64,000 nt of DNA. Origin: Dehalococcoidia bacterium. Lineage in GTDB: Bacteria > Chloroflexota > Dehalococcoidia > SHYB01. The notes below the pieces were generated by a model. The model was not told the origin of the DNA. It saw nothing but the letters and a program-made list of their open reading frames with translations, and searched no databases. The translations under genes were made by a program, and so were the position numbers. The stretch covers positions 604,062 to 668,061 of the forward strand of contig CBDCOW010000001.1 of the NCBI GenBank assembly GCA_965219875.1, given 5' to 3'. This document shows, piece after piece, positions 1 to 64,000 of the stretch; the first letter of the stretch is position 1; the number at the start of each line of letters is the position of its first letter.

Positions 1-5
1 GTAGC

Positions 6-215
6 TCAGGGCACGGGGTCCGACCCGGCGCCCCCCCAAGGAGCGCAGCGGGCAAGGCGCCGCACCGTCAGCCAGCCTCCTCGAACAAAGCCGTGGCGCG
101 TAATCGCCTCCTCCCCGTAGTGCGAACACGTAGGAGAGTAGCGGCACGCGCCCGGATAGTAGGGCGAAAGGGCGGCGCGGTAGAACTTGATGCCCAGGAG
201 CGCAATCGACTTCAT
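6..215 (-). CDS. yidD: membrane protein insertion efficiency factor YidD
   Basis: 69 aa ORF with the conserved Cys-rich RYxPTCSHY signature; 4-nt overlap with upstream rnpA; classic rpmH-rnpA-yidD order. Confidence 0.85.
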
Positions 216-565
216 ATTGTGTCTCTGCGCGGACCCGGCTCATACAGCCTGCCGCGCTTCAGGAGATGCTTCGCGGCGGCCTCGATTGCCTGAAAGGTGG
301 CGCCGGCGGCGGCCGGACGCGCAATGAAGACGAGGTCCCACCCCTTGGCAACCGGCGCGCGCCGCGCGATCTCTCTCAAGCGGCGCTTGACCCGATTCCT
401 TACGACCGCCTTTCCCACGCGGCGGCTTACCAGAAAGCCGAAGCGGCTAAACTCTGTTTCGTTCGCGAGAGCCCGTAGTGTAAGGAGAGGCCCCGACCAT
501 CCGCGCCCTTGTCGGCGCACCCTCGCGTAGTCCGAGCCCTTTCTGAGCCGCGCCTCTTTGCGCAT
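212..565 (-). CDS. rnpA: ribonuclease P protein component
   Basis: 117 aa, very basic, RnpA-like length and composition; position between rpmH and yidD. Confidence 0.85.
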
Positions 566-576
566 GCGGCTCCACG

Positions 577-714
577 CTACACGGTCAGGCGCTCTCGGCC
601 CTTCAGCCGACGCCGTTTCAGCACCTCACGGCCGTGTCGGTCACTCATCCGAGCCCGGAACCCGTGCACGCGCTTTCTTCGGCGCGCCTTGGGTTGATAC
701 GTTCGTTTTGGCAT
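577..714 (-). CDS. rpmH: 50S ribosomal protein L34
   Basis: Hand translation of minus strand gives [45 protein letters not shown] (45 aa, below ORF-track cutoff); ATG at 714, TAG at 577-579. Confidence 0.85.
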
Positions 715-740
715 AGAAGATTCCCTGGTAGAACCGACCC

Positions 741-770
741 ATTATAGGTTCAGCCCACCCCTAGGGGCAA
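741..770 (-). promoter_or_regulatory. candidate sigma70-type promoter for rpmH (TTGCCC - 18 nt - TATAAT on minus strand)
   Basis: perfect TATAAT hexamer (plus-strand attata 741-746) with TTGCCC-like -35 (765-770) in the 60-nt gap between mtnB stop and rpmH start. Confidence 0.35.
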
Positions 771-773
771 GCC

Positions 774-1463
774 TCATGGCTGCGACCGGCCCGTGCGCTC
801 CCCCCACAGGATATCGCAGATGAACTCGGCGGCTTCAAGCCGGTTGCGGGCCTGCTCGATACTCTCGCCCCAGACCGTAAGACCGTGGCCGGCGACGAGA
901 AGGGCCGGGAGGGGCGCGTCGGAGGCGTCGAGGAGAACCCCCACATCCTCGGCGAGGGCCTCCATGTCGGAGCGGTTGGCGAGCACGGGAATCTCGGCGC
1001 GGAGGACGCAGTCCTTCCAAGAGACGCCCAGTCCCTTTAGCATCTCCAACCCCTCGGCCACGACCGGGCGGAGCTCGCCGCCACCAGCCGCCGCCCGCGA
1101 CAGCGCCGTCGACGCCACGGTGTGGACGTGAAAGACCGCCCCGGCCTCCGGCAGCCGTTCGTAGATCGTCCGGTGGATCGCCGCCTCCGCCGAAGGACCG
1201 CGGCGCGGCGCGCCCAACGCGGGCAGCAGGAAGCGGCTCTCTTCAGGAATCACTGCGATGTCGGCGTAGCCCAGCGCCCCCTTACTCGCGCCGCTGCCCG
1301 TGATAGCGACCACCGGCTCGCCCTCCGCCACGGGGCCGGAGTCGAGGCGCGCCGACAGATTCCCCGACGTGCCCAGCATCCAGCCCCGTTCGTAGAACGA
1401 CCGCGCCGCCGCGATTAGTTCGTCGATGGCGGCCATGGCCTCGGAGGCGTCGGCGGGCGTCAT
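774..1463 (-). CDS. mtnB: methylthioribulose-1-phosphate dehydratase (class II aldolase/adducin family)
   Basis: 229 aa; GNLSAR motif and class II aldolase His-rich region; in mtnW-mtnX-mtnB-mtnD context. Confidence 0.7.
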   Translation of the reverse strand: MTPADASEAMAAIDELIAAARSFYERGWMLGTSGNLSARLDSGPVAEGEPVVAITGSGASKGALGYADIAVIPEESRFLLPALGAPRRGPSAEAAIHRTIYERLPEAGAVFHVHTVASTALSRAAAGGGELRPVVAEGLEMLKGLGVSWKDCVLRAEIPVLANRSDMEALAEDVGVLLDASDAPLPALLVAGHGLTVWGESIEQARNRLEAAEFICDILWGERTGRSQP

Positions 1464-2176
1464 GGCGGGCCCTCACCCAGAGGGGGCGTCGTGGCCGGAA
1501 ACGTGTAGGAGTCGCGCAGCGTGTCACGGACGTCCAGCAGCGTGTCGAACGCATGATAAGGAAGCCCGCGCTCGCGCATGATCGCGGCGAGCCGGTCGCG
1601 GGCGAAGACGGCGTCGGCGGCCAGCGCCCCGTGCTCGTCGGTGATGCTGTCGCCGACGACGATGCGGAAGGTGTCCTGGAAGCCCTCCATCGCCTTGGCC
1701 TTGCACAGCGCGCACGTCTCGCAGGCCATGTCAGTACGGGCGCGGATGACCTCGCCGGACAAGTCCGCCGGAATCGAGACGATGCGCGAGATGAGCCCGC
1801 GGTAGGGCTCTAGGACCGGCTCGACGAAGAAGTCGAGGGCGCCGGTCGTGACGGTGAACTCGATCGAGGCGGCGCGGCAGTAGCGCAGCAGATCGTCGAA
1901 CCCCGGCCGGAAGCGGACGATGCGCTTGGCGAAGGCGGCGATCTCCGGCGCGCGGCTCGCGGGGATCCGGGCGAAGACTTCGGGTACCCCTTGAAGCAAA
2001 CTCTTCCGCCCCGCCAGCATGGCCTCGACGTCGCGCTCCCAGCCCGGCGGCGCGAACGCGCGCCACACCTCGACGATCACTTCGTCCATCGTGATCGTGC
2101 CGTCGAAGTCGCAGAAGACCACGGGCCGCCGCTCGACGACCCGAACGTTCCCTGCGTCTGCGGGGCTTATGCCCAT
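1460..2176 (-). CDS. mtnX: 2-hydroxy-3-keto-5-methylthiopentenyl-1-phosphate phosphatase (HAD family)
   Basis: 238 aa; HAD motif I DFDGTIT near N-terminus; overlaps mtnB start by 4 nt; Bacillus-like mtnWXB order. Confidence 0.65.
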   Translation of the reverse strand: MGISPADAGNVRVVERRPVVFCDFDGTITMDEVIVEVWRAFAPPGWERDVEAMLAGRKSLLQGVPEVFARIPASRAPEIAAFAKRIVRFRPGFDDLLRYCRAASIEFTVTTGALDFFVEPVLEPYRGLISRIVSIPADLSGEVIRARTDMACETCALCKAKAMEGFQDTFRIVVGDSITDEHGALAADAVFARDRLAAIMRERGLPYHAFDTLLDVRDTLRDSYTFPATTPPLGEGPP

Positions 2177-3369
2177 AGCTTCAGAGCCGCGGCAAGCTCG
2201 GGCGTATCGGCGCTGCTGGGGTCAGCCCCTTCGAGTGCGAGTTCGATGGACTGGCGAAAGGCCACCGCCCCGGCGCGGCTGCCCATAGGGTGGCCGTGGA
2301 CCCCGCCGCCGGCGTTGATCACCACGTCCCGCCCATAGTCGGCGACAATGCGGGGAGTCAGGCCGGGGTGAATCCCCGCGGAGGGGCCGGGAAACGCCGC
2401 CGCCACGCCCGGCATGGGGCGGGTGAGACGGTCGCGGATCGCCTCCGTCTCATCGTGCCGCAGCGCGACCGTGCCATAGCTGGAAGGGAAGAGCACCACG
2501 TCGGCGCCCGCGGCGCGCATCAGCGTGCCAAGGATGACGTGGTAGGCGATGCCGTGGCGCGGCGCGCCGCCGAGCGCGCCCGACACCGCGGGATGGGCCA
2601 CGATGGGCACGCCGACCTCTGGGTCCCGGGCCAGCGCCTCCAACGTCCCGTACCCGTAGGCCAGCACGTTGAGCAGGAAGCACGACGCGCCCCGTCGTGC
2701 CAGGTCGCGGGCGCGCTCGACGATCTCACCGGCGCGTGCGGTCAAGTTGACCGCGTAGAGCGTCTTGTGCCCCGTCGCCGACTCGACGGCGCTGGCCGCT
2801 TCCAGGCAGCGCTCCAGCCGGCGCTCGGTGGGGCAGCTCTCCAGATCGGGCAGGATCTCGTCGTCCTTCACCACGTCGGCGCCGCCCTCCGCCTGCTCTC
2901 GGAACATGGCGGCGAGGTCGTCGGGCGTGAGCCCCACGCAGGGCTTGAAGATCGACATCACCAGCGGACGGTCCGCGACGCCTAGCAGCCGGCGCAGTCC
3001 TTCGACCCCGAACCGCGGGCCGGGCAGGCCGACCATGAACTCCGGCGGCAGCTCGAGGTCCGCCAGCCGTATCGCGCCGTCCATGCTGACCTTGCCGAAG
3101 ACCATCACCAGCAGCGTCGCCACGTCGCCCTCAGTATTCTCGGGAGGATAGCCGATGGTGACCTCGGCGGTGTGCACGCCGTCATGGACGGCGGCCTCGC
3201 CCGCGTCGAGCACGCGCCCCCGGTGGCGTTCCAGTCGCTCCAGCCCGCCGCGCTCCGTCGGCGTCCACGTATCGGTCGTCTGCCCCAAGGCAATCCCCAA
3301 CGCCTTCTTCTCGGCGTCAAAAGGCTCGGGCGACGAGACGATGTAGGTCGCGCGGATGAGATCGGCCAT
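2167..3369 (-). CDS. mtnW: RuBisCO-like protein, 2,3-diketo-5-methylthiopentyl-1-phosphate enolase
   Basis: 400 aa; RuBisCO large-subunit-like with KDDE motif; heads methionine-salvage operon. Confidence 0.75.
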   Translation of the reverse strand: MADLIRATYIVSSPEPFDAEKKALGIALGQTTDTWTPTERGGLERLERHRGRVLDAGEAAVHDGVHTAEVTIGYPPENTEGDVATLLVMVFGKVSMDGAIRLADLELPPEFMVGLPGPRFGVEGLRRLLGVADRPLVMSIFKPCVGLTPDDLAAMFREQAEGGADVVKDDEILPDLESCPTERRLERCLEAASAVESATGHKTLYAVNLTARAGEIVERARDLARRGASCFLLNVLAYGYGTLEALARDPEVGVPIVAHPAVSGALGGAPRHGIAYHVILGTLMRAAGADVVLFPSSYGTVALRHDETEAIRDRLTRPMPGVAAAFPGPSAGIHPGLTPRIVADYGRDVVINAGGGVHGHPMGSRAGAVAFRQSIELALEGADPSSADTPELAAALKLWA

Positions 3370-3409
3370 GATGCTTCACGTCAGAGGCGGAACGAAGAGC
3401 GCGGTGCGG

Positions 3410-3919
3410 CTAGGACTCGCGGTAGTGAGGCGCCCAGCCCGCGGTGTCTTTGAACAAACGGATGGCCTTAACGTGGCGGGCATCGGTGAGCGTGAACCAG
3501 TGGTACGTCCCCGCGGGGACGATGATGTAGTCGCCCGCCGACACGGTGACGGCGAAAGGGTCGCCGTCCTCCGGCTCGAAGCCGAAGACGCCCTCGCCGG
3601 CGAAGATGTAGCGCACCTCGTCATCGTCGTGGTAGTGCGCCTTGTCGAACTTCGCCAGCATCTCGTCAAGGCCGGGCGTCTCGGGGCTCAGCACGACCAT
3701 GTCGGCCATGATGTAGCCGCGGGCCTGGTTTTCGGACTCGAGGCGCGGGCGGAAGGCCGCCAGCACCGCCGCCTTCTCGTCGTCGGAGAGCGCAGGCTTG
3801 GCTTGGAGGGCGGCCACCTCGCCGGGGATGGGCCACGCGTCGTAGGGGATGCCGCGCGCTTGCAAGAAGTCGAGGGCCGCCCCGGAGCCGCCGCCAGGCG
3901 GCGCTTGGATCGCAACCAT
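3410..3919 (-). CDS. mtnD: acireductone dioxygenase (cupin)
   Basis: 169 aa cupin with ARD-like His/Glu pattern; upstream of mtnW on same strand. Confidence 0.7.
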   Translation of the reverse strand: MVAIQAPPGGGSGAALDFLQARGIPYDAWPIPGEVAALQAKPALSDDEKAAVLAAFRPRLESENQARGYIMADMVVLSPETPGLDEMLAKFDKAHYHDDDEVRYIFAGEGVFGFEPEDGDPFAVTVSAGDYIIVPAGTYHWFTLTDARHVKAIRLFKDTAGWAPHYRES

Positions 3920-4041
3920 GTGAGCCTCCTCTACGCGCCCATTCTACCGCCTCCCGCTGCCCAGCGGGCCGTGGCGGCTCTCGAAGTCGTAGTGGTATAG
4001 TGACAGGAGCGCGGAGGGCGGCAGGCTATCCGCGCCCCGGT

Positions 4042-4118
4042 CGCCAACGTAGCTCAGCTGGTCAGAGCGGGCGCTTCATAAGCGCTAGGTCGCAGGTTCA
4101 AGTCCTGCCGTTGGCACC
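4042..4118 (+). tRNA. tRNA-Met (anticodon CAT, elongator-type; could be lysidine-modified Ile2)
   Basis: cloverleaf folded by hand: acceptor GCCAACG/CGTTGGC, anticodon loop TTCATAA, T-loop TTCAAGT, encoded CCA. Confidence 0.8.
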
Positions 4119-4186
4119 ACAAAAAGTAAAGACATTGGCGCCGCGCCGCCGGCCCCGCCGCGGAACGGTCGCAACATTGAGCACGC

Positions 4187-4263
4187 GGGCGCTTAGCTCA
4201 GCCGGTTAGAGCGCATCCTTCACACGGATGAGGTCAGTGGTTCGAGTCCACTAGCGCCCACCA
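4187..4263 (+). tRNA. tRNA-Val (anticodon CAC)
   Basis: acceptor GGGCGCT/AGCGCCC, anticodon loop TTCACAC, T-loop TTCGAGT, encoded CCA. Confidence 0.8.
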
Positions 4264-4354
4264 TGACGCTCATGGCAGAGATGCGAGTGAGTGTGAGATG
4301 ATTGAAGTCCAAGTGATGACCAGGTATTGCTGAGTCCAGGCGACAGGTAAATGC

Positions 4355-4876
4355 ATGGCAGACGTGGTATTTGAGATCAAGACGAACAAGGGAGCGGCTG
4401 TTCGCGGCGCTGTGGTGCTGGTAGCCTATCCTGACGGAAGATACCTCACCGGTCAGACCGACGCCGACGGTAAGTGTCGGCTGAACCTATACCGCACCGA
4501 TCACGAAATGAAGGTGCTTGTAGCTGCGGAGGGCCATCTACCTTTCCATAAAACCACTATTCCGGGAAAATCAGAAATCGTGCCCGTGGAGCTAGAGCCG
4601 TCAAAGGACGACAAGAAGGCACTGCTCTTTACCCGCAGCACAGGATATATCCCAGGGATTGAGGGACGCCTCAATCCGCTCAAGGGTGGTTATGTCTATG
4701 GTGACAACATCGCCATCAACGGGCGACTCGCAAAACCTGCCGCACATTTTACGATAGGAGAATGCCTCCATTTGATCGACGTGTACGGCGTAGAGACGAC
4801 TATCCGGTTTCTGGAGGTTGAGGGGCAATTCTCTCTTATTGAGTACACCGAGCCCAAAGCTTACTCTGGGAAATAA
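4355..4876 (+). CDS. hypothetical protein, N-terminal carboxypeptidase-regulatory/transthyretin-like beta domain
   Basis: 173 aa; N-terminal ~80 aa fit the CarbopepD_reg-like pattern (G.V..G.P..GA.V.L....TGQTDADGK..L.L); C-terminal ~90 aa unassignable; AT-richer than flanks; stop 3 nt before next gene. Confidence 0.45.
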   Translation: MADVVFEIKTNKGAAVRGAVVLVAYPDGRYLTGQTDADGKCRLNLYRTDHEMKVLVAAEGHLPFHKTTIPGKSEIVPVELEPSKDDKKALLFTRSTGYIPGIEGRLNPLKGGYVYGDNIAINGRLAKPAAHFTIGECLHLIDVYGVETTIRFLEVEGQFSLIEYTEPKAYSGK

Positions 4877-4878
4877 AC

Positions 4879-5247
4879 GTGGCCACGGCGGAGCAACATC
4901 GAGCGATTAGCACTCAGTTCTTGGAGCACGCCGAGGACGAATTACGTAAAGGCGATCTGCTTCAGGCCTCCGAGAAGGCATGGGGGGCGATTTCCCACTA
5001 TGTGAACTCCGTTGCCCGTCAGCGGAACTGGCCTTTGGGATCGCACAGCCGACTGATCGCAAATGCCAACAAGCTAATCAGCGGCGACCCAGCCAACGCG
5101 AGCCATAAGCGGAGGCTGCTCCGATCAATCGAGGCGCTACATGCTAACTTCTATCAAGCATTCTTGGACGAGGATTCGGTGGGCGAGGGCATTCAGGACG
5201 CCAAGGAACTTATCAGAACCCTAGAAGTCCCTAACACGGACACATAG
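4879..5247 (+). CDS. HEPN-like protein (Rx4-6H motif)
   Basis: 122 aa all-helical; RSIEALH matches HEPN R-x4-6-H motif near C-terminus; tightly coupled to preceding ORF. Confidence 0.45.
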   Translation: MATAEQHRAISTQFLEHAEDELRKGDLLQASEKAWGAISHYVNSVARQRNWPLGSHSRLIANANKLISGDPANASHKRRLLRSIEALHANFYQAFLDEDSVGEGIQDAKELIRTLEVPNTDT

Positions 5248-5547
5248 TAGGTGTCTTGGACGTTTGAGTGGGCGCACTCTCTTCGTAACTCTGATTTCAT
5301 CAGGGCCGAACGAACGACCGGAACGGGGCTGCCAAGGCATCGCTTGCGTTCCTCAGCCCCGTCGCACCATAGTGCCCAAGCCGAGGGCCTCGGTAGGTTC
5401 ACAGCGCCCCCAACCACATCTCGAAGATGGTACTGCCTACCGTCCAATCAGGCTCACCACGCGTTACAAACCCCAGAACCTTCACGCTGAGGTTCCGGTT
5501 TAGCGCCTTCCATTCGGCGCGCTTCAGCGCCTTGTTTTGGTGCTCGG

Positions 5548-7542
5548 CTACAGCGTGCGTCCGGCGCGGGCGCCGTCGAGCATGGCGTGCATGATGCGCC
5601 GCGGGGCGAGGCTGTCCCCGATGAGGACAAGCTCTTTCGTCTTGCCCCGGAGCGCCTTCGCCAGGCGGTCGTCGGCCCTCGTGCCGCAGGCGAGGACCAC
5701 CGTGTCGACGCCTCGGACCTTCCGCTCCCGGCGGGTGAACGTCTGCAACAGCGTCGCCCCAGGGGCGTCGAAGCTCTGGATGCGGGTCATCATCGAGATC
5801 GTCACACCCTTGGTGAGAAGCCTCTTGAACAACAGATAACGCGTCGGGTGCTCGGCCCCGAGGGACAGATCGACTTGCTCGGAGATAAGCTCGACCTCCT
5901 TGCCCTGGTCGGCGAGGAACTCGGCCGCCGTCGGAGCCCCGATGTGGTCGTCCATGCCGCCGACGACGATCACCTTCTCACCGGCCACGGCAGCCCCTGA
6001 GAAAAGGTCGATCGCGGTGATCACGTGAGGACTCTCGACGCCGGGAAACTCGGGGATGTAGGGGCGGCCCCCGGTGGCGACGACGACCGCGTCGGGGGCC
6101 ATCTCGAGGACGACGTCGGCTTCTATCTCGTCGCCCAGGAGTAGCTCGACCTTGGCCTGGCGGAGCTCTCGTTGGAAGAAGACGATCATGTCGGCCAGGT
6201 TGCGGCGGTTGGGGTCCTGCGCCAGGATGCGGACCGTGCCGCCGAGCGCCTTCTCGCGGTCGCCCAGATAGACCTGGTGGCCGCGCAGGGCAGCCGCTCG
6301 GGCGGCCTCCATGCCCGCCGGCCCGGCGCCCACGACGAGGACCGTCTTCCTGACCTCCGCCGGCACGATCTCCATCTCGGCTTCCCGGCCCGCCGCCGGG
6401 TTCACCGCGCACATCACCGGCTTCCGGGCGTGTCCAATGTAGTGGCACTCGTCCATGCCGACGCACATGCGGATGTCGTCGGGGCGTCCTTCTTTCGCCT
6501 TGACCGGCAACTCGGGGTCGGCTATCAGGGCGCGGACCATGCCGACCATGTCGGCCGCGCCGTCGGCGAGGATGCTGTTCGCCATCGCGGGGTCGGTGAT
6601 CTTACCGGTAACGAAGACGGGCACGTCGACGAGCTTCTTGACCGCGGCCGCGGCCTCCACGTTGTGGGCGGGCCGCACGTACCACGGGCTGACGTAGGCG
6701 ATCTCGAGGCCGTCGGCCAGGCCGGTGTAGTTGCCGCCGCTGACACTGATAAAGGCGACGTGAGGCGAGAGCGACTGGCCGATGCCGGCAAGCTCGTCGA
6801 TGGTGAGGCCGCCGTGCCGGCCGTCGCCGTCCAGCCCGATCCGAATGCCGATGGGGTAGTCGGGACCGACGAGGTTGCGACCCGCCTCGATGATCTCCAA
6901 CACGAAACGGACACGGTTCTCGCGGCTTCCGCCGTAACGGTCCTCCCGCAGGTTGAACCGGGGCGAGAGGAACTCGGTGACCAGATATCCATGCGCGCCG
7001 TGGATCTCGGCGGCGTCGAGGCCCGCCTCCTTGGCCCGCCGGATGCCGTGGGCAAAGGTGGTCACCAGGTCGGCGATCTCCTCTTCGGTCAGCTCGTGAG
7101 GGACAGCGGCGTCGAAGGGCTCGGGGACCGTCGAGGGGCCGAAGGCGGGCTGCAGGCTGTCGCGATGCATGCCGGCCCCGGCGTTGTAGACCTGGCCGAA
7201 GACCTTGGCCCCCTCATCGTGGATCACCTCGGCGCGCTTGCGTAGGCCCGGGATGCCTATCTTGTCGAAGAACTCGATGCCCTCGGGCGTCGCCGGATTG
7301 GGTAGGCGCACGTCGAAGTCGCGACCGTGATTCTCCTTCCAGCGTCCCGGCCCAAGGGGGAAATTCGTCGTGCCCGCGGAATGGATGCCGATGAGCGCCG
7401 CCCCGCCCCGGGCCCGCTCTTGGAGGTACCGCAGATCGCGCTGCTCCGAGTGCCCCGTGCCATGGGTGGTCATCACGATGCGGTTCCGCACCGCGAAGTT
7501 GCCGATCTGGAGTGGTTCGAAGAGGCGTGGAAAGTCGGGCAT
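5548..7542 (-). CDS. NADH:flavin oxidoreductase (old yellow enzyme N-domain + FAD/NAD(P)-binding C-domain), 2,4-dienoyl-CoA reductase-like
   Basis: 664 aa; OYE TIM-barrel N-terminus, Cys cluster (CVGMDECHYIGH) and two GxGxxG Rossmann motifs C-terminally. Confidence 0.8.
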   Translation of the reverse strand: MPDFPRLFEPLQIGNFAVRNRIVMTTHGTGHSEQRDLRYLQERARGGAALIGIHSAGTTNFPLGPGRWKENHGRDFDVRLPNPATPEGIEFFDKIGIPGLRKRAEVIHDEGAKVFGQVYNAGAGMHRDSLQPAFGPSTVPEPFDAAVPHELTEEEIADLVTTFAHGIRRAKEAGLDAAEIHGAHGYLVTEFLSPRFNLREDRYGGSRENRVRFVLEIIEAGRNLVGPDYPIGIRIGLDGDGRHGGLTIDELAGIGQSLSPHVAFISVSGGNYTGLADGLEIAYVSPWYVRPAHNVEAAAAVKKLVDVPVFVTGKITDPAMANSILADGAADMVGMVRALIADPELPVKAKEGRPDDIRMCVGMDECHYIGHARKPVMCAVNPAAGREAEMEIVPAEVRKTVLVVGAGPAGMEAARAAALRGHQVYLGDREKALGGTVRILAQDPNRRNLADMIVFFQRELRQAKVELLLGDEIEADVVLEMAPDAVVVATGGRPYIPEFPGVESPHVITAIDLFSGAAVAGEKVIVVGGMDDHIGAPTAAEFLADQGKEVELISEQVDLSLGAEHPTRYLLFKRLLTKGVTISMMTRIQSFDAPGATLLQTFTRRERKVRGVDTVVLACGTRADDRLAKALRGKTKELVLIGDSLAPRRIMHAMLDGARAGRTL

Positions 7543-7634
7543 GATTTTCTCTTGGGGAAGGGTCGCACTGCGGGCCGGGCGCTACTACGCACGCCGCCCG
7601 CTGACCCCGATGCCGCCGACCACCATCATAAAAT

Positions 7635-7665
7635 GCTAGGTCGCAGGTTCAAGTCCTGCCCACCA
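7635..7665 (+). repeat. degenerate direct copy of tRNA-Met 3' part (26/26 nt GCTAGGTCGCAGGTTCAAGTCCTGCC, then CACCA after a 5-nt gap)
   Basis: exact 26-nt identity with tRNA-Met 4083-4108 (variable loop + T-arm); att-like remnant. Confidence 0.5.
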
Positions 7666-7804
7666 CCTCCAAGGTCGTCGGTTCCACCTCTACTCATTCG
7701 CTCGGGGGTCGCGAGAAGCGAACGGTCGCGCGGCGTGGGAACAAACCTACGCCGGGCCGCGTCTATAAATATGTAGACTCATCCCCACCACCGAGGCCGC
7801 CCGA

Positions 7805-8510
7805 ATGAAGACCACGACCAAGACCGCCCTCCTCTCCTTCCTGACCGTATCGACCATCCTTCTGGCGGCCGCCTGCCAGAGCGCGTCCGGGCCACCCAAC
7901 GCGACGTGGGAAGCCCCGTCGGGCCGGGAACCCAACGCCTCGGTAACCGGCAGCGTCTCCTACCGGGAGCGGTTGGCCCTGACGCCGGGCGCGGCCCTCG
8001 TCGTCGAGCTGCGGGACGTCTCCTACGCCGACGCCCCCGCTCCCCTCATCGCTCGCCAGACCATCTCCGGGCCCGGGCAAGTTCCCATCAAGTTCGAAGT
8101 GCGATACAACCGCCAGGACATCAACCCCCGGAACACCTATGGACTGAGCGCCCGGATCGTCGAATCCGACGGCCGCCTCGCCTTCACCAACGACACCGCC
8201 TACGACGTGATCACCCGCGGGAATCCCGACAAAGTGGACATGCTCCTCGTCCTAGTGGAGCCGCCCCCCCGACCAGGTAGGCGACAACGCGGACTGGCGC
8301 ACCTGGGTCGAGGTCCCCGCCCCCATCGTTTGGGCCAATCTGATACCCAACGAGACGGAAAACCTGCTGCGGATCGCCTACTACCAGTCCACGATCGAAG
8401 GCTGCGCCCGCCCCGGCAACCAGGAATTGGAGTTGGACGGCAACGACATCATCGTCCGGCTTACGCTGATGCAGCCGCCACCCAACCTCCTGGGCGATTC
8501 CTTGCGATGA
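7805..8510 (+). pseudogene. YbaY-family lipoprotein, frameshifted at poly-C tract (8264-8270); C-terminal continuation in +1 frame to 8510
   Basis: signal peptide + lipobox LAAAC; YbaY-like SVTGSVSYRERLALTPGA...RDVSYADAPAP pattern; after C7 tract ORF-track frame becomes R/P/G junk while the +1 frame reads a protein-like PPDQVGDNADWRTWVEVPAPIVWANLIPNETENLLRIAYYQSTIEGCARPGNQELELDGNDIIVRLTLMQPPPNLLGDSLR*. Confidence 0.45.
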
Positions 8511-8514
8511 GCAG

Positions 8515-8976
8515 GTGGTGGAGCTTGACGCCGTAGAGCCCATCAGACAGCCGCTTCGATCTGGCCAGACCTACCGGGTGATAGCAAACGGCCAGGAAAC
8601 CACCTCCTTTACCCTGCCACTGCTCGGCCGGCGGCACACGGTTATCGCCGAGTCGCCGATCGAGCTCGCCGAGGTGGTGCTCCTAGAAAGCGCTCCGCCC
8701 CAGTACCAGCTTCGCGTCCTCTCTGCCTTGGCGAAAGGGAGCAGCTGCTCGCAGTTCAACGGCTACGAAATCCGCCGAACAGACGCCGACCGCATCGACG
8801 TGGCCATCACCCACCATCAGACTGCCGACTCGGTTGGCCCCTTTACCGCTGCCCCCTGTACCGCCGACTACCCCATCGTAGAGACCAACGTCCCGTTAGG
8901 TTCCGACTTCGAGCGCGGCGTCGAGTACACCGTCACCGTGAACACAGACACCACGACGTCATTCGTAGCCCGGTAG
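8515..8976 (+). CDS. hypothetical protein (possible META/HslJ-like domain; GTG start 4 nt after preceding stop, may be third part of the lipoprotein)
   Basis: 153 aa with diverse composition; GSSCSQFNGYEI resembles META-domain GCN motif. Confidence 0.3.
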   Translation: MVELDAVEPIRQPLRSGQTYRVIANGQETTSFTLPLLGRRHTVIAESPIELAEVVLLESAPPQYQLRVLSALAKGSSCSQFNGYEIRRTDADRIDVAITHHQTADSVGPFTAAPCTADYPIVETNVPLGSDFERGVEYTVTVNTDTTTSFVAR

Positions 8977-9065
8977 CGACATCCGAACCGGCTACGCTTC
9001 GCTCACCGTCGGGTAGAATGTGACCGCACGGAACTTCCCTGCGCCTACCGGAAAGGACCAACGCC

Positions 9066-9719
9066 ATGCTGAGATTCGTCGAGGAAATCACCCTGCTCCT
9101 GCTCCACGACGACGACGGGAGGTTCGCGCGCGTCCCCAGTTGGTCGCTCAGCTACGCCCTCGCCGGCGGCGTGCTCATGGACCTCGCCATGGAGAACCGC
9201 ATCGACACCGACCTTGAGCATCTCATCCTGGTGGACGCCACCCCCACCGGCGACAGCCTGCTCGACCCAACGCTGGCCGAGGTCGCGGCTGGCGAGAAGC
9301 ACGACGCCCGCTACTGGGTCGAACAGACCGCGGAGCGCTCCGATGTCATCCAGGAGGAAGCCCTCACCCGCCTCATCGCCCTCGGCATCCTGGAGCGCCA
9401 GGAAGACCGCTTCCTCTGGGTCTTCCGTTCCAGGCGCTACCCGATGATCGACGGTCAGGCCGAGCGCGAGGTCAAGCTGCGCATCATGAGCGTGCTGTTC
9501 AGCGACGAGATCCCCGACCCGCGCGACGTGGTGATCATCTGTCTCGCCGACGCCTGCGGCATCTTCAAGGAGCTCCTGTCCAAGCGGGAGTTGGAACAAG
9601 CCGCCCCCCGCATCGAGCAGGTGCGCAAACTGGACCTCATCGGCCAAGCGATGACCCAGGCGATCCACGACATCGAACTCTCGGTCGCCGCCTCGGTACA
9701 GGGCCACTACCTCTACTAA
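9066..9719 (+). CDS. GPP34/GOLPH3 family protein
   Basis: 217 aa; N-terminal LLLLHDDDGRF...ALAGGVLMDL pattern typical of bacterial GPP34. Confidence 0.65.
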   Translation: MLRFVEEITLLLLHDDDGRFARVPSWSLSYALAGGVLMDLAMENRIDTDLEHLILVDATPTGDSLLDPTLAEVAAGEKHDARYWVEQTAERSDVIQEEALTRLIALGILERQEDRFLWVFRSRRYPMIDGQAEREVKLRIMSVLFSDEIPDPRDVVIICLADACGIFKELLSKRELEQAAPRIEQVRKLDLIGQAMTQAIHDIELSVAASVQGHYLY

Positions 9720-10160
9720 CGCACCGCCCTCCCGTTCCCCCTCCCGAATGCCGCTCTGCACCTCTCTCCGTCCGGAGACCTTTGCGTAACTCCGCCAACG
9801 GAGAGTTCGCAAACCTCCGGTCTTGGCGAGGGGAGCGGGTGAGCGGTCTTACCTCCTCTCCCAACGGAGACCTTTGCAAAACTCCGTCGAGGGGAGGAAC
9901 GCCGCCCGCGGCCTTGGGAAAGGGAGCCGGCGCGGGGTTTTACCCCCCTCTCCCGCTGGGTGAGGGCGGGGGGAGGCGGGGGCCGCGCGACCTTGCTGAA
10001 GCCCGCCCGCGTCAGTCGCTTCGGCTCACAGGGGTCCCCCCGGAGAGAGGGCACGCCCCAGCACCTGATAACGGTACCCGCCCGATCCCAAGGCCATCGA
10101 CCCACCCGCCGCTGGCCACGCCGTTGACCGGCGTCCGGAGACCGTCTACGCTCCGCACCA
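9720..10160. repeat. repeat-rich intergenic region with two direct copies of the 17-mer GGAGACCTTTGC(G/A)(T/A)AAC (9774, 9866) and G/C-rich CTCTCCC..GGGAGAGG palindromes
   Basis: read directly; same 17-mer as IS5-element termini. Confidence 0.6.
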
Positions 10161-10188
10161 CGTGCTAGCCGCGCGCAGGAGGACGGCG

Positions 10189-10737
10189 ATGCCCGGATCC
10201 ACGGACAACGGCGACAGCCTCGCGGCGCGGGTAGACCGCCTCGACGCCTACCGGCAGATCAGGCAGTTGCCCCACCGCTACGGCCTGGCCCTCGACACCC
10301 GCAACATCGACGACCTCGTGGCGCTCTTCATCGAGGATGTCCAGGTGGGCCGCGACAAGTGGGGCCGTGCCGCGCTGCGGGACTGGTTCGTCCGCTCGTC
10401 CAGCAAGTTCCAGGCGAGCATCCACTTCGTCGGCAACCACGTCATCGACCTCGACGACGAAGACCACGCCCACGGCGTCGTCTACTGCCGGGACGAGATC
10501 GACCGCCCCGGCGAGTGGATGGTCGGCATGATCCAGTACTGGGACACCTACGAGCGCCGCGACGGTGTGTGGTTCTTCAAGCGCCGCAGGCTCATGCGCT
10601 GGTACGGCGTCGACGCTCTCACCCGCCCCAGCGCCGGCGCCGGCATCGCCCGCGGCAGCGCGCCCGTGGGCCGCCTCCCCGAATCATGGCCAAGCTGGCA
10701 GCGCTACTGGGACGAAGTCGCCGCCCTCGGCGAGTGA
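10189..10737 (+). CDS. SnoaL-like / nuclear transport factor 2 family protein
   Basis: ATG at 10189 preceded by AGGAGGA; NTF2-like length and pattern. Confidence 0.55.
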   Translation: MPGSTDNGDSLAARVDRLDAYRQIRQLPHRYGLALDTRNIDDLVALFIEDVQVGRDKWGRAALRDWFVRSSSKFQASIHFVGNHVIDLDDEDHAHGVVYCRDEIDRPGEWMVGMIQYWDTYERRDGVWFFKRRRLMRWYGVDALTRPSAGAGIARGSAPVGRLPESWPSWQRYWDEVAALGE

Positions 10738-10815
10738 CGGCAAGCCCGCCTCGGCCCGCCGCCGACCTGCGTTCGTTGACAGCGCCCAAAAGCCGTGCCT
10801 AGAATCGACTCTCCT

Positions 10816-10890
10816 GCGGGCGTAACTCAGTGGTAGAGTGTTTGCTTCCCAAGCAAAAGGTCGTGGGTTCGAATCCCATCGCCCGCTCCA
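10816..10890 (+). tRNA. tRNA-Gly (anticodon CCC)
   Basis: acceptor GCGGGCG/CGCCCGC, anticodon loop TTCCCAA, T-loop TTCGAAT, encoded CCA. Confidence 0.8.
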
Positions 10891-10944
10891 CCCCCACAGA
10901 CTGCTATCGCCCTCTCCTTCGTCGAGGCAGGAATCTGTGGATTC

Positions 10945-11553
10945 CTAGCTCGGGCTGGCAATAGCGTCGGCAGCTTGCTCTATTCGGCCACCTTCCTTTA
11001 TCCCTGCGAGGGCAGCTTCCCTGCTGATGTGCGGTTTGAGCTCCGTGATCCAGTTCGCTAACCGATCGTCATCCATGTCGACGTATTCCCGTCTCAGGAA
11101 GAAGGCCGTCGCGATCCGCTCCAGATCAGCGACGTTAAGCGTGGCGATTCGTTGGGCGACGAAGCTGACCTGCTCCTTGTATCTGCTTCGCATCCGAGAA
11201 AACCTAGCCGCCACACTCTGGGCAAGCAGCCCCGGTTTGAAGCGAGGGCCATACGGGGGGTTCGGCTCAAGCCCGACCAAAGTGCTCGCCCGCATGGCCG
11301 TAAGCTCATCATGGAGATCGAACGAATACGGGCCGTGCTTGTAGATCACGTAGTCGTAATCGAGCGGGGGATCAAAGAGCGCTTGAAGAAAGAAGACGGA
11401 CTTCTGTACTTGGGTCTCGCCGCACCAACTTTTCGTAGCGTTCATGCGTTCGATCAGATAGGCCAACAGGGCTCGCTTCACGACATCGCTAGGCACCGGA
11501 CTCCTCCTCTGCTTTGCCCGCCGCTTCCAAGACCGCAGCCTTATTTTCTGCAA
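10945..11553 (-). CDS. Panacea-domain (DUF4065, SocA-like) protein; start uncertain (possibly GTG near 11484-11496)
   Basis: RALLAYLIERMNATKSWCGETQVQKSVFFLQ...YKHGPYSFDL parallels SocA N-terminus (AIANWFVRRAARDGRALSIMQLLKLVYMAH...WQYGPV); AT-richer islet after tRNA-Gly. Confidence 0.55.
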   Translation of the reverse strand: MQKIRLRSWKRRAKQRRSPVPSDVVKRALLAYLIERMNATKSWCGETQVQKSVFFLQALFDPPLDYDYVIYKHGPYSFDLHDELTAMRASTLVGLEPNPPYGPRFKPGLLAQSVAARFSRMRSRYKEQVSFVAQRIATLNVADLERIATAFFLRREYVDMDDDRLANWITELKPHISREAALAGIKEGGRIEQAADAIASPS

Positions 11554-12805
11554 TCCAAGCCCGCGACGCTTCCCTAATGGCCGGATCGACTAGGACGTAA
11601 TCGTATGTCGCTGGAGGAATCGTCCTCAAGGTTTGTGATAGCTCCTGCGCATCTACGACGCTCCCGTTGTCGTCGAGAACAGGGAAGCTGACAACGGCCC
11701 CGCCTTCCACGCGCTCTATCGCCTTGACCTTATCCGGCCCAAACTCTTGCTCGAGCGCACTCCCGACGACTCGACCAGGGTTCTGACAGTGAGTTAGGTC
11801 ACCTGGGCTCCGGGTGTACACGCGCCTGAAATGTTGCCGGTCGATAATCCTCCGTGCATAGGTATGCGCGGGATGCGCTGGGTCGTTCGCTGCTTCCAGC
11901 ATACCGACCGTGACTTCCGCGTCAGTATAATGCATGAATTTTTCGACATCTAACGGAATCACGCCTCCTGGAAGCCATTTCCGAAGAAAATCAATCAAGT
12001 GCTGGTCATAGGCCAGTCTCACCCGGTGATAGTACACCTACGTATACATGAAGTACCTGGCCAACAGCAGGGCTTCCGCCGAATGCAAACCTCCAGCGTC
12101 CACCCCAAGCGCCGGCGCGCCGGATTCTGGCTGAAGGAGGATGCGCAGCGTGTCGATGAGCCGATGATGATCGAACCGACCATATGCGACGCCTACGTGA
12201 TGGGAGTCTCTAAGGAGGTAGTCGATTCGATCTACGCCGAACGCGTCGTTCACAATCAATTCGGACAATAGCGCCTCCCAGTCCGAGAGGGTCTGTCCAC
12301 TCCTCTTGCGCCCAACTGCCAGTTTTGCGATGTGCTCTGGGAGCAAAGGAGGAATGGTCTCACGCCAGAGCCTCATCAGTTCCGGCGAGTTGATGAGTTG
12401 CACCGTCATGTCCTCATGGGTCTCGCCTTCAGGCAACAACTCCTTCTCTGCCGCATGGGAGAATGGCAGGTGTCCCAGATCGTGGCAAAGAGCCGCCATC
12501 CTGAGGACTCTGCGCCAATAGGCCCGCTTGTCAGGCTGAGCTAGCTCAGGGAGGCGTTCTCTGACTGCTGGCTGCAGGTTCTGCTCATGGGTGATGACGT
12601 CAAACGCACGCCCCGCTAGCTCCATTGCCCCTAGTGCATGCTCGAAGCGCCGATGCGTGGCGCCGGGGTAGACGAGATACGTAAGCGCTAGTTGATGGAG
12701 ATGCCGCAACCGCTGAACGGGCCGGGAGTCCAAGACCGCTCGTTCGTCCGAATCGAGCCGGATGAACACATGGATGGGATCCCTGATTTCGTGAAAAGCC
12801 TTCAA
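11489..12805 (-). pseudogene. HD-domain dNTP triphosphohydrolase (dGTPase/SAMHD1 family) interrupted by in-frame TAG at 12038-12040
   Basis: THRRFEHALGA, CHDLGHLPFSHAAE, VDRIDYLLRDSHHVGVAYG motifs; two adjacent ORFs are in the same frame, reading ...ARYFMYT*VYYHRVRLAY across a TAG. Confidence 0.7.
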
Positions 12806-12900
12806 TGGTTCGCCCGAAGCAAGTTGCCCTCCGGTTCAGGGGCATAAGTCTTCGTCATGGCCGGGTGGTCCCGCAAGGCCCACATGGCGCGAACCCGCTC

Positions 12901-14049
12901 CTACACCGCCGCCGGCTTCTTCTCCCGCTTCGCCAGCTCCGGGATGACGTACTTGCCCAGCAGCTCGATGCTCTTGAGGATGTCCGGGTGCTTGAGACCG
13001 CCGAACTGCATCAGGCAGATCAGGTTGTCCACGTCGATCTCCTCGTAGCTTTCGAGCTTGCGCAGGATCGTGTCGGGGTCGCCGACGACGATCATGTTCT
13101 GCCGGTCGTACTCGCCGACGTCGAACTCGCCCCGCGCCTGCTTCTCCATATCGGCCAGGCGCTCTTGGACGCCGCCGATGGCCGTCACCGTCCCCGACGC
13201 CTCAGCCTGGGCCTTCATGAGCGGCCCCTCCCACTTCAGGGTCACCTCGGCCAGGTGCTGGTACCACCAGTGGCAGGCGTCCATGCCCCCGTTCTCTATC
13301 GCCTTGGCGTTGGTCTCGGCGCAATGGACCAGCGTGTAAGCGGCGAGACGGTTGTTGACGAACTTGCCGATGGGCTTCGCCCGCTTCAGAGCGTCCCGGT
13401 AGGTCGCGATGCGCTGGCCCAGCTTTTCAAGCGGGACGAGGATCGAGAGGCTCAGCACACCCAGCCCGCTCTCCCCTGCCTTTGGATAGCTGTCGTCGCT
13501 CGACGCCGCCACCCACAGCGCGGGATGGGGCTCCTGCACCGGCTTGGGGAGCACGGCGCGCTCGCGGACCCGCCAGTACTTGCCCTCGTGCGAGAAAGTA
13601 TCCTGCGTCCAGATCTCGGGGAGCATCCGGATCGCCTCTTCCCACATCTCGCGGGACTCCTCGAAGGGCACGTCGAAGCCGTCCTGCTCGTACGGCGTCG
13701 AGCGCCCCGTGGCCAGCTCGACGCGGCCGTTCGACAGGATGTCGAGGACGGCGGCGCGCTCGGCGACCCGCACCGGGTGGTTGAACGGCTTGGGCAGCAG
13801 GACGACGCCGTGCCCCATGCGGATGTTCTTCGTCCGCATCGCCGCCGCGCCCAGGAAGACCTCCGGCCCCGAGCAGTGCGAGCGTTCCACTCGGAAGTGG
13901 TGCTCCACCATCCACACGATGTTGAAGCCCGCCTCGTCGGCCCGTTCGATCTGCTCCAGGGCCTCCCAATAGGCCTGCTGTTCGGCCTTCCGCTGGCCCT
14001 CCGGCCAGGGCTTCTCCACCTCGATCTCATACAGCAGGTCGAGTTTCAT
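12901..14049 (-). CDS. LLM-class (luciferase-like) flavin-dependent oxidoreductase
   Basis: 382 aa; luciferase-like TIM-barrel pattern. Confidence 0.75.
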   Translation of the reverse strand: MKLDLLYEIEVEKPWPEGQRKAEQQAYWEALEQIERADEAGFNIVWMVEHHFRVERSHCSGPEVFLGAAAMRTKNIRMGHGVVLLPKPFNHPVRVAERAAVLDILSNGRVELATGRSTPYEQDGFDVPFEESREMWEEAIRMLPEIWTQDTFSHEGKYWRVRERAVLPKPVQEPHPALWVAASSDDSYPKAGESGLGVLSLSILVPLEKLGQRIATYRDALKRAKPIGKFVNNRLAAYTLVHCAETNAKAIENGGMDACHWWYQHLAEVTLKWEGPLMKAQAEASGTVTAIGGVQERLADMEKQARGEFDVGEYDRQNMIVVGDPDTILRKLESYEEIDVDNLICLMQFGGLKHPDILKSIELLGKYVIPELAKREKKPAAV

Positions 14050-14074
14050 CCGCTGCTCTCCTTCTCTATCGTCG

Positions 14075-14563
14075 TTACTCGTCGGCGAACGCCTTGATGA
14101 CCTTGCCGCCCCACTCGTCGCCGCCGACGGCGCGCCGGAGCCGGAGCGCCAGGCGCCACCGGCCTTCCTTCCGTTCGAACTTGAAGTGATTGTAGCCGCA
14201 CGTCCAGGGGTAGTACCCTTCGTCGCCGCGCACGAAGACGATGGAATAGGCCTCGGCCCACGCCGTGTCGCCCTCGACGCGGATGAAGTGGTTCACCACG
14301 GTGTGCTGGGAGCGGTTCTCGATGGTCTTGTGCCCCTTGGGGTTGGTGATGATGTCGTAGAGCAGCCCGTCGGAGCCCACCGCTTTGTCGTCCGGCCCGA
14401 GGTCGTAGACCCCGTCCTCCGTCCACACGTCGACCCAGTCCTTCGACAGCCCCAAGTCGGCGGTGAAGCCGTAGCGGGCCAGGACCTCCCGGATCGCCTC
14501 CTTGTCCTCCAGCTCTTGGACCCGCCGCTCCAACGCCTCGATCCTGCTCGTTTCGTCGCTCAT
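14075..14563 (-). CDS. SnoaL-like/NTF2-family protein
   Basis: 162 aa; N-terminal helix then LFTEDGVYD-type SnoaL motif. Confidence 0.55.
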   Translation of the reverse strand: MSDETSRIEALERRVQELEDKEAIREVLARYGFTADLGLSKDWVDVWTEDGVYDLGPDDKAVGSDGLLYDIITNPKGHKTIENRSQHTVVNHFIRVEGDTAWAEAYSIVFVRGDEGYYPWTCGYNHFKFERKEGRWRLALRLRRAVGGDEWGGKVIKAFADE

Positions 14564-14654
14564 CGCCCACCTCCCGTCCGCCGGCTCAGGCCGGCGCAGC
14601 GGCCCGAACCGTACCCCAATGCCGCACCATTGACCACCCGTCCCACCTCAAGCC

Positions 14655-14745
14655 TCTCCCTTCTGGAGACCTTTGCACAACCGCCCGCGGGCAAGCATGG
14701 GTGGGGCCGGGAGGTCTTGCCTCTTCTCCCCACGGGAGAAGATTG
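14655..14745. repeat. copy of ~90-bp IS-end-related element (CTGGAGACCTTTGCACAACCGCCCGCGGGCAAGCATGGGTGGGGCCGGGAGGTCTTGCCTCTTCTCCCCACGGGAG)
   Basis: near-identical to sequences flanking the IS5 element at 15325-15412 and, inverted, 16594-16681. Confidence 0.6.
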
Positions 14746-14859
14746 AGATGAGGGGCCCCCTCGCAACCGCCACGGGTTATCGAAGCCCGCCACCTTCGCG
14801 GTCAGTCACCCCGGTTACGCAAAGGTCTCCTCCCGGGAAGACTGAGCGCGGGCAGCGCT

Positions 14860-15225
14860 CTACCGAGGAGTACGCGGATAGTCCACCACCTCCAGCGGCT
14901 GCAACGACTCCGGCTCGATCTCCTGAAACGAGTGCAGCGCGCCGACGGTCAGGAAATCGACGTGTCGGCCCTCGCCGAACGACGCGCGGGCGTGCGCCTT
15001 GATATCGGCGATCGACGCCTCGATGTCGTCGCTCTCGATCTCGTACAGCGCCAGGTACTGCGACGGCCCCACCCCCGGGTTGAGGTTGAAGAACCGCCGG
15101 GCGCTGACCACGCCCTTCGACTTCAGCAAGTCGGGCAGGTGCGTGTGCGTGTACCACCGGTTGAACTCCTCGTCCCGCTGCCGCTCGACGCAGTTGGTGT
15201 AGGCAAGAAAAATCCCCTTCGGCAT
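14860..15225 (-). CDS. hypothetical protein (possibly YciI/Dabb-like alpha+beta barrel)
   Basis: 121 aa with reasonable codon usage and composition; no firm family call. Confidence 0.35.
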   Translation of the reverse strand: MPKGIFLAYTNCVERQRDEEFNRWYTHTHLPDLLKSKGVVSARRFFNLNPGVGPSQYLALYEIESDDIEASIADIKAHARASFGEGRHVDFLTVGALHSFQEIEPESLQPLEVVDYPRTPR

Positions 15226-15394
15226 GGTCTCCTCCCGTCGGCTTGGCCCCGCCGCGGCCAGCCGTCCAAGATCTTAGTGCAACACCCGCCCAGCGGGCGA
15301 GTTCCCTCCGGCCTCTCCCCTGCTGGAGACCTTTGCGCAACCCGCCTGCGGGCAAGCATGGGTGGGGCCGAGAGGTCTTGCCTCTTCTCCCCAC

Positions 15395-16610
15395 GGAGAC
15401 CTTTGCGTAACCGGGATGTGGTTGTGGTGGTGACGCGGGGGCCTGTTCGAGGCCATGAGGGTGGTGTTGTTTGCGGACTCGGCGGCTTGAGGAGCCCCCT
15501 GCGAGGACCGATCGGGCCCTCAGCGGGCCCGATTTTGGCCCCGCCAGGCTGCTAGGGCGCACTCCGCCCTGGGACGGGTGCGTCGACAGCCAGGAGGCGC
15601 GCCGCCCGGCGCAGGTTGTAGGCCATGCACTTGAGCCACAGCTCCGTCGCGTTCCGCTCCAGTCCCATGTACCGCACCTGTCCATACCCGTAGCAGCGCT
15701 TCAGGGTTCCGAACACCTTCTCGACCGGCGCACGCACGCGGGAGATCAGCGCGTTCCGCCGCGTTTGCCAATGCGGCAGCTCCCGCTGGTGCTTGTGCGA
15801 CCGATGCATGATCCGGTCTTTGATCCCCCGCGACTTCAGCCGGGCGCGCCGTTCCTTCGACTCGTAGGCCTTGTCCGCGTAGACCGCCGCCTCGTCTCCC
15901 GACACCAAGGCGTCCGCCGCCTCGGTATCGTTCACGTTCGCGCTCGTCAGCACCGCCTTCCGTATCAGTCCCGACTCCCCGTCCACTCCCAGGTGCGCCT
16001 TGTAGCCAAAGTGGGCCGCGCCCCCTTTCCGCGTCCATCCCGCGTCGGGGTCGGTCGCGCTCCGCGCCCCAGGGCCTTCCTCCACCGACGGCCGCCGCGC
16101 CTGCGCCTTCACGATCGTCGCGTCGAGGAGCGTGCCCTTCTTCACCAGCAGCCGCTGCTCCTCAAACTGGCGGTTCACTTCGGTGAACAGCCGCTCGGTG
16201 AGCCCCCGTTCGGTCAACGCCTTCCGGAACCGACTGATCGTCGAGTGGTCCGGCGTCCCGTCCGTCCAGCCCAGGTTCACGAATCGGCGGAAAGAGATCC
16301 GGTCCCGTAACGCCTCCTCCATCGCCGGGTCCGACGCGGTGTACCACTGCTGCAGCAGCGCGATCTTCACCATCGTCAGCGGGGGGTAGCCCGGCCTGCC
16401 CTCCGGTGCCGCGTGCACCTCTCCTACCACCTTCCCGATCCGTTCCCAGTCCAGCATCGCGTCGATCCGTTCTAGCGTCTTGTTCGTCCCAAGCCCTTCC
16501 GGCACAAAGGCGTCCACGAATGTTGGCAGACCGGTCTGCTGGTGCATGCTTCCCTCCATCCGAGCGCTGCCCTCTACTCTGCCCCGCCCGTCCAGTTTTG
16601 CAAAGGTCTC
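15395..16610 (-). mobile_element. IS5-family insertion sequence (~1.2 kb), 17-bp terminal inverted repeats GGAGACCTTTGCGTAAC / GTTTTGCAAAGGTCTCC; second subterminal copy of the same motif ~70 bp outside each end (15325, 16665)
   Basis: DDE transposase ORF flanked by inverted copies of the 17-mer; length typical of IS5 family; no target-site duplication visible. Confidence 0.6.
15552..16559 (-). CDS. IS5-family DDE transposase
   Basis: architecture and motifs parallel E. coli IS5 InsH (N-terminal ...FVDAFVPEGL...IDAMLDWERI, central WTRKGGAAHFGYKAHLGVD, C-terminal RVRAPVEKVFGTLKRCYGYGQVRYMGLERN). Confidence 0.8.
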   Translation of the reverse strand: MEGSMHQQTGLPTFVDAFVPEGLGTNKTLERIDAMLDWERIGKVVGEVHAAPEGRPGYPPLTMVKIALLQQWYTASDPAMEEALRDRISFRRFVNLGWTDGTPDHSTISRFRKALTERGLTERLFTEVNRQFEEQRLLVKKGTLLDATIVKAQARRPSVEEGPGARSATDPDAGWTRKGGAAHFGYKAHLGVDGESGLIRKAVLTSANVNDTEAADALVSGDEAAVYADKAYESKERRARLKSRGIKDRIMHRSHKHQRELPHWQTRRNALISRVRAPVEKVFGTLKRCYGYGQVRYMGLERNATELWLKCMAYNLRRAARLLAVDAPVPGRSAP

Positions 16611-16971
16611 CAACGGGAGAAGAGGCAAGACTTCCCGGCCCCACCATGCTTGAGCCCTCGGGCGGGTTGCGCAAAGGTCTCCAGTGGGAGAGGGCGTTGA
16701 GACCCCCGCCGCGACTGTCCCATCCGCGGTAGGCCTGATCGGCCTCGCGTGTTACGCCACCATGGCCGGCGGGTCGTCCGGCGGACGCGGGGACGGCCGT
16801 TGGGGCCGCCTGAGTAAAGAACATACGTTCGCTAAGGTAACGATAAACCCCCTTGACAAGCCCTGTCAAGTATCATTTCGCCCCGAAATCCGTTTTCGCG
16901 GGGAATCCGTCAAGTATGATGGAGAGAGAAAATCCGCCGCCTTCTCCGCGGCCTCTCGAAGGAGACCCCCA

Positions 16972-17157
16972 ATGCCCATCATCCGAGTCGAAATGTGGAG
17001 CGGCCGGACCAAAGACCAGAAAGCCGAGCTCGCCGAAGCCCTCACCGACGCCATGGTCCGCATCGGCAACACCTCCGCCGACCACACCATCGTCGTCTTC
17101 CAAAGCATTGACAAGGAGGACTGGGCGGAAGGCGGCAAGCTGGCTTCGGAGCTGTGA
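16972..17157 (+). CDS. 4-oxalocrotonate tautomerase family enzyme
   Basis: 61 aa MPIIRVEMWSGRTKDQKAELAEALTDAMV...; Pro1 after Met, GGAG RBS upstream. Confidence 0.65.
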   Translation: MPIIRVEMWSGRTKDQKAELAEALTDAMVRIGNTSADHTIVVFQSIDKEDWAEGGKLASEL

Positions 17158-17294
17158 CTCGGCGCCTCCCCTCCCGGGGTCCGCCTTAAACCTCAACCCT
17201 CTCTGGGGGAGACTGAGAGAAGGCACGCGCCCCCAGGCGCACGGGCGCCCGCGGGGCGCCCCGTTTGCAGGTTCCGCGGAAGAAGGGCCGAGCC

Positions 17295-18947
17295 ATGGCC
17301 GAACACTACCGGGCGAGCTTCACGATCGAAGGGCCGGAGGCGCGTGGGCTGCCGCTGCTGGAGCAGGCGGCCCACGCGGTCCGCAGTTGGGCTTGGGAGC
17401 AGTTCGGCCAGCCTGAAGCGGATGCGTCGGTGGAGCAGTGGGAGGGCGACAACGGGACGCTGCGCATTGAGGCCGACCGGCTGGAGGAGGCGGGTTTCTT
17501 TGCGTTGTCCTGGGAGCAGCCTACCGCGTGGCTGCTTGAGTTCCGTCTCGCGACGCAGGGTGAAGCGGTCGAGGTGGAAGTCGAGGTCCAGGGGCCAAGC
17601 GAGGGCGCCGACGACCTCCATGCCGGACCGCCGCGAGCGCTGCTCGACGCCCTGCTTGACCGGTTCGAGTGCCGGAGCGACGGGCGGCGGCTCTCGACCC
17701 AGGCGGCGTGGGTGGAGCCGGAGGACGCAGCCGACTTTGTTCGCGATACGGTGTTCGGCCGTGAGCGACGAATGCCGTTGGTGGTCGTAACCGAAGACCG
17801 TTCCGGCCGGAGCGTAGTAAGCGCGGACCATTTGCAGACTCGTCTTCTCGGGCTGGCAAGGGTGGTCGGCTACGATGCCGAGACGGCTGAAGCGGTGAAC
17901 AAGGAGTTAGAGGCGCCAGTCCAGTCGGGGGCAGGCTATCCACTGGTGCGGGTGAACGAGCGCGTGCATGAGAAGATCGGCGACGACTACAGGCTCGCCT
18001 CGTGGACCAACTACTACAAATGGCTCAACGCTCAACTGGCGTGCTTCGCGGGAGCAGTGCGGGTCTATTTCCCCGGGTGCTCCGTAGGCGACGAGTCATG
18101 GAAGCACCGGTATTGGCCCATGGAGCGGGTCCGCACGGCGGGGCGCAAGTTCTGGGTCGAGTTACGGGATGCCTGCATGTCCTCGTTTCCGGCAGGGCCT
18201 CGAATCTACGACGAGGTCTTGCGGCGCATCCGCAGGCTGGAGCACGAACAACTCCTGGAGGAACGGCGCCAGAATTCGGAGACCGAAGAGCTTCTCAACG
18301 AATGGCGAGATGGGCTCGCCGAATATGAGGAACGCGAGGTCGAGCATCAGCAGGCTAAGGCGCGGCTACAGTCGGAAGTCAAGGAGAGGGACGCGCAGAT
18401 CCAACGGCTCATGGTGGATAACCATGAACTCAGCCGTCAGTTGCGCGACCCCGACTTCGGTTCCGCCGTGGAGGAGTCTGACCATGACTGGGTTGACCGC
18501 CCGGCGAGGCAGGAGACCCTGTTAGGCGCCGTGCGTGAGGCCAAGAAACTGAAAGGGTTGAAGTTTCTTCCCAGTGCGAGTGAGTCCGCTAAGGGATCAC
18601 TGTACCAGGGGCCGAGACGGTTGCAGAACGTACGACGGGTGTTTGGGAAGATGGCGGAGTGCGCCCAAACGCGGGCGCGAGGTCAGCTAGGGAAGACCGT
18701 AGCGGGCTGGTTCGCTGACGAGAAAATCGACTATGCGCCCTTCGAGAGCGAGGCGACGATGAACAAGTTTGGCTATCAACGACGGTTCTTCGACGCTGGC
18801 CGCTGGGTGGAAATGCAGGAGCACATCAAGTTGGGGAAGGGCGGCCCGGAAACATCCCTGCGGATTCACTTCTGCTGGAGCGACGATGACGAGGTGTTAC
18901 TGGTGGGGCACGTCGGGCGGCATCTGGACATAGTGTCGTCGGGCTGA
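17295..18947 (+). CDS. hypothetical 550-aa protein with central coiled-coil and conserved-looking C-terminal RIHFCWSDDDEVLLVGHVGRH segment
   Basis: long ORF with good codon usage; ATG at 17295; no recognisable NTPase, nuclease or HTH motif. Confidence 0.5.
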   Translation: MAEHYRASFTIEGPEARGLPLLEQAAHAVRSWAWEQFGQPEADASVEQWEGDNGTLRIEADRLEEAGFFALSWEQPTAWLLEFRLATQGEAVEVEVEVQGPSEGADDLHAGPPRALLDALLDRFECRSDGRRLSTQAAWVEPEDAADFVRDTVFGRERRMPLVVVTEDRSGRSVVSADHLQTRLLGLARVVGYDAETAEAVNKELEAPVQSGAGYPLVRVNERVHEKIGDDYRLASWTNYYKWLNAQLACFAGAVRVYFPGCSVGDESWKHRYWPMERVRTAGRKFWVELRDACMSSFPAGPRIYDEVLRRIRRLEHEQLLEERRQNSETEELLNEWRDGLAEYEEREVEHQQAKARLQSEVKERDAQIQRLMVDNHELSRQLRDPDFGSAVEESDHDWVDRPARQETLLGAVREAKKLKGLKFLPSASESAKGSLYQGPRRLQNVRRVFGKMAECAQTRARGQLGKTVAGWFADEKIDYAPFESEATMNKFGYQRRFFDAGRWVEMQEHIKLGKGGPETSLRIHFCWSDDDEVLLVGHVGRHLDIVSSG

Positions 18948-19181
18948 ACCGCACAGGCTTGGCGGAGAGGGTCGCCCTCTAGCGCCGGCACGCCCGGCGG
19001 CGCGTGGGCTTCCGATGCCTTTCCGATTCAGCCCTGGCGCATGAGGGTCCCTGGCCCAAGGTCCGTTCCGTCGAGTATTGTTCCTGATGTCGCAATCAGG
19101 CTTGGGGCCGGAGGGACGGGCCGGCGCCGCAGCGTTGGCGCAACGCAATCCTTGTCCGAAGGAGCCGAAGGAGATTGTCCG

Positions 19182-19985
19182 ATGGGAAAGCTTGATGGAA
19201 AGGTAGCCATCGTCACCGGTGGCGGCGGATGGCTCGGTTGCGGGATCGTGTTGGCGCTGGCGAAAGAAGGGGCGAAGGTCGCGATAGCGGATATCGACGA
19301 GAAGGCCGCGGCGTCCGTTGCCGAACAGGTGCGGAAGCTCGGAGGGGATTCCCTCGCCGCGCCCTGCGACGTGGCCGACAACGATCAAGTGAAGAGGATG
19401 GTTGGCGAGGTCGCAGGGCAGCTTGGGCCCCCGCGCATCCTCGTGAACGCGGCACAGAGCTGGGACATGGCGACGCCAACCCACGAGGGGTGGTCGACCA
19501 TCGAGTCCGTGACCGAGCAACAGTGGGACGCCTTCTACCAGTCCGGGATGAAGTCGACCTTGTACTGCTGCCGGGCCGTGCTCCCATATATGAAGGACGG
19601 CGGCGGTAAGATCGTCAACTTCGGCTCGATCACCGGCCTCGAAGGGTGGGAAGGGACCGCCGACTATAACGTGACGAAGGAGGCGGTCCGAGGCTTCAGC
19701 CGAACGGCGGCCCGAGAGTGGGGCAAATATCAGATCAACGTGAACGTCATCTGCCCGTCGGCGCTGACGCCGTCGAAGATCGAAGCGGCTTTCGGCAGGG
19801 ACTCCCAACAGGCAAAGGGCAGGAGGAAGTTCATAGAGGACTGGACGGCGAAGCTTCCCTTGCGTCGAGTTGGGGACCCGGAGAGAGACATCGGCCGCGC
19901 CGTCGTTTTCCTCGCCAGCGAGGACTCCGATTTCATCACCGGCCAAACACTCAACGTGGATGGCGGCGCCCATATGCCGAGCTGA
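19182..19985 (+). CDS. SDR-family oxidoreductase
   Basis: TGGGGWLG Rossmann motif, YxxxK catalytic pair; ATG 19182 with GGAG RBS. Confidence 0.8.
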   Translation: MGKLDGKVAIVTGGGGWLGCGIVLALAKEGAKVAIADIDEKAAASVAEQVRKLGGDSLAAPCDVADNDQVKRMVGEVAGQLGPPRILVNAAQSWDMATPTHEGWSTIESVTEQQWDAFYQSGMKSTLYCCRAVLPYMKDGGGKIVNFGSITGLEGWEGTADYNVTKEAVRGFSRTAAREWGKYQINVNVICPSALTPSKIEAAFGRDSQQAKGRRKFIEDWTAKLPLRRVGDPERDIGRAVVFLASEDSDFITGQTLNVDGGAHMPS

Positions 19986-19986
19986 G

Positions 19987-20889
19987 CTAGAGCTGTCGCA
20001 GACTCGGGTCCAGCGCGTCGCGGAGCCAGTCGCCCAGCATGTTGAAGGACACCACGACGAGCATGATCGCGATGCCGGGGAAGATGGACATCCACCACAG
20101 GGTGTCGATGAAGTTGCGCCCATCGGACACCATGCCTCCCCAACTTGGGGTTGGCGGCGGGACTCCGACTCCGAGGAAGCTGAGCGATGCGATCGCAAGT
20201 ATGGCCCACCCGACTTGAAGGGTCGAAAGCACGACGATGCTGTTCAGCACGTTGGGCAACAGGTGCACGAAGATGATGCGGGTCGATGAAGCCCCGGCGA
20301 CGCGGGCAAGGGCCACGAAGTCCCGTTGCTTCCATGACAGTACGTCGCCTCTGATCAACCTCGCGTAGCGCGCCCAGAGGATGATGCTCAACACCGTCAC
20401 CACCATCCAATAGCCGGGGCCCAGCGTCAACGCCAGGGTGAGGCCTATCAGGATACCGGGGATCGCGAGCCAGACGTCGACGGTCCGCATGATGAGCGCA
20501 TCGACCCATCCCCCACGATATCCGGCGATCAGTCCCAGGGCGGTGCCGACGAGTCCCCCGAGCAGGATCGAGAGGAAGGCGATGGATAGGGAGGTGCGAC
20601 TCCCGACGATGATCCGCGACAGGATGTCCCGGCCCTGGCGGTCGGTGCCCAGCAGATTGGTGAAACTCCCGTCCTCGGTCCACGCCGGCGGCAGCTCCCG
20701 GGCGACCAGGTCCGTTCTGGTCGCGTTGTGCGGGGCGATCCATGACGACAAGATGGCCACTACCAAGATGACGAGGAGGATTCCTCCGGGCACCTTGGGA
20801 ACGGACTTCAACCCGCCGAGGGCCCTGCGCCAGTCCCCCAGCACCGCCGAGAGCGGCCGATTGACGATCGAGTCTTCTGTTCCGGTCAC
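19987..20889 (-). CDS. ABC transporter permease (DppC/OppC-like)
   Basis: 300 aa, 6 TM, EAA-like loop; Dpp/Opp family. Confidence 0.8.
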   Translation of the reverse strand: MTGTEDSIVNRPLSAVLGDWRRALGGLKSVPKVPGGILLVILVVAILSSWIAPHNATRTDLVARELPPAWTEDGSFTNLLGTDRQGRDILSRIIVGSRTSLSIAFLSILLGGLVGTALGLIAGYRGGWVDALIMRTVDVWLAIPGILIGLTLALTLGPGYWMVVTVLSIILWARYARLIRGDVLSWKQRDFVALARVAGASSTRIIFVHLLPNVLNSIVVLSTLQVGWAILAIASLSFLGVGVPPPTPSWGGMVSDGRNFIDTLWWMSIFPGIAIMLVVVSFNMLGDWLRDALDPSLRQL

Positions 20890-21800
20890 ACCCTAATCCG
20901 CGGGTCCAAGAGGACGTACAGAATGTCGACAAGGAAGTTGATGGCGATGACGAGCGCGATCCAGGTGAGCACGACGATTTGGAGCAACGGAAAATCTCTG
21001 AAGAGCACCGCTTCATATGCGAGACGTCCGAGACCCGGCCAGGCGAACACGACCTCGATGGTCACCGCGGCGCCCACGATGATCCCATACATGAATCCGA
21101 TGAAAGTTACGACCGGGATCAACGCGTTGCGAAAGGCGTGCTTCAACACGACTTTGTACTCTTTGACTCCCTTGAGACGCGCCAGCCGCATGAATTCTTG
21201 ATCGAGCACTTCGAGCATGCTGGAGCGGAGCAATCGCACGATGCCCGCGCTGGAAAACCATCCCAATGCCAGGGCGGGCAGGATGTAGTGCGTCCAACCG
21301 CCAATTCCGGCCGCGGGCGCCCATCCCAGCGCGACGGAAAACAGCAGCACGAAGAGGATTGCCATGAAGAAGGCGGGCACGGACTGGCCTATCAGCGCCA
21401 CGCCCGTGGCCAGCCGGTCCCAGAAACGACCCCGGTTGACCGCGGCCACCACGCCCAGAGGGATACCGATTCCGACGGCTACCAGCATCGCGGCCGACGC
21501 CAGCTTGAGGGAGTTGCCCAGCCGGTTGGGGACAAGCTCGCTTGCGGGGCGCAGGGTACGCAGCGACGTGCCGAAATCTCCCCGCACGGCATCCTTGAGA
21601 TAGACCCAGTACTGATACAGCACGTGCCGGTCCAGGCCTTTGGCCTCAATGAGCGCCTCCCGCTCCTCCGCCGTCGCTTCGATGGGAAGGATCAGATCGA
21701 CCGGATTCCCAGTGATGCGTGCGAGGAGGAAGATCACGAGGCTGGCCACGAAGAGGGCCACGACCGCCTGGATAAGACGGCTGAGTACGAACCGGATCAT
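20886..21800 (-). CDS. ABC transporter permease (DppB/OppB-like)
   Basis: 304 aa, N-terminal MIRFVLSRLIQAVVALFV typical of DppB. Confidence 0.8.
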   Translation of the reverse strand: MIRFVLSRLIQAVVALFVASLVIFLLARITGNPVDLILPIEATAEEREALIEAKGLDRHVLYQYWVYLKDAVRGDFGTSLRTLRPASELVPNRLGNSLKLASAAMLVAVGIGIPLGVVAAVNRGRFWDRLATGVALIGQSVPAFFMAILFVLLFSVALGWAPAAGIGGWTHYILPALALGWFSSAGIVRLLRSSMLEVLDQEFMRLARLKGVKEYKVVLKHAFRNALIPVVTFIGFMYGIIVGAAVTIEVVFAWPGLGRLAYEAVLFRDFPLLQIVVLTWIALVIAINFLVDILYVLLDPRIRV

Positions 21801-21953
21801 CGCGCTAGCAGGACCTCCTCGTGCTGGCTCTTGGCAACCAGCGCCGGCCCGAAAGGCGCTTCAAGCGGGGATTATACACACCAACCACGCGCATAGCCGG
21901 AGGCGGCCCACGCCGCCCCCGGCTATGCCTTCGAGCCGGGAGGCCTACTACTT

Positions 21954-22832
21954 CTAGCGAGGGTTCTTCTTCTTGAAGTCCTCGGCGATCTCGTTGAACG
22001 TGACGAACTTCGCCCCCGGGTGGCTCTGGACGTAGGCAATGACCCGTTCCAGCATGAGGAGTACCTGAGGCCGTCCGCTGACGTCCGGATGGATCGTGAA
22101 GGTGAAAATGGCGTCGTCGTACTCGCGGTAGACCCAGTCGAACTGGTCGCGCCAGAGTTGCTCGATGTCGCGGGGGTTTACCCAGCCGTGGCTGTTCGCC
22201 GCCTTCTTGATGAACATCATCGGCGGTAGATCGTCCAGGTACCAACTCCCGGGGATCTCGACAATGTCCGTCTCCTGCCCGCGGACCAGCGGCTTCATCC
22301 ACGTCTCGGCTGGCTGCGAGTAGTCGATCTTGGTCCAGGTGTCCCCTACCCGCGCGTAGTAACACTCATGATCGGTGTGCGACAGGCTGTGGTCGTAGGT
22401 GAAGCCGTACTTCTGGAGCAGTCCGATGGTGGCGTTGCTCACTTCCCACCATGGCGCCACGTAGCCCGTCGGCGATTCTCCGGTGTACTTCTTGATGAGG
22501 TCGATGCACTTGACGAGAATCGCCTCTTCCTGCTCCGGAGACATGGCGAGGGGGTTCTCATGGGAATACCCATGCACGCCGATTTCGTGGCCCCCCTCGA
22601 CCATCATCTCGGTCTGGCGAGGGAAGGTCTCGATCGAGTGCCCGGGTGGGAACCAGGTCGTCTTGATCCCAAAATTGTCGAAGAGCTTGAGGAGCCGTGG
22701 CGTCCCGATCTCTCCGGCGAACATACCCTGGGAGATGTCGAAGGGCGAGTCCTCCCCTCCATACGAGCCGAGCTTTCCTGCAACCGCGTCCACGTCGATC
22801 CCGAATGCGCACAGAATCTGCTTCTCAGCCAT
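21954..22832 (-). CDS. polysaccharide deacetylase family protein (PuuE/allantoinase-like)
   Basis: NodB-like His motifs (HGYSHE); start MMAEKQ with AAGGAGG RBS. Confidence 0.65.
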
Positions 22833-22857
22833 CATGGCCTCCTTTTCAGCTTCACGG

Positions 22858-24384
22858 TCATGCTTTCTGTTCGCCCCGAACGGCGACCGGCGGATGGGCA
22901 TCATGCCATCCCGTGGCCCGCTCATAGGCGTTGGCAGCCTGGAGAAGGGTGACCTCGTCGAACGGGCTGCCCATCAACTGGAAGCCGATGGGCAGCCCAC
23001 CTCCCGAGAACCCGCACGGCAGGCTTATCGACGGATATCCGGTTAGGTTTCCCACCCTGTTGAGCCGTCCCAGGGCGTTTAGGACGGGGAGTTGCGCGCC
23101 CCCGGCCTGTACGTCCGTCTCCCCGCGCCTCGGCGCGACGACGACGGTGGTCGCGAAAGCCAGGACGTGCACGTCCCGCAGCGCGCTGAGGACTTCCCGG
23201 GTCAGCGCGGACCGTGCCTTCTGGGCCCCGATATAGTCCGAGGCGGTAACGTCCCCGCCGGCGGCGAGCCGGGGCCTCATCCGCGGGTCGATCTCTTCGG
23301 CATGAGCCTCAAGGAGAGCTCCATGCGACGCGAACGCCTCTGCCCCCATCAGAGTCGCAGCCAGATCGATGGCCGTTGGGAGCGACGGGATGGAGACCTC
23401 CACGATCGCTGCGCCGAGGCCTGCGAGGGTGTCGATGGCCGCCCTCACGGCTGTCTCGACCTCGGGGTCGAGGGTGTCCCACACAAACTCACGGGGCACG
23501 CCGACTCGGAGCCCCGTCGCGCCGCCCTCGAGGCCGGTGGTGAAGTCAGGCGCCGGCAGGTCGGCCGAGGTCGGGTCCTGGGGATCGTAGCCGGCGAGGG
23601 CGTTCAGCACGAGGGCCGAGTCCGCCACCGTCCGGGCGAAGATGCTGACGTGGTCGAGCGACCAGCACAGTTGGGTCGTACCCCGCTGGCTGATGCGCCC
23701 ATAGTTCGGCTTGAGGCCGACCAACCCGCAGAGCGACGCGGGGATGCGCCCGGAGCCTCCCGTATCGGTGCCCAGGGCCGCCGCGCACCCTCCCGCCGCG
23801 GTCGCGGCCGCCGAGCCTCCGCTCGAGCCCCCGCTCATCAGCTCCGGGGCCCAGGGGTTGCACGAGTCGCCATAGTGGGCGTTCTCACCGGTGGCCCCGA
23901 AGGCGAGCTCGTTCATGTTGAGCTTACCCACGATAACCGCGCCCGCGTCCTTGAGCCTTGCCACCGAAGAGGCGTCCTCATTCGGGACGTGGTGGGCCCA
24001 GACCGTCGTGCCGGACGTGGTGCGAAGGCCCTTGGTGGCGAACAGGTCCTTCAGCCCGACGGGTATTCCATGGAGCGGGCCGCGATACTCGCCGCGGGAG
24101 ATCGCCCGCTCGGCTTCCCTGGCCGCCGCTTTGGCCTCATCTCGGGCTACGGTGATGAAGGCGTTGAGGGTCTCTTCCAGCGCGTCGATGCGTTCCAGGT
24201 GGGCGTCCACGAGCTCCACTGGGGACAACTCGCGTCTCTCGATCAGAGATGAGAGCTCTGTGATGGGACGAAGGCACAGGGCTTGATGTCGTATCGGCGC
24301 CCCTCGCTTCGGCCTGCCCGTATCGGAAAGGGAGACCTTCTGACAGAGGGCGGCATGGTACTGTGCGGCTCCGCGGCTTGTCAA
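22858..24384 (-). CDS. amidase (amidase-signature family); N-terminal start uncertain
   Basis: [12 protein letters not shown]-signature, Ser-cisSer-Lys context; ORF-track Met likely too far upstream. Confidence 0.75.
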
Positions 24385-24458
24385 CAGCGAGCCGGCCTGG
24401 CGAACGAGTCCAATGCTAGGGAAGTTCCGGTTGCAAGCTTTCGGTAGGTTGGGTACGG

Positions 24459-25499
24459 TTGCCGGGCTCCGGCGGCGACGCCAGAGCAGAAAGGCGGTGT
24501 CGGACGAAGGCGAGGATAGGGCTGTGCATGGGCAACTGGCTGCCCGCCGAACTCCTTCGGCAGGCAGCCCGGTCCGCGGAGAGACAGGGCTACGAGATCT
24601 TCTGGCTCACCGAGTCGTCAACCGGCATGGGCAAGGACGTGTCGTCCCAGCTAGCCTCCGTTGCCCTCGGCACCTCAACCATCCGCGTGGGGACGGGCAT
24701 CATGCCCATCTATACCCGGACTCCCACCTTGATCGCCGAGGTTGCGACAAGCCTTGACGAGATCTCCGGAGGGCGGTTTACGCTCGGCCTCGGGGCAGGC
24801 CACGGCAACAACCTGGCGACGGCCCACGGGGTCACGGTCGAGCGCCCGCTTTGGAGAATGCGGGAGTGCGTGGCAATTCTTCGAGAGGCTCTGAGCACCG
24901 GACACGCCACATTCCACGGCGAGATCTTCGACATCCCGGACCTGGAGCTGCTGCTACCCAACCCGGACCGGCGGCCGCCAATCTACATAGGCGTCCTCAG
25001 ACCGGGTCTGGCCCAGCTCGCTGGCGAAATCGCCGATGGGGTGATTCTGAACATGGTCACCCCCGACTACCTCCAAGAGGTGGTCCCGCTGGTCCGGGCC
25101 GCCGCCGAGCGGGCGGGCCGCGAGCCCGACGAAGTGGACATCGCCTGCCTCGTCTTGGCCTGCGCCGACGACCGGGAAGCAGAGCGCGTGTGCAGCGAAC
25201 GGATCGCGAACTATCACACGATGCCGTTCTACCAGGAGCACATGAAGCGCAGCGGCTTCGCGGCCGAGGTCGAAGCCATCGTGGCCGGGCTGCGCCGAGG
25301 AGGTCTCGCGGAGGGTGCCAGAGCGGTATCTCCACGAATGCTGGAGACGCTGGCTCTCGTTGGCGACCCGAAGAGTTGGCCTGAGAAAATCAACCGATAC
25401 CGCGAGGCGGGGATCGGCCTGCCGTGCCTGTTCCTCTTTCCTGCCGAGAATGACGAAGCTGGATCGGTCCTCAGAGGAGTCGAGGCGCTCCAGGGCTGA
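24459..25499 (+). CDS. LLM-class flavin/F420-dependent oxidoreductase (alternative start 24528)
   Basis: paralogue of 45039..46031 (RIGLCMGNW vs TGLCIGNW). Confidence 0.7.
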   Translation: MPGSGGDARAERRCRTKARIGLCMGNWLPAELLRQAARSAERQGYEIFWLTESSTGMGKDVSSQLASVALGTSTIRVGTGIMPIYTRTPTLIAEVATSLDEISGGRFTLGLGAGHGNNLATAHGVTVERPLWRMRECVAILREALSTGHATFHGEIFDIPDLELLLPNPDRRPPIYIGVLRPGLAQLAGEIADGVILNMVTPDYLQEVVPLVRAAAERAGREPDEVDIACLVLACADDREAERVCSERIANYHTMPFYQEHMKRSGFAAEVEAIVAGLRRGGLAEGARAVSPRMLETLALVGDPKSWPEKINRYREAGIGLPCLFLFPAENDEAGSVLRGVEALQG

Positions 25500-26645
25500 T
25501 CAGACCTCGAACTTGAGCAAGCGCACCGCGTTCTCGGACGTGACCTTGTATCTGTCCTCGTCGGGGACTCCCGTGAAGATCCTGTCGAGATACTCCATCG
25601 ACTTGGGCCACGTGGCCTCCGAGTGCGGATAGTCGTTGCCCCAGACCATGTTCTCTACTCCGATGATGTCGCGAAGCCGTTGCACCCCAACGTGGTCCTC
25701 GAGGAACGTGGCAAACATGTTCTCGTGCCAGTAGTCGCTGGGGATCATGCCCCGCTTCGAACGCCAGCCCCTGCCGTAGAAACCCCGCTCCTTGTACGTC
25801 TCGTCGAGCCTGGCGAGCCAGTAGGGGATCCACGACAGCTCGTGCTCTCCGGCGCACATCTTCAGGCCGGGGTAGCGGTCGAAGACGCCGGCGAAGATCA
25901 TCGCGCCGAGCGAGTAGCGGACCCAGTAGTCGTGGTTGGACCTCCCGGCCGGGGTGTACTCGCTAAAGTCGGTCGTCTGCTCCAAACCGGGGATGCCATG
26001 CCGGACGTAGCCGCTATGCATGATGAGGGGCATCTCGAGGTGAGCGGCAGTCCACCAAAGACGGTCGTAGATGGGGTGGCGGTAGGGTCTGTCGGGAAGG
26101 GGATAGACCGGGATGAGAGCCCCGGTGAGCCCCAGCTCCGCGCATCGCTCCAGGTCTTCGCATGCGTCGTCGACATCGTCAACGTTGATGAAGCCCGGCG
26201 CCTTGAGCCGACCTGGGTACGGCTTGATGAAGTCAGCGATGGCTTCGGTATACGCCCGGCAGATGGCGGTGAGGAGCTTACTATCCTCGATCCGGGTGAA
26301 GCAGGCCCCGATGCTCGAGTAGATGTACGCGCCCCAGACCCCGTCCTCCTCCAGGTCCTTGACCATCTCGTGGGGGTCGTATGCTCCCTTGCGCACGTCT
26401 TCCCACGTGGCGACGAAGTCGATCCGGGACGGGTCCTCGAACCGGAGCGCGGTCTGAGTAAAGGCCCCGAGAGTAATCAACTCCTGCCCATCGAGAAACC
26501 AGGCATCGTACTCTCTGCCCTGGGCATTCTCGGACCGCACTAGCCGGGGGGCCCGTTCTCGGAACGCCGGCTCGATCCGATCGATATAGGTGTCCGGCGG
26601 CTCCACGATATGGGTGTCGCACGAAATGATTTTGTAGTCAGGCAT
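25500..26645 (-). CDS. amidohydrolase-2 (ACMSD-like TIM-barrel metal hydrolase)
   Basis: CDTHIVEPPD HxH-type motif near N-terminus; start MPDYKIISCDTH. Confidence 0.7.
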   Translation of the reverse strand: MPDYKIISCDTHIVEPPDTYIDRIEPAFRERAPRLVRSENAQGREYDAWFLDGQELITLGAFTQTALRFEDPSRIDFVATWEDVRKGAYDPHEMVKDLEEDGVWGAYIYSSIGACFTRIEDSKLLTAICRAYTEAIADFIKPYPGRLKAPGFINVDDVDDACEDLERCAELGLTGALIPVYPLPDRPYRHPIYDRLWWTAAHLEMPLIMHSGYVRHGIPGLEQTTDFSEYTPAGRSNHDYWVRYSLGAMIFAGVFDRYPGLKMCAGEHELSWIPYWLARLDETYKERGFYGRGWRSKRGMIPSDYWHENMFATFLEDHVGVQRLRDIIGVENMVWGNDYPHSEATWPKSMEYLDRIFTGVPDEDRYKVTSENAVRLLKFEV

Positions 26646-26713
26646 TCGGGCCCCCTCATCTTCCGCCTCGGTTGCCAAGCTAACAGAATCCCCGAGACTT
26701 GTCATATACGGGC

Positions 26714-28087
26714 TCATTCACCCAAGGCGCGGACCGCCGGACCGGTCGCCAGGGCCATTGCATCAACGACGCTGTCGAGGTCGTCCATCTTCAGGACCAG
26801 ATCGCGGAGGCGGTCGCAGTCCTCGGGGGAGAGCACCCGCAGGGCATTGTCGCGGTACTTCCGCGCGATCTCGTCCAGGCTGAGCGGGTCGCCCCACTCG
26901 CCGTGCGCCACGTCGACCTGTTCCCGTAGCTCGCACCCGTTTTTCAAACGGATGGTGACCGGGTTTGAAGCATCGCGATATTGGGACGACATCGATGGAT
27001 CGACGACGAGCTCGACTCTCTCTGCCATGGCCCGGGCCTCGGCCGATGACACCTCGGTGTCGTCGAAGCTCTCAATACCGACCTGCCGGTGCAGGATCGC
27101 CTCTGCCACGTTGTGCTGAAGGCTGACCTTGGCGGCGAGCCCGTCCTGGGGGCGAGGCAGGTTCATCCATCCCGCGTTGGGTACCGTCACCGTCACGTGC
27201 TCGACTTGCTCGGGTCTGATGTCATGTTCCAGGACAAGCTTCAGGACCGCGTCGACCCCACGGACGTTCCGATGACAGGTGGGATAGCCCTTGATCGCGA
27301 TGCCCGGATCAACGACATGAAATGGGCGTCCCAGCCCGCGCGTTGTGATCTCCGGGTCGAACCGGTCCAGGCCCATGAATTCGTCGGCCAAGCCGAGCGC
27401 TCCTTCGATTGGCTCCGGTGTGGCCGTCCAGCCGGCGCGAGCGAGCACGGCGGCCCGAACGCCGCCGCCGGCGGCGTTCCCCGCGTGATAGGGCTTCGTC
27501 ATCGTCCCCGTGTTTTTTTTGATTCCGCCCGCGTGAGAGGCGGCGATGCCCAGGGCCATGCGCGTCTGCCACGGATCAAGACCGAGGAGCTTTGCCGAGG
27601 CGGCGGCGGCTCCGATCACGCCGTAGACGCCGACGCTCGAGCCTCTCGCCGGCCCTTCCTGAAGGCCATAGCCATAGGCGACCTTGCCGTGGACCTCGAG
27701 ACCGATCACGAAGGCCTCAATGACCTTCCTCCCCGGCAGCTCCAGCTTCTCGGCGAGGGCGAAGACCGCGGGGAAGATGCTGCAGACGGGATGGCCTACG
27801 GGGAGGGCCGTCGCATCGAAGTCGAGGGCGTTGGCGAGGACCCCGTTGGCAAAGGCCGCGTTGGCGGCGCCGGTCCGATAGCCTCCGGCGATGACCCCGG
27901 CGTCGGGCGTTCCCCCTTCGCCCCGGGTATAGTCGATCACGAGTTGACCGACGGGTTGCGTCGCTCCCGCCAGGGCGACGCCGAAGGTGTCCAGCATCAC
28001 TTCTTTGCTAACGCGGATGGCTTCGGGCGGCAGGTCTTCGTAGCCGGTGCCGGCAATCCATTCAGCGATGGCTTCGGTGACGCTCAT
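26714..28087 (-). CDS. MmgE/PrpD family protein
   Basis: 457 aa; family length and pattern; 4-nt overlap with upstream gene. Confidence 0.75.
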   Translation of the reverse strand: MSVTEAIAEWIAGTGYEDLPPEAIRVSKEVMLDTFGVALAGATQPVGQLVIDYTRGEGGTPDAGVIAGGYRTGAANAAFANGVLANALDFDATALPVGHPVCSIFPAVFALAEKLELPGRKVIEAFVIGLEVHGKVAYGYGLQEGPARGSSVGVYGVIGAAAASAKLLGLDPWQTRMALGIAASHAGGIKKNTGTMTKPYHAGNAAGGGVRAAVLARAGWTATPEPIEGALGLADEFMGLDRFDPEITTRGLGRPFHVVDPGIAIKGYPTCHRNVRGVDAVLKLVLEHDIRPEQVEHVTVTVPNAGWMNLPRPQDGLAAKVSLQHNVAEAILHRQVGIESFDDTEVSSAEARAMAERVELVVDPSMSSQYRDASNPVTIRLKNGCELREQVDVAHGEWGDPLSLDEIARKYRDNALRVLSPEDCDRLRDLVLKMDDLDSVVDAMALATGPAVRALGE

Positions 28088-29382
28088 CGGCGCTGCGCTC
28101 TCCGGCAGATGTCCTCGATCTCCTCCTCATTCAGCATAACGGGGAACTTGTTACCCAGGGCGTCGAGACGCTCCTTCATCGCGTCGTAGACCTCCCGGAT
28201 GCGGTCGTCGTCCGTCGGCAGGCCCATCTCCTCGAGTTTCGCCCGCACCGTCTGCGGGCTGAGGAGGCCGTACGTCATCGCCGGCGTGGGGCGCATCCCG
28301 ACGAGGTCCAGATCGTAGGAGCTCAGCTCCAACTCCCGGTAGCTCTTTCCCCGCAGGTAGCCGAGGTAGTGCGGCGGATAGTCGATCAGGCTCATGTGTT
28401 CCCCGGTAATCGGCTGGAAGGGGAGTCGTTGAACGCCCGTGATCCGCTCGACGGTGGCCGAGAGCTCATGCAGCCTGGTCAAGTCGGCGCCCGTTTCGAT
28501 CCCGTAGAGCAACTGCAGGGACACGACGACCTCCTCGAGACTGGCAAAGCCCTGGTCGCCGATCGCGTTGACCGAGACCTGCGGCCATGCGCCCGCGGAC
28601 GTCGCGGCGAGGACCAGCGCCGTCGCCGACCCGAGGTTGTTGCGGGCGTGGAAGTAGATTGGCACGTCCCGCACCAGCCCCGCCCGCATGGTTTTCACGA
28701 GATATCGGGTAGCGTCTGGGGTCGATGCCCCCCTCGAGTCCGCCATCAAGAGGCTCTCGGCGCCGCTATTGAGATAGAAGTTCTGTCGATCGACGACCGT
28801 CTGCATATCCTCGAGGAAGTCGCCGTCGCCGCCGATGTAGACCGAGGAAACGCAGACGCCGAGACCCTTCTTGCTGGCATAGTCGATCGCTTTCGGGAGA
28901 TCGCGCAGGCGCTCATCGGACTCGGGGGCCTCGGCCGTACGACCGAGTTGACTGCGCGCCGGGACTGCCGATAGGCCGAGGGCCTGGGCGCCGCTATCCA
29001 CGATGCGGTCGATCTGCTCCTTATACTCCCCTTCCTGCCAGGTGCCGAACAGGCCCCACACCCGTATCTTGGTCTTGAGCCCCAATGAGGCGACCGCCCG
29101 AAGCCCCTCCCAGACCCGCTGGTCCTTTGCCGTTCCGTATTGGTTGGCTAGGAATACGGTTTCCTGGACGCCGACCGCGTCGAGAAGACGGGCTACCTCC
29201 TGGTACTCCTCCACCGAGTAGAGACGGCTCGCGGGAAGGTGGTCCAGTTTCAGGGGCGTCCAGTCCTGAATGACCAGCGGCTCACGGAAGTCGTACTGTT
29301 CCTGGATCTCGGGAAGGAAGTTATATGGGCTAACCTTGTGAAGATCGCCTTCCCACGGGCTGCCCGTGCCGGAGGCGCTCAT
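28084..29382 (-). CDS. divergent DRE-TIM (HMGL-like) metallolyase, paralogue 1 of 3
   Basis: IYFHARNNLGSATALVLAATSAGAW matches H-x-H...N..G.A HMGL-like metal motif; N-terminal ViQDwT..KlDH in place of canonical RDGEQ. Confidence 0.55.
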   Translation of the reverse strand: MSASGTGSPWEGDLHKVSPYNFLPEIQEQYDFREPLVIQDWTPLKLDHLPASRLYSVEEYQEVARLLDAVGVQETVFLANQYGTAKDQRVWEGLRAVASLGLKTKIRVWGLFGTWQEGEYKEQIDRIVDSGAQALGLSAVPARSQLGRTAEAPESDERLRDLPKAIDYASKKGLGVCVSSVYIGGDGDFLEDMQTVVDRQNFYLNSGAESLLMADSRGASTPDATRYLVKTMRAGLVRDVPIYFHARNNLGSATALVLAATSAGAWPQVSVNAIGDQGFASLEEVVVSLQLLYGIETGADLTRLHELSATVERITGVQRLPFQPITGEHMSLIDYPPHYLGYLRGKSYRELELSSYDLDLVGMRPTPAMTYGLLSPQTVRAKLEEMGLPTDDDRIREVYDAMKERLDALGNKFPVMLNEEEIEDICRRAQRR

Positions 29383-30410
29383 CGTTCCATCGCTCCCGCT
29401 CCGCCAGACGCGGCGTACTGCGGGTTGTTTACCATGTGACAGGCGACGGTATGCGAGCCCTCGGCTCCGACGAGCGGCGGCTCGTCTTCCTCGCAGATCG
29501 CTCGGGCGTAGAGGCAGCGGGTGCGAAACCGGCAGCCCGAGGGTGGATCAATGGGACTGGGGACCTCGCCGGGCAGGATGATCTCCTCGCGATCGATGTC
29601 GGGATGGGAGGGAAGTGCCGCCGAGAGGAGGGCCTGGGTGTAGGGGTGAAGCGGGCTCTCGAAGAGGGTCTCCGTCTCGGCTTGCTCGACGATCTTTCCC
29701 AGGTACATCACCGCGATCTTCATCGTCATGTACCGCACGGTGGCTAGGTCATGGGCTATGAGCAGATACGTCAGCCCCAGGCTCTCCTGGAGGTCTTTGA
29801 AGAGGTTCATGACCTGGGCCCGGATGGAGACATCCAGTGACGATACCGGCTCGTCAAGGATGATGACGCTCGGGTTGAGTGCCAGGGCCCGGGCCAGCGC
29901 AAGGCGTTGCCGCTGGCCGCCGCTGAACTCGTGGGGATACTGGGAGGCGACGCTAGGGGCCAACCCCACCTGCTCGAAGACCCACTTCACTCTGGCATCG
30001 ATCTCCTGGGCGGAGCCGAAGCCGTTGATCACCAGCGGCTCAGCGACGATGGAGCCCACCCGCATCCTCGGATTGAGCGAGCTGTACGGGTCCTGGAAGA
30101 CCGCCTGGAAGTTCGCGCGGTAGTCTCTGAGCTGCTTCCCGCGGAGGCTTCGGACGTCCCGGCCCCGGAATATGATCGTTCCGGCCGTCGGCTCTTCGAG
30201 GAGGAGGATCAGCCGGCCCGTCGTCGTCTTGCCGCACCCCGACTCGCCAACAAGACCCCACGTATCGCCCTCCTCCACGGAGAACGAGATGTCGTCGACG
30301 GCCTTGACCCAACTATTCGGCGCAAGGAACGGGATGCTCCTCCCTACGGGGAAGTGCTTTTTGAGGTGCTGGACCTCCAGGATTGTCTCAGTCACGTTTC
30401 TCCTCGACAT
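29379..30410 (-). CDS. ABC transporter ATP-binding protein (DppF/OppF-like)
   Basis: Walker [10 protein letters not shown], signature LSGGQRQR, Walker B ILDEP. Confidence 0.8.
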   Translation of the reverse strand: MSRRNVTETILEVQHLKKHFPVGRSIPFLAPNSWVKAVDDISFSVEEGDTWGLVGESGCGKTTTGRLILLLEEPTAGTIIFRGRDVRSLRGKQLRDYRANFQAVFQDPYSSLNPRMRVGSIVAEPLVINGFGSAQEIDARVKWVFEQVGLAPSVASQYPHEFSGGQRQRLALARALALNPSVIILDEPVSSLDVSIRAQVMNLFKDLQESLGLTYLLIAHDLATVRYMTMKIAVMYLGKIVEQAETETLFESPLHPYTQALLSAALPSHPDIDREEIILPGEVPSPIDPPSGCRFRTRCLYARAICEEDEPPLVGAEGSHTVACHMVNNPQYAASGGAGAMER

Positions 30411-31377
30411 GGAGCCAGCAGCTGGCTGTGTGCTCCCGTCCAACCGCTGCCGCGGGCGGGAACTCCTTCCAACAGACATCCATCACGTGCGGGCAACGCG
30501 GGGCGAACGTGCACCCTGCCGGCAGGTCCAGAAGCGATGGCGGCTGTCCCTGGATGGAATGGAGACGATCGACTTTCTGCTCCATCTTGGGCACGGAGTT
30601 CAGCAGGGCCTGGGTGTAGGGATGGCTGGGGCTATTGAAGATTTCGCGGACAGGGCCGGCCTCGACGATCTTGCCGGCGTACATCACCGCGACCTTGTGA
30701 CACATCTTGGCCACGATACCGAAATCGTGCGTGACGAAGATGATGGAGGTGCCCGTTTCCTGTTGCAGCTCGTTGAGCAGCCTCAGGTACTGGGCCTGGA
30801 TCGTGACGTCGAGGGAGGTGGTGGGCTCGTCGGCGATGATGAGCTGTGGCTCGTTGGCGAGGGAAAGCGCCCCAACCAGGCGCTGACGGATGCCCCCACT
30901 CATCTGGTGTGGGAACTGCCCCGCCCGAACCTCCGGGGATGAGATTTTTACCATACGGATCAGGTCCTGCACCCGTCCCTTCACCGCGGACCCGGAAAGC
31001 TTCTGATGGGTGGTAAGAGCCTCTCCCAACTGGTCGCCAATGGTGAAGACGGGATTGAGTGACGTCATCGGGTCCTGCAGGATCATGGCGATCTGCTGCC
31101 CCCGAACCCGGCGCATCTCTTCATCCGTGAGCTTGAGGAGATCCCGGCCGTCGAAGATGACCTCGCCGCCGACGATTGTCCCAGCCGGCTTGGGGACGAC
31201 TCGAAGAATCGAGAGGCAAGTGATGCTCTTGCCACAGCCCGACTCCCCAACCAGTCCGAGGGTCTCCCCACGATTGAGGGTGAAGCTCACCCCATCGACG
31301 GCTTTGACGATCCCCCGCCGAACGAAGAAATGGGTACGGAGGTCCCGCACCTCCAGGAGGGGTTGAGCCGTCTCCAT
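30388..31377 (-). CDS. ABC transporter ATP-binding protein (DppD/OppD-like)
   Basis: Walker A GESGCGKS, signature MSGGIRQR; C-terminal oligopeptide-type extension. Confidence 0.8.
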   Translation of the reverse strand: METAQPLLEVRDLRTHFFVRRGIVKAVDGVSFTLNRGETLGLVGESGCGKSITCLSILRVVPKPAGTIVGGEVIFDGRDLLKLTDEEMRRVRGQQIAMILQDPMTSLNPVFTIGDQLGEALTTHQKLSGSAVKGRVQDLIRMVKISSPEVRAGQFPHQMSGGIRQRLVGALSLANEPQLIIADEPTTSLDVTIQAQYLRLLNELQQETGTSIIFVTHDFGIVAKMCHKVAVMYAGKIVEAGPVREIFNSPSHPYTQALLNSVPKMEQKVDRLHSIQGQPPSLLDLPAGCTFAPRCPHVMDVCWKEFPPAAAVGREHTASCWLHVEEKRD

Positions 31378-31390
31378 CACTTGCCCCGCA

Positions 31391-31852
31391 TCAAGCGTCC
31401 CCTGCACCGCGGACCGCCGTCGCCGGCATGCTTGCATGCCGCGACACCACCTGCCACCGGCCGCCCCGCTTGATCCACACGTCGGTCAAGAGGAACGTCA
31501 CCTGGTGAATATCGGGCCCGGTATCGCTCTGACTATGCTCTTCCACCGACCCTCCGTAGATCCGGGCCAGCAGATCGCCGGTTGTCTCCTCCGTGTACTG
31601 CCACACCACCACAGCCGCGTCGGGGAACACCCGTACCTGCATGTCGCCGTACTCGAAGGACTTCGGCGCGTAGCGGGCCATCGACCCATCGATCCACTCT
31701 CGCTTCGACTCTCGAAGTCCCTTGCCGGCGGTGGTGATGACGAAGTCATCGGCGACGAACCGGTCGAGGGCCGCTTCGTCGTGGCTAAGCCAAGCCTCGA
31801 TCCAGTCCGTTTGCATCTGGATGATGGTCTGCGCTGTGTCGGCCTGAGTCAT
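31391..31852 (-). CDS. NTF2-like/SnoaL-like (DUF4440-type) protein
   Basis: 153 aa; ATG at 31852. Confidence 0.5.
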   Translation of the reverse strand: MTQADTAQTIIQMQTDWIEAWLSHDEAALDRFVADDFVITTAGKGLRESKREWIDGSMARYAPKSFEYGDMQVRVFPDAAVVVWQYTEETTGDLLARIYGGSVEEHSQSDTGPDIHQVTFLLTDVWIKRGGRWQVVSRHASMPATAVRGAGDA

Positions 31853-31866
31853 CGGCGAGCCTCTTG

Positions 31867-32670
31867 TTACGGCTGGTACACACCACTGATGCACAGGGTG
31901 CCCGCGTCCACCGGGAGCGACACGCCGGTGATCCACCTGGCCTCGTCGCTGGCGAGGAAGAGGGCCGCCCAAGCGATGTCCCAGGCTGTCCCCGGGGTCC
32001 CGAGGGGCGTCATCTGGGCGCGGGCCGCCATCGCCTCGTCGCTCAGGTCCAGGTTGACTGCCGCCATCGGCGTGTTGATCTGGCCGGGCAAGATACAGTT
32101 CACGCGGACGCCTTCCCGGGCGTGGGCCAGGGCCATGGACATCGTCAGACCGACGACGCCTATCTTCGATACCGAGTACGCCAGCGCTCCTGGAGGGCTC
32201 GCTCGCCACGCGGCCAGGGACGAGATGTTGACGATGGCGCCGCCGCCACCTTCGATCATCTTCGGGATCGCGTACTTGCTCGTGAGCATCATGCTCTTCA
32301 AATTCACGTCCATCGTCCGGTCCCAGGTCTCCTCACTGACCTCGACGGCGGTGCCCCATCCCGCGATTCCCACGTTGTTGACGAGGATGTCGAACCGTCC
32401 GAACCGACCGGCCGCGGCCTCGACCATGCGGCGGCAGCCGTCGCCGGAGCTCACGTCCGCCTCGAAGGTCGCCGCCTCGCCGCCCTCGTCGCGGATCATC
32501 GTCAGGGTCTCTTCGGCCCGCTCGGCGAGCTGGTCCACCAGAAGCACCCGAGCGCCCTCTCGGGCGAATAAGACAGCTATCGCCTTGCCGGTCCCGACAC
32601 CGGGACCGCTGGACCCGGCGCCGGTAACCAGGGCGACCTTTCCTTCCAGTCTTGGGCGACCCTGGTCCAT
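31867..32670 (-). CDS. SDR-family oxidoreductase
   Basis: VTGAGSSGPGVG motif, YxxxK. Confidence 0.8.
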   Translation of the reverse strand: MDQGRPRLEGKVALVTGAGSSGPGVGTGKAIAVLFAREGARVLLVDQLAERAEETLTMIRDEGGEAATFEADVSSGDGCRRMVEAAAGRFGRFDILVNNVGIAGWGTAVEVSEETWDRTMDVNLKSMMLTSKYAIPKMIEGGGGAIVNISSLAAWRASPPGALAYSVSKIGVVGLTMSMALAHAREGVRVNCILPGQINTPMAAVNLDLSDEAMAARAQMTPLGTPGTAWDIAWAALFLASDEARWITGVSLPVDAGTLCISGVYQP

Positions 32671-32860
32671 CCTGCTCCCGTCGTGACCTCGGGCTGAAGT
32701 TACCCGCACGCCACCCGGCTGTCAATTCCGGACAGCATGCTGGCCCCGCGTACGTTGACAGCGGCCAACGTGGAACCTAGCCTTGGGCCACCCCACCACG
32801 GGCTCCTTGTAGCGCCCTCTGGCCCGAGTTGGGATTGTCGCAAGGGAGAGGAGAACCGCT

Positions 32861-34168
32861 ATGGCCCAGAACGACACTCCTTGGGAGACAGACCTCTTCA
32901 AGGTCAGCCCGTTCAACTATGTACCGGAGGTGCGGGCGCAGTACAACTTTCGCGAGCCCATGGTCGTCCAGGACTTCACCTTCGCCAAGATGGATCACCT
33001 GGAGGCGACACGCCTGTACTCGCTCGAGGAGTACCAGGAGCTAGCGACGCTCATGGACGACATCGGCGTGAAGGAGACGGTCTTCATGACCTCTCACCAC
33101 GCCGGGACCCCCAAAGACGTGCGCGCCATGGAGGGGCTTCGGGCCGTCAGCAAGCTGGGCCTCAAGAACCTCAAGATACGAGTGTGGGGATGGTTCAACG
33201 CCTGGGATGCGGGAGAATACAAGGACCGAATCGACATGATGGCGGATACCGGAGCCCACTCCATGGGGCTGTCCGCTCTGCCGCCCCACATCCTCGACCA
33301 GTTTCGGCTGGCGAAGGCCGGGCCCGACTTCGACGAGCGCATTCGCGAGCTGCCGGACGCGATCGCCTACGCGAGAAAGAAGGGGCTCGACGTCTGCATC
33401 TCCTCCGCTCACGCCGGCCGGGTTGAGTTGCCGACGATCATCGAACGGGCCAACTTCTACATCGAGCAGGGAGCCACCAGCCTTCTCATGGCGGACTCAA
33501 AGGGCGTGGCGACGCCCGAGGCGACGAGATACTTCCTCACAAACGTCCGCGCGGGGCTGAAGGAAGACGTTCCGATCTACTACCACGTGCACGACAACTT
33601 TGGGACCGGGACCGCGCTCGCGCTCGCGGCCGCGACCGCGGGTGCCTGGCCGCAGGCGACGGTCAACGGGATCGCCGACCGGGGCTTCGCGGCGTTGGAA
33701 GAGGTCGTGATGTCGCTGGAGCTGCTCTACGGAGTCCGCACCGGCATCGACGTGAAAAAGCTGCAGCGGCTGTCGCGGACCATGGAGAGAATCATCGGGA
33801 TAAGCAATCCGCCGTACAAGGCCATCACGGGAGACTTCGTGAACATTCCAAGCCTGGTCCCCGGATACATTGGGGCGCTCCAGGGCAAGGGCTTTCTCGA
33901 GCTCGAACTCATGACCCCCTATGAGCTCGAGCTGGTCGGGCAGTACCCCCAGATGGTGATGACGTACAACATTCTCTGTAACGAGACGGTACAGGCCAAG
34001 CTGGAACAGATGGGTCTTCCCACCGGGCAGCGTGAGGTAGAGGAAGTCAAAGCAGCCCTCAGGCAACGGCTCGACGCCCAGGGCAACCTCTTTCCCGTGA
34101 TGCTCAACGACACGGAGGTCGAAGAGGTCTGCCGGGAACAGGTCGCGGCCATGGGCGCTGGGGCGTAG
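32861..34168 (+). CDS. divergent DRE-TIM (HMGL-like) metallolyase, paralogue 2 of 3
   Basis: IYYHVHDNFGTGTALALAAATAGAW; collinear with the paralogues at 28084..29382 and 46028..47323. Confidence 0.55.
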   Translation: MAQNDTPWETDLFKVSPFNYVPEVRAQYNFREPMVVQDFTFAKMDHLEATRLYSLEEYQELATLMDDIGVKETVFMTSHHAGTPKDVRAMEGLRAVSKLGLKNLKIRVWGWFNAWDAGEYKDRIDMMADTGAHSMGLSALPPHILDQFRLAKAGPDFDERIRELPDAIAYARKKGLDVCISSAHAGRVELPTIIERANFYIEQGATSLLMADSKGVATPEATRYFLTNVRAGLKEDVPIYYHVHDNFGTGTALALAAATAGAWPQATVNGIADRGFAALEEVVMSLELLYGVRTGIDVKKLQRLSRTMERIIGISNPPYKAITGDFVNIPSLVPGYIGALQGKGFLELELMTPYELELVGQYPQMVMTYNILCNETVQAKLEQMGLPTGQREVEEVKAALRQRLDAQGNLFPVMLNDTEVEEVCREQVAAMGAGA

Positions 34169-34413
34169 CCCCGTCGGCCCCACCGTGCTGCAGGCAATCT
34201 GCCCGTCGGCCTGGTCCGCTGACCTATCGTGCCCACCGTCGCGCGGTGTCCGACACGCAACAGAGTGCCAACTTGACAGGATAGAGAAGGAAACGTATAT
34301 TCTGCCGATTCACTTGAAGCCCGCCAGACTGCCATGATCCGGGGCTTTGCAGACGTATCGATCCGCCTGGCAGAGAAGCTGAAGAGAACGCCGTAGGGAC
34401 AAGGAGACGAGCC

Positions 34414-36222
34414 ATGCGATTCGGTCCCAAGATGTTGTTTGGTATCGTTGCGGGGCTCGCCGTCGTGGCCCTCGTGGTGGCCGCGTGCGGGGGGGCGCAA
34501 GGACCGCCCGGGCCGGCAGGGCCGGCAGGCGCTCAAGGCCCAGCGGGCGCCGAAGGCCCGGCGGGCGCCGAAGGCCCGGCGGGCGCTCAAGGCCCGGCGG
34601 CGGGTGTGGCTCCGGCTCCCACGGCCATGCCGGCGCCGACGGCCGCTCCCACGGCCATGCCGGCGCCGACGGCAACGCCCAGGCCGGCTCCGACGGCCGC
34701 TCCCACGGCCATGCCGGCGCCCTCGGGGAATGTCGCCATTGCCGTGCCTTCCTTCGGCAAGGAGAACCTGGACAAATCGCAGTCCGGCGGTCTCGAGCTG
34801 ATCTTCGTCGCAGCGCTGTTGGACTACTTCATCGGCGCTGATGAGACGGGCCAGCTTGACTTCAGTCTCGGCATCCTGGAAAGCCTCGAGACACCTGACG
34901 GCAAAGTCTATACGTTCAATCTCAAACCGGGTGCCAAGTGGCACGACGGCGAGACGATAGATGCCGCCGACGTGGTCTTTACCATGAGCCACTACAACAG
35001 GGAGGAGAGCTCTTGCGTCTCCTGTGGCTTGGTCAGAAGCGCCTTGGACCGGGTTGAGATCGTCGACGACACGACGGCCACGGTCCACCTCAAAGACACG
35101 AACATCTCGTTCATTCCCAGCCTCGGGGCCCTCGAGGGAGACCTGCTGCTGCTGCCGGAGCACCACTTCGCCAAGGTCGGAATCGAAGGTGGCTTCGAGG
35201 ACGATCCTCTAGGGAGCGGCCCCTTCAAGTTCGTGGACCGCAACATCGGTGAGTTCATCGAGTTCGAAGCCAATCTCGACTACTGGGATGCGGGCCGCGT
35301 GCCTTCCTTCGCCGGCCTTAGAATGGTCGTGGCCCCCGAAGCCAACACAAGGGTCGCGCTCATACGGAACGGGCAGGCGGACTTGGCGGAGGTGGACAAC
35401 GCGTCCGTGAACGGGCTGGCGGCGGACGGCTTCCGCATCAGCGGCCCCGACAGCGTGGGCTCCGCGATGCTCCAGTTCCTGCGGAGCTACGAGCCCGACC
35501 AACTGACGAACAAGCTGGACTTCCGGAAGGCCCTCATCCTCTCGGTGGACTGGGCGGCGATCTCCGGGGCGTTCTACGCGACTGGAGAAGAGGCTCGGCC
35601 GCTGGGCACGGCTCTCTTTACGCCGGTTGCTCTGGGCTATGACCCCTCGCTTCCGCCCTACGAGTTCGACCAGGACGAGGCGAGGAGACTCCTGGCCTCC
35701 TCAGGATACGCAGGTGAGACCGTGGTCCTCTGGAGTTGGGCGACCACCGGCAACCCATCTGGGCTGGACGTACCCCAGGCGGTTACCAGCGCCTGGCGGG
35801 ACATCGGCATCAACACGGAGATCATCCCCGTCGATCAGGGAGTCTTTATCTCCAAGGTCCGGGCGGACCCACAGGACTTCGATGCCGAAGTGTCTGTGAC
35901 CCTCGTGTCGCCGTCCTCCAGGCCGTCGATGCTCACCAACATCCGCATCTTCATGAACGGTCGTGAGGCGGGTGGCCTGGTAGAGGGCTTCTACGACAAG
36001 GAATTCATCAACAGCGCCTACGGCGAACTGATCGCTATCACGGACATTAACGAACGCGAGCAGCGACTACGGGCGCTTAACCGACAACTGCATGAGACGT
36101 ATTGGGCTGCTCCTATCTCGATACGCATTGTGCCGTACGCGGTGGGCGAGCGGATCGACAGTTGGACGCCTGGCCCTGGGGCGCCCACGAACCTTCGCCT
36201 GGAGACCATTACCCTCAAGTAA
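34414..36222 (+). CDS. ABC transporter substrate-binding lipoprotein (family 5, DppA/OppA-like) with collagen-like (GPAGAQ/GPAGAE) and APTAMPAPTA-repeat linker
   Basis: signal peptide + lipobox VAAC; G-X-Y triplets x9 then 10-aa Pro/Ala/Thr repeats; SBP_bac_5-like C-terminal body. Confidence 0.8.
   Translation: MRFGPKMLFGIVAGLAVVALVVAACGGAQGPPGPAGPAGAQGPAGAEGPAGAEGPAGAQGPAAGVAPAPTAMPAPTAAPTAMPAPTATPRPAPTAAPTAMPAPSGNVAIAVPSFGKENLDKSQSGGLELIFVAALLDYFIGADETGQLDFSLGILESLETPDGKVYTFNLKPGAKWHDGETIDAADVVFTMSHYNREESSCVSCGLVRSALDRVEIVDDTTATVHLKDTNISFIPSLGALEGDLLLLPEHHFAKVGIEGGFEDDPLGSGPFKFVDRNIGEFIEFEANLDYWDAGRVPSFAGLRMVVAPEANTRVALIRNGQADLAEVDNASVNGLAADGFRISGPDSVGSAMLQFLRSYEPDQLTNKLDFRKALILSVDWAAISGAFYATGEEARPLGTALFTPVALGYDPSLPPYEFDQDEARRLLASSGYAGETVVLWSWATTGNPSGLDVPQAVTSAWRDIGINTEIIPVDQGVFISKVRADPQDFDAEVSVTLVSPSSRPSMLTNIRIFMNGREAGGLVEGFYDKEFINSAYGELIAITDINEREQRLRALNRQLHETYWAAPISIRIVPYAVGERIDSWTPGPGAPTNLRLETITLK
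34490..34745 (+). repeat. in-frame tandem DNA repeats encoding the collagen-like and PT-rich linker of the SBP
   Basis: near-identical units (GGCCCGGCGGGCGCCGAAGGC; GCTCCCACGGCCATGCCGGCGCCGACGGC) read directly. Confidence 0.6.
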
Positions 36223-36366
36223 CCCTGCCCCGCGAGGCAGTGGGCGAACGTTGACTGCGTGCTGAGACGGAGCTTAGTCTGGGCAGCGCCCGCTACGGGC
36301 GCTGCCCAGTAACGTTACAGGCCCGGGTGCTTCGGTCTCGCTTGTCCGTCGCGCCCGGAAGGAGGA

Positions 36367-38076
36367 GTGTGCTCCGTGGTCCAAATGCGGGCCGGTGAAG
36401 CGGTCGTCGAAGCCCTGCGCGCCGAAGGAGTGACCCATGCATTCGGGGTCGTCGGCTCGAGCTACATCGAGGTGCTCGACGCGCTGTACGGTCGTTCTGA
36501 CATCGACTTCATCGGTACCCGGCACGAGCAGGGGGCCTCATTCATGGCCCTTGGCTATGCCCGAGCCACCGGGCGTCCCGGCGTCTGTATGGCTACCAAT
36601 GGGCCGGGGGCCGTCAACCTCGTTACGGGTATCGCGGGCGCTCACTTAGCGCCCGCGCCGGTGATCGCGGTTACCGGGGCCGTCATGGTCGAGCATATTG
36701 GCCGTGGCGCCATCCAGGAGATCGATCAGGTAGCGCTGCTGCGACCCATCACCAAGGCCGCCATACAGCTAAGCAAGGCGGAACGCATCCCAGAGGTCTT
36801 CCGGCGGGCCTTCAGCATCGCGATGTCTGGAAGAAAAGGCCCCGTGCTCGTCGACCTCCCTCGCGACCTCCTGAACCCGCAGGCGCTCGAAGTCGACCTC
36901 TGGCCCCCCGAGCGTTACCGGCCGTCGCAGCGGATAGCCCCGGAGCCGGAGCTCGTGCGACAGGCCGTCGAGGTCCTGTCGCGGGCCCAATTCCCCGTCC
37001 TCGTCGCAGGGGGCGGCGTTATCGAGGCCGACTGCGCGGCCGACACGGTCCGCCTCGCCGAAATGCTCTCGATGCCCATGACGACGTCCTACGCCAGGGG
37101 CGACGCCGTCCCGAACGACCACCCGCTCTACATTGGCCCGCTGGGCCGGGGCGGCGCCGAAGAGGCCTTTGAGACAGTCCGCAAGGCGGACGCAATCCTG
37201 GCCCTCGGGACCCGGCTCGGACATTTCACGATGTGGCTCGACAATCGATATGTCCCGGCGGACGCGAAGATCGTGCAGGTAGAGCTCGATAGCAACGAGA
37301 TCGGCCGGCACTATCCCGTGAGTGTAGGCCTGCTTGCCGACGCCGGCGTGGCGGCCCGCATGATGGTGAAGGCTCTCGAGGCGGGACCCCAAGAGTTCCC
37401 CGGGACCGAGCAGCGGTTGTCCTGGGCGGGCGACATGCGGGCGGCGCGAGCCCAGCGGCTGGAACGGGCCTTCGACCTCCCCGACACTCCCATCAACCCG
37501 CAGCGGGTCTACGCCGAACTCCGGAGCTGGCTGCCTAAGGAAACGATCGTGGTGCTCGACGCCGGCACCAACTCTCACTACGGCTATGACGGCCTCAACT
37601 TCAACGAAACAAGGACCCAGATCACGCCGGCGGATTTCGCCTGCGTCGGCTCCGGCTACCCGTCGGCCCTGGGGGCCAAGGTAGGCTGTCCTGATAGGCC
37701 CGTGCTGTCTATCAACGGCGACGGGGGCTTCTTCATGAACATACAGGAGCTCGAGACCGCGGTGCGCCACGACATCGGGGTGGTGGCGGTGGTGATGAAC
37801 AACAACAGCTGGGGCGCGGAGAAGGCGTATCAGAAGTTCCTCTATGACGAGCGTTACCTGGAAGCCGATATCGGCAATCCTCGGTTCGACAAAGTCGCGG
37901 AGCTTTGCGGCGCGCGTGGGATGTACGTCGATCGACCTCAAGACATCACCCCGGCCATCCGCGAGGCCCTCGATTCGGGGAAGCCAACGGTAATAGAGAT
38001 CCCCGTGGACCCCGATGAGCTCTCCTACCCCGTCCGAGCTGGGGATGTGCTCAAGGACCGCGCTGCCAACCGCTAG
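36367..38076 (+). CDS. thiamine-pyrophosphate-dependent enzyme (acetolactate synthase/benzoylformate decarboxylase-like); likely start 36385
   Basis: TPP N-, central and C-terminal domains; GDGGF TPP-binding motif. Confidence 0.8.
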   Translation: MCSVVQMRAGEAVVEALRAEGVTHAFGVVGSSYIEVLDALYGRSDIDFIGTRHEQGASFMALGYARATGRPGVCMATNGPGAVNLVTGIAGAHLAPAPVIAVTGAVMVEHIGRGAIQEIDQVALLRPITKAAIQLSKAERIPEVFRRAFSIAMSGRKGPVLVDLPRDLLNPQALEVDLWPPERYRPSQRIAPEPELVRQAVEVLSRAQFPVLVAGGGVIEADCAADTVRLAEMLSMPMTTSYARGDAVPNDHPLYIGPLGRGGAEEAFETVRKADAILALGTRLGHFTMWLDNRYVPADAKIVQVELDSNEIGRHYPVSVGLLADAGVAARMMVKALEAGPQEFPGTEQRLSWAGDMRAARAQRLERAFDLPDTPINPQRVYAELRSWLPKETIVVLDAGTNSHYGYDGLNFNETRTQITPADFACVGSGYPSALGAKVGCPDRPVLSINGDGGFFMNIQELETAVRHDIGVVAVVMNNNSWGAEKAYQKFLYDERYLEADIGNPRFDKVAELCGARGMYVDRPQDITPAIREALDSGKPTVIEIPVDPDELSYPVRAGDVLKDRAANR

Positions 38077-38119
38077 AGACGAGACCCGACCAAACAGCTC
38101 GTCTTTGACGAGAGAGCCG

Positions 38120-39790
38120 ATGACGCTGGACAAGAGCCTCGATCCGATTGGGTTCTCCATCATTTGGGGCCGTCTCGTCTCGATCGTAGACGAGGCCGCG
38201 CTCACCCTGGGGCGCACCGCATTCTCTCCGCTGATCACCGAATCGAACGATTTCGGCGTGGTGTTGCTCGATACCGACGGATACGCCGTGGCACAGAGCT
38301 CGTTCAGCATCCCGCCCTTCCTCGGGACGATTCCCGAGGCGGTCCGGAGCATCCTCAAGAAGTTCCCTCAGGAGACCTGGGTGGAAGGCGACGCCGCCCT
38401 GACCAACGACCCGTGGTACGCCGGAGGCCACCTGCTGGACATTACCCTCCTAACCCCCATCTTCTACGAGGGTCGGCTGGTGGCCTTCACCGGCAGCACC
38501 GCCCACTGGGCGGACATCGGCGGGACGGGCTTCAGCACCGATACCAATGACCTGTTCGAGGAGGGCCTGCTGATACCTCCCTCCAAGCTCTACCGGGGCG
38601 GCCACGTGGAGCAAGACTTGTTGGACCTGATCCTGCAGAACACCCGCGTGCCCGACAAGGTATTCGGGGACCTCAATGCCCAGATCGACGCCGGCACGGT
38701 CTGCGAACGTCGACTGGGCGACCTTCTGCGGGAGCACGACCTGTCCGACCTCGGCACGCTGGCCGCCTCTATTCACGATGTCGGAGAGCAGGCGATGCGG
38801 CGGCGCATCGCCGAGCTTCCCGACGGCCGGTATTGCCACGAGATCAACATAGATGGGCTCGGCTACGCGATCACGATCAGCGCGGCGATCGATGTCAAGG
38901 GCGACGAGATGGAGATCGACCTCGCCGGTACCACATCGCAGCTGCCGGGCGCGGTGAACTGCCCACCCGGGTACACCAAGGCGTTACTGTTCCACGCGCT
39001 CAAGTGCGTTCTCGACCCCACGACACCGAACAATGACGGCTGCCATCGGCCGATCACGGTGCACGCGCCGGTGGGGACCGTGGTCAATCCCCGGCCCCCG
39101 GCGGCGGTGAACGGAAGGCATCTCGTGGGACACATGATGTCGCGCGTCGTCTACGGCGCGCTGAAGCACGTATTCCCCGAGCACGTGATCGCCGACTGCG
39201 GCAGCATGCCGACGGTGGCCGCCAAGTTCAACAGCGTGGCAGCGAGCCAACACCCCTTCTCGTTCATCTTCATGGCGAATGGGGGCATGGGCGCTCGCGC
39301 CGCGAAGGACGGGCTCGCGTGTGCTCCCTTTCCGACAAACCCGAGCTGTGGCTCGGTGGAGATCATGGAGACAGACGTGCCGCTTCGAGTCCTCCGCAAG
39401 GAGATCTCGGCAGACTCGGGTGGCGCCGGGAGGTTCCGGGGCGGTCTGGGTCAGGAAGTGGAGATTGAGATCACGGGCACGGAACCTGTCGTCCTCTCGC
39501 TGTTCCTCGGCGGAGCGGTGTCGCCGCCGCACGGCTTCTTCGGAGGCGGCGATGGGACGTGCAACACCGCATCGCTCAACGGAGGCGGCCCACTGAACGC
39601 AGCCGAGCGGGTGCGGCTGCAACCCGGAGACAGGATCACCCTCAACTACGGCGGCGGCGGCGGCCAGGGGGCGCCGGAGGACCGTGACCCTGAGCTTGTG
39701 TGCGACGACCTCCGCAAAGGCTTCATTACAGCCCGCGCGGCGAAGGAAGTCTACGGGCTCGAGGCTTCCGGGGTGGCGGATGGCGCTTAG
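38120..39790 (+). CDS. hyuB: hydantoinase B/oxoprolinase family protein
   Basis: N-terminal DPIGFSIIWGRLVSIVDEAALTLGRTAFSPLITESNDFGVVL typical of HyuB; ATG 38120. Confidence 0.8.
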   Translation: MTLDKSLDPIGFSIIWGRLVSIVDEAALTLGRTAFSPLITESNDFGVVLLDTDGYAVAQSSFSIPPFLGTIPEAVRSILKKFPQETWVEGDAALTNDPWYAGGHLLDITLLTPIFYEGRLVAFTGSTAHWADIGGTGFSTDTNDLFEEGLLIPPSKLYRGGHVEQDLLDLILQNTRVPDKVFGDLNAQIDAGTVCERRLGDLLREHDLSDLGTLAASIHDVGEQAMRRRIAELPDGRYCHEINIDGLGYAITISAAIDVKGDEMEIDLAGTTSQLPGAVNCPPGYTKALLFHALKCVLDPTTPNNDGCHRPITVHAPVGTVVNPRPPAAVNGRHLVGHMMSRVVYGALKHVFPEHVIADCGSMPTVAAKFNSVAASQHPFSFIFMANGGMGARAAKDGLACAPFPTNPSCGSVEIMETDVPLRVLRKEISADSGGAGRFRGGLGQEVEIEITGTEPVVLSLFLGGAVSPPHGFFGGGDGTCNTASLNGGGPLNAAERVRLQPGDRITLNYGGGGGQGAPEDRDPELVCDDLRKGFITARAAKEVYGLEASGVADGA

Positions 39791-41882
39791 GGTCGGCGTC
39801 GATATTGGCGGCACCTTCACCGACTTTGTGCTCATCGACGACGTCTCCGGCGCCGTGCGCCAGAGCAAGGCCCTCACAACCTACCCGGATCCCAGCGAGG
39901 GCGTCACTGAAGGGCTGGGCAATCTGCTCGATAGCAACGGCACCGAGCCCCGGCGGCTCAAGGGCCTCGTCCATGGCACCACGCTGGTCGCCAATGCCAT
40001 GATCCAGCGGCGCGGCTCACGGACGGCGTTGCTGACGACCCAGGGCTACGGCGATGTGCTGGAGATCGGCCGGGAGCTCAAATACGACCTCTACGACCTC
40101 GACCAGGAGCGCCCGGAACCGCTTGTCCCCCGTTTCTGGAGGCGTCAGATAGATGAGCGCATCGGCGCTGACGGCTCAGTAGTGCGTCCCTTGGCGCTGG
40201 ACGGCCTGGCCTCCATCGCCCGCGAGTTGGAGGGGGATGAGATCGAGTCCGTCGCGGTGTCCATGATTCACGCCTACCTCAACCCCGACCACGAGCGCCG
40301 GGTGCGTGCTTGGCTCGAGGAGCACTACCCTGGTTGGACGGTGAGCATCTCCTCCGAGGTTGCTCCAGAGATTCGCGAGCTCGAACGGACGTCGACCACC
40401 GTGGCCAACGCCTACGTGCAGCCCTTGGTGGAGCAGTACCTGGAGAAGTTGGAGCGCGAGTTCCGTGGGGTCGGCTTCGCCGGATCGTTCCATCTCATGC
40501 TGTCGTCGGGCGGGGTCGGCTCTCCGGAAACCGCGCGGAGGCTGCCGATATGGCTCATCGAGTCCGGCGCCGCGGCGGGCGCCATGGCCGCGGGCTTCTA
40601 CGCGCGGACAGCGGAGATTCCGAGGGTGCTGTCGTTCGACATGGGCGGCACCACCGCGAAGATCTGCCTGGTCGACGACGGCGAGCCGATGCGCACGAAC
40701 GAGATCGAAAGCGCCCGCATCGCCCGATTCAAGAGGTTCAGCGGCATTCCCCTCAGGATGCCGGCGCTGGAACTGATCGAGATCGGGGCCGGTGGCGGCA
40801 GCATCGCCAACGTCGACCCGATGGGGCTCCTCCGCGTCGGCCCGCTCAGCGCGGGGGCGGACCCCGGCCCGGCATGCTACGGGCGGGGCGGCGACCGACC
40901 CACCGTTACGGACGCCGATCTTCTGCTCGGCTATCTCAACCCCGACCACTTTCTGGACGGAGCGATGACCCTCGATATGAGCGCGGCCGAACGGGCCATC
41001 GAAGAGCACGTTGCCGACCCGCTCGGACTCGACGTCACCGAGGCCGCGATCGGTATCAGCCAAGTCGTGAACGACAACATGGCCACGGCATCGCGCATGC
41101 ACGTCATCGAAAAGGGTCGTGACCCGCGTCTCTACACACTGGTCGTCTTCGGGGGCGCCGGACCGGTGCACGGGTACGAGATCGCTCGCATGCTGCACGC
41201 GCAACGGGTCGTGTACCTTTTGAACGCGGGGGTGGCCTCGGCCATGGGCCTCCTCATGGCTCCATTCTCGATGGACCTCGTGGGGACTCATTTCTCCGAG
41301 ATCGAGGCCTTGGACTGGGCGGAAGTCAAGGGACTGTACTCCCGGTTCGAGAGGGAGGCGACGGCGACCCTGGTCGAGGCCGGCGCCGACGTCGCGACCA
41401 TCCACATGCGGCGCACCGCCGACATGCGCTACGCGGGGCAGGCGCGCGAGGTCTCCGTCGAAATTCCTCAAGTCGACTTCGGCCCGGACATGACCGGCGC
41501 CCTGCGAGACGCATTCTTCAACGCGTACCGGAACCTCTACGGACGGCACCTGACCAACGTCGCGGTCGAGGCTGTGAACTGGCGCCTTCACGCGGTCGCA
41601 CCTCCGAGCCCGTTCAAACTGGAGCCGGCGTCCGCCGACGGGTCCCAGCGGGCCGGCCCCGCCGAATCGCGCCGCGCCTACTTTCAGGAATTGGGGGCCT
41701 TCGTGGACTGCCCCACCTACGACGCCGTGGACTTGACCCCCGACAGCGTCATCGCGGGCCCGGCGATCGTCGAGCAGCCCGGCTCCACCATCGTCATCGG
41801 CCCATCGGGCACGGGCCGGGTCGATCGATACCTGAACCTTGTTGTTGAGCTCAGCCACGCCGGAAGCACGCGGAAGGAGTAA
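39780..41882 (+). CDS. hyuA: hydantoinase A/oxoprolinase family protein
   Basis: N-terminal RVGVDIGGTFTDFVLID; start overlaps hyuB stop (ATGGCGCTTAG). Confidence 0.8.
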   Translation: MALRVGVDIGGTFTDFVLIDDVSGAVRQSKALTTYPDPSEGVTEGLGNLLDSNGTEPRRLKGLVHGTTLVANAMIQRRGSRTALLTTQGYGDVLEIGRELKYDLYDLDQERPEPLVPRFWRRQIDERIGADGSVVRPLALDGLASIARELEGDEIESVAVSMIHAYLNPDHERRVRAWLEEHYPGWTVSISSEVAPEIRELERTSTTVANAYVQPLVEQYLEKLEREFRGVGFAGSFHLMLSSGGVGSPETARRLPIWLIESGAAAGAMAAGFYARTAEIPRVLSFDMGGTTAKICLVDDGEPMRTNEIESARIARFKRFSGIPLRMPALELIEIGAGGGSIANVDPMGLLRVGPLSAGADPGPACYGRGGDRPTVTDADLLLGYLNPDHFLDGAMTLDMSAAERAIEEHVADPLGLDVTEAAIGISQVVNDNMATASRMHVIEKGRDPRLYTLVVFGGAGPVHGYEIARMLHAQRVVYLLNAGVASAMGLLMAPFSMDLVGTHFSEIEALDWAEVKGLYSRFEREATATLVEAGADVATIHMRRTADMRYAGQAREVSVEIPQVDFGPDMTGALRDAFFNAYRNLYGRHLTNVAVEAVNWRLHAVAPPSPFKLEPASADGSQRAGPAESRRAYFQELGAFVDCPTYDAVDLTPDSVIAGPAIVEQPGSTIVIGPSGTGRVDRYLNLVVELSHAGSTRKE

Positions 41883-41891
41883 GAGAGAGAG

Positions 41892-42290
41892 ATGGAAAAA
41901 GAGGTCATCTTCACCAAAGGCGCGGCCGTTCCGATCTTCAAGATCGCGCACGCGGTCCGTTGGGGCGACCTGGTCTTCACCTCGGGCCACGTCCCGCGAA
42001 ACCCCGAAGACGGCGTCTTCGTGGGCGGCGATATTCAGAACCAGACCCGGCGAGTGTTCAAGACCCTTGCCTCGGTGCTCGAAGCGAGCGATAGCAGCTT
42101 GGACAACGTCATCAAAGCGACGGTATACCTGCGTCACATCGAAGACCGTCTCGGGTTCAACGAGGTGTGGCACGAGCACTATTCCGACGCGGCGAACTGT
42201 CCGGCACGCACCACGATCAAAGCGGGGGACCTGGCGCCTGGGGTGGGGGACATCGAGATCGAGGTCATCGCCCACGTCAACCAGGCGTAG
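41892..42290 (+). CDS. RidA/YjgF family enamine/imine deaminase
   Basis: 132 aa with YjgF signature region. Confidence 0.8.
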   Translation: MEKEVIFTKGAAVPIFKIAHAVRWGDLVFTSGHVPRNPEDGVFVGGDIQNQTRRVFKTLASVLEASDSSLDNVIKATVYLRHIEDRLGFNEVWHEHYSDAANCPARTTIKAGDLAPGVGDIEIEVIAHVNQA

Positions 42291-42326
42291 GCGGTCCCAA
42301 TCAATCCTGGAACGAGGAGACGTCCC

Positions 42327-43124
42327 ATGGCCGGACAGAGCGCGCTATTCGACAAGCAGGTTGCCCTCGTGACCGGCGCCCACCGGGGGATCGGCAAGGC
42401 CATCGCCTTGCAACTCGCCGGCCAGGGCGCCAGGACCGTGGTGAACGACCTCGAGCCGGAGGGCATCAGCGGCGTTGCCGACGAGATCAACGGCGCGGGC
42501 GGCGACGCGCGCGCCGTGGCCGCGGACATCGCGACCGAGGACGGCGCGCGGCGTCTCGTCGACACCGCACTCTCGGCTTTCGGCGGGGTGGACATCCTGG
42601 TCAACAACGCCGGCGTCCTGACGCGCGGGCCGCTGCTGGACCTCCAGGACGCCGACTGGGAGGAGCAGTTCCGCGTCAACGTCAAGGGCCCCCTGCTCTG
42701 CTCCCAGGCCGCGTTCCCGATCATGGAGAAGGGCGGCCGCGGAGGGCGCATCGTCAACATCGCCTCGACCGCCGCACGGATTCCCAGGTATCACCTGGCC
42801 GCCTACTCGGCTTCCAAAGCGGCGCTGGTGCAGCTCACCAAGGTGATGGCTCTGGAGTTCGCCGGCGCGAGAGTCACCGTCAACGCCGTCTCCCCCGGTC
42901 CGACCGAAACGGAGATGGCCCTTGGCTCGTTCGGGGGCGGCGACTCCAGCAAGATGGACGAGGTAGTCAAGGGGAATCTCCAGGAGTATCGCTTGGGGAT
43001 TCCACTGGGACGCCTGCTGACACCGGATGAGATCGCGAGTGCGGTGGTCTTCCTGGCGTCGCCCGGGGCGTCGGGAATCACCGGCCAGGCCCTGTACGTG
43101 GACGGCGGCCAGGAGATGCTCTAG
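42327..43124 (+). CDS. SDR-family oxidoreductase
   Basis: VTGAHRGIG motif, YSASK. Confidence 0.8.
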   Translation: MAGQSALFDKQVALVTGAHRGIGKAIALQLAGQGARTVVNDLEPEGISGVADEINGAGGDARAVAADIATEDGARRLVDTALSAFGGVDILVNNAGVLTRGPLLDLQDADWEEQFRVNVKGPLLCSQAAFPIMEKGGRGGRIVNIASTAARIPRYHLAAYSASKAALVQLTKVMALEFAGARVTVNAVSPGPTETEMALGSFGGGDSSKMDEVVKGNLQEYRLGIPLGRLLTPDEIASAVVFLASPGASGITGQALYVDGGQEML

Positions 43125-43136
43125 CGGCCCGGCGCG

Positions 43137-44057
43137 ATGAACGCCCTCAAGGACAAGGTGGCGATCGTCACCGGCGCGGGACGGGGCATCGGCAGGGGCA
43201 TTGCCCTCTTCTTTGCCCGGGAAGGGGCTGCGGTTGTCGTCAACGATCTCGGCACGGCCGTCGACGGCCCCGGCTCGTCCATGGAGCCCGCGGACCGGGT
43301 TGTCGAAGAGATCGCCAACGCCGGCGGCCGCGCCGCCGCCAATCATGACACGGCGGCCACGATGACGGGCGCGGAGCGCATCGTCGACACGGCGGTCGCG
43401 GCCTTCGGCAAGCTCGACGTGGTCGTGACCTGCCACGGGATCCTGCGTGACCGCATGCTGTTCAACATGACTGAGGAGGAGTGGGACGCGGTCGTTGCGA
43501 CGCACCTGAAGGGGACCTTTGCGGTGTGCAAGTACGCCGCGACGGTGTTTCAGAGGCAGCGGTCGGGGAGGATCATCACCTTCAGCGCCGAATCGGGCCT
43601 CTTCGGCAACTCCGGACAGGCCAACCACGGCGCCGCGACTTCGGCCGTGGCCGGCTTTACAAAGGCGATCTCTCGTGAGCTGGAGTCTTTCGGCGGCACC
43701 GCCAACTGCGTCGCGCCGAGGGCCGCGACCCGGTTGAGCGCCACCGTCTCTCAGGCGCACCGAGCCGTCCGTTCCGAGCGAAGCATCGATCAGGCCGAGC
43801 AGCCTGCCGAATTGGCCCCCGAGGACATCGCTCCGTTCGTGGCCTATCTCGCCGGCGACTTGACCGCCAACGTGAACGGGCAGACCTTCCTCGTCCATGG
43901 CAAGACAATCTCCCTGGTCTCTCAACCAAGGATCGTCGAGACGCGGTACAAAGAGCACGGTTTCTGGAGCCTTAAGGAGCTGCGGAGCGTCTTGCCGGAG
44001 TTGCTGGACAAACGAACGGCAAACCCAGCTCCGGCGCAACGGAAGGCCGGCGCATGA
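43137..44057 (+). CDS. SDR-family oxidoreductase (C-terminally extended)
   Basis: VTGAGRGIGRG motif. Confidence 0.75.
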   Translation: MNALKDKVAIVTGAGRGIGRGIALFFAREGAAVVVNDLGTAVDGPGSSMEPADRVVEEIANAGGRAAANHDTAATMTGAERIVDTAVAAFGKLDVVVTCHGILRDRMLFNMTEEEWDAVVATHLKGTFAVCKYAATVFQRQRSGRIITFSAESGLFGNSGQANHGAATSAVAGFTKAISRELESFGGTANCVAPRAATRLSATVSQAHRAVRSERSIDQAEQPAELAPEDIAPFVAYLAGDLTANVNGQTFLVHGKTISLVSQPRIVETRYKEHGFWSLKELRSVLPELLDKRTANPAPAQRKAGA

Positions 44058-45034
44058 CCCGCGATACGACAAAGCTGCTGGAGGGGAAGGTCGGGATCGT
44101 CACCGGCGCCGGCCGGGGCATAGGGAGAAGCGTCGCCAAAGCGCTGGCGGAGCAGGGCGCCCGCGTCGTCGTCAACGACCTGGGCGGAGCGGTCCAGGGC
44201 ACCTCCGAGTCGAGCAGCGCCGCGGCGGATGAAGTCGTGGCGGAGATCGAAGCCGGCGGTGGCGTCGCCGTGGCCAACTACGAATCGGTGGCCACGATGG
44301 AGGGAGGCGAGAGCATCGTCAGGACCGCGGTCGACGCCTTCGGGCGAGTCGATATCCTGGTGACCCCGGCCGGCAACCTCGCCGAGAACACGCTGGTCGA
44401 CATGACTGAAGCGGAGTGGGATGCGGTGATCGCAGTCCACCTGAAGGGCACCTTCACCGTCGCCAAATTCGCCTCGAAGGTGATGCGCGAGCAGCGCTGG
44501 GGCCGCATCATCCCCATTACGTCCGTCGCCGGGCTCTGGGGAAACCGAGGGCAGGCAAACTACGCCGCCGCTAAGGATGGCGTCGCCGGGTTCGCCCGGT
44601 CGATCGCCCGCGACCTGGGATGGTACGGCATCACGGTGAACTGCATTTCCCCGGGAGCGGACACACGGATGATGTCCGCCGTCGCCAAGTCCCCCGAATC
44701 GCGCCACGGCTCGGAGATGGGGGACGGACTGGTACCCACACAGTTCCAGAGGCCGCCCGAGGCCATCGCCCCCGTCGTCGTGTGGCTCGCCTCCGACGAA
44801 GCCGCCAACGTGAATGGACAGATCGTCCACGTGGCCGGGGGGGTCCTGGGTCTCATGAGCCAGCCGGCCGTCGTCCGCGGCATGACCAAGCCGGACGCAC
44901 CCTGGAGCGTCGAGGACATCGCCGCGGTCTTTCCCACGACGCTAGGGGTCGACCTGTCCCCACAGATCCTGTGGGGGGGCTGGCGCCCGCCCATCGCGGC
45001 GCCTCCGGGCACCTGGGGAAAGGGCTGGTACTAG
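44054..45034 (+). CDS. SDR-family oxidoreductase (C-terminally extended), paralogue of preceding gene
   Basis: VTGAGRGIGRS motif, YAAAK; 4-nt overlap with upstream gene. Confidence 0.75.
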   Translation: MTRDTTKLLEGKVGIVTGAGRGIGRSVAKALAEQGARVVVNDLGGAVQGTSESSSAAADEVVAEIEAGGGVAVANYESVATMEGGESIVRTAVDAFGRVDILVTPAGNLAENTLVDMTEAEWDAVIAVHLKGTFTVAKFASKVMREQRWGRIIPITSVAGLWGNRGQANYAAAKDGVAGFARSIARDLGWYGITVNCISPGADTRMMSAVAKSPESRHGSEMGDGLVPTQFQRPPEAIAPVVVWLASDEAANVNGQIVHVAGGVLGLMSQPAVVRGMTKPDAPWSVEDIAAVFPTTLGVDLSPQILWGGWRPPIAAPPGTWGKGWY

Positions 45035-45038
45035 CGCC

Positions 45039-46031
45039 GTGCCGCGGACGGGGCTTTGCATCGGCAACTGGGCGCCCGTCGAGCTCGTCCAGGAGGCTGC
45101 GAGGCTAGCCGAGGCGCGGGGTTACGACACGCTCTGGATGACCGAGTCGTCCACGGGGATCGGCAAGGATGCCCCTTCCCAGCTCGCCGCCGCGGCGCTG
45201 GCAACGACAGACATTCGCCTCGGTACCGCCGTTCTCCCTATCTATACCCGGACTCCGACGCTCCTGGCCCAAGTGGCGACGAGCATGGACGAGATCTCGG
45301 AAGGCCGCTTCGTATTGGGCCTTGGGAGCAGCCACGGGCCGAACATGCTCGCCCACCATGGCGTCGCCCACGAGCGGCCCTTCCAGCGGATGCGCGAGTG
45401 CGTCGCCATCCTGCGCGATGCGTTGGGGACGGGGGAGGCGAGCTTCGAGGGGGAGATCTTCAGCATCCCCAGCCTCGAACTGCTGCGGCCAAGACCGGAG
45501 CGTCGCGTTCCAGTCTATCTCGCCGCACTGGCGCCAAAGATGACCAATTTCGCCGCCACGGCGGCGGACGGGGTGATCCTCAACATGACCACCCCCGAGC
45601 ACCTCGGCGAAGCCGTCCCACGGATGAGGGATGCGGCGGCCCAGGCGGGCCGGGACCCCGACGCCTTCGACGTTGCGTGCCTGGTGTTGGCGTCCGCCGA
45701 CGGCGCCCGCGCCGAGGAGGTCTGCAGCCTCCAGATCGCGTTCTACTTGCGCATGCCCTTCTACCAGAGCCATCTCAGGCGCGGCGGGTTCGCGCCCGAG
45801 GTCGACGGTATCCTCAAAGGACTCGAGCGCGGCGGTGTTGAAGAGGGCGCCAGAGCGGTGTCGGCCCGAATGCTCGACAGCCTGGCGCTGGCCGGCAGCC
45901 CCGGCCGCTGGGATGAGCGGCTCCAGCGCTACCGCGACGCGGGCGTCGACCTGCCCTGTCCGTTCTTCTTCCAGCAGGAAGGCGATCTGAGGACGCCGCT
46001 GCTCGAGGGAATCGCCGCTCTGGACGGCTAG
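45039..46031 (+). CDS. LLM-class flavin/F420-dependent oxidoreductase
   Basis: paralogue of 24459..25499 (collinear identity along whole length). Confidence 0.75.
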   Translation: MPRTGLCIGNWAPVELVQEAARLAEARGYDTLWMTESSTGIGKDAPSQLAAAALATTDIRLGTAVLPIYTRTPTLLAQVATSMDEISEGRFVLGLGSSHGPNMLAHHGVAHERPFQRMRECVAILRDALGTGEASFEGEIFSIPSLELLRPRPERRVPVYLAALAPKMTNFAATAADGVILNMTTPEHLGEAVPRMRDAAAQAGRDPDAFDVACLVLASADGARAEEVCSLQIAFYLRMPFYQSHLRRGGFAPEVDGILKGLERGGVEEGARAVSARMLDSLALAGSPGRWDERLQRYRDAGVDLPCPFFFQQEGDLRTPLLEGIAALDG

Positions 46032-47323
46032 CCGACGGCGCCGCGGCAGACCGCCTCCACCTCGGCGTCGTTCAGCATCACGGGGAACTTGTTGCCCAGG
46101 GCCTCGAGCTGCACGAGAAGGGCTTCATAGGCCTTTTGCACAGCGGCGCTGTCGCTCCGCAGGCCCATTTGCTTGAGCTTTGCCTCGACCGTCCTGGTGC
46201 TGAGCCCAAGGTTGGTCATGAGCAGGTTAGGACGCGCTCCAACCAGTTCAGGCTCGTAAGGCGTCTTGACGCCGAGGTCCTTGAAACTCTTCCCGTTCAC
46301 CATGCCGATATAGGTGTCCGGCAACCCCGATGCCGTCTGGAACGGTCCGGTGATCGCCTTGTATGGAGGGTTCACTATGCCGGTGATCCTCTCGATGGTA
46401 TGAGAGAGTTTCGGCAATTTGCGCAGGTCGACACCGGTGTGGATCCCGTACTGGAGCTCGAGCGACACGACGACCTCTTCGAGGCTGGCGAAGCCCATGT
46501 CGGCGAGGCCGTTCACGGACACCTCTGGGCAGGCCCCCGCGGAGGTCGCCGCCAACGCCTGCGCCGTGGCAGTGCCGAAACAGTCGTGAACGTGATAGAA
46601 GATCGGGATGTCCTTCTTGAGGCCGGCGCGGATCTGCGACACGAAGTACCGGGTGGCGTCGGGGGTCGCGATCCCTTTGGAGTCGGACATCAGCAGGCTC
46701 TCAGCACCCAGATCGATGTAGTGGTTCTGCCGCGCGATCGCTGTTGGGAAGTCCTCTGGACCGCCCACGTAGACGAACCCCACGCATACCGGAAGTCCCT
46801 TCTTCCTCGCGTAGTCGATGGCGTCGGGAAGCTCGTCCACCGGCTCCTCGGCAGCGCCGTTGCCCTTCGCCTGCGCCAAGACCTTCGGCAGGGAGGCGGA
46901 AAGACCGATGGAGTCCGCCCCATAGTCGGCCATCTTGTCGATGCGGGATTTGTACTCGCCGGGTGCCCACGTCCCGAAGTGGCCCCACGTCCGCACCTTG
47001 ATCTTCAACCCCAGCTTGGTGACGCCGCGGACCGCTTCCCAGACACGGGTCTCTTTCGGTGCGCCGGTGTACTGGTCCGTCAAGAACACCGTCTCCGGGA
47101 TGCCTATCTCGTCGAGCTGTCGGGCGATCTCCTGGTACTCTTCGACCGAGTACAGGCGTGTGCCTTCCAGATGGTCCATCTTGACAAGCGTGAAGTCCTG
47201 GATGAAGACAGGCTCCCGAAAGTTGTACTGGTCCCGCACCTCGGGGATGAAGTTATAGCGGCTCGTCTCGTAGAGCTCGCCTTCCCATGGCGTTCCGTTC
47301 GTGTCCATTAGGGCCCCCTCCAT
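46028..47323 (-). CDS. divergent DRE-TIM (HMGL-like) metallolyase, paralogue 3 of 3
   Basis: IFYHVHDCFGTATAQALAATSAGAC; collinear with the other two paralogues. Confidence 0.55.
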   Translation of the reverse strand: MEGALMDTNGTPWEGELYETSRYNFIPEVRDQYNFREPVFIQDFTLVKMDHLEGTRLYSVEEYQEIARQLDEIGIPETVFLTDQYTGAPKETRVWEAVRGVTKLGLKIKVRTWGHFGTWAPGEYKSRIDKMADYGADSIGLSASLPKVLAQAKGNGAAEEPVDELPDAIDYARKKGLPVCVGFVYVGGPEDFPTAIARQNHYIDLGAESLLMSDSKGIATPDATRYFVSQIRAGLKKDIPIFYHVHDCFGTATAQALAATSAGACPEVSVNGLADMGFASLEEVVVSLELQYGIHTGVDLRKLPKLSHTIERITGIVNPPYKAITGPFQTASGLPDTYIGMVNGKSFKDLGVKTPYEPELVGARPNLLMTNLGLSTRTVEAKLKQMGLRSDSAAVQKAYEALLVQLEALGNKFPVMLNDAEVEAVCRGAVG

Positions 47324-47378
47324 TCGATTGGGAGTCTTCGAGAACCTAGCGTTCCTTTGTCAAAGGGCCGGGTCCTTA

Positions 47379-47414
47379 GTATTGTCACGGGTGGTGTCCC
47401 TCACCCGACAATAC
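47379..47414. promoter_or_regulatory. imperfect palindrome GTATTGTCACGGGTG-N8-CACCCGACAATAC upstream of DRE-TIM paralogue 3 (candidate operator); second palindrome CCTTTGTCAAAGG at 47356-47368
   Basis: read directly; lies in the 5' region of the minus-strand gene starting at 47323. Confidence 0.3.
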
Positions 47415-47480
47415 CAAGAACTCTGACGGTTTACGAGGCTCGGTGCACACCGGCTTAGTGGCGGACCCTGGGGGGACGGG

Positions 47481-47534
47481 CGCGCCCCCTCTCAGTCTGC
47501 CCCAGAACGCGCCCCCTCTCAGTCTGCCCCAGAA
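47481..47534 (+). repeat. perfect 27-bp tandem duplication CGCGCCCCCTCTCAGTCTGCCCCAGAA x2
   Basis: read directly. Confidence 0.7.
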
Positions 47535-47584
47535 AAGGAGAAGTTGGAAGAAAAAGTGTCCCCTATAGAAGGTTGCGCTACCGA

Positions 47585-47613
47585 TTGACCGGTTCGGGGG
47601 CGTGTGCTACGCT
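47585..47613 (+). promoter_or_regulatory. candidate promoter for tRNA-Lys/tRNA-Leu (TTGACC - 17 nt - TACGCT)
   Basis: consensus-like -35 and -10 with 17-bp spacer ~25 nt upstream of tRNA-Lys. Confidence 0.4.
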
Positions 47614-47636
47614 CCGCGCTCCATCGGGAGGGTCCG

Positions 47637-47712
<76 letters not shown>

Positions 47713-47746
47713 TCGCAGCAGGTTCGGACGCTGGCCCGGCCGCGAT

Positions 47747-47828
47747 GGGGAAGTGTCGGAATTGGCAGACGAGCATGATTTAGGATCATGTGCCGAAAGG
47801 CGTAGGAGTTCGAGTCTCCTCTTCCCCA
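47747..47828 (+). tRNA. tRNA-Leu (anticodon TAG), long variable arm, CCA not encoded
   Basis: acceptor GGGGAAG/CTTCCCC, anticodon loop TTTAGGA, long variable arm, T-loop TTCGAGT. Confidence 0.75.
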
Positions 47829-47947
47829 CTTCCAAAAAAATCCACACGCCGAGCACGTTACGCGCGAACATGGTATAAGGTAAGGTGGGTCGGGCGGGTC
47901 GCCGAATGCACCCGCCGGCAGATTAGGTCCAGGCGAGGAGGTCGGAA

Positions 47948-49024
47948 GTGGCCGACAACGAAGCCGCAGGCGCCGTCGAAGACGTCGCCGCAGAAGCTGC
48001 GACCGGTTCCAACGGAGCGTCGTCCGATTCCAACGAGTTCCTTCTCGACGTCCAGGATCTCAGGACCTACTTCTACACGCACACCGGCGTCGTCAAAGCC
48101 GTCGATGGCGTGGACTGGAACCTGAAGGAAGGCGAGACCCTCGCCCTCGTAGGCGAAAGCGGCTCGGGCAAGAGCGTGAGCGCCCTTTCCGTGATGCGCC
48201 TGATTCCGGAGCCGCCGGGCAAGATCGTCAGCGGTAAGATCCTGTTCCAGGGCAAGGACATGGTCCAGATGCCGGCGGATCAGATCCGGAAGATCCGGGG
48301 CAACCAGATCTCGATGGTCTTCCAGGAGCCCATGACCTCGTTGAACCCGGTGTTGACTATCAGCCGCCAGCTCACCGAGACTTTGGAGCTGCACCTGGAC
48401 TTGGACAAGAGAGCCGCCAAGGACCGCGCCATCGAGCTGCTCGACATCGTCGGTATTCCCGACGCGGGCCGACGGGTCGACGACTATCCCCACCAGTTCA
48501 GCGGCGGCATGCGCCAGCGCGTGATGATCGCTATGGCGCTGTCGTGCGACCCCAAGCTGATCATCGCCGACGAGCCCACGACGGCGCTCGACGTGACGAT
48601 TCAGGCGCAGGTGCTCGAGGTCATCAACGAGCTCGCGCAGCAGTTCAACACCTCGATCATGATCATCACCCACAACCTGGGCGTCGTGGCCCGCCACGCC
48701 GACCGGGTGAACGTGATGTACGCGGGGCACATCGTGGAGACCTCCACAGCGTTGAAGGTCTACGGCGACCCCCACCATCCCTACACCGAGGGCCTGCTGC
48801 AGTCGGTGCCGCGCCTCGACGAGACGGTCAGGCAGCGGCTGGTGCCTATCGAAGGGCAGCCGCCCGACCTCTCGAACCTGCCCGTGGGCTGCCCCTTCCA
48901 GCCCCGCTGCCGCTACGCGTTCGACCGATGTAAGGAAGAGAACCCGCCCCTGATCCCCGTGGCCGATGACCACTGGACCGCCTGCTGGTACGACATGAAG
49001 GAAGGAAAGCCGAGGGCCGTATGA
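47948..49024 (+). CDS. ABC transporter ATP-binding protein (DppD/OppD-like), second ATPase pair
   Basis: Walker A GESGSGKS, signature FSGGMRQR, Walker B IIADEP. Confidence 0.8.
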
Positions 49025-50067
49025 CGCAGGAAGCCGCTACCCAAGCCGCCGCACAAGACACCGCCGCCAACGGCGGCCGGACCGCCGCCCACGGCGAACT
49101 CCTGCTTGAGGTCCGCAACCTCAAGATGTACTTCCCTGTGACCCAGGGGATCGTCTTCCAGCGGAAGGTCGCCGATATCAAAGCCGTAGACGACGTCAGT
49201 TTCCACATCAACCGCGGCGAGACCTTGGGCCTCGTCGGCGAGAGCGGCTGCGGCAAGACCACCACGGGCAGGGCCATCCTCCAGCTCTACCAGCCCACCG
49301 ACGGCTCGGTGGTCTACGATGGCCGCGACCTCACCGCGATGCGACCGTCCGAGATGCGGCCGATGCGGCAGCGGATGCAGATCATCTTCCAAGACCCCTA
49401 CGGCTCCCTGAACCCCCGCATGACCGCGGGCGGCATCATCGGCGAGCCGCTGGTCATTCACAACCTGGCATCCACCAAGGAAGAGCGCAACGCGCGGGTT
49501 GAAGAACTGCTCACCATTGTGGGGCTCAACCCCCACATGAAAGACCGCTACCCCCATGAGTTCTCCGGCGGCCAGCGCCAGCGCATCGGGGTCGCCCGGG
49601 CGCTCGCGGTGCAGCCCGACCTGATCGTCTGCGACGAGCCGGTCTCGGCGCTCGACGTCTCGATTCAAGCCCAGATCATCAACCTTCTGGAAGAGCTCCA
49701 GGAGCAGTTCGGCCTGACCTACCTGTTCATCGCCCACGACCTCGCCGTTGTCCGTCACATCAGCGACCGCATCGCCGTCATGTACCTCGGCAAGGTCATG
49801 GAGCTTGCCGACCGCAACGAGCTCTACGAGAACCCGCTGCACCCCTACACCAAGGCGCTGCTCTCCGCCGTCCCGGTTCCCGACCCGGTGGTCGAGGCCA
49901 AGCGCGAGCGCATCGTCCTGCAAGGCGACGTGCCGAGCCCGCTCAACCCGCCCACCGGTTGCGTCTTCCACACGCGCTGCCCCATCGCCATCGACGTCTG
50001 CAAGGCGGAGATACCGGAGTGGCGCGAGATGGCCAAGGACCACTTCGTCGCCTGCCACCGCGTCTAG
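49021..50067 (+). CDS. ABC transporter ATP-binding protein (DppF/OppF-like)
   Basis: Walker [10 protein letters not shown], signature FSGGQRQR. Confidence 0.8.
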
Positions 50068-50069
50068 AC

Positions 50070-50290
50070 GCGCATTCGACAAACGGCTGCTTTCGAGGGC
50101 GTCCCGAAATGGGGCGCCCTCGTTTTTTGCCGTTGACCCTCTCCTTTGGAGACCTGTGCAAAGCGTTAGCGCGGAGGGAACGGGCGCCCACAAGGGGCGC
50201 CCCTACGGGAGGGGATGGATTCCCGCGAAAGCGGGAAGATCTCCTTTGGGACACGCTTGCGTGACCCGCTTGGCGGCATCAAACAACCAT
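50070..50290. repeat. REP/MITE-like repeat cluster: GGAGACCTGTGCAAAGC variant, GGGCGCCCACAAGGGGCGCCCCTACGGGAGGG hairpin module, GGATGGATTCCCGCGAAAGCGGGAAG hairpin module
   Basis: same modules recur at 53776, 57208, 58670, 58835. Confidence 0.6.
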
Positions 50291-50400
50291 TATCTACTTG
50301 ACGTTTTCTAGCAGGGGTGCCAAGATCAGGCTATGCGGTTGGGAGGGCTGCCTTAGCGGTCCGTTGAGACATGGTTCTCGCCCGGCCGCCTTTTCTTTGT

Positions 50401-51129
50401 ATGCACCTGTTATATCTAGACGACGCTGGTTCGGTTGGGAATCCGAACGACAAGCACTTCATTCTAGCGGGAATCGCCGTATTCGAGCGTCAGGCCCATT
50501 GGCTTGACGCCGAACTGGAGAAACTGGCTGCAAGTCTTGGATATAGCAATCCCGCCAACATCGAGTTCCATGGGGGTCAGATTCTTTCGGGCCGCGGTCT
50601 CTGGCGACGGGAGCCAACAGTTGAGCGCCGCAGCATCATAAGGCGCGGGCTAGAAACGGCGCGGGCGCTTCTTGGAGACTGGCGGCTCTTCGGGGCTGTG
50701 GTCGACAAGCGTGAACGCTCTCCTGAGGACCCGACCGAATACGCCTTCGAGCAACTCTGCAACAGGTTTGATCGTTTTCTCCAGCGCTTGCACCATCAGG
50801 GTGACAGCCAGAGAGGACTGATCGTTCTGGACAAGTCTACGAGGGAAACGCGACTCCAATCCCTTGCTGCTGAATTCAAAACAGCAGGACATCGATGGGG
50901 TGTCACCCGGAATCTGGCCGACGTGCCATTCTTCGTCGATTCGAAGGCGACGCGCCTAATCCAGTATGCCGATCTCGTTTCTTACGCGTTGTGGCGGAAA
51001 TTCGAGAAGCAGGACGACGAGTTCTTCGATGCGGTCTCGGATGCCTTTGACCGGGAGGGAAGCGTCGTCCACGGTCTTCATCACTACAAGAACCGTAGCG
51101 AGTTCTGTGACTGCCCCGGTTGCGCTTGA
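50401..51129 (+). CDS. DUF3800-family protein with C-terminal CxCxxC-type Cys cluster
   Basis: starts MHLLYLDDAGS...FILAGIAV (DUF3800 N-terminal signature YiDESG-like); AT-richer than flanks; ends ...EFCDCPGCA. Confidence 0.5.
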   Translation: MHLLYLDDAGSVGNPNDKHFILAGIAVFERQAHWLDAELEKLAASLGYSNPANIEFHGGQILSGRGLWRREPTVERRSIIRRGLETARALLGDWRLFGAVVDKRERSPEDPTEYAFEQLCNRFDRFLQRLHHQGDSQRGLIVLDKSTRETRLQSLAAEFKTAGHRWGVTRNLADVPFFVDSKATRLIQYADLVSYALWRKFEKQDDEFFDAVSDAFDREGSVVHGLHHYKNRSEFCDCPGCA

Positions 51130-51150
51130 CTTCCTGATCAGCCCGGCGAC

Positions 51151-52704
51151 ATGCGCTGGATGTCGCACTGGCGTACCACCGAGGAAAGCGCGACATTGAC
51201 CCCTGTCGGTAAGGGCGTCTATACTGAACTTCCGTTCCTTGGTGGCTTCGATTCTCCCGAACGCTCGGCTGCGGCGCAGTGTAAGGAACAAGTGCTCGAA
51301 AGTCTGAAGGAGAGTTGCGGCGTCTTCGGCGTCTACGCCCCTGGCGAAGACGTATCCCGTATCACCTTCTTCGGCATCTACGCTCTCCAGCACCGCGGGC
51401 AGGAGAGCGCGGGCATCGCGACCGGCGACGGTTCGCGCCTCCACCTGCACACCCGCATGGGGCTGGTGAACCAGGCGTTCGAGGAGCACGACCTCGAGCG
51501 CCTCACCGGCCACCTTGCCATCGGGCACACCCGCTACTCGACGACCGGCTCGAGCCGGGCGCACAACGCGCAGCCCTTGCTCGTCAAAGGGCCGTGGGGA
51601 CCGTTGGCCCTGGCCCACAACGGGAACGTCGTCAACGCCCTCGAGCTGCGGCGCGGCCTCGAAAAGGAAGGCATCGTCTTCCAGACGGCGACCGACTCCG
51701 AGGTGATCGCGTGGCTGATCGCCACCGCCCCCGGCCATGATTGGCAGGAGCGCGTCCGCTACGCCATGGGACGCCTTCGCGGGGCGTACAGCCTCGCCAT
51801 CGCCACGCCCGATGCCTTGATCGCCTGCCGCGACCCCTTGGGCGTGCGGCCCCTGTGCTTCGGGCGGTACAAGGATGGCTGGGTCGTCGCATCTGAGACG
51901 TGCGCCCTCGACCACTTGGGCGCCGAGCTAGAGCGGGAGATCCATCCAGGCGAGGCGCTGGTGATCGACGGGGACGGGCTCCACCTGTGGCAGGCGGCCC
52001 CGAGCAAGAAGCGCGCCTCCTGCGTCTTCGAGAACATCTACTTTTCCCGCCCCGACAGCATGGCCGGCGAGGCGCTGATCTACCAGCAACGCGAAGCGAT
52101 GGGCGCGGAGCTTGCCAGGGAGCATCCCGTCGAGGCCGACTTGGTGACCGGCGTCCCCGACTCCGCCACCGCCGCCGGCTTCGGCTACGCCCGCGAGTCC
52201 GGCATCCCCTACAGCGACATCTTGGTGAAGAACCGGTACGTGGGGCGGACCTTCATCCAGCCCGATCAGGGGCTGCGCGATCGCGGCGTCGCGCTCAAGT
52301 TCAACCCCTTGCCGGAGGTGGTGCGCGGCAAGCGTATCGTCCTCGTCGACGACAGCATCGTGCGCGGCACGACGACGCCGCATGTGGTGAACCTGGTGAG
52401 GCGCTCCGGCGCCTCCGAGGTGCACGTGCGCGTCTGCGCCCCGCCCATCCGCTGGCCGTGTCACTTCGGAGTCGACATGGCTACGAGGGGCGAGCTGATC
52501 GCCGCGAAGACGTCGGTCGAGCAGATACGCCGGATCATCGGCGCCGACTCGCTGGGCTACCTCAGCGTCGAGGGGCTCTCCAAGGTCGTCGAGGGCGACG
52601 GCGCGACGTCCAACGGCTCGCGCTTCTGTAAGGCCTGTTTCACCGGCAAGTACCCCATCCCCGTCCAGCTTGAGCTCGACAAGTTCGCGCTGGAAACGGT
52701 GTAG
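51151..52704 (+). CDS. purF: amidophosphoribosyltransferase (true start probably downstream, short propeptide before Cys at 51316)
   Basis: CGVFGVY N-terminal nucleophile, PRTase motif VLVDDSIVRGTT. Confidence 0.85.
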   Translation: MRWMSHWRTTEESATLTPVGKGVYTELPFLGGFDSPERSAAAQCKEQVLESLKESCGVFGVYAPGEDVSRITFFGIYALQHRGQESAGIATGDGSRLHLHTRMGLVNQAFEEHDLERLTGHLAIGHTRYSTTGSSRAHNAQPLLVKGPWGPLALAHNGNVVNALELRRGLEKEGIVFQTATDSEVIAWLIATAPGHDWQERVRYAMGRLRGAYSLAIATPDALIACRDPLGVRPLCFGRYKDGWVVASETCALDHLGAELEREIHPGEALVIDGDGLHLWQAAPSKKRASCVFENIYFSRPDSMAGEALIYQQREAMGAELAREHPVEADLVTGVPDSATAAGFGYARESGIPYSDILVKNRYVGRTFIQPDQGLRDRGVALKFNPLPEVVRGKRIVLVDDSIVRGTTTPHVVNLVRRSGASEVHVRVCAPPIRWPCHFGVDMATRGELIAAKTSVEQIRRIIGADSLGYLSVEGLSKVVEGDGATSNGSRFCKACFTGKYPIPVQLELDKFALETV

Positions 52705-52710
52705 CCGGCG

Positions 52711-53751
52711 ATGGGGAAGGGCTCCGGGAGCGGCGCGGGCGCGCTGACCTACGCCGACGCCGGCGTCGACATCGACGCAGGCGAACGGGCCGCCGCGCTC
52801 ATCAAGCCCCTGGCGGCCTCGACGCGCCGCCCTGAAGTCGTCGGTGGCGTCGGATTCTTCGGCGGCCTCTTCGAGCTCGGCGGCTACGCCAACCCCGTCC
52901 TCGTCTCCAGCACCGACTCCGTGGGCACCAAGGTGCTGCTCGCCATCCAGATGGGCCGTTTCTGCACCATCGGCGTCGACCTGGTGAACCACTGCGTCAA
53001 CGACATTTTCGTCGGCGGCGCGGAGCCCCTCTTCTTCCTCGACTACATCGGCCTGGGCAAGCTCGATCCCGAGCAGGTCGAGCGCCTCGTCATGGGGGTG
53101 GCCTCGGCCTGCCGCGACAACAACTGCGCCCTTGTCGGCGGGGAGACGGCCGAGCTGCCCGGCCTCTATAAGCGCGGCGACTTCGATCTCGTCGGCTTCA
53201 TCGTCGGCGCCGTCGAGCGCGACGGCGTCATCGACGGCAGCGGCATTCAATGCGGCGACGCGATCTTGGGCCTCCCGTCCAGCGGTCTGCATACCAACGG
53301 CTACACCCTGGCGCGGCGCGCCCTGGGCACCGACGACGACCCCCGGCGGCTCGACGAGCGCCACGACGCCCTCGGCGGGACGCTGGGCGAGGCGCTCCTC
53401 GAACCGCACCGCTCCTACGTGAAGCCGTTGGGGCCCGCGCTGGAGTGGATTCGCGGCATGGCGCACATAACCGGCGGCGGCTTGCCCGGCAACGTTCCGC
53501 GCGTCCTTCCCGCCGGACTCGCCGCCCGGTTCGACCGCTCGGCATGGGAGGTCCCCGAGATCTTCCGTATGATTCAGCGGGCGGGCGGTGTTCCCGAAGA
53601 AGAAATGTGGCGCGCCTTCAACATGGGGATCGGCATGGCGGTCTTCACCGCGCCGGAGCACGTGGGCGCGATCCTCGAACGGGTCCCGGAAGCTTTCCCC
53701 ATCGGTGAAGTCGTCGAACAGGGCGGCAGCGAGCGGGTTTTGCTCGACTAG
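52711..53751 (+). CDS. purM: phosphoribosylformylglycinamidine cyclo-ligase
   Basis: AIR synthase-like N/C domains, DSVGTK motif. Confidence 0.85.
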   Translation: MGKGSGSGAGALTYADAGVDIDAGERAAALIKPLAASTRRPEVVGGVGFFGGLFELGGYANPVLVSSTDSVGTKVLLAIQMGRFCTIGVDLVNHCVNDIFVGGAEPLFFLDYIGLGKLDPEQVERLVMGVASACRDNNCALVGGETAELPGLYKRGDFDLVGFIVGAVERDGVIDGSGIQCGDAILGLPSSGLHTNGYTLARRALGTDDDPRRLDERHDALGGTLGEALLEPHRSYVKPLGPALEWIRGMAHITGGGLPGNVPRVLPAGLAARFDRSAWEVPEIFRMIQRAGGVPEEEMWRAFNMGIGMAVFTAPEHVGAILERVPEAFPIGEVVEQGGSERVLLD

Positions 53752-53759
53752 CGCGATAC

Positions 53760-53860
53760 GGGGATGGCCCCCACGGGACCGGGCGCCCACAAGGGGCGGC
53801 CACAAGGGACCGGGCGCCCACAAGGGGCGCCCCTACGGGAGAGGCTAGTTTGAGAAGCAG
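53760..53860. repeat. two tandem copies of the GGGCGCCCACAAGGGGCG(C/G)CC hairpin module between purM and purH
   Basis: read directly. Confidence 0.6.
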
Positions 53861-53869
53861 GAGCGTGGC

Positions 53870-55222
53870 GTGAAGGCAATCGTCGGCGTTTGGGATGACC
53901 GTGGACTCTCCGTTTTCCTCGACCGCCTGCGGATGGCCGGCGGGTTCGACGTGGTCCCCGCCGGAAGGGCCGTCGGCGTGAAGGAAATCGAAGGCTCCGG
54001 CCTTGTGGTGATGAACCTCCGTCCCTTCCCCGGCACGGTCGAAGACATCGACATCGGCGGGACGGCGCTCTTACGCGCCGCGGCGAAGCGCTTCGCCGCC
54101 GTCGCCGTAGTCGTCGACCCCGACGACTACCCCTGGGTCGCGGCAGCGCTCACCGGCGGCGGTCTTTCGCTCGGCCAGCGGCGCACGCTGGCACACAAGG
54201 CGTTCCAGCACGTCTCGGCCTACGACGCCTCGGTGGCCGCCTCCCTGCGCGGCGACGAGGACCCCTCCGACCCGACGCTGGGCCCCGACCTCGTTATCGG
54301 GCTGCGGCGGCTCCAAAGCCTCCGCTACGGAGAGAACCCGCATCAGAAGTCGGCGTTCTACCAGGAGCTCCCCGCCCGTGCCGGCGTCATCGCAACGGCG
54401 AGGCAGCTGCACGGCAAGGAGCTCTCCCACAACAACATCATCGACGCCGACGCGGCCTGGTCCGTCGCGCGCGACTTCGATGAGCAGACCTTCGCCATCG
54501 TCAAGCACACCAATCCCTGCGGTCTCGCCGCACGCACCGATCAGGCCGAGGCCTACCGGCTCGCCTTCGCCGGCGACCCCGTCTCCGCCTTCGGCGGGAT
54601 CGCCGCCTGCAACCGCGAGCTGACCCTCGCCGCCGCCGAGGAGATGCGCAAGATCTTCTTCGAGATCGTCATCGCCCCAGCGTTCCAGGCCGATGCGTTG
54701 GCGCTGCTGCGGAAGAAGCGCGATCTACGCATCCTGGAAATCAGCGGGGGCGCGGACGGCCCGCCGCCGCTCGACTACCGTCGCGTGTCGGGCGGCATGC
54801 TGGTGCAGACCCCCGACGAACTCGCCGAAAACCCGAAGTCGTGGCGGGTCGTGACCGGCCGCGTCCCCTCCTCCGACGAGCTCGCCGAGCTCGCCTTCGC
54901 GTGGAGGGCGGTGAAGCACGTCAAGTCCAACGCCATCGTCCTCACCAAGGAGCGGGCGCTGCGCGGCATGGGCGCGGGCCAGCCCAACCGGGTGACGAGC
55001 GTGCAACTCGCGCTGCGGGCCGCCGGCGACGAGGCCAAGGGATGCGTGGTGGCGTCCGACGCCTTCTTCCCCTTCGCCGACGGGGTCGAAGCCGCCGCCG
55101 AGGGCGGCGTCACCGCGATCGTCCAGCCGGGCGGCTCCATCCGCGACGAAGAGGTCATCGCCGCCGCCGACGCGGCGGGCCTCGCGATGGTCTTCACCGG
55201 CACGCGCCACTTCAAGCATTAG
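53870..55222 (+). CDS. purH: bifunctional AICAR transformylase/IMP cyclohydrolase
   Basis: DIGGTALLRAAAKRF, GENPHQ, GGSIRD, TGTRHFKH motifs. Confidence 0.8.
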   Translation: MKAIVGVWDDRGLSVFLDRLRMAGGFDVVPAGRAVGVKEIEGSGLVVMNLRPFPGTVEDIDIGGTALLRAAAKRFAAVAVVVDPDDYPWVAAALTGGGLSLGQRRTLAHKAFQHVSAYDASVAASLRGDEDPSDPTLGPDLVIGLRRLQSLRYGENPHQKSAFYQELPARAGVIATARQLHGKELSHNNIIDADAAWSVARDFDEQTFAIVKHTNPCGLAARTDQAEAYRLAFAGDPVSAFGGIAACNRELTLAAAEEMRKIFFEIVIAPAFQADALALLRKKRDLRILEISGGADGPPPLDYRRVSGGMLVQTPDELAENPKSWRVVTGRVPSSDELAELAFAWRAVKHVKSNAIVLTKERALRGMGAGQPNRVTSVQLALRAAGDEAKGCVVASDAFFPFADGVEAAAEGGVTAIVQPGGSIRDEEVIAAADAAGLAMVFTGTRHFKH

Positions 55223-55240
55223 CCGGAGTGGTGGGGCGCG

Positions 55241-55642
55241 TCAGCGGAAAGCGAGTTGCGGGGGCCGGTGCTCGAGGATGCTCTTGATGTAGTTCATCAA
55301 GAGGCTCAAGTAGTCCGAGAAACGGTCGTGTTTCTTGAACCGCTTGAGGATCGTGGGCTTGACCCGTTCCCAGCCCACCGCCATCTCGGGGAATTTCACG
55401 AGGAAGACCTTCTCGAAGTCTTCTATCTCGACTCCCACGACTTCGCCGGTCTCGGGATCGAAGCGAATCCACACGTAGCCGGCGACGTCGAGGGACACCG
55501 CAGGCCGCTTCGGGGTCTCATGGATGAACAGCACGTCCCGCCCCTTGTCGTAGGAATAGGAAAAGCCTGCGTAGTCTTGCTTCCAGCGAAGCCTTGGGAC
55601 CGGGGGAGACAAATTGGGCTGATCGTCTAGCGCCTTGACCAT
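55241..55642 (-). CDS. DUF2283 domain protein with C-terminal extension (putative antitoxin-like partner)
   Basis: YSYDKGRDVLFIHE...DPETGEVVGVEIEDF matches DUF2283 pattern YDxEADxLYI...G.lvGIEI; ATG 55642; AT-richer region. Confidence 0.5.
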   Translation of the reverse strand: MVKALDDQPNLSPPVPRLRWKQDYAGFSYSYDKGRDVLFIHETPKRPAVSLDVAGYVWIRFDPETGEVVGVEIEDFEKVFLVKFPEMAVGWERVKPTILKRFKKHDRFSDYLSLLMNYIKSILEHRPPQLAFR

Positions 55643-55971
55643 AGCAGCATGTCTCCGTGTTTGATATTGGCAGTCAAATACGACGTAATGAGCGTGCCTG
55701 TTGCGGTTTGCCCGGAGCCTCGATACCCAACAACTACCAAAAGGTAGTACTGCTGGAGTGGTGGTGGAAGGACGTGAGGGCGGTAGTAGAGCCTCCTGTT
55801 CGCAAAACGACCGCTTTGGTAGACGTAGAGAGGGTCTCTGAGGGCCGTGCAAACAGCGGCCTCATGGCCCTGCATCTCAGGGTGTTCTTCAACAACGTGC
55901 CGTTCCCACGTCTCCCTGTCGCATCTAACCGTGCATCCTTCTCGGTCCGTGCACCGAAATGCGTCTGGCAT
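55627..55971 (-). CDS. DUF4258 domain protein (putative toxin-like partner)
   Basis: TVRCDRETWERH...YYLLVVVGYR...TLITSY resembles DUF4258 pattern (i.ft.HA.eR ... lvVVv ... viTay); 16-nt overlap with downstream DUF2283 gene. Confidence 0.45.
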   Translation of the reverse strand: MPDAFRCTDREGCTVRCDRETWERHVVEEHPEMQGHEAAVCTALRDPLYVYQSGRFANRRLYYRPHVLPPPLQQYYLLVVVGYRGSGQTATGTLITSYLTANIKHGDMLLWSRR

Positions 55972-56041
55972 CGACAGTTTTTACCCTGCGACGCCACTAT
56001 AGCAGATGCAATAGAGATTTCTCAAAGACGGGAGGAGGGCC

Positions 56042-57055
<1,014 letters not shown>

Positions 57056-57099
57056 AACGCCTCCAAGTTTGCGCCGCCGGCCCACGGGCCCATTCCGGC

Positions 57100-57260
57100 T
57101 TGCCTAACCGGGCTCTAACTCTATCATAATGGGGGCGTTCGTCCGGCCTGGGCGGGCTCTCTCGGGGATGGGGCGATTCGCGTATCGCCCCTACGGGAGG
57201 CCGGAGGGGAGGGCGCCCACAAGGGACGCCCCTACGGGAAGGGAACTATCCGGAAAGGAC
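57100..57260. repeat. REP-like hairpin modules (GGCGATTCGCGTATCGCCCCTACGGG; GGGCGCCCACAAGGGACGCCCCTACGGG) between gap and the M20 gene
   Basis: read directly. Confidence 0.55.
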
Positions 57261-57265
57261 CGCTC

Positions 57266-58447
57266 ATGGCTACCACTCTCGCCGATGAGGCCGCCGCTCT
57301 TGCCCCGCAGATCGTGGCTCTCCGCCGCGACCTCCACGCGCACCCCGAGCTTGCCTTTAAGGAGACGCGCACCGCTGGGATAGTGGCGGAGCGGCTCGAA
57401 GCCCTGGGCCTTGAGGTGCGGACCGGTGTGGGGCAGACCGGCGTCGTCGGGCTGCTGCGCGGCGCGCGGCCGGGCAAGACGGTCGCCCTCCGGGCGGACA
57501 TCGACGCTCTCCCCATCGAGGAAACGAACGACGCCGGCTACCGGTCGGTCAATCCGGGCGTGATGCATGCCTGAGGGCACGACGGCCACACCGCGGCGGT
57601 CTTAGCCGCGGCCGAAATGCTCGCCCGCCGCCGCGACACCCTGGCGGGTAACGTCAAATTCATCTTCCAGCCCGCCGAGGAGATGGCCGCCGGGGCACCG
57701 GCGATGATCGAGGACGGCGTCCTCGAAGACCCGGCGGTCGACGCCATCTTCGCCTTCCACCTGTGGAACTTCCTGCCCGCCGGCGCCGTCGGGCTGCGCG
57801 CGGGGCCCATCTGGGCCTCCGTGGATCGTCTGCGGATCAAGATCATGGGTCGCGGCGGTCACGCCGCGACCCCGCATCAGACCATCGACCCCATCCCCAC
57901 GGCCTCCCAGGTCGTCCTCGCGCTGCAGACCCTGGTGAGCCGCGAGTCGCGCCTCGGGAGCCCCGCCGTCCTGAGCGTCACGTCGCTCCAGGCGGGGACG
58001 ACGTGGAACGTCATACCCGGCGAGGCGGTGCTTCAGGGCACCCTGCGGACCTTCGACCACGCCCAGCGCGACGTGCTGGTCGAGCGCGCCGAGGACATCG
58101 TGCGCGGCATCTGCCTCGCCGCGCGGGCGGAGTACGAGTTCACGTCGGAGTACCTCGCGCCGCCCGTGGTGAACGACGAAGCGATGACCGAGCTGGTGCG
58201 CGGCGTTGCCGCCCGCGAGCTTGGCCCCGAGTGCGTTGCCTCGGTCGAACAGGCAGCGCTCGGCGACGACATGGCCTTCTTCCTCGACCGCGTCCCGGGC
58301 TGCTACATCATGATGGGATCGCGCAACGAGGCCCGCGGCCTCACCCAAGGCCACCACAACGCCGCCTTCGACTTCGACGAGTCCGTCCTGCCCACGGCGG
58401 CGCGCCTCCTCGCCGCCACGGCGCTCGACTCCCTCGGCGAGTCTTAG
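57266..58447 (+). CDS. M20D-family amidohydrolase (hippurate hydrolase/aminoacylase-like) with in-frame TGA at 57572-57574 replacing the conserved metal-ligand Cys (MHA-TGA-GHDGH); candidate selenoprotein or pseudogene
   Basis: the two ORF-track pieces (57266..57574, 57617..58447) are in one frame and together read a complete M20D protein; the TGA sits exactly where the family has Cys in MHACGHD; hairpin CCGCGGC-GGTCTTA-GCCGCGG begins 16 nt downstream. Confidence 0.55.
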
Positions 58448-58551
58448 CCACGGCTAGTCGAGACCAAGCTCCTTGCCCCAATGGGGCCGCGGCTACGTTG
58501 ACGCCGGCGCACCCCTCCCAGGCCCCCGCCCTCACCCCTGCCTCTCCCGTG

Positions 58552-58755
58552 GGAGACCTTTGCGTAACCGGGGTCGAGGAGGGAGAAGCGCCCTGTCGGG
58601 CGCTCGCGCGCCTAGCGGCGCGCGCCCTCTCTCAAATCTCCCCCAGAGGGGGAGAGGCCGGAGGGGAGGGCGACCACAAGGGTCGCCCCTACGGGAGGGA
58701 TGGATTCCCGCTTTCGCGGGAATGACGGATATGGTCAGGTTACGCAAGGGTCTCC
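58552..58755. mobile_element. MITE-like element (204 bp) bounded by inverted copies of the IS 17-mer (GGAGACCTTTGCGTAACC ... GGTTACGCAAGGGTCTCC), containing the CGCTCGCGCGCCTAGCGGCGCGCGCC, GGGCGACCACAAGGGTCGCCCC and GGATTCCCGCTTTCGCGGGAAT hairpin modules
   Basis: read directly; termini identical to the IS5 element ends at 15395/16610. Confidence 0.55.
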
Positions 58756-58808
58756 AGCGGGAGAGGGGGCAGACCGCCCCGCGCCACCCGTTTTCCGGCT
58801 CACCGGCG

Positions 58809-58900
58809 GGTTACGCAGAGGTCTCCGGAGGGAGGGCGCCCACAAGGGACGCCCCTACGGGCTGCGCTGTTGCGCGGCGCTGGTTGTTGCAAAGGTCTCA
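58809..58900. repeat. two further inverted solo copies of the 17-mer (58809-58826, 58886-58900) flanking another GGGCGCCCACAAGGGACGCCCC module
   Basis: read directly. Confidence 0.55.
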
Positions 58901-59035
58901 TTTCATTCTGGTATCGTAACCGTGCGCCTTCGGGCCCCGCCGCGCTGAGAGAGAGCCGCTCTGCCCACCCCGTTCAAGTCCAACCCGCGCAGGTCCCGGC
59001 CTCGCGCCGCTAGGCCGCTCCGGCCCGCGCAGCCC

Positions 59036-60310
59036 AAGCTCTACCGGGGCTGGATCATCGTCGCCGTCGGCTTCGTCGTCGCGTTTAGCTCGGGGCCGGG
59101 ACAGTCGTTCGGGATCTCGTCGTTCATCGACCCGATCATCGAAGACACCGGCATCTCCCGCACCACGATCTCGCTGCTGTTCGCGATCAGCACGGGGGTG
59201 AGCGCGGTGATGGCGGCGACGGTAAGCCGCCTGTCCGACCGGTACGGCGCGCGGCGCATCCTTGTGCTGGTGGCCGCCGCGCTGGGGACCGCTTGCTTCG
59301 GCATGGCGCTGTCGTCGGGGATCGTGGGCTTCTTCTTCGCTCTGGCCGCGCTGCGGGCGCTGGGGCAGGGGTCGATGTTCGTCAACTCGACGCTGCTAGT
59401 GGCGCAGTGGTTCGTGGCCAAGCGGGGCCGCGCCATCGCGCTCATGTCGCTGGGCTTCTCCGCCTCGAACGCGGTAGTCCCGGTGGTGTCGCGGGCGCTC
59501 ATCGAAAGCGTGGGCTGGCGGGAGACCTACTACGTGCTCGGCATCGCGGTGTGGGTCCTGGTGATTCCCGCCACGCTGCTCTTCGTCCGCAACACGCCCG
59601 AGGAGGTCGGGCTCCACCCTGACGGCGCGAACGGACCACCCCCCGGAGAACCGTCACCGGCGGAGCGGGACGAAGGCCCCGACCGGCGCAGGGTCTTCAC
59701 CTCGCCCGCCTTCTGGCGGCTCGCGCTGCCCCTGGCCGTCCCCGCGTTCGTGGTGACCGGGCTGATCTTTCACCAGACCTCCATCTTCAAGGAGCGCGGC
59801 TTGAGCGAGGCCGTTGCCGCGGGCGTCTTCGTGGCGTTCGCCATCTCCTCCGCGTCCGGCACGGGCGTCGGCGGCTTCCTGATCGAACGCATCGGCCCGG
59901 CGCGGCTCTTCTCCCTGGCCATGGCGGTGATGGCGGCCGCGGTCACGCTGGGGCTGTTCATGTCGTCGCCGGTGGCCGCGGCGGGCTACGCGGCGCTGCT
60001 GGGGGTATCGGCCGGCATGGCGCAGATCGTCATGGGGGTGATCTGGGCCCACTTCTACGGACGCCACCGGCTGGGGCGGGTGCAGGGATCGGCGGTGATG
60101 ATCATGATCTCCGCGGCGGCCCTCGGGCCGCTGCCCCTCGCCGCTCTCCAGGCCCTGTTCGACAGCTTCCGCATCGCCGTCATTGTGATGGCGGTCATGC
60201 CGGCGCTCGCGATCGCGGCGATCACCCTGGCGCGTCCCAACGCCGCCGCCTTCGCCGAGGAGGCGCGGGGCGCTGGGGAAGGAGAGGAAAGACGCCCCGC
60301 CGAGGGGTGA
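59036..60310 (+). CDS. MFS transporter; no canonical start codon in frame upstream of TM1 (frame opens after TGA at 58946-58948)
   Basis: 12-TM MFS-like hydrophobic pattern; N-terminal LYRGWIIVAVGFVVAFSSGPGQSFGISSF is in frame upstream of the ORF-track Met at 59198 but only a CTG (58961) could start it. Confidence 0.55.
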   Translation, partial: KLYRGWIIVAVGFVVAFSSGPGQSFGISSFIDPIIEDTGISRTTISLLFAISTGVSAVMAATVSRLSDRYGARRILVLVAAALGTACFGMALSSGIVGFFFALAALRALGQGSMFVNSTLLVAQWFVAKRGRAIALMSLGFSASNAVVPVVSRALIESVGWRETYYVLGIAVWVLVIPATLLFVRNTPEEVGLHPDGANGPPPGEPSPAERDEGPDRRRVFTSPAFWRLALPLAVPAFVVTGLIFHQTSIFKERGLSEAVAAGVFVAFAISSASGTGVGGFLIERIGPARLFSLAMAVMAAAVTLGLFMSSPVAAAGYAALLGVSAGMAQIVMGVIWAHFYGRHRLGRVQGSAVMIMISAAALGPLPLAALQALFDSFRIAVIVMAVMPALAIAAITLARPNAAAFAEEARGAGEGEERRPAEG

Positions 60311-60366
60311 CGCGGGGCGCGAAAGCGGGTACCTTGACCCCCGACGCGCCTAGAGGAGGGAACGCC

Positions 60367-60816
60367 ATGCTCGACGCACAGGAAGTTGCCGACGGCGTTG
60401 AAATCAGCGGGCTGCTGACCCGCTATTGCACCGCCATCGACTCGAAGCGCTTCGACCTACTCGACGACGTGTTCGCCGAGGACGCCATGATCGACTACAA
60501 CTCCTCCGCGCCCGACGTGCGGGGGACGCGGGCCGAGATGAAGCAGTGGCTCTCCGAGGTGCTGGCCTTCTTCCCCGTGACGCAGCACCTCGTCAGCAAC
60601 ACCGAGTTCGAGATCGACGGCGACCGCGCCTCGACCCGCACCATGTTCTTCAATCCGATGGGCTGGCTGGACGAGGCCGGCGAGTTGCAGCTCTTCTTCG
60701 TCGGCGGCTACTACGAGGACAAGTTCGTGCGCACCGAGGCCGGTTGGCGCATCACCGAACGCGTCGAGCAAGCGTCGTGGTCGAAGGGCACGATGCCGAC
60801 CGCCCTGCCGTCCTAA
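60367..60816 (+). CDS. SnoaL-like/NTF2-family protein
   Basis: 150 aa; LLTRYCTAIDSKRFDLLDDVFAEDAMID pattern. Confidence 0.55.
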   Translation: MLDAQEVADGVEISGLLTRYCTAIDSKRFDLLDDVFAEDAMIDYNSSAPDVRGTRAEMKQWLSEVLAFFPVTQHLVSNTEFEIDGDRASTRTMFFNPMGWLDEAGELQLFFVGGYYEDKFVRTEAGWRITERVEQASWSKGTMPTALPS

Positions 60817-60821
60817 CCGCC

Positions 60822-61967
60822 ATGTCCGACGTCACGGTCCAAGGACACGCCGACGCGCGCTTTCGCGCCGTCGCCGACGCCTTCGCCGCCAATTTCGACC
60901 AGGAAGGGTCCGGCCCCGCCGAGTGCGGCGTGGCCCTGGCCGTCTACCTCGAAGGCGAGCTTGTCGTCGATCTTTGGGGCGGGTACGCCGACAGGGAACG
61001 CTCGCGCCCGTGGGAGCGCGACACCATCGTCTGCGTCATGTCCACGACGAAGGGCGCGGCGTCGCTGTGCGCGCACCGGCTCGCCGACGAGGGCAAGCTC
61101 GACTTCGACGCGCCGGTGGCCCGCTACTGGCCCGAGTTCGCCGCCGGCGGCAAGGCGTCCATCCCTGTCCACATGCTGTTGAGCCACCGGTCCGGCCTCG
61201 CCGCGGTGCGCGAGCCGCTCCCCGCCGAAGCGCTGTTCGACTGGGAGGCGATGACGGAGGCCCTCGCCAGGGCCGAGCCGTGGTGGGAGCCGGGGACGAT
61301 GCACGGCTACCACGCCTTCACCTTCGGCTGGCTCGTCGGGGAACTCGTGCGCCGGATCGACGGGCGCGGCCTGGGGACCTACTTCCGCGACGAGATCGCC
61401 GGCCCGTTGGGCCTCGATTGGCTGATCGGCTTCGGCCCCGAGCACGACGGCCGCGTCGCCCAGGTCCTCTCGCCACCCTACAACCCCAACGTCGCGCGCC
61501 CCGATCCCGAATCGCTCGCGGGCAAGGCGGTGGGGAACCCGCCGGGTATCTTCAGAATGCTGAACACGCGGGAGTGGCGCGCCGCGGAGATTCCCGCCGC
61601 CAACGGCCACACCAACGCCCGCGCCACGGCGCGGATGTACGCGGCCTTGGCCCAGGGCGGCGAGCTTGACGGCGTCCGTGTCGTGAGCCAGGAGGCCATC
61701 GAGCGCGCCATCGTCGAGCGCTCCGACGGCGTCGAGGCGACGTTGAGCGGGGAGATGCGGTTCGGCCTCGGCTTCCAACTCAACGGGCCGCCCGTATTGG
61801 GCCCCAATCCCCGCGCCTTCGGGCACGCGGGGTACGGCGGGTCTCTCGGCTTCGCCGACCCCGACGCCCGGCTCGGTTTCGGCTATACCCCGAACCAATA
61901 TCTCGCGGGCCTGGGCGACGACCCCCGCCGCGCCCGGATACTCAGGGCGCTCTACGACGCGCTGTAG
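60822..61967 (+). CDS. serine hydrolase, beta-lactamase/transpeptidase-like (class C/esterase family)
   Basis: S-x-x-K active site STTK; ORF-track start is in wrong place, ATG at 60822. Confidence 0.75.
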   Translation: MSDVTVQGHADARFRAVADAFAANFDQEGSGPAECGVALAVYLEGELVVDLWGGYADRERSRPWERDTIVCVMSTTKGAASLCAHRLADEGKLDFDAPVARYWPEFAAGGKASIPVHMLLSHRSGLAAVREPLPAEALFDWEAMTEALARAEPWWEPGTMHGYHAFTFGWLVGELVRRIDGRGLGTYFRDEIAGPLGLDWLIGFGPEHDGRVAQVLSPPYNPNVARPDPESLAGKAVGNPPGIFRMLNTREWRAAEIPAANGHTNARATARMYAALAQGGELDGVRVVSQEAIERAIVERSDGVEATLSGEMRFGLGFQLNGPPVLGPNPRAFGHAGYGGSLGFADPDARLGFGYTPNQYLAGLGDDPRRARILRALYDAL

Positions 61968-61976
61968 CTCCCAAAA

Positions 61977-62150
61977 GGAGACCTTTGCGTAACCTTGGGC
62001 CTTGCCCCACGAGGCCGTTCGGGGGTAGGAACGGGCGATTCGCGAATCGCCCCTACGGAGACCTTGGCGTAACTTGGGGCGAGCAGGGAACAGCGCCCTA
62101 CGGGCGCTCGCGCGCCTGGCGGCGCGCGCCCTCTCTCAATCTCCCCATGA
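61977..62150. repeat. repeat cluster: two direct 17-mers (61977, 62057), GGCGATTCGCGAATCGCCCCTACGG module, CGCTCGCGCGCCTGGCGGCGCGCGCC module
   Basis: read directly. Confidence 0.55.
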
Positions 62151-62475
62151 TTGCGAAGCAATCGCAACGGAAAACTGCGGTACTCGTGGGCCGTGGGCCT
62201 GGAGCCGATTGAAGACGGCCACAGATGACGGGACCCCCGTGCGGTTCGAGTCTCCGCAGGATCACCATTCTTGATGGTAGACAGTACTGAGCCGTCTAGG
62301 GCCATCTCCACGGCTTTCCCGCCGGGTATCAGGCAGTCGTCGGGCATGGGTATGGTGTAGGGCACCACAGCGTTGCCGGGTCTCACCACGATCCCCTTGA
62401 CGAAGCTCTCGATGAAGGCCCTGCGCTCCGTCAGCTCACTCTCGTTAAGAAACCGCCCTCGCTTCGAAGCTCCGT

Positions 62476-62512
62476 TCACACTGGGCCAACGGGCGCTGGT
62501 TCGAATCCACGA
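62476..62512 (+). other. tRNA-like 3' fragment (canonical T-loop GGTTCGAATCC + acceptor-like ACCGCGCC) without a matching 5' half
   Basis: GGTTCGAATCC T-loop consensus; no complementary acceptor 5' strand within 100 nt upstream. Confidence 0.3.
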
Positions 62513-62646
62513 CCGCGCCTTCACCGGTTAAAGCCTGGAATCCCAGAGAGCCTGTCTCGGCCCACGGTCTGCTGCCGTGGTATCCTCGCCGGAACGAAAC
62601 CCGACGCGCAAGGCGGCGTGAGCTGACGCTTTGCGGAGAAGCGCCC

Positions 62647-63129
62647 ATGGCTGCGAACGATGAACGAGAAGTCCTTATCCAGACCCTGGACAAGACGGTA
62701 AGGGAGGGCTTGGGCTTCTTTGGCAGGCTCGCGGACACCCCCGTCAGAGTAGGAGTTTGGGGCCCGAAAGAGGTGCTCTCACACTTTCTTTTCTACCACC
62801 AACTGGCTGTCGAGGGCATGAAGTCCAGGCGCGGTGGAGGGGCTCCGTACAAGATGGATGCGCACGTGGACCAGCTCAACGCCCGCGCAGTGGCCCGCGA
62901 GGCTGGGAGAACCATCGAGGAGTTAGTCGCAGACATCCAGCGAGCCCATAAGGACCTTCGAGAGGAAGGTCGTCTGGCTCCCGACTTGGGAGCTGTGGCG
63001 GTCGTTCGTTGGGATGACACGACGTCAACCGTGCGCCATCGGTTCACGTCCTACAACGATCACTGGTTGGAACACATGCGGGACTGGACAGCAGCCATCA
63101 ACGAACTCGAGGGCCGAACGATCGAATAG
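62647..63129 (+). CDS. hypothetical four-helix-bundle-like protein (DinB/ClbS-like guess)
   Basis: 160 aa, helical; His-containing FLFYHQLAVEGM and HWLEHMRDW segments. Confidence 0.35.
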   Translation: MAANDEREVLIQTLDKTVREGLGFFGRLADTPVRVGVWGPKEVLSHFLFYHQLAVEGMKSRRGGGAPYKMDAHVDQLNARAVAREAGRTIEELVADIQRAHKDLREEGRLAPDLGAVAVVRWDDTTSTVRHRFTSYNDHWLEHMRDWTAAINELEGRTIE

Positions 63130-63152
63130 GGGGAGGCAGATACGGCGCCAGC

Positions 63153-63494
63153 TTGCACACGCGGGAGTCGCTACACGACATCGGCGGATTCGTCTACGAC
63201 AGCAACTCGGTGAGCAACGACCTGCCCTACTACACGACCGTCAACGGGCAGCCATGGCTCGTGATTCCGTACACCCCCGAAGGCAACGACGCACGCTTCT
63301 GGAGGCGTGGCCTGGTCAGCACGGAAGACTTCTACCAGTACATGAAGGACTCCTTCGAATGTCTCTACGAAGACGAAGAGGGGGAAGGAGACACCGAAGA
63401 TGATGTCCGTAGGTCTCCACTGCCGCATCGCAGGACGGCCGCCACGCTCGGTCGCAGTAGAGCGCTTCCTCGAATGTGTGACAGCCTGTCCTAA
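63153..63494 (+). pseudogene. C-terminal fragment of a PuuE-like polysaccharide deacetylase
   Basis: YDSNSVSNDLPYY...WLVIPYTPEGNDARFW...STEDFYQYMKDSFECLYEDEE parallels the C-terminal third of the deacetylase at 21954..22832; no N-terminal part upstream. Confidence 0.35.
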
Positions 63495-63589
63495 GGTTGA
63501 ATGGCACGCCGCATCGACATCGCGAATTGGCGGCTCGACGATTGAGCGAACCTCCGGCCACGTGGCGAGCGGGCTGACGCGGAATACCC

Positions 63590-63781
63590 ATGAAAGAATC
63601 GCCTGACGGGTTGAACATGGATGGGTTACGGGCGCTGGCGGAAGCGTCGGGCCTGTCGATACCGGAAGAGGACCTCCAAGAGGTCGCATTCCGGCTCAAG
63701 GCACTGATGATCGAGGTCAAGAAAGTGGAGGGCCTCGATCTGGCAACGAGAGACCCGAATCCACTCTTTGCAAACGAGTAA
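63590..63781 (+). CDS. AtzG-like small protein (DUF4089, GatC-derived)
   Basis: 63 aa, immediately upstream of an amidase-signature gene, as AtzG sits upstream of AtzE; LSIPEEDLQEVAFRLKALMIEV pattern. Confidence 0.45.
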   Translation: MKESPDGLNMDGLRALAEASGLSIPEEDLQEVAFRLKALMIEVKKVEGLDLATRDPNPLFANE

Positions 63782-63785
63782 CGAC

Positions 63786-64000
63786 ATGCCGGTCCCGGAA
63801 CTAACGAGCTACACGGTGAGCAGCCTCGCGAAGCTCATCCGGCAAAAGAAGGTCGCGCCAGTTGAGGTCGTCGAGGGTTGCGTGGATCTGGTCCGTGACC
63901 AGATGATGGAGGCGTTCCAGCGGTTCGACATCCTTCTTTCACCCATCGCGCATGCCCCTCCGGTAACCATCGACGAAGGCACCCGCCCCTTTTCGAGCGA
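63786..64000 (+). CDS. amidase-signature enzyme, N-terminal part (runs off window end)
   Basis: LTSYTVSSLAKLIRQKKVAPVEVVEGCVDLV is the canonical amidase N-terminus. Confidence 0.6.
   Translation, partial: MPVPELTSYTVSSLAKLIRQKKVAPVEVVEGCVDLVRDQMMEAFQRFDILLSPIAHAPPVTIDEGTRPFSS

Follow-up and report, generated by a model that had tools for sequence, protein, structure and literature searches.

The window, the whole 64,000-nucleotide stretch of DNA that was analysed, carries three paralogous genes of an uncharacterised lysine-variant DRE-TIM clade, for which we coined the name K clade, together with the following neighbours:

24459..25499, plus strand: LLM-class (F420-type) oxidoreductase A, duplicated module A
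25500..26717, minus strand: Amidohydro_2-family gene, last of the paralogue 1 operon
26714..28087, minus strand: MmgE/PrpD-family gene, translationally coupled to paralogue 1
28084..29382, minus strand: paralogue 1, 432 aa, K-clade DRE-TIM protein of the 'L-K-L-D-H / H-A-R' type
29379..31437, minus strand: Dpp/Opp-type ABC ATPase gene pair, upstream of paralogue 1
32861..34168, plus strand: paralogue 2, 435 aa, K-clade DRE-TIM protein
34414..36222, plus strand: family-5 solute-binding protein, downstream of paralogue 2, with weak NikA/CntA/DppA-type matches
45039..46031, plus strand: LLM-class (F420-type) oxidoreductase C, duplicated module C, adjoining paralogue 3
46028..47323, minus strand: paralogue 3, 431 aa as listed, probably 426 aa from 47308
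47948..50067, plus strand: second Dpp/Opp-type ABC ATPase gene pair, divergent from paralogue 3

All three paralogue reading frames gave stop-free translations at these coordinates and strands, and an HMM scan of all window ORFs found exactly three copies of the family, in line with the triplication described in an earlier sequence-only reading. The whole-length homology claimed there was also borne out: pairwise identities were 54-59% and the mean column identity was 73%, a similarity that, as aligned, is far above chance, and the predicted products are real full-length paralogues. Every motif quoted in that reading was located in all three proteins, with REP..[IV]QD[WF]T..K[LM]DH at residues 39-48, 37-46, and 42-51 of paralogues 1, 2, and 3, IY[FY]H[AV][HR][DN] at residues 245-248, 242-245, and 244-247, and the LGNKFPVMLN tail in each. 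The true start of paralogue 3 is probably Met6 (47308), giving 426 aa, because the GGAGGGAG ribosome-binding site falls within its first five annotated codons and its 98% identical orthologue P0006 has 426 aa. Paralogue 2 has a GGGAGAGGAG ribosome-binding site upstream and opens a long plus-strand gene run. Judged from their relatives, the three copies are old orthologue groups kept in several MAGs: P0007, P0008, P0011, P0012, and P0013 for paralogue 1; P0001 (100% identical) and P0002 (71% identical) for paralogue 2; and P0006, P0009, P0005, and P0010 for paralogue 3.

The DRE-TIM (HMGL-like) fold proposed earlier was supported by two approaches. All three proteins matched Pfam HMGL-like PF00682 with 60-92 bits (gathering score, 29; E values, 1e-16 to 1e-26), and the AF2 model of paralogue 2 (pLDDT 90.9, pTM 0.91) had as its best Foldseek matches the homocitrate synthases (HCS) 6ktq and 3ivu, the MAM synthase 6e1j, and the isopropylmalate synthase (IPMS) 3rmj, with E values of 1e-19 to 1e-16. 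The PF00682 alignment began only at profile position 19-20 in all three paralogues, so that the DRE-motif segment of the Pfam profile remained unaligned; the family profile aligned with HCS and IPMS over residues 34-426. The best-scoring NCBIfam models gave the paralogues 105-129 bits against cut-offs of 460-520, and every NCBIfam match was far under its cut-off. Because of these low scores and the absence of subfamily catalytic residues, we place the paralogues outside every characterised DRE-TIM subfamily, which agrees with the earlier failure to fit them to IPMS, citramalate or homocitrate synthase, HMG-CoA lyase, DmpG aldolase, or carboxyltransferase.

In both sequence (profile E 5e-48) and fold, the K clade matched best to the short-form HCS (S. 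acidocaldarius 6ktq, T. thermophilus 2ztj/2zyf; TIGR02090 LEU1_arch / TIGR02660 NifV), which have the same architecture and length class and likewise lack a LeuA regulatory domain. Both groups share the first Asp/Thr of DxTxRD, the HxH pair, the DS/DT-G strand, and a G-[DE]-R-x-x-A-x-L-E-E segment, but the paralogues are only 17-24% identical to these enzymes and score about a quarter of the family cut-offs. The supposed C-terminal extension of ~120 aa proved to be mostly ordinary HCS sequence: it aligned with subdomains I/II of short HCS, reaching residue ~372 of the T. thermophilus enzyme (376-382 aa). The clade-specific part is, from this alignment, only the last ~25 residues, which carry a conserved FPxxL…CR (FPVMLN…CR) motif that is extra relative to short-form HCS. 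In the explanation that we favour, to which we give an even chance overall, the K clade would be derived from the short HCS/IPMS architecture, in which a TIM barrel is followed by two small C-terminal subdomains, and the clade's active site would have been rebuilt.

The canonical RDGEQ is indeed replaced, as had been claimed: the profile-PDB alignment set 'DvTlaKidh' against 'DSTLREGEQ' and 'DTTLRDGEQ'. The altered positions were as follows:

29239..29268, minus strand: paralogue 1 QDWTPLKLDH, residues 39-48, replacing xDTTLRDGEQ
29248-29250, minus strand: paralogue 1 Lys45, at the metal-ligand position
28639..28650, minus strand: paralogue 1 H-A-R-N, residues 245-248, Arg replacing the second metal histidine
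32969..32998, plus strand: paralogue 2 QDFTFAKMDH, residues 37-46
32987-32989, plus strand: paralogue 2 Lys43, at the metal-Asp position
33584..33595, plus strand: paralogue 2 H-V-H-D, residues 242-245, equivalent to the canonical metal-binding HxH
47171..47200, minus strand: paralogue 3 QDFTLVKMDH, residues 42-51
47180-47182, minus strand: paralogue 3 Lys48

In paralogue 2, Ala42 occupies the essential-Arg position and His46 the Gln position. In BjMAMS (6E1J), Arg89 is essential and invariant across DRE-TIM enzymes, Asp90 binds the metal together with His288/His290, the active site also includes Gln93, and His388 is the catalytic base, supported by Glu227; mutation of these catalytic residues (e.g., Arg89, Glu227, and His388) abolishes activity (PMC11532901). 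The DRE-TIM barrel and subdomain I of IPMS/MAM synthase (3rmj, 6e1j) aligned with the paralogues (E 4e-37), which lack the LeuA_dimer domain, and BjMAMS Arg89, Asp90, Gln93, and His288/His290 mapped one-to-one onto paralogue positions; in the window proteins, the counterparts of Arg89, Asp90, and Gln93 are A/L/V, K, and H. Alignment to BjMAMS gave no equivalent of His388 or Glu227 in the window proteins, and all mutagenesis-proven MAMS residues (Arg89, Glu227, and His388) are thus missing. Compared with short-form HCS, the metal Glu/Asp is replaced by Lys and the substrate Arg by A/L/V, GERxGN has become GDRGFA, and the acetyl-CoA-enolising residues, the Claisen Glu and the His of 'HxSGIH' ('H-x-[SA]-G-x-H'), are absent. 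With Lys in place of the metal-binding Asp, the paralogues cannot work like any characterised relative. It is scarcely credible that they simply act as conventional short-form synthases of homocitrate, citramalate, or isopropylmalate, making 2-alkylmalates from acetyl-CoA and a 2-oxoacid: HCS, IPMS, and MAM synthases are the best sequence and fold matches and some relatives are labelled 'D-citramalate synthase' (JGI), but the low NCBIfam scores, the loss of residues whose mutation kills MAMS activity, and a window lacking any isomerase or dehydrogenase with which they could form a chain-elongation pathway all argue against this.

About 136 database proteins make up the K clade, to which all three window paralogues belong and which, by its profile scores, is a rare, discrete, uncharacterised branch of the DRE-TIM superfamily. 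The family HMM gave K-type proteins at least 366 bits and canonical proteins at most 257 bits. No dedicated NCBIfam model was found, a profile search found no member in the PDB, and the source names of relatives were 'hypothetical protein' or an automatic 'citramalate synthase'. Members came from MAGs of Dehalococcoidia and from Actinomycetota in culture. Throughout the clade, Lys invariably takes the place of the metal-ligand Asp/Glu: over 139 K-type sequences, K43 and H242 were conserved in all 139, P412 in 138, H244 in 133, F276 in 125, and R42 and Asn269 in 112 each. Together with K43 and H242, D212 and the N-terminal D38/T40 were invariant or nearly so in these ~139 sequences, which are only 25-30% identical overall. 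The Dehalococcoidia-type subclade of the window has lost the otherwise invariant essential Arg and has an Asp-His pair two or three residues after that position. The HMGL-like metal-binding signature of the sequence-only reading was present as a motif, but its '[HR]' hides the H-A-R of paralogue 1 and its whole orthologue group, which has lost one of the two metal histidines. With the ligand Asp/Glu turned into Lys and the essential Arg gone as well, the term metallolyase is unproven. Relatives with the same C-terminal tail carry S, N, A, or E where the K clade has Lys, so that, in the wider tail-sharing lineage, catalysis may not depend chiefly on Lys. This variation, with the loss of the superfamily's hallmark catalytic residues, would suit inactive DRE-TIM-like proteins serving as scaffolds, ligand-binding subunits, or regulators of neighbouring enzymes. 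We consider that very unlikely, as the lining of the former active site (K43, H242, D212, and D38/T40) is the best conserved part of the protein, and enzyme-domain fusions and operon positions are typical of pathway enzymes.

The actinobacterial members (e.g., P0193 Microbacterium, P0198 Arthrobacter, P0237 Pseudonocardia, and P0234/P0239 Amycolatopsis, including OHCU-decarboxylase fusions) are equally uncharacterised and share K43, H242, H244, F276, P412, length, and tail with the window proteins. They are only 27-33% identical to them, however, still have the Arg (R-K motif), and are without the Asp-His pair. An association with Dpp-type ABC/family-5 binding-protein genes is common to both, and 11 of the 13 loci examined had a Dpp ABC system and a family-5 binding protein alongside the K-clade gene. 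Neighbours across the clade included an AtzD/barbiturase-family ring-opening amidohydrolase, TRZ/ATZ-type and cytosine-deaminase-type amidohydrolases, Asp/Glu/hydantoin racemases, Amdase, creatinase-like M24 proteins, and creatininase. Decarboxylases recurred as neighbours and fusion partners: at least 18 members were fused to the PF09349 OHCU decarboxylase, and at one locus (L098) this domain was a separate neighbouring gene. The pairing of HIU hydrolase with OHCU decarboxylase is known in purine catabolism, and its resemblance to these fusions and adjacencies, in neighbourhoods rich in cyclic-amide amidohydrolases and racemases, raises the alternative that the barrel was converted to a cyclic-amide or ureide hydrolase, for example, a ureidomalonate-type amidase or a 5-hydroxyisourate hydrolase analogue whose product passes to the fused OHCU decarboxylase. 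Such hydrolases rather than lyases seem improbable to us; the conversion is without precedent in the DRE-TIM superfamily, the clusters already carry several dedicated amidohydrolases, and the HMM scan of window ORFs found no OHCU-like ORF. Additionally, the ABC system implies an imported stable substrate, unlike 5-hydroxyisourate, which is short-lived.

We find it about evenly balanced whether the K-clade enzymes are, as we propose, CoA-independent lyases of imported nitrogen-rich acids with a Lys/His centre, working in parallel modules; we infer both substrate and reaction class from context only. Paralogues 1-3 would not be CoA-dependent Claisen synthases, and no acyl-CoA ligase or CoA-transferase family matched among the cluster ORFs scanned. 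They would more likely cleave or form a C-C bond adjacent to a carbonyl or carboxylate group, or possibly act on a C-N or C-CO2 bond instead, beside a decarboxylation step. Substrates taken up by the Dpp-type ABC importer may be small polar nitrogen-rich organic acids (cyclic amide, ureide, or hydantoin derivatives). A Lys on the Asp backbone position would put its amine roughly at the usual metal site, a placement relative to the His pair taken from homology and side-chain length rather than model coordinates, and the Lys43 ammonium with His242/His244 could stabilise a carbanion/enolate or iminium in place of the Asp-bound divalent metal. HMG-CoA lyase and the DmpG/BphI-type 4-hydroxy-2-oxovalerate aldolases, DRE-TIM barrels and more distant fold matches, are C-C lyases that act via a stabilised enolate, but they keep Arg-Asp and HxH; the former needs an acyl-CoA substrate, and the latter have a DmpG communication domain and an acylating aldehyde dehydrogenase partner, neither of which is present with the window paralogues.

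The near-universal His pair is just as compatible with a metal site that has been preserved, for instance through carbamylation of the Lys or a ligand provided by the substrate. Metal enzymes in which carbamylated Lys43 and His242/His244 (and Asn269) bind a divalent metal for decarboxylation, carboxyl transfer, or retro-aldol cleavage are rather unlikely in our judgement, although the conservation of these ligands and the recurrent decarboxylases fit them. Carboxyltransferase DRE-TIM domains (pyruvate carboxylase CT, oxaloacetate decarboxylase alpha 2nx9, and transcarboxylase 5S) are detectable relatives of the same superfamily fold that decarboxylate or transfer carboxyl groups with a carbamylated lysine and two histidines at the metal site, and carbamyl-lysine also has a precedent in the neighbouring amidohydrolases; the K clade is similarly linked to decarboxylation steps. 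However, these domains resemble the paralogues only weakly in sequence (E 1e-14 to 1e-4), have retained the Arg and the Asp of RD(A)HQ, and carry their lysine on another strand (KDMAG), where the paralogues have Ala (LMADSKG). A carbamylated Lys at the Asp backbone position would probably reach past the metal site if the helix did not shift, the paralogue 1 group has Arg for the second His yet is conserved in five or more sequences, and no biotin-carrier protein family matched among the ORFs scanned.

In the window itself, subclade neighbours were LLM, SDR, CAD-like, PtmU3-like, and TPP enzymes, in contrast to the AP_endonuc_2 proteins, racemases, heterocycle amidohydrolases, and OHCU decarboxylase of the actinobacterial loci. 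Because of this difference, the N-heterocycle context transfers only indirectly to the Arg-less subclade, and the substrates of the window proteins could just as well be alicyclic compounds or polycarboxylates. The window also encodes a PuuE-like deacetylase, an AtzE-like amidase, and a caprolactamase-like hydantoinase A/B. Paralogue 1 overlaps by 4 bp with each of its operon neighbours, an ABC ATPase gene upstream and a CAD-like MmgE/PrpD gene downstream. Genes of the paralogue 1 type were paired with such an MmgE/PrpD gene in three genomes (including those of L002 and L100). The closest solved relatives of the MmgE/PrpD product are cis-aconitate decarboxylase and iminodisuccinate epimerase; 2-methylcitrate dehydratase is not among them. 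Those of the Amidohydro_2 product are PtmU3 and DitZ. Paralogue 3 is convergent with the LLM gene at 45039-46031, again with a 4-bp overlap. LLM proteins A and C, beside paralogues 1 and 3, were 60% identical, and the two ABC ATPases of the pair at 29379-31437 were 48% and 54% identical to their counterparts at 47948-50067, which indicates that whole modules were duplicated. The window copies would thus lie in duplicated modules of an LLM oxidoreductase, a K-clade enzyme, and an ATPase pair, plus SDRs. This duplication favours parallel modules for related substrates over the sequential steps suggested earlier, as does the age of the orthologue groups, and the three copies most likely perform the same type of step on three related substrates.

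Three full-length homologues with an HMGL-like (DRE-TIM) signature are encoded in the window:

28084-29382, minus strand: paralogue 1, 432 aa
32861-34168, plus strand: paralogue 2, 435 aa
46028-47323, minus strand: paralogue 3, 431 aa

The sequence-only reading had reported these genes, and all three were recovered at its coordinates as clean translations, with 54 to 59% pairwise identity in end-to-end alignment and every motif that it quoted. A family HMM matched exactly three of all the window ORFs (655 to 668 bits), and the same search found no fourth copy and no fragments of the gene. Paralogue 3 probably starts five codons downstream of its annotated start, at 47308, because a ribosome-binding site (GGAGGGAG) lies inside its first annotated codons and a 98%-identical orthologue, the database relative P0006, is 426 aa long. 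The Pfam HMGL-like model PF00682 scored 60 to 92 bits against a gathering cut-off of 29, and each match began at profile position 19-20, so that the DRE-bearing segment of the Pfam model was left unaligned. An AlphaFold2 model of paralogue 2, built from a 29-sequence family alignment, reached a pLDDT of 90.9 and a pTM of 0.91. When this model was compared with the PDB by Foldseek, the first ranks, at 17 to 24% identity, were taken by homocitrate synthase (HCS; 6ktq, 3ivu, and 2zyf), methylthioalkylmalate (MAM) synthase (6e1j), and isopropylmalate synthase (IPMS; 3rmj and 3eeg); DmpG-type aldolases, HMG-CoA lyase, and carboxyltransferase domains ranked lower, and the probability was 1.00 for HCS, IPMS, HMGCL, DmpG, and PC-CT. 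The confident model together with this ranking confirms, at the level of predicted structure, the DRE-TIM (beta/alpha)8 barrel that had been proposed. The C-terminal extension of ~120 aa that had also been described did not hold up as such. The family profile aligned with S. acidocaldarius HCS over residues 31-382 and with T. thermophilus HCS over residues 5-372, and since these alignments span it, the "extension" corresponds to the ordinary small subdomains I and II of short-form homocitrate synthases. What is lineage specific is confined to the last ~25 residues and their conserved FPVMLN…CR motif.

The DRE-TIM superfamily is defined by an Arg and an Asp/His/His metal centre that stabilise an enolate. 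In the MAM synthase of B. juncea (6E1J), the metal is bound by Asp90, His288, and His290; Arg89 is essential and is said to be invariant in the whole superfamily; Gln93 and His388 form a bridge between substrate and CoA; and His388 acts as the base, supported by Glu227 and Tyr399 (PMC11532901). Profile-to-structure alignments placed the Q-D-F-T-F-A-K-M-D-H segment of the window proteins gap-free on x-D-T-T-L-R-D-G-E-Q. The acidic metal ligand, which follows the DRE Arg at the end of strand 1, is thereby replaced by Lys in paralogues 1 to 3 and in 139/139 members of the divergent lineage to which they belong, here called the K clade. The position of the DRE Arg is occupied by Leu (45-1), Ala42, and Val47 in paralogues 1, 2, and 3, respectively, the equivalent of Gln93 is His, and that of Glu227 is Ala or Val. 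The counterparts of the Glu strand (x-E-D-x-x-R) are SSAHAGR, SSVYIGG, and GFVYGGP; those of H-x-[SA]-G-x-H in subdomain I, which holds His388, are unrelated (NIPSLVPGY, SLIDYPPHY, and TASGLPDTY); and G-E-R-x-G-N of the canonical enzymes reads G/A-D-x-G-F-A. Aligned in this way, the window proteins are shown to have lost every residue needed for acetyl-CoA Claisen chemistry.

The HxH pair at the end of strand 7 reads HVHD in paralogues 2 and 3 and HAR[ND] in paralogue 1 and its whole orthologue group. With Arg in place of His, two cationic side chains would share the former metal site, and for this copy at least that speaks against a canonically bound metal. The confident label "metallolyase" has to be revised, given the invariant Lys at the metal-ligand position and the HAR motif of paralogue 1. 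A metal site retained through carbamylation of the Lys would agree with the HVHD pair of the other two paralogues and sits poorly with the Arg of paralogue 1, and we consider it unlikely. Carboxyltransferase domains do carry a carbamyl-lysine, but in a K-D-M-A-G strand and together with an R-D-A-H-Q motif and a biotin-carrier partner, none of which was found in the three paralogues or, for the biotin carrier, among the ORFs scanned across the cluster.

As had been claimed from the sequence, the proteins could be assigned to no characterised subfamily. The Claisen subgroup (IPMS, citramalate, homocitrate, and MAM synthases) shares with them the small subdomains I and II after the barrel. However, the best scores against the Claisen models TIGR02090, NF002085, and TIGR02660 (NCBIfam) were 105 to 129 bits versus cut-offs of 462 to 517, and both the catalytic His and its supporting Glu are missing; the subgroup was therefore excluded, and a conventional synthase is extremely improbable. 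HMG-CoA lyase was rejected with 19 to 28 bits against the NF004283 cut-off of 246, an absent R-D motif, and no acyl-CoA context; no CoA ligase or CoA transferase family was matched by the ORFs scanned across the cluster. DmpG/BphI-type aldolases were rejected with 40 to 53 bits against cut-offs of 229 to 286 and for want of a communication domain or partner dehydrogenase: the three paralogues gave no DmpG_comm Pfam match, and the window ORFs scanned included no aldehyde dehydrogenase neighbour. Carboxyltransferases (PC/OadA/5S) were rejected with 11 to 34 bits against cut-offs above 400 and because the corresponding strand, L-M-A-D-S-K-G, has Ala where the Lys would be; the ORFs scanned across the cluster matched no biotin-carrier protein family. 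NCBIfam holds no model specific to the clade and the PDB no K-clade member. Thus, in searches of NCBIfam, Pfam, and PDB sequences, every known subfamily was rejected, with all subfamily scores far under the cut-offs.

A word-index search returned only 27 relatives, mostly from ENA metagenome assemblies and often two or three per contig, and an exhaustive profile search of 1.84 billion representatives and a second profile search extended this set. As a working definition, K-clade members score at least ~360 bits with the family HMM and have Lys at the metal-ligand position, His242, Phe276 (GxRGF), and Pro412 (FP/YPxxL tail; paralogue 2 numbering), as do all three window ORFs. K-type proteins scored at least 366 bits, whereas canonical D/E-type proteins scored at most 257. 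In total there were ~136 K-type database proteins, or 139 full-length sequences with the three from the window, plus related tail-sharing lineages. Conservation among the 139 was nearly complete for His242 (139/139), Pro412 (138/139), and His244 (133/139), and lower for Phe276 (125/139) and Arg42 (112/139). An inactive scaffold might account for the loss of the canonical residues, but with a Lys and a His present in every member we regard it as very unlikely. The Arg-less part of the clade is the subclade of the window, with 25 sequences, which gained an Asp-His pair (K-[LM]-D-H) at the canonical Glu/Gln positions. Relatives of ~390 to 445 aa that share the tail (YPxWL…CR; P0040, P0067, P0081, P0086, P0096, P0098, P0110, and P0164) keep HxH and have Ser, Asn, Ala, Glu, or Arg at the Lys43 position; the Ser, Asn, Ala, and Glu variants indicate that loss of the acidic ligand is a wider theme, repeated in the lineage.

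The closest loci among species-representative genomes came from two Dehalococcoidia MAGs (71%, 59%, and 48% identity); the G+C content of the window is 65%. With a 60%-identical PurH relative whose name begins 'SAR2', these data make a Dehalococcoidia-class Chloroflexota genome the probable source of the window. Members that retain the Arg occur in cultured Actinomycetota (Streptomyces, Microbacterium, Arthrobacter, Saccharopolyspora, Kribbella, Amycolatopsis, Pseudonocardia, Rhodococcus, and Sinomonas), and an actinobacterial member had no tblastn match among PLSDB plasmids. A metagenome scan returned 80 loci, four of them K-type (L014 to L017) and the remainder canonical synthases. In two of these, from peat or soil contigs (L014, 2265-4925, plus strand, and L015), the K-type domain occupies residues ~488-759 of an 887-aa GTG-started ORF within a 1002-codon stop-to-stop frame; this may reflect an N-terminal fusion or just an ORF called too long in high-GC DNA. 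The literature searched (DRE-TIM, OHCU decarboxylase, and barbiturase/cyanuric acid hydrolase contexts) contained no description of the clade. Members are named "hypothetical protein," "pyruvate carboxyltransferase domain-containing protein," or, automatically, "D-citramalate synthase" in their sources. The automatic labels "citramalate synthase," "2-isopropylmalate synthase," and "pyruvate carboxyltransferase domain protein" are almost certainly wrong for K-clade genes.

The window genes lie in an island that spans ~19 kb to 50 kb; to its right come a DUF3800 gene and, beyond it, the housekeeping genes purF-like, purM, purH, and gap. Around paralogues 1 and 2 it is organised as follows:

Minus strand: paralogue 1 operon, ATPase-ATPase-paralogue 1-MmgE/PrpD-Amidohydro_2, with 4-bp overlaps
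26714-28087, minus strand: MmgE/PrpD protein, closest to cis-aconitate decarboxylase (1e-52) and iminodisuccinate epimerase (4e-51); PrpD, 7e-4
25500-26717, minus strand: Amidohydro_2 protein, closest solved structures PtmU3 (6omp, 1.7e-41) and DitZ (8uyr, 5.6e-34), ahead of LigW/ACMSD-type decarboxylases
Plus strand: paralogue 2 run, with paralogue 2 first, then a family-5 binding protein (34414-36222), a TPP enzyme, a caprolactamase-like hydantoinase B/A, three SDRs, and an F420-type LLM

Judged by its closest matches, the MmgE/PrpD protein (26714-28087) is not a 2-methylcitrate dehydratase but is cis-aconitate-decarboxylase/iminodisuccinate-epimerase-like, and its pairing with a paralogue 1-type gene recurs in three genomes (the window and loci L002 and L100). 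The TPP enzyme, within 36367-41882 on the plus strand, had sulfoacetaldehyde acetyltransferase (Xsc) and acetolactate synthase (ALS) as its top models, both under their cut-offs. Annotated ORFs for the TPP enzyme and the caprolactamase-like hydantoinase B/A overlap at 38015-38076 and 39684-39790, and for this reason the start codons of the overlapping ORFs probably lie later. Paralogue 3 converges on the F420-type LLM that ends the paralogue 2 run and is transcribed divergently from a second ATPase pair. Upstream are the permeases, a PuuE-like deacetylase, and an AtzE-like amidase.

The neighbours of the paralogues are themselves duplicated. The LLM oxidoreductases at 24459-25499 and 45039-46031 are 60% identical, and the ABC ATPase pairs at 29379-31437 and 47948-50067 are 48% and 54% identical in matching order, a divergence about equal to that of the three paralogues. 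Thus, the island grew by duplication of a module made up of an LLM, a K-clade enzyme, and an ATPase pair, and the sequential reaction steps suggested earlier give way to parallel modules as the preferred arrangement. A distance tree placed each paralogue with its own orthologue group (P0007, P0008, P0011, P0012, and P0013 for paralogue 1; P0001 and P0002 for paralogue 2; P0005, P0006, P0009, and P0010 for paralogue 3), and since every group has members in other assemblies, the triplication is old and maintained. As a measure, dN/dS between the paralogues was set aside because synonymous sites are saturated at 50 to 70% protein identity.

The context of the clade was surveyed in 13 distinct loci, the window included. 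A family-5 solute-binding protein was present in 11 of the 13, usually with a complete Dpp/Opp-type ABC system. At least 18 K-clade members are fused at the C terminus to an OHCU-decarboxylase domain (PF09349), giving proteins of ~580 to 630 aa (P0045, P0058, P0197, P0212, P0213, P0220, P0234, P0239, and P0243-P0252; loci L095 and L099) in Amycolatopsis, 'Microbacter', and metagenomes; their RefSeq name covers the small C-terminal domain only. In Pseudonocardia this domain is a separate gene overlapping the K-clade stop codon, and an HMM made from the C-terminal domains of the fusion proteins found no OHCU-decarboxylase-like ORF in the window. Asp/Glu/hydantoin racemases recur as neighbours of K-clade genes (L017, L095, L097, and L099). 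AtzD/barbiturase-family ring-opening amidohydrolases occur in L094 and L099, and the L094 protein exceeds the cut-off of TIGR02714, its gene sharing 4 bp with the K-clade gene. Other neighbours were TRZ/ATZ-type and cytosine-deaminase-type amidohydrolases, AP_endonuc_2 barrels, creatinase-like M24 proteins, a creatininase/AllG protein in L005, and Amdase-family proteins in L003 and L095. Taken together, the surveyed neighbours and fusions show four unrelated decarboxylase-type families accompanying the clade: OHCU decarboxylase, Amdase, CAD-like MmgE/PrpD, and Amidohydro_2. The partners of the Arg-less subclade in the window differ (F420-type LLM, SDRs, CAD/IDS-epimerase-like, and PtmU3-like proteins), and its substrates may be carboxylate-rich N-containing or alicyclic acids. 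K-clade genes in several metagenomic and actinobacterial loci (L003, L004, L095, and L100) have transposase, integrase, or recombinase genes on their flanks, which suggests that K-clade modules are mobile.

OHCU decarboxylase, hydantoin racemase, and Amdase all proceed by way of a carbanion on a carbon that has carbonyl or ureido groups next to it. This common chemistry makes a C-C step at such a carbon, adjoining decarboxylation, the most economical guess for the clade. A hydrolase, such as an analogue of HIU hydrolase, could also accompany OHCU decarboxylase, but we think it quite unlikely. We put at about even the joint statement that the window proteins are uncharacterised, CoA-independent catabolic lyases of the K clade, with the copies serving parallel modules. 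Such lyases would perform carbanion/enolate or iminium chemistry at the Lys/His centre, where the amine of a Lys that takes over the backbone position of the Asp ligand would come to lie at about the usual metal site. Granted a CoA-independent lyase, metal-free and metal-dependent catalysis are in rough balance. A more specific proposal, which we find unlikely, is that the clade represents a new mechanistic class in the DRE-TIM fold, a metal-independent lyase in which a Lys ammonium or Schiff base replaces the Asp-bound divalent metal. The enzyme would cleave or form a C-C bond where a hydantoin, ureide, or malonyl-type intermediate has its acidic carbon, and its tandem partner would be a decarboxylase of the OHCU-decarboxylase-like, Amdase, CAD-like, or Amidohydro_2 kind. 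If true, the modules would amount to an undescribed pathway for the catabolism of imported N-heterocyclic or aminopolycarboxylate compounds, and the Dehalococcoidia subclade would be a further step, with even the "invariant" Arg dispensed with and three substrate-specific copies.

Overall, the K clade is a conserved, rare, and wholly uncharacterised DRE-TIM lineage whose defining catalytic residues are replaced, which is present here in triplicate through module duplication, and whose function we infer. An invariant Lys in place of the metal-binding Asp, here together with loss of the "invariant" Arg, will surprise a specialist, and its occurrence in a conserved clade implies that the DRE-TIM fold can accommodate another catalytic solution. 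In addition, the clade is a marker for an uncharacterised catabolic module of Dpp-type importer, racemase, heterocycle amidohydrolases, and decarboxylase, and because this module occurs in culturable Actinomycetota, its chemistry is experimentally accessible. With its expansion in Dehalococcoidia, it contributes to the view of that group as a carrier of catabolic islands rich in paralogues.

Additional observations were made elsewhere in the window. ORFs of 430, 302, and 560 aa at 12805-14097, 14777-15685, and 17265-18947 had no Pfam match at an E value of ≤1e-4 and are either real genes or high-GC shadow ORFs. The PurH-like ORF at 53870-55222 (plus strand; 450 aa) has the AICARFT/IMPCHase domain only, without the MGS-like domain; 94%-identical relatives are also 450 aa long and ~65%-identical relatives are ~507 aa long with PF02142, so the short form reflects either truncation in this lineage or a miscalled start codon common to these sequences. 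On the minus strand at 774-3369, a class II aldolase/adducin-type protein, a HAD hydrolase, and a 400-aa RuBisCO-large-subunit-like protein (PF00016, 1e-38) are encoded consecutively, in what looks like a RuBisCO-like-protein (form IV) cluster.

Follow-up and report, generated by a model that had tools for sequence, protein, structure and literature searches.

The window, by which we mean the whole 64-kb stretch of DNA analysed, carries on its forward strand a complete M20D amidohydrolase gene (57266..58447), which comprises 393 codons and a TAG stop when it is read through an internal TGA. Gene callers divide it at this TGA into a 102-aa ORF (57266-57571) and a 276-aa ORF, and the in-frame part that follows the TGA extends over 57575-58447 to the TAG stop. 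The joined translation reads ...NPGVMHA-TGA-GHDGHTAAV..., so that the in-frame TGA (57572..57574, forward strand; residue 103), the proposed selenocysteine (Sec) codon, falls exactly where MHACGHD has its metal-bridging Cys. The original prediction had described two co-linear ORF pieces around a TGA at this Cys, and both the sequence and the alignment of solved homologs agree with that description. A putative Shine-Dalgarno element, GGAAAGGA (57252..57259, forward strand), is seen 6 nt 5' of the ATG at 57266, and no comparable purine-rich motif was found before the internal ATG at 57617 (GCCGCGGCCGAA). A stretch of 14 codons, GHDGHTAAVLAAAE (57575..57616, forward strand), separates the TGA from the first potential start codon after it and contains the metal-ligand His of CGHD. 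No ATG, GTG or TTG occurs in frame within this segment, which can therefore be translated only through read-through of the TGA. A SECIS-like hairpin is found at 57591..57611 (forward strand), with a stem formed by CCGCGGC (57591-57597) and GCCGCGG (57605-57611) and an apical loop, GGUCUUA, at 57598-57604.

The joined protein is clearly an M20D enzyme with a two-domain architecture and a member of TIGR01891, which it matched in profile searches with 382.2 bits (cutoff 153.75); among Pfam models, PF01546 (Peptidase_M20) and PF07687 (M20_dimer) scored 151.8 and 47.6 bits, respectively. CpsA (carboxypeptidase, NF040868) was the best specific model, yet its 404 bits lie below the equivalog cutoff of 500, as do the 306 bits of the DoeB2 equivalog model (NF038260) relative to its cutoff of 550. 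No selenoprotein-specific NCBIfam model matched the joined protein. The closest solved structure is that of YxeP (E = 1e-86), and the metal-ligand motifs GHD, FQPAEE, AFH and GHH align with those of YxeP and ILL2, with only the Cys, encoded here by UGA, being different. All five solved homologs (E-values 1e-86 to 1e-54; shared motifs MHAxGHD, PAEE and a C-terminal HH) align MHACGHD on MHA-TGA-GHD. YxeP of B. subtilis (1YSJ), ILL2 of Arabidopsis (1XMB), SAPEP of S. aureus (4EWT) and AgaA of C. striatum (6SLF) thus share the two-domain architecture and the motifs of the joined protein and differ in having Cys at the UGA position. In the M20D enzyme CsAga, the corresponding Cys bridges two Zn ions (PMC11511702).

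Genes with Cys at this codon (Cys-type) were available for comparison at several distances. Positional orthologs at L204 and L205 have Cys at the UGA codon and lack a SECIS-like hairpin, and syntenic orthologs at 62% identity would allow for a direct Sec/Cys comparison. The MHACGHD motif was also found in 84 Cys-type genes from L003-L082; these loci, obtained through a protein-query scan of genome contigs in which the matches listed had at most 51% identity, served as negative controls.

Within the clade of the window, the TGA was present in all nine loci fetched (among them the window, L001, L002, L178 and L208-L211). The division into 102 aa and 276 aa is common to database clusters of 22 and 48 sequences, which implies the TGA in at least 70 members, and L001, L002 and L208-L211 have the same split, are syntenic and carry GAPDH upstream. 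Judged by PurH, the closest relatives bearing a name, among the matches listed, are MAGs of Dehalococcoidia/Chloroflexota/SAR202 with 58-60% identity. The ratio dN/dS was ~0.12 overall, with values of 0.10-0.23 for the N-terminal part, 0 for the gap between TGA and ATG, and 0.10-0.13 for the C-terminal part, at dS of up to 0.48; in the gap codons (57575..57616), sequence pairs differed by 2-4 synonymous and 0 nonsynonymous changes. Clade members are free of indels, frameshifts and further stops along their whole length. The more distant L178 has kept the TGA at dS of 1-1.9 from the window and a dN/dS ratio of ~0.1, and in the clade of L086, L143 and L174 dS is saturated, with dN of ~0.1, a ratio of 0.04-0.07 and no gaps. 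These data show the TGA to be genuine and ancient, with purifying selection maintaining the sequence on either side of it, and show that the codons after it are translated. The original prediction had left it to an ortholog alignment whether relatives have Cys or TGA at this codon; orthologs of the clade retain the TGA, with strong purifying selection, and more distant homologs as well as the positional orthologs have Cys.

The stem sequences, the loop and the 16 nt between the UGA and the 7-bp stem are as originally predicted. The GGUC of the loop had been placed 25 nt from the UGA and in fact begins at 57598, 24 nt past the last base of the UGA (a spacing of 23 nt), which still lies inside the 16-37 nt range of the bacterial SECIS model. 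The published bSECIS model calls for a loop of 3-9 nt, a stem of 4-16 bp, a G in the first two loop positions, a distance of 16-37 nt from the UGA and an MFE of -7.5 or lower (PMC13188914 Fig. 2). With its 7-nt loop, 7-bp stem and -14.5 kcal/mol, the window hairpin lies within the limits of this model throughout. The model is permissive, as 8 of 26 GC-rich Cys-type genes pass it when the position is not restricted to 20-25 nt. Across the clade, the loop varies between GGUCUUA, AGUCUUG and GGUCCUG over an invariant stem, and pairing of the stem is kept in L178 via a G-U wobble.

Taken alone, the window hairpin is weak evidence for Sec. The fold energy of 57566-57640 was not exceptional against shuffled sequences (z = 0.17). 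When the Ala-rich peptide of the window was recoded synonymously, ~60% of the recodings still formed a SECIS-like hairpin and 17% matched the quality of the observed one. Third positions in the stem were invariant within the clade (4/4) while 38% were variable gene-wide, a difference that was not significant. Whole-segment MFE did not separate real from recoded sequences in any lineage (median z ~ -0.2), and it is uninformative for this GC-rich, Ala-rich sequence. A position- and loop-specific hairpin metric was used in its place, requiring -7.5 kcal/mol or better, a G in the first two loop positions and a location 20-25 nt after the UGA.

A pattern scan of metagenomes, which covered TGA at this one codon position of M20D, recovered at least 38 M20D loci with TGA at this codon (TGA-type), with at least 33 distinct sequences. 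The TGA-type loci listed fall into at least 10 lineages that share 38-54% identity with one another, and each of these lineages is nearer to Cys-type genes (up to 75%) than to the other TGA-type lineages. Approximately 50 matches to the pattern from human gut represent a single out-of-frame sequence, VRVDAHGGHAHA*GHDGHRRV, which is not M20D and was discarded. Among the matches listed, the hairpin was present in 27 of 33 distinct TGA-type sequences, the other six lacking a canonical one, and the loops were GGUC in 14 cases, GUC in four and AGUC in two. For the first 24 distinct TGA-type sequences, a hairpin at the same position was found in 20, compared to 1 of 84 Cys-type genes (Fisher 7e-17), and the contrast persisted at a GC content of 0.6 or higher (18/21 TGA-type vs 1/26 Cys-type; 5e-9). 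Lower-GC TGA-type members exceeded their synonymous recodings (p = 0.004-0.011).

In a codon-anchored alignment of the TGA-type lineages, compensatory changes were observed at five of nine stem pairs and 88% of cells were paired, compared to 19-60% when the alignment was slid; the observed covariation score was reached by none of 500 shuffles. The window hairpin is in register with the hairpins of the other TGA-type lineages. At least 10 M20D lineages have either acquired or retained the TGA-plus-hairpin arrangement. In the class marked by 'TAVAVV', Cys-type relatives L206 and L207 bear the same GGUC hairpin, and the hairpin is thus non-discriminating in that class.

Neither the 64-kb window nor any of the fetched loci yielded genes for the Sec machinery (selA, selB, selD and tRNA-Sec), and ARAGORN detected no tRNA-Sec in any TGA-type locus. 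Searches of 2.1 Mb of loci by tblastn, with E. coli SelA, SelB and SelD sequences as queries, gave a single match to a SelB-like GTPase, in L184, which is uninformative as this is a spurious locus without an M20D gene. In L131, the TGA-type M20D gene lies 4 kb from a full-length gene for MoeB, a selenoprotein family that is already recognized (PMC1088965; PMC13188914). This MoeB gene, which scored 553 bits with NF006444 (cutoff 449), has TGA where Cys is conserved, and 20 nt beyond it there is a hairpin whose loop reads GGUCCUG. L131 would accordingly appear to be a Sec-decoding host of a TGA-type M20D gene, judged by a selenoprotein gene of known family on the same contig. Of 13 TGA-bridged candidates flanking TGA-type loci, 12 proved to be normal termination codons with the next gene lying beyond them, which left the MoeB of L131 as the sole convincing case.

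Several explanations of the TGA other than Sec were considered. The original prediction had named a nonsense mutation and a base-call error as alternatives, which are excluded by the selection data and the independent assemblies, respectively. Conversion of the Cys codon to opal in a decaying gene needs one substitution only (TGC or TGT to TGA), and the six hairpin-less metagenome sequences of TGA type could individually be pseudogenes or errors. Decay is nevertheless effectively refuted as an explanation, and we give it hardly any credence: dN/dS is ~0.12 on both sides of a TGA that has been kept through saturating synonymous divergence in two clades, clade members have accumulated neither frameshifts nor further stops, and the same codon has been hit in at least 10 lineages with intact flanks in each. 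Least credible of all are an artifact of sequencing or assembly and a reassignment of UGA as a sense codon in this lineage, since the TGA is present in independent ENA, JGI, NCBI and Logan assemblies and UGA is an ordinary stop here, ending 11 of 35 confident genes of the window, where the M20D gene is the one convincing TGA-bridged coding region in 64 kb. It is also very improbable, slightly less so than decay, that the gene is genuinely split, with termination at the TGA and re-initiation at ATG 57617 yielding proteins of 102 aa and 276 aa that form an active or regulatory complex. Purifying selection on both pieces and the prediction of these two ORFs by gene callers in every member would suit such a split, whereas the 14 codons of the gap encode GHDGH with a metal-ligand His, differ between sequences by synonymous changes only and offer no start codon. 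Moreover, ATG 57617 lacks a preceding Shine-Dalgarno-like sequence and is TTG in L211, other TGA-type lineages have different residues there, and a C-terminal piece without GHDGH would miss two metal ligands.

The strongest competitor, itself unlikely, is recoding of the UGA to an amino acid other than Sec, through SelB and the hairpin or through a suppressor tRNA. Variants include Cys delivered by a tRNA(UCA) of Cys identity and low-level read-through by near-cognate tRNA-Trp or tRNA-Cys, and the outcome would be an ordinary or Trp-substituted M20D enzyme in low yield. Natural tRNAs that resemble tRNA-Sec and are charged with Cys have been described. Read-through as such is equally well accommodated by this explanation, which also fits the failure to find Sec machinery in the window or the fetched loci. 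However, a covarying hairpin with a G-start loop at SECIS spacing is the signal known for SelB and is needless for near-cognate read-through, and Trp or Gly at the metal-bridging position would probably inactivate the enzyme. If the product still contained Cys, it would be difficult to account for the repeated, independent fixation of TGA where a Cys codon serves perfectly well, and the TGA-type M20D host L131 also has a selenoprotein gene of a known family.

We therefore favor, with considerable confidence, the reading that the gene is predicted to encode a full-length M20D amidohydrolase of ~42 kDa in which the UGA at codon 103 is recoded as Sec. The candidate selenoprotein proposed in the original prediction gains support from conservation of the TGA, from the Cys homologs and from the conservation of the hairpin across TGA-type lineages. 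Under the mechanism that we propose, which is the usual one in bacteria, SelB carrying Sec-tRNA(Sec) would be recruited by the hairpin 16 nt past the UGA, with recognition presumably occurring through the G-start (GGUC) apical loop. Sec would then take the place of the Cys that bridges the two catalytic metal ions, which would make the enzyme a di-metal hydrolase with a selenolate bridge. A possible benefit, by analogy with [NiFeSe] hydrogenases, is that the metal-bridging ligand may resist irreversible oxidation or that metal affinity may be altered.

The TGA-type M20D proteins most likely constitute a new selenoprotein family, as the same TGA-plus-hairpin arrangement is present in at least 10 separate bacterial lineages. 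M20D had been predicted not to be among the described selenoprotein families, and a May 2026 catalogue of 119 families (PMC13188914 Table 1) indeed contains no entry for PF01546, TIGR01891, M20, peptidase or amidohydrolase. A literature search found no paper joining 'Sec-containing' and 'amidohydrolase'; a paper on C. avium was rejected as precedent, since its selenium genes and its M20 hippuricase appear in unrelated paragraphs. We consider it probable, if somewhat less so than Sec insertion in the window gene itself, that M20D is an uncatalogued selenoprotein family, with Sec instead of a thiolate as the bridge between the two metals of a hydrolytic centre. As no other metallohydrolase is among the 119 catalogued families, it would be the first of its kind. 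The same reading includes a Cys/Sec switch that has probably been repeated at one codon in at least 10 lineages of soil and sediment bacteria, and it takes the GGUC hairpin of some Cys-type genes to be a probable fossil or pre-adapted element.

The nearest parallel in layout is E. coli fdhF, which also has UGA at a metal-ligand Cys, an intragenic hairpin downstream, a GGUC apical loop and widespread Cys homologs. The original prediction had cited this loop, and over 5,400 genomes confirm the E. coli fdhF sequence that follows the UGA, with the loop 18 nt after the UGA compared to 23 nt in the M20D gene, whose stem is a perfect 7-bp GC helix without a bulged U. FdhF belongs to an unrelated family and is a Mo/W-pterin oxidoreductase with Sec on a redox metal, whereas M20D is a hydrolytic di-metal (Zn/Mn/Co-type) amidohydrolase in which Sec would be a bridging ligand. 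In [NiFeSe] hydrogenases, as proposed here for M20D, Sec replaces a Cys ligand of the catalytic metal (Ni), and enzymes with Sec and with Cys are found side by side among related organisms; Sec is proposed to be beneficial in that it keeps the metal site from being irreversibly oxidized (PMC13188914). These hydrogenases are redox enzymes, in contrast to M20D, which catalyzes hydrolysis with no redox step known. The MoeB family was found in the Sargasso Sea by the same combination of in-frame TGA, Cys homolog and SECIS, and likewise has a scattered Sec/Cys distribution (PMC1088965). MoeB differs in being catalogued and in its adenylyltransferase/sulfurtransferase fold and chemistry; the GGUCCUG loop of the L131 MoeB is identical to that of the L002 M20D gene.

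Another selenium-associated member of the M20 superfamily is the YgeY family selenium metabolism-linked hydrolase (NF009555, M20 peptidase). Its model gave a weak N-terminal match of 25 bits, far below the cutoff of 321, and the M20D gene is thus not a YgeY member. The link of YgeY to selenium is one of genomic co-occurrence, and YgeY itself is not known to be a selenoprotein.

Known selenoproteins are for the most part redox enzymes or proteins with redox-type motifs, and the metals known to be bound by Sec, in formate dehydrogenase and [NiFeSe] hydrogenase, are redox-active (PMC13188914). A Sec-bridged di-metal hydrolase, if borne out, would extend selenium biochemistry to hydrolytic metallo-catalysis. 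Natural Sec/Cys pairs would then serve to look for an effect of selenium on metal affinity or selectivity, or for a role in guarding the metal-bound chalcogenide against oxidation. M20D would likewise become a natural system for studying the gain and loss of SECIS elements in coding sequence along with the role of selenium at a non-redox metal site, and the family would add a marker of Sec use in poorly known soil lineages. The GGUC hairpins of certain Cys-type relatives offer a rare view of a SECIS that may pre-exist or linger in a coding region. At present, annotations throughout wrongly divide TGA-type M20D genes into separate ORFs of 102 aa and 276 aa, and recognition of the family would correct many metagenome-assembled genomes.

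The M20D gene of the window (57266-58447, + strand) consists of two co-linear pieces, a 102-codon ORF (57266-57571) and the rest of the gene (57575-58447), parted by TGA 57572-57574 alone. The read-through product around this codon is ...NPGVMHA-TGA-GHDGHTAAV.... The joined protein scored 382 bits against TIGR01891 (cutoff 153.75), contained the Pfam domains Peptidase_M20 and M20_dimer, and matched the solved homologs YxeP, ILL2, SAPEP, AgaA and 3IO1 at E = 1e-86 to 1e-48. In the two structure-homolog alignments inspected, MHACGHD aligned onto MHA-TGA-GHD, and the remaining ligand motifs (GHD, PAEE, an internal His and a C-terminal HH) are intact. These matches identify the product as an M20D amidohydrolase. 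In the M20D enzyme CsAga, the Cys at this position bridges two Zn ions (PMC11511702). Together with the window sequence, the matches confirm the original prediction of an in-frame TGA at the metal-ligand Cys. The protein fell under the cutoffs of both the CpsA and DoeB2 models, so no specific substrate was assigned.

The two nearest database proteins, at 95% and 93% identity, both correspond to the 276-aa truncated ORF; their clusters hold 22 and 48 sequences (ENA, JGI, NCBI, Logan). The TGA was present in 8 of 8 related loci fetched (L001, L002, L178, L208-L211, and L083, the locus with the ORF of the window itself). Where flanks were long enough, GAPDH lies divergently upstream and an MFS transporter immediately downstream, the latter except in L001. 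Clade members show no indels over 1182 nt, third codon positions hold 55/73, 96/128 and 84/116 of the differences in clade comparisons, and dN/dS is 0.12-0.23 5' of the TGA and 0.10-0.13 3' of it. The 14 codons from the TGA to the next possible start, which encode GHDGH, carry 0 nonsynonymous versus 2-4 synonymous changes. With no start codon in this stretch and no ribosome-binding site ahead of ATG 57617, it can be produced only via UGA read-through. At L211 1501-1503 (window 57617-57619), TTG replaces the ATG that gene callers take as the 276-aa start, and the full-length frame then reads Leu in place of Met, which suits an internal codon better than a conserved start. The more distant L178 (GC 59%; dS 1-1.9 and dN/dS ~0.1 versus the window) retains both TGA and hairpin, the latter pairing through G-U wobble.

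These data bear directly on the simpler explanations. A base-call error or a Cys-to-opal pseudogene, the alternatives that accompanied the original prediction, and an enzyme made in two pieces are opposed by a TGA common to all eight loci, by low dN/dS on both sides of it and by the conserved GHDGH stretch. Against reassignment of the code, UGA is an ordinary stop in the window's genome, terminating 11 of 35 confident long genes (TAG 19, TGA 11, TAA 5), and the 64-kb window holds only one convincing TGA-bridged coding region. All four explanations are thus excluded or very unlikely, and the pattern of constraint indicates that the UGA is almost certainly a functional, translated codon. TAG as the commonest stop seems unusual for a 65% GC genome. 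The organism belongs to an uncultured, GC-rich lineage, and among named sources its proteins come nearest to those of Dehalococcoidia/Chloroflexota/SAR202 MAGs (~58-60% identity).

Metagenomes were scanned with the pattern H-A-TGA-G-H-D-G-H. Much of the resulting listing was made up of ~50 human-gut matches (L084, L087, L088 and others) to one highly conserved gut-bacterial sequence, VRVDAHGGHAHA*GHDGHRRV, which is out of frame and not M20D and was discarded. At least 35 genuine M20D genes with TGA at the metal-ligand position (TGA-type) were found among the matches listed, giving with the window gene, L001 and L002 at least 38 genes and at least 33 distinct sequences. Among the matches listed, gene GC ranged from 42% to 76%, identity between groups of full-length TGA-type genes was only 38-54%, and every such group was nearer to genes with a Cys codon (Cys-type; up to 75%) than to any of the remaining groups. 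A neighbour-joining tree contained at least 10 separate TGA-type lineages. This scattered Sec/Cys distribution is like that described in the literature for genuine selenoprotein families (PMC1088965). Within lineages, TGA-type genes are strongly constrained: L086, L143 and L174 are saturated at synonymous sites with dN of ~0.1 (ratio 0.04-0.07), and they retain the TGA with no gaps.

The SECIS-like hairpin of the window starts 16 nt past the TGA and has a perfect 7-bp GC stem (57591-57597 / 57605-57611, + strand) and a GGUCUUA loop. Stem, loop and offset were as originally predicted; the distance from UGA to loop is 23 nt, the earlier value of 25 nt being a counting difference. The likeness of GGUC to the apical loop of the E. 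coli fdhF SECIS was borne out, as in that validated element, with a sequence confirmed in >5,400 genomes, the GGUC loop lies 18 nt after the UGA. By itself the window hairpin is weak evidence for Sec insertion. The 75-nt segment did not fold more stably than its dinucleotide shuffles (z = 0.17), synonymous recoding with the gene's own codon usage gave a SECIS-like hairpin in ~60% of trials and one equal to the real hairpin in 17%, and GCC/GCG palindromes arise readily from an Ala-rich peptide in 71% GC DNA. The case was therefore built on comparative data.

Constraints on bacterial SECIS elements (PMC13188914) were applied to all sequences by a single function, and hairpins were counted that reached <= -7.5 kcal/mol, had a G at loop position 1 or 2 and lay 20-25 nt after the UGA. 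Such a hairpin occurred in 27 of 33 distinct TGA-type sequences among the matches listed, with loops of GGUC (14), GUC (4), AGUC (2), GGGG/CGGG/GGG (5) and others (2). The tally for the first 24 of these was 20/24, versus 1/84 Cys-type (Fisher 7e-17), and at GC >= 0.6 it was 18/21 versus 1/26 (5e-9). The underlying peptide varies by lineage (AAVLAA, AIGLMA, AISLMA, AMGLMA, AVAVV), with RNA stem and loop retained. In an ungapped alignment of 17 sequences in the window's register, anchored by reading frame only, 5 of 9 stem pairs had compensatory double changes (CG/GC, AU/GC, UA/CG), 88% of cells were paired versus 19-60% with the partner slid by 1-3 columns, and 0 of 500 shuffles reached the observed covariation score. 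Lower-GC TGA-type members were individually better than synonymous recoding (p = 0.004-0.011). The six sequences with no canonical hairpin at 20-25 nt (L089, L115, L132, L161, L185, L192), among them one at 42% GC and two hippurate-hydrolase-like genes, may use another, non-canonical SECIS type or be defective copies.

Cys-type genes served as controls. Closest to the window clade, at 62% identity, are the positional orthologs P0003 and P0004, which likewise have GAPDH upstream; they have Cys at the TGA codon and the peptide HTAAALMAAE at the hairpin site, where a SECIS-like hairpin is absent (none, or -1.9 kcal/mol, versus -14.5 in the window). Here the hairpin accompanies the TGA. The opposite was observed in the 'TAVAVV' class (TGA-type members L104, L141, L148, L176 and L198), in which Cys-type L206 (3001-4185) and L207 (3001-4188), 72-75% identical to L148 and L141, share a CACCGC-GGUC-GCGGUG hairpin with their TGA-type relatives, located 20 nt past the Cys codon. 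It may be either a pre-adaptation for Sec insertion or a fossil SECIS left after recent reversion.

No tRNA-Sec, selA, selB or selD was found within the 64-kb window or the fetched loci. L131, a 10.8-kb contig bearing a TGA-type M20D gene, also carries a full-length MoeB (rhodanese and ThiF domains; 4632-6107, - strand) 4 kb downstream on the same strand, with its own TGA at 4878-4880. Its alignment to NF006444 (553 bits; cutoff 449) crosses the stop. The context is ...PT-TGA-AEAGVLG..., the TGA falling where the MoeB/ThiF xCxEAGV motif has its catalytic Cys, and a GGUCCUG-loop hairpin follows 20 nt later. MoeB is an established selenoprotein family (PMC1088965, PMC13188914), so at least one TGA-type M20D host has a second selenoprotein gene, of known type and with a similar SECIS loop, which indirectly supports Sec decoding by such hosts. 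Recoding of the UGA to a residue other than Sec, the main rival, is improbable, and the UGA of the window gene likely encodes selenocysteine via the SelB/SECIS mechanism. Decoding would follow the ordinary bacterial route, as in fdhF; the two genes would share the mechanism and differ in protein family.

The original proposal of a novel selenoprotein is accordingly a probable one, supported by TGA conservation, selection, recurrence and the family-level hairpin. Its novelty would lie in the protein family, the decoding mechanism being already known. As predicted, M20D stands outside described selenoprotein families: the May 2026 prokaryotic catalogue of 119 families and subfamilies (PMC13188914) has no M20, peptidase or amidohydrolase entry, no selenoprotein-specific model in NCBIfam release 20 matched the window protein, and no paper in the literature searched combined Sec-containing with amidohydrolase. 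Formate dehydrogenase and [NiFeSe] hydrogenase are known to use Sec as a metal ligand, a role also suggested in certain metal-binding selenoproteins (PMC13188914); a hydrolytic di-metal enzyme is not among the known cases. If the reading is true, the two-metal centre bridged by Sec would be a non-redox one, which, with the many recurrences of the Cys/Sec switch, adds to its interest.

Other features were observed in the window. An internally palindromic, REP-like intergenic element of ~32 nt, GGGAGGGCGNCCACAAGGGNCGCCCCTACGGG, has five copies (cores at 50189-50208, 53819-53838, 57218-57237, 58675-58694 and 58841-58860), all intergenic and on the + strand (chance expectation 0.03), with copies on either side of the M20D gene. 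The spacer at 58.5-58.8 kb holds a 29-nt inverted repeat, 90% complementary (58541-58569 / 58738-58766). A DUF3800-VI RNA motif (Rfam RF02915; 50336-50388, + strand; 60.6 bits versus a gathering score of 35) overlaps the start of ORF 50371-51129. PurH (53870-55222, + strand) is 450 aa long with PF01808 as sole match, and homologs at 57-68% identity are ~507 aa with an additional N-terminal MGS-like domain (PF02142). With a gap of only ~100 nt between the end of purM (53751) and this ORF, the N-terminal ~57 residues seem genuinely missing; two 94%-identical relatives are likewise 450 aa.
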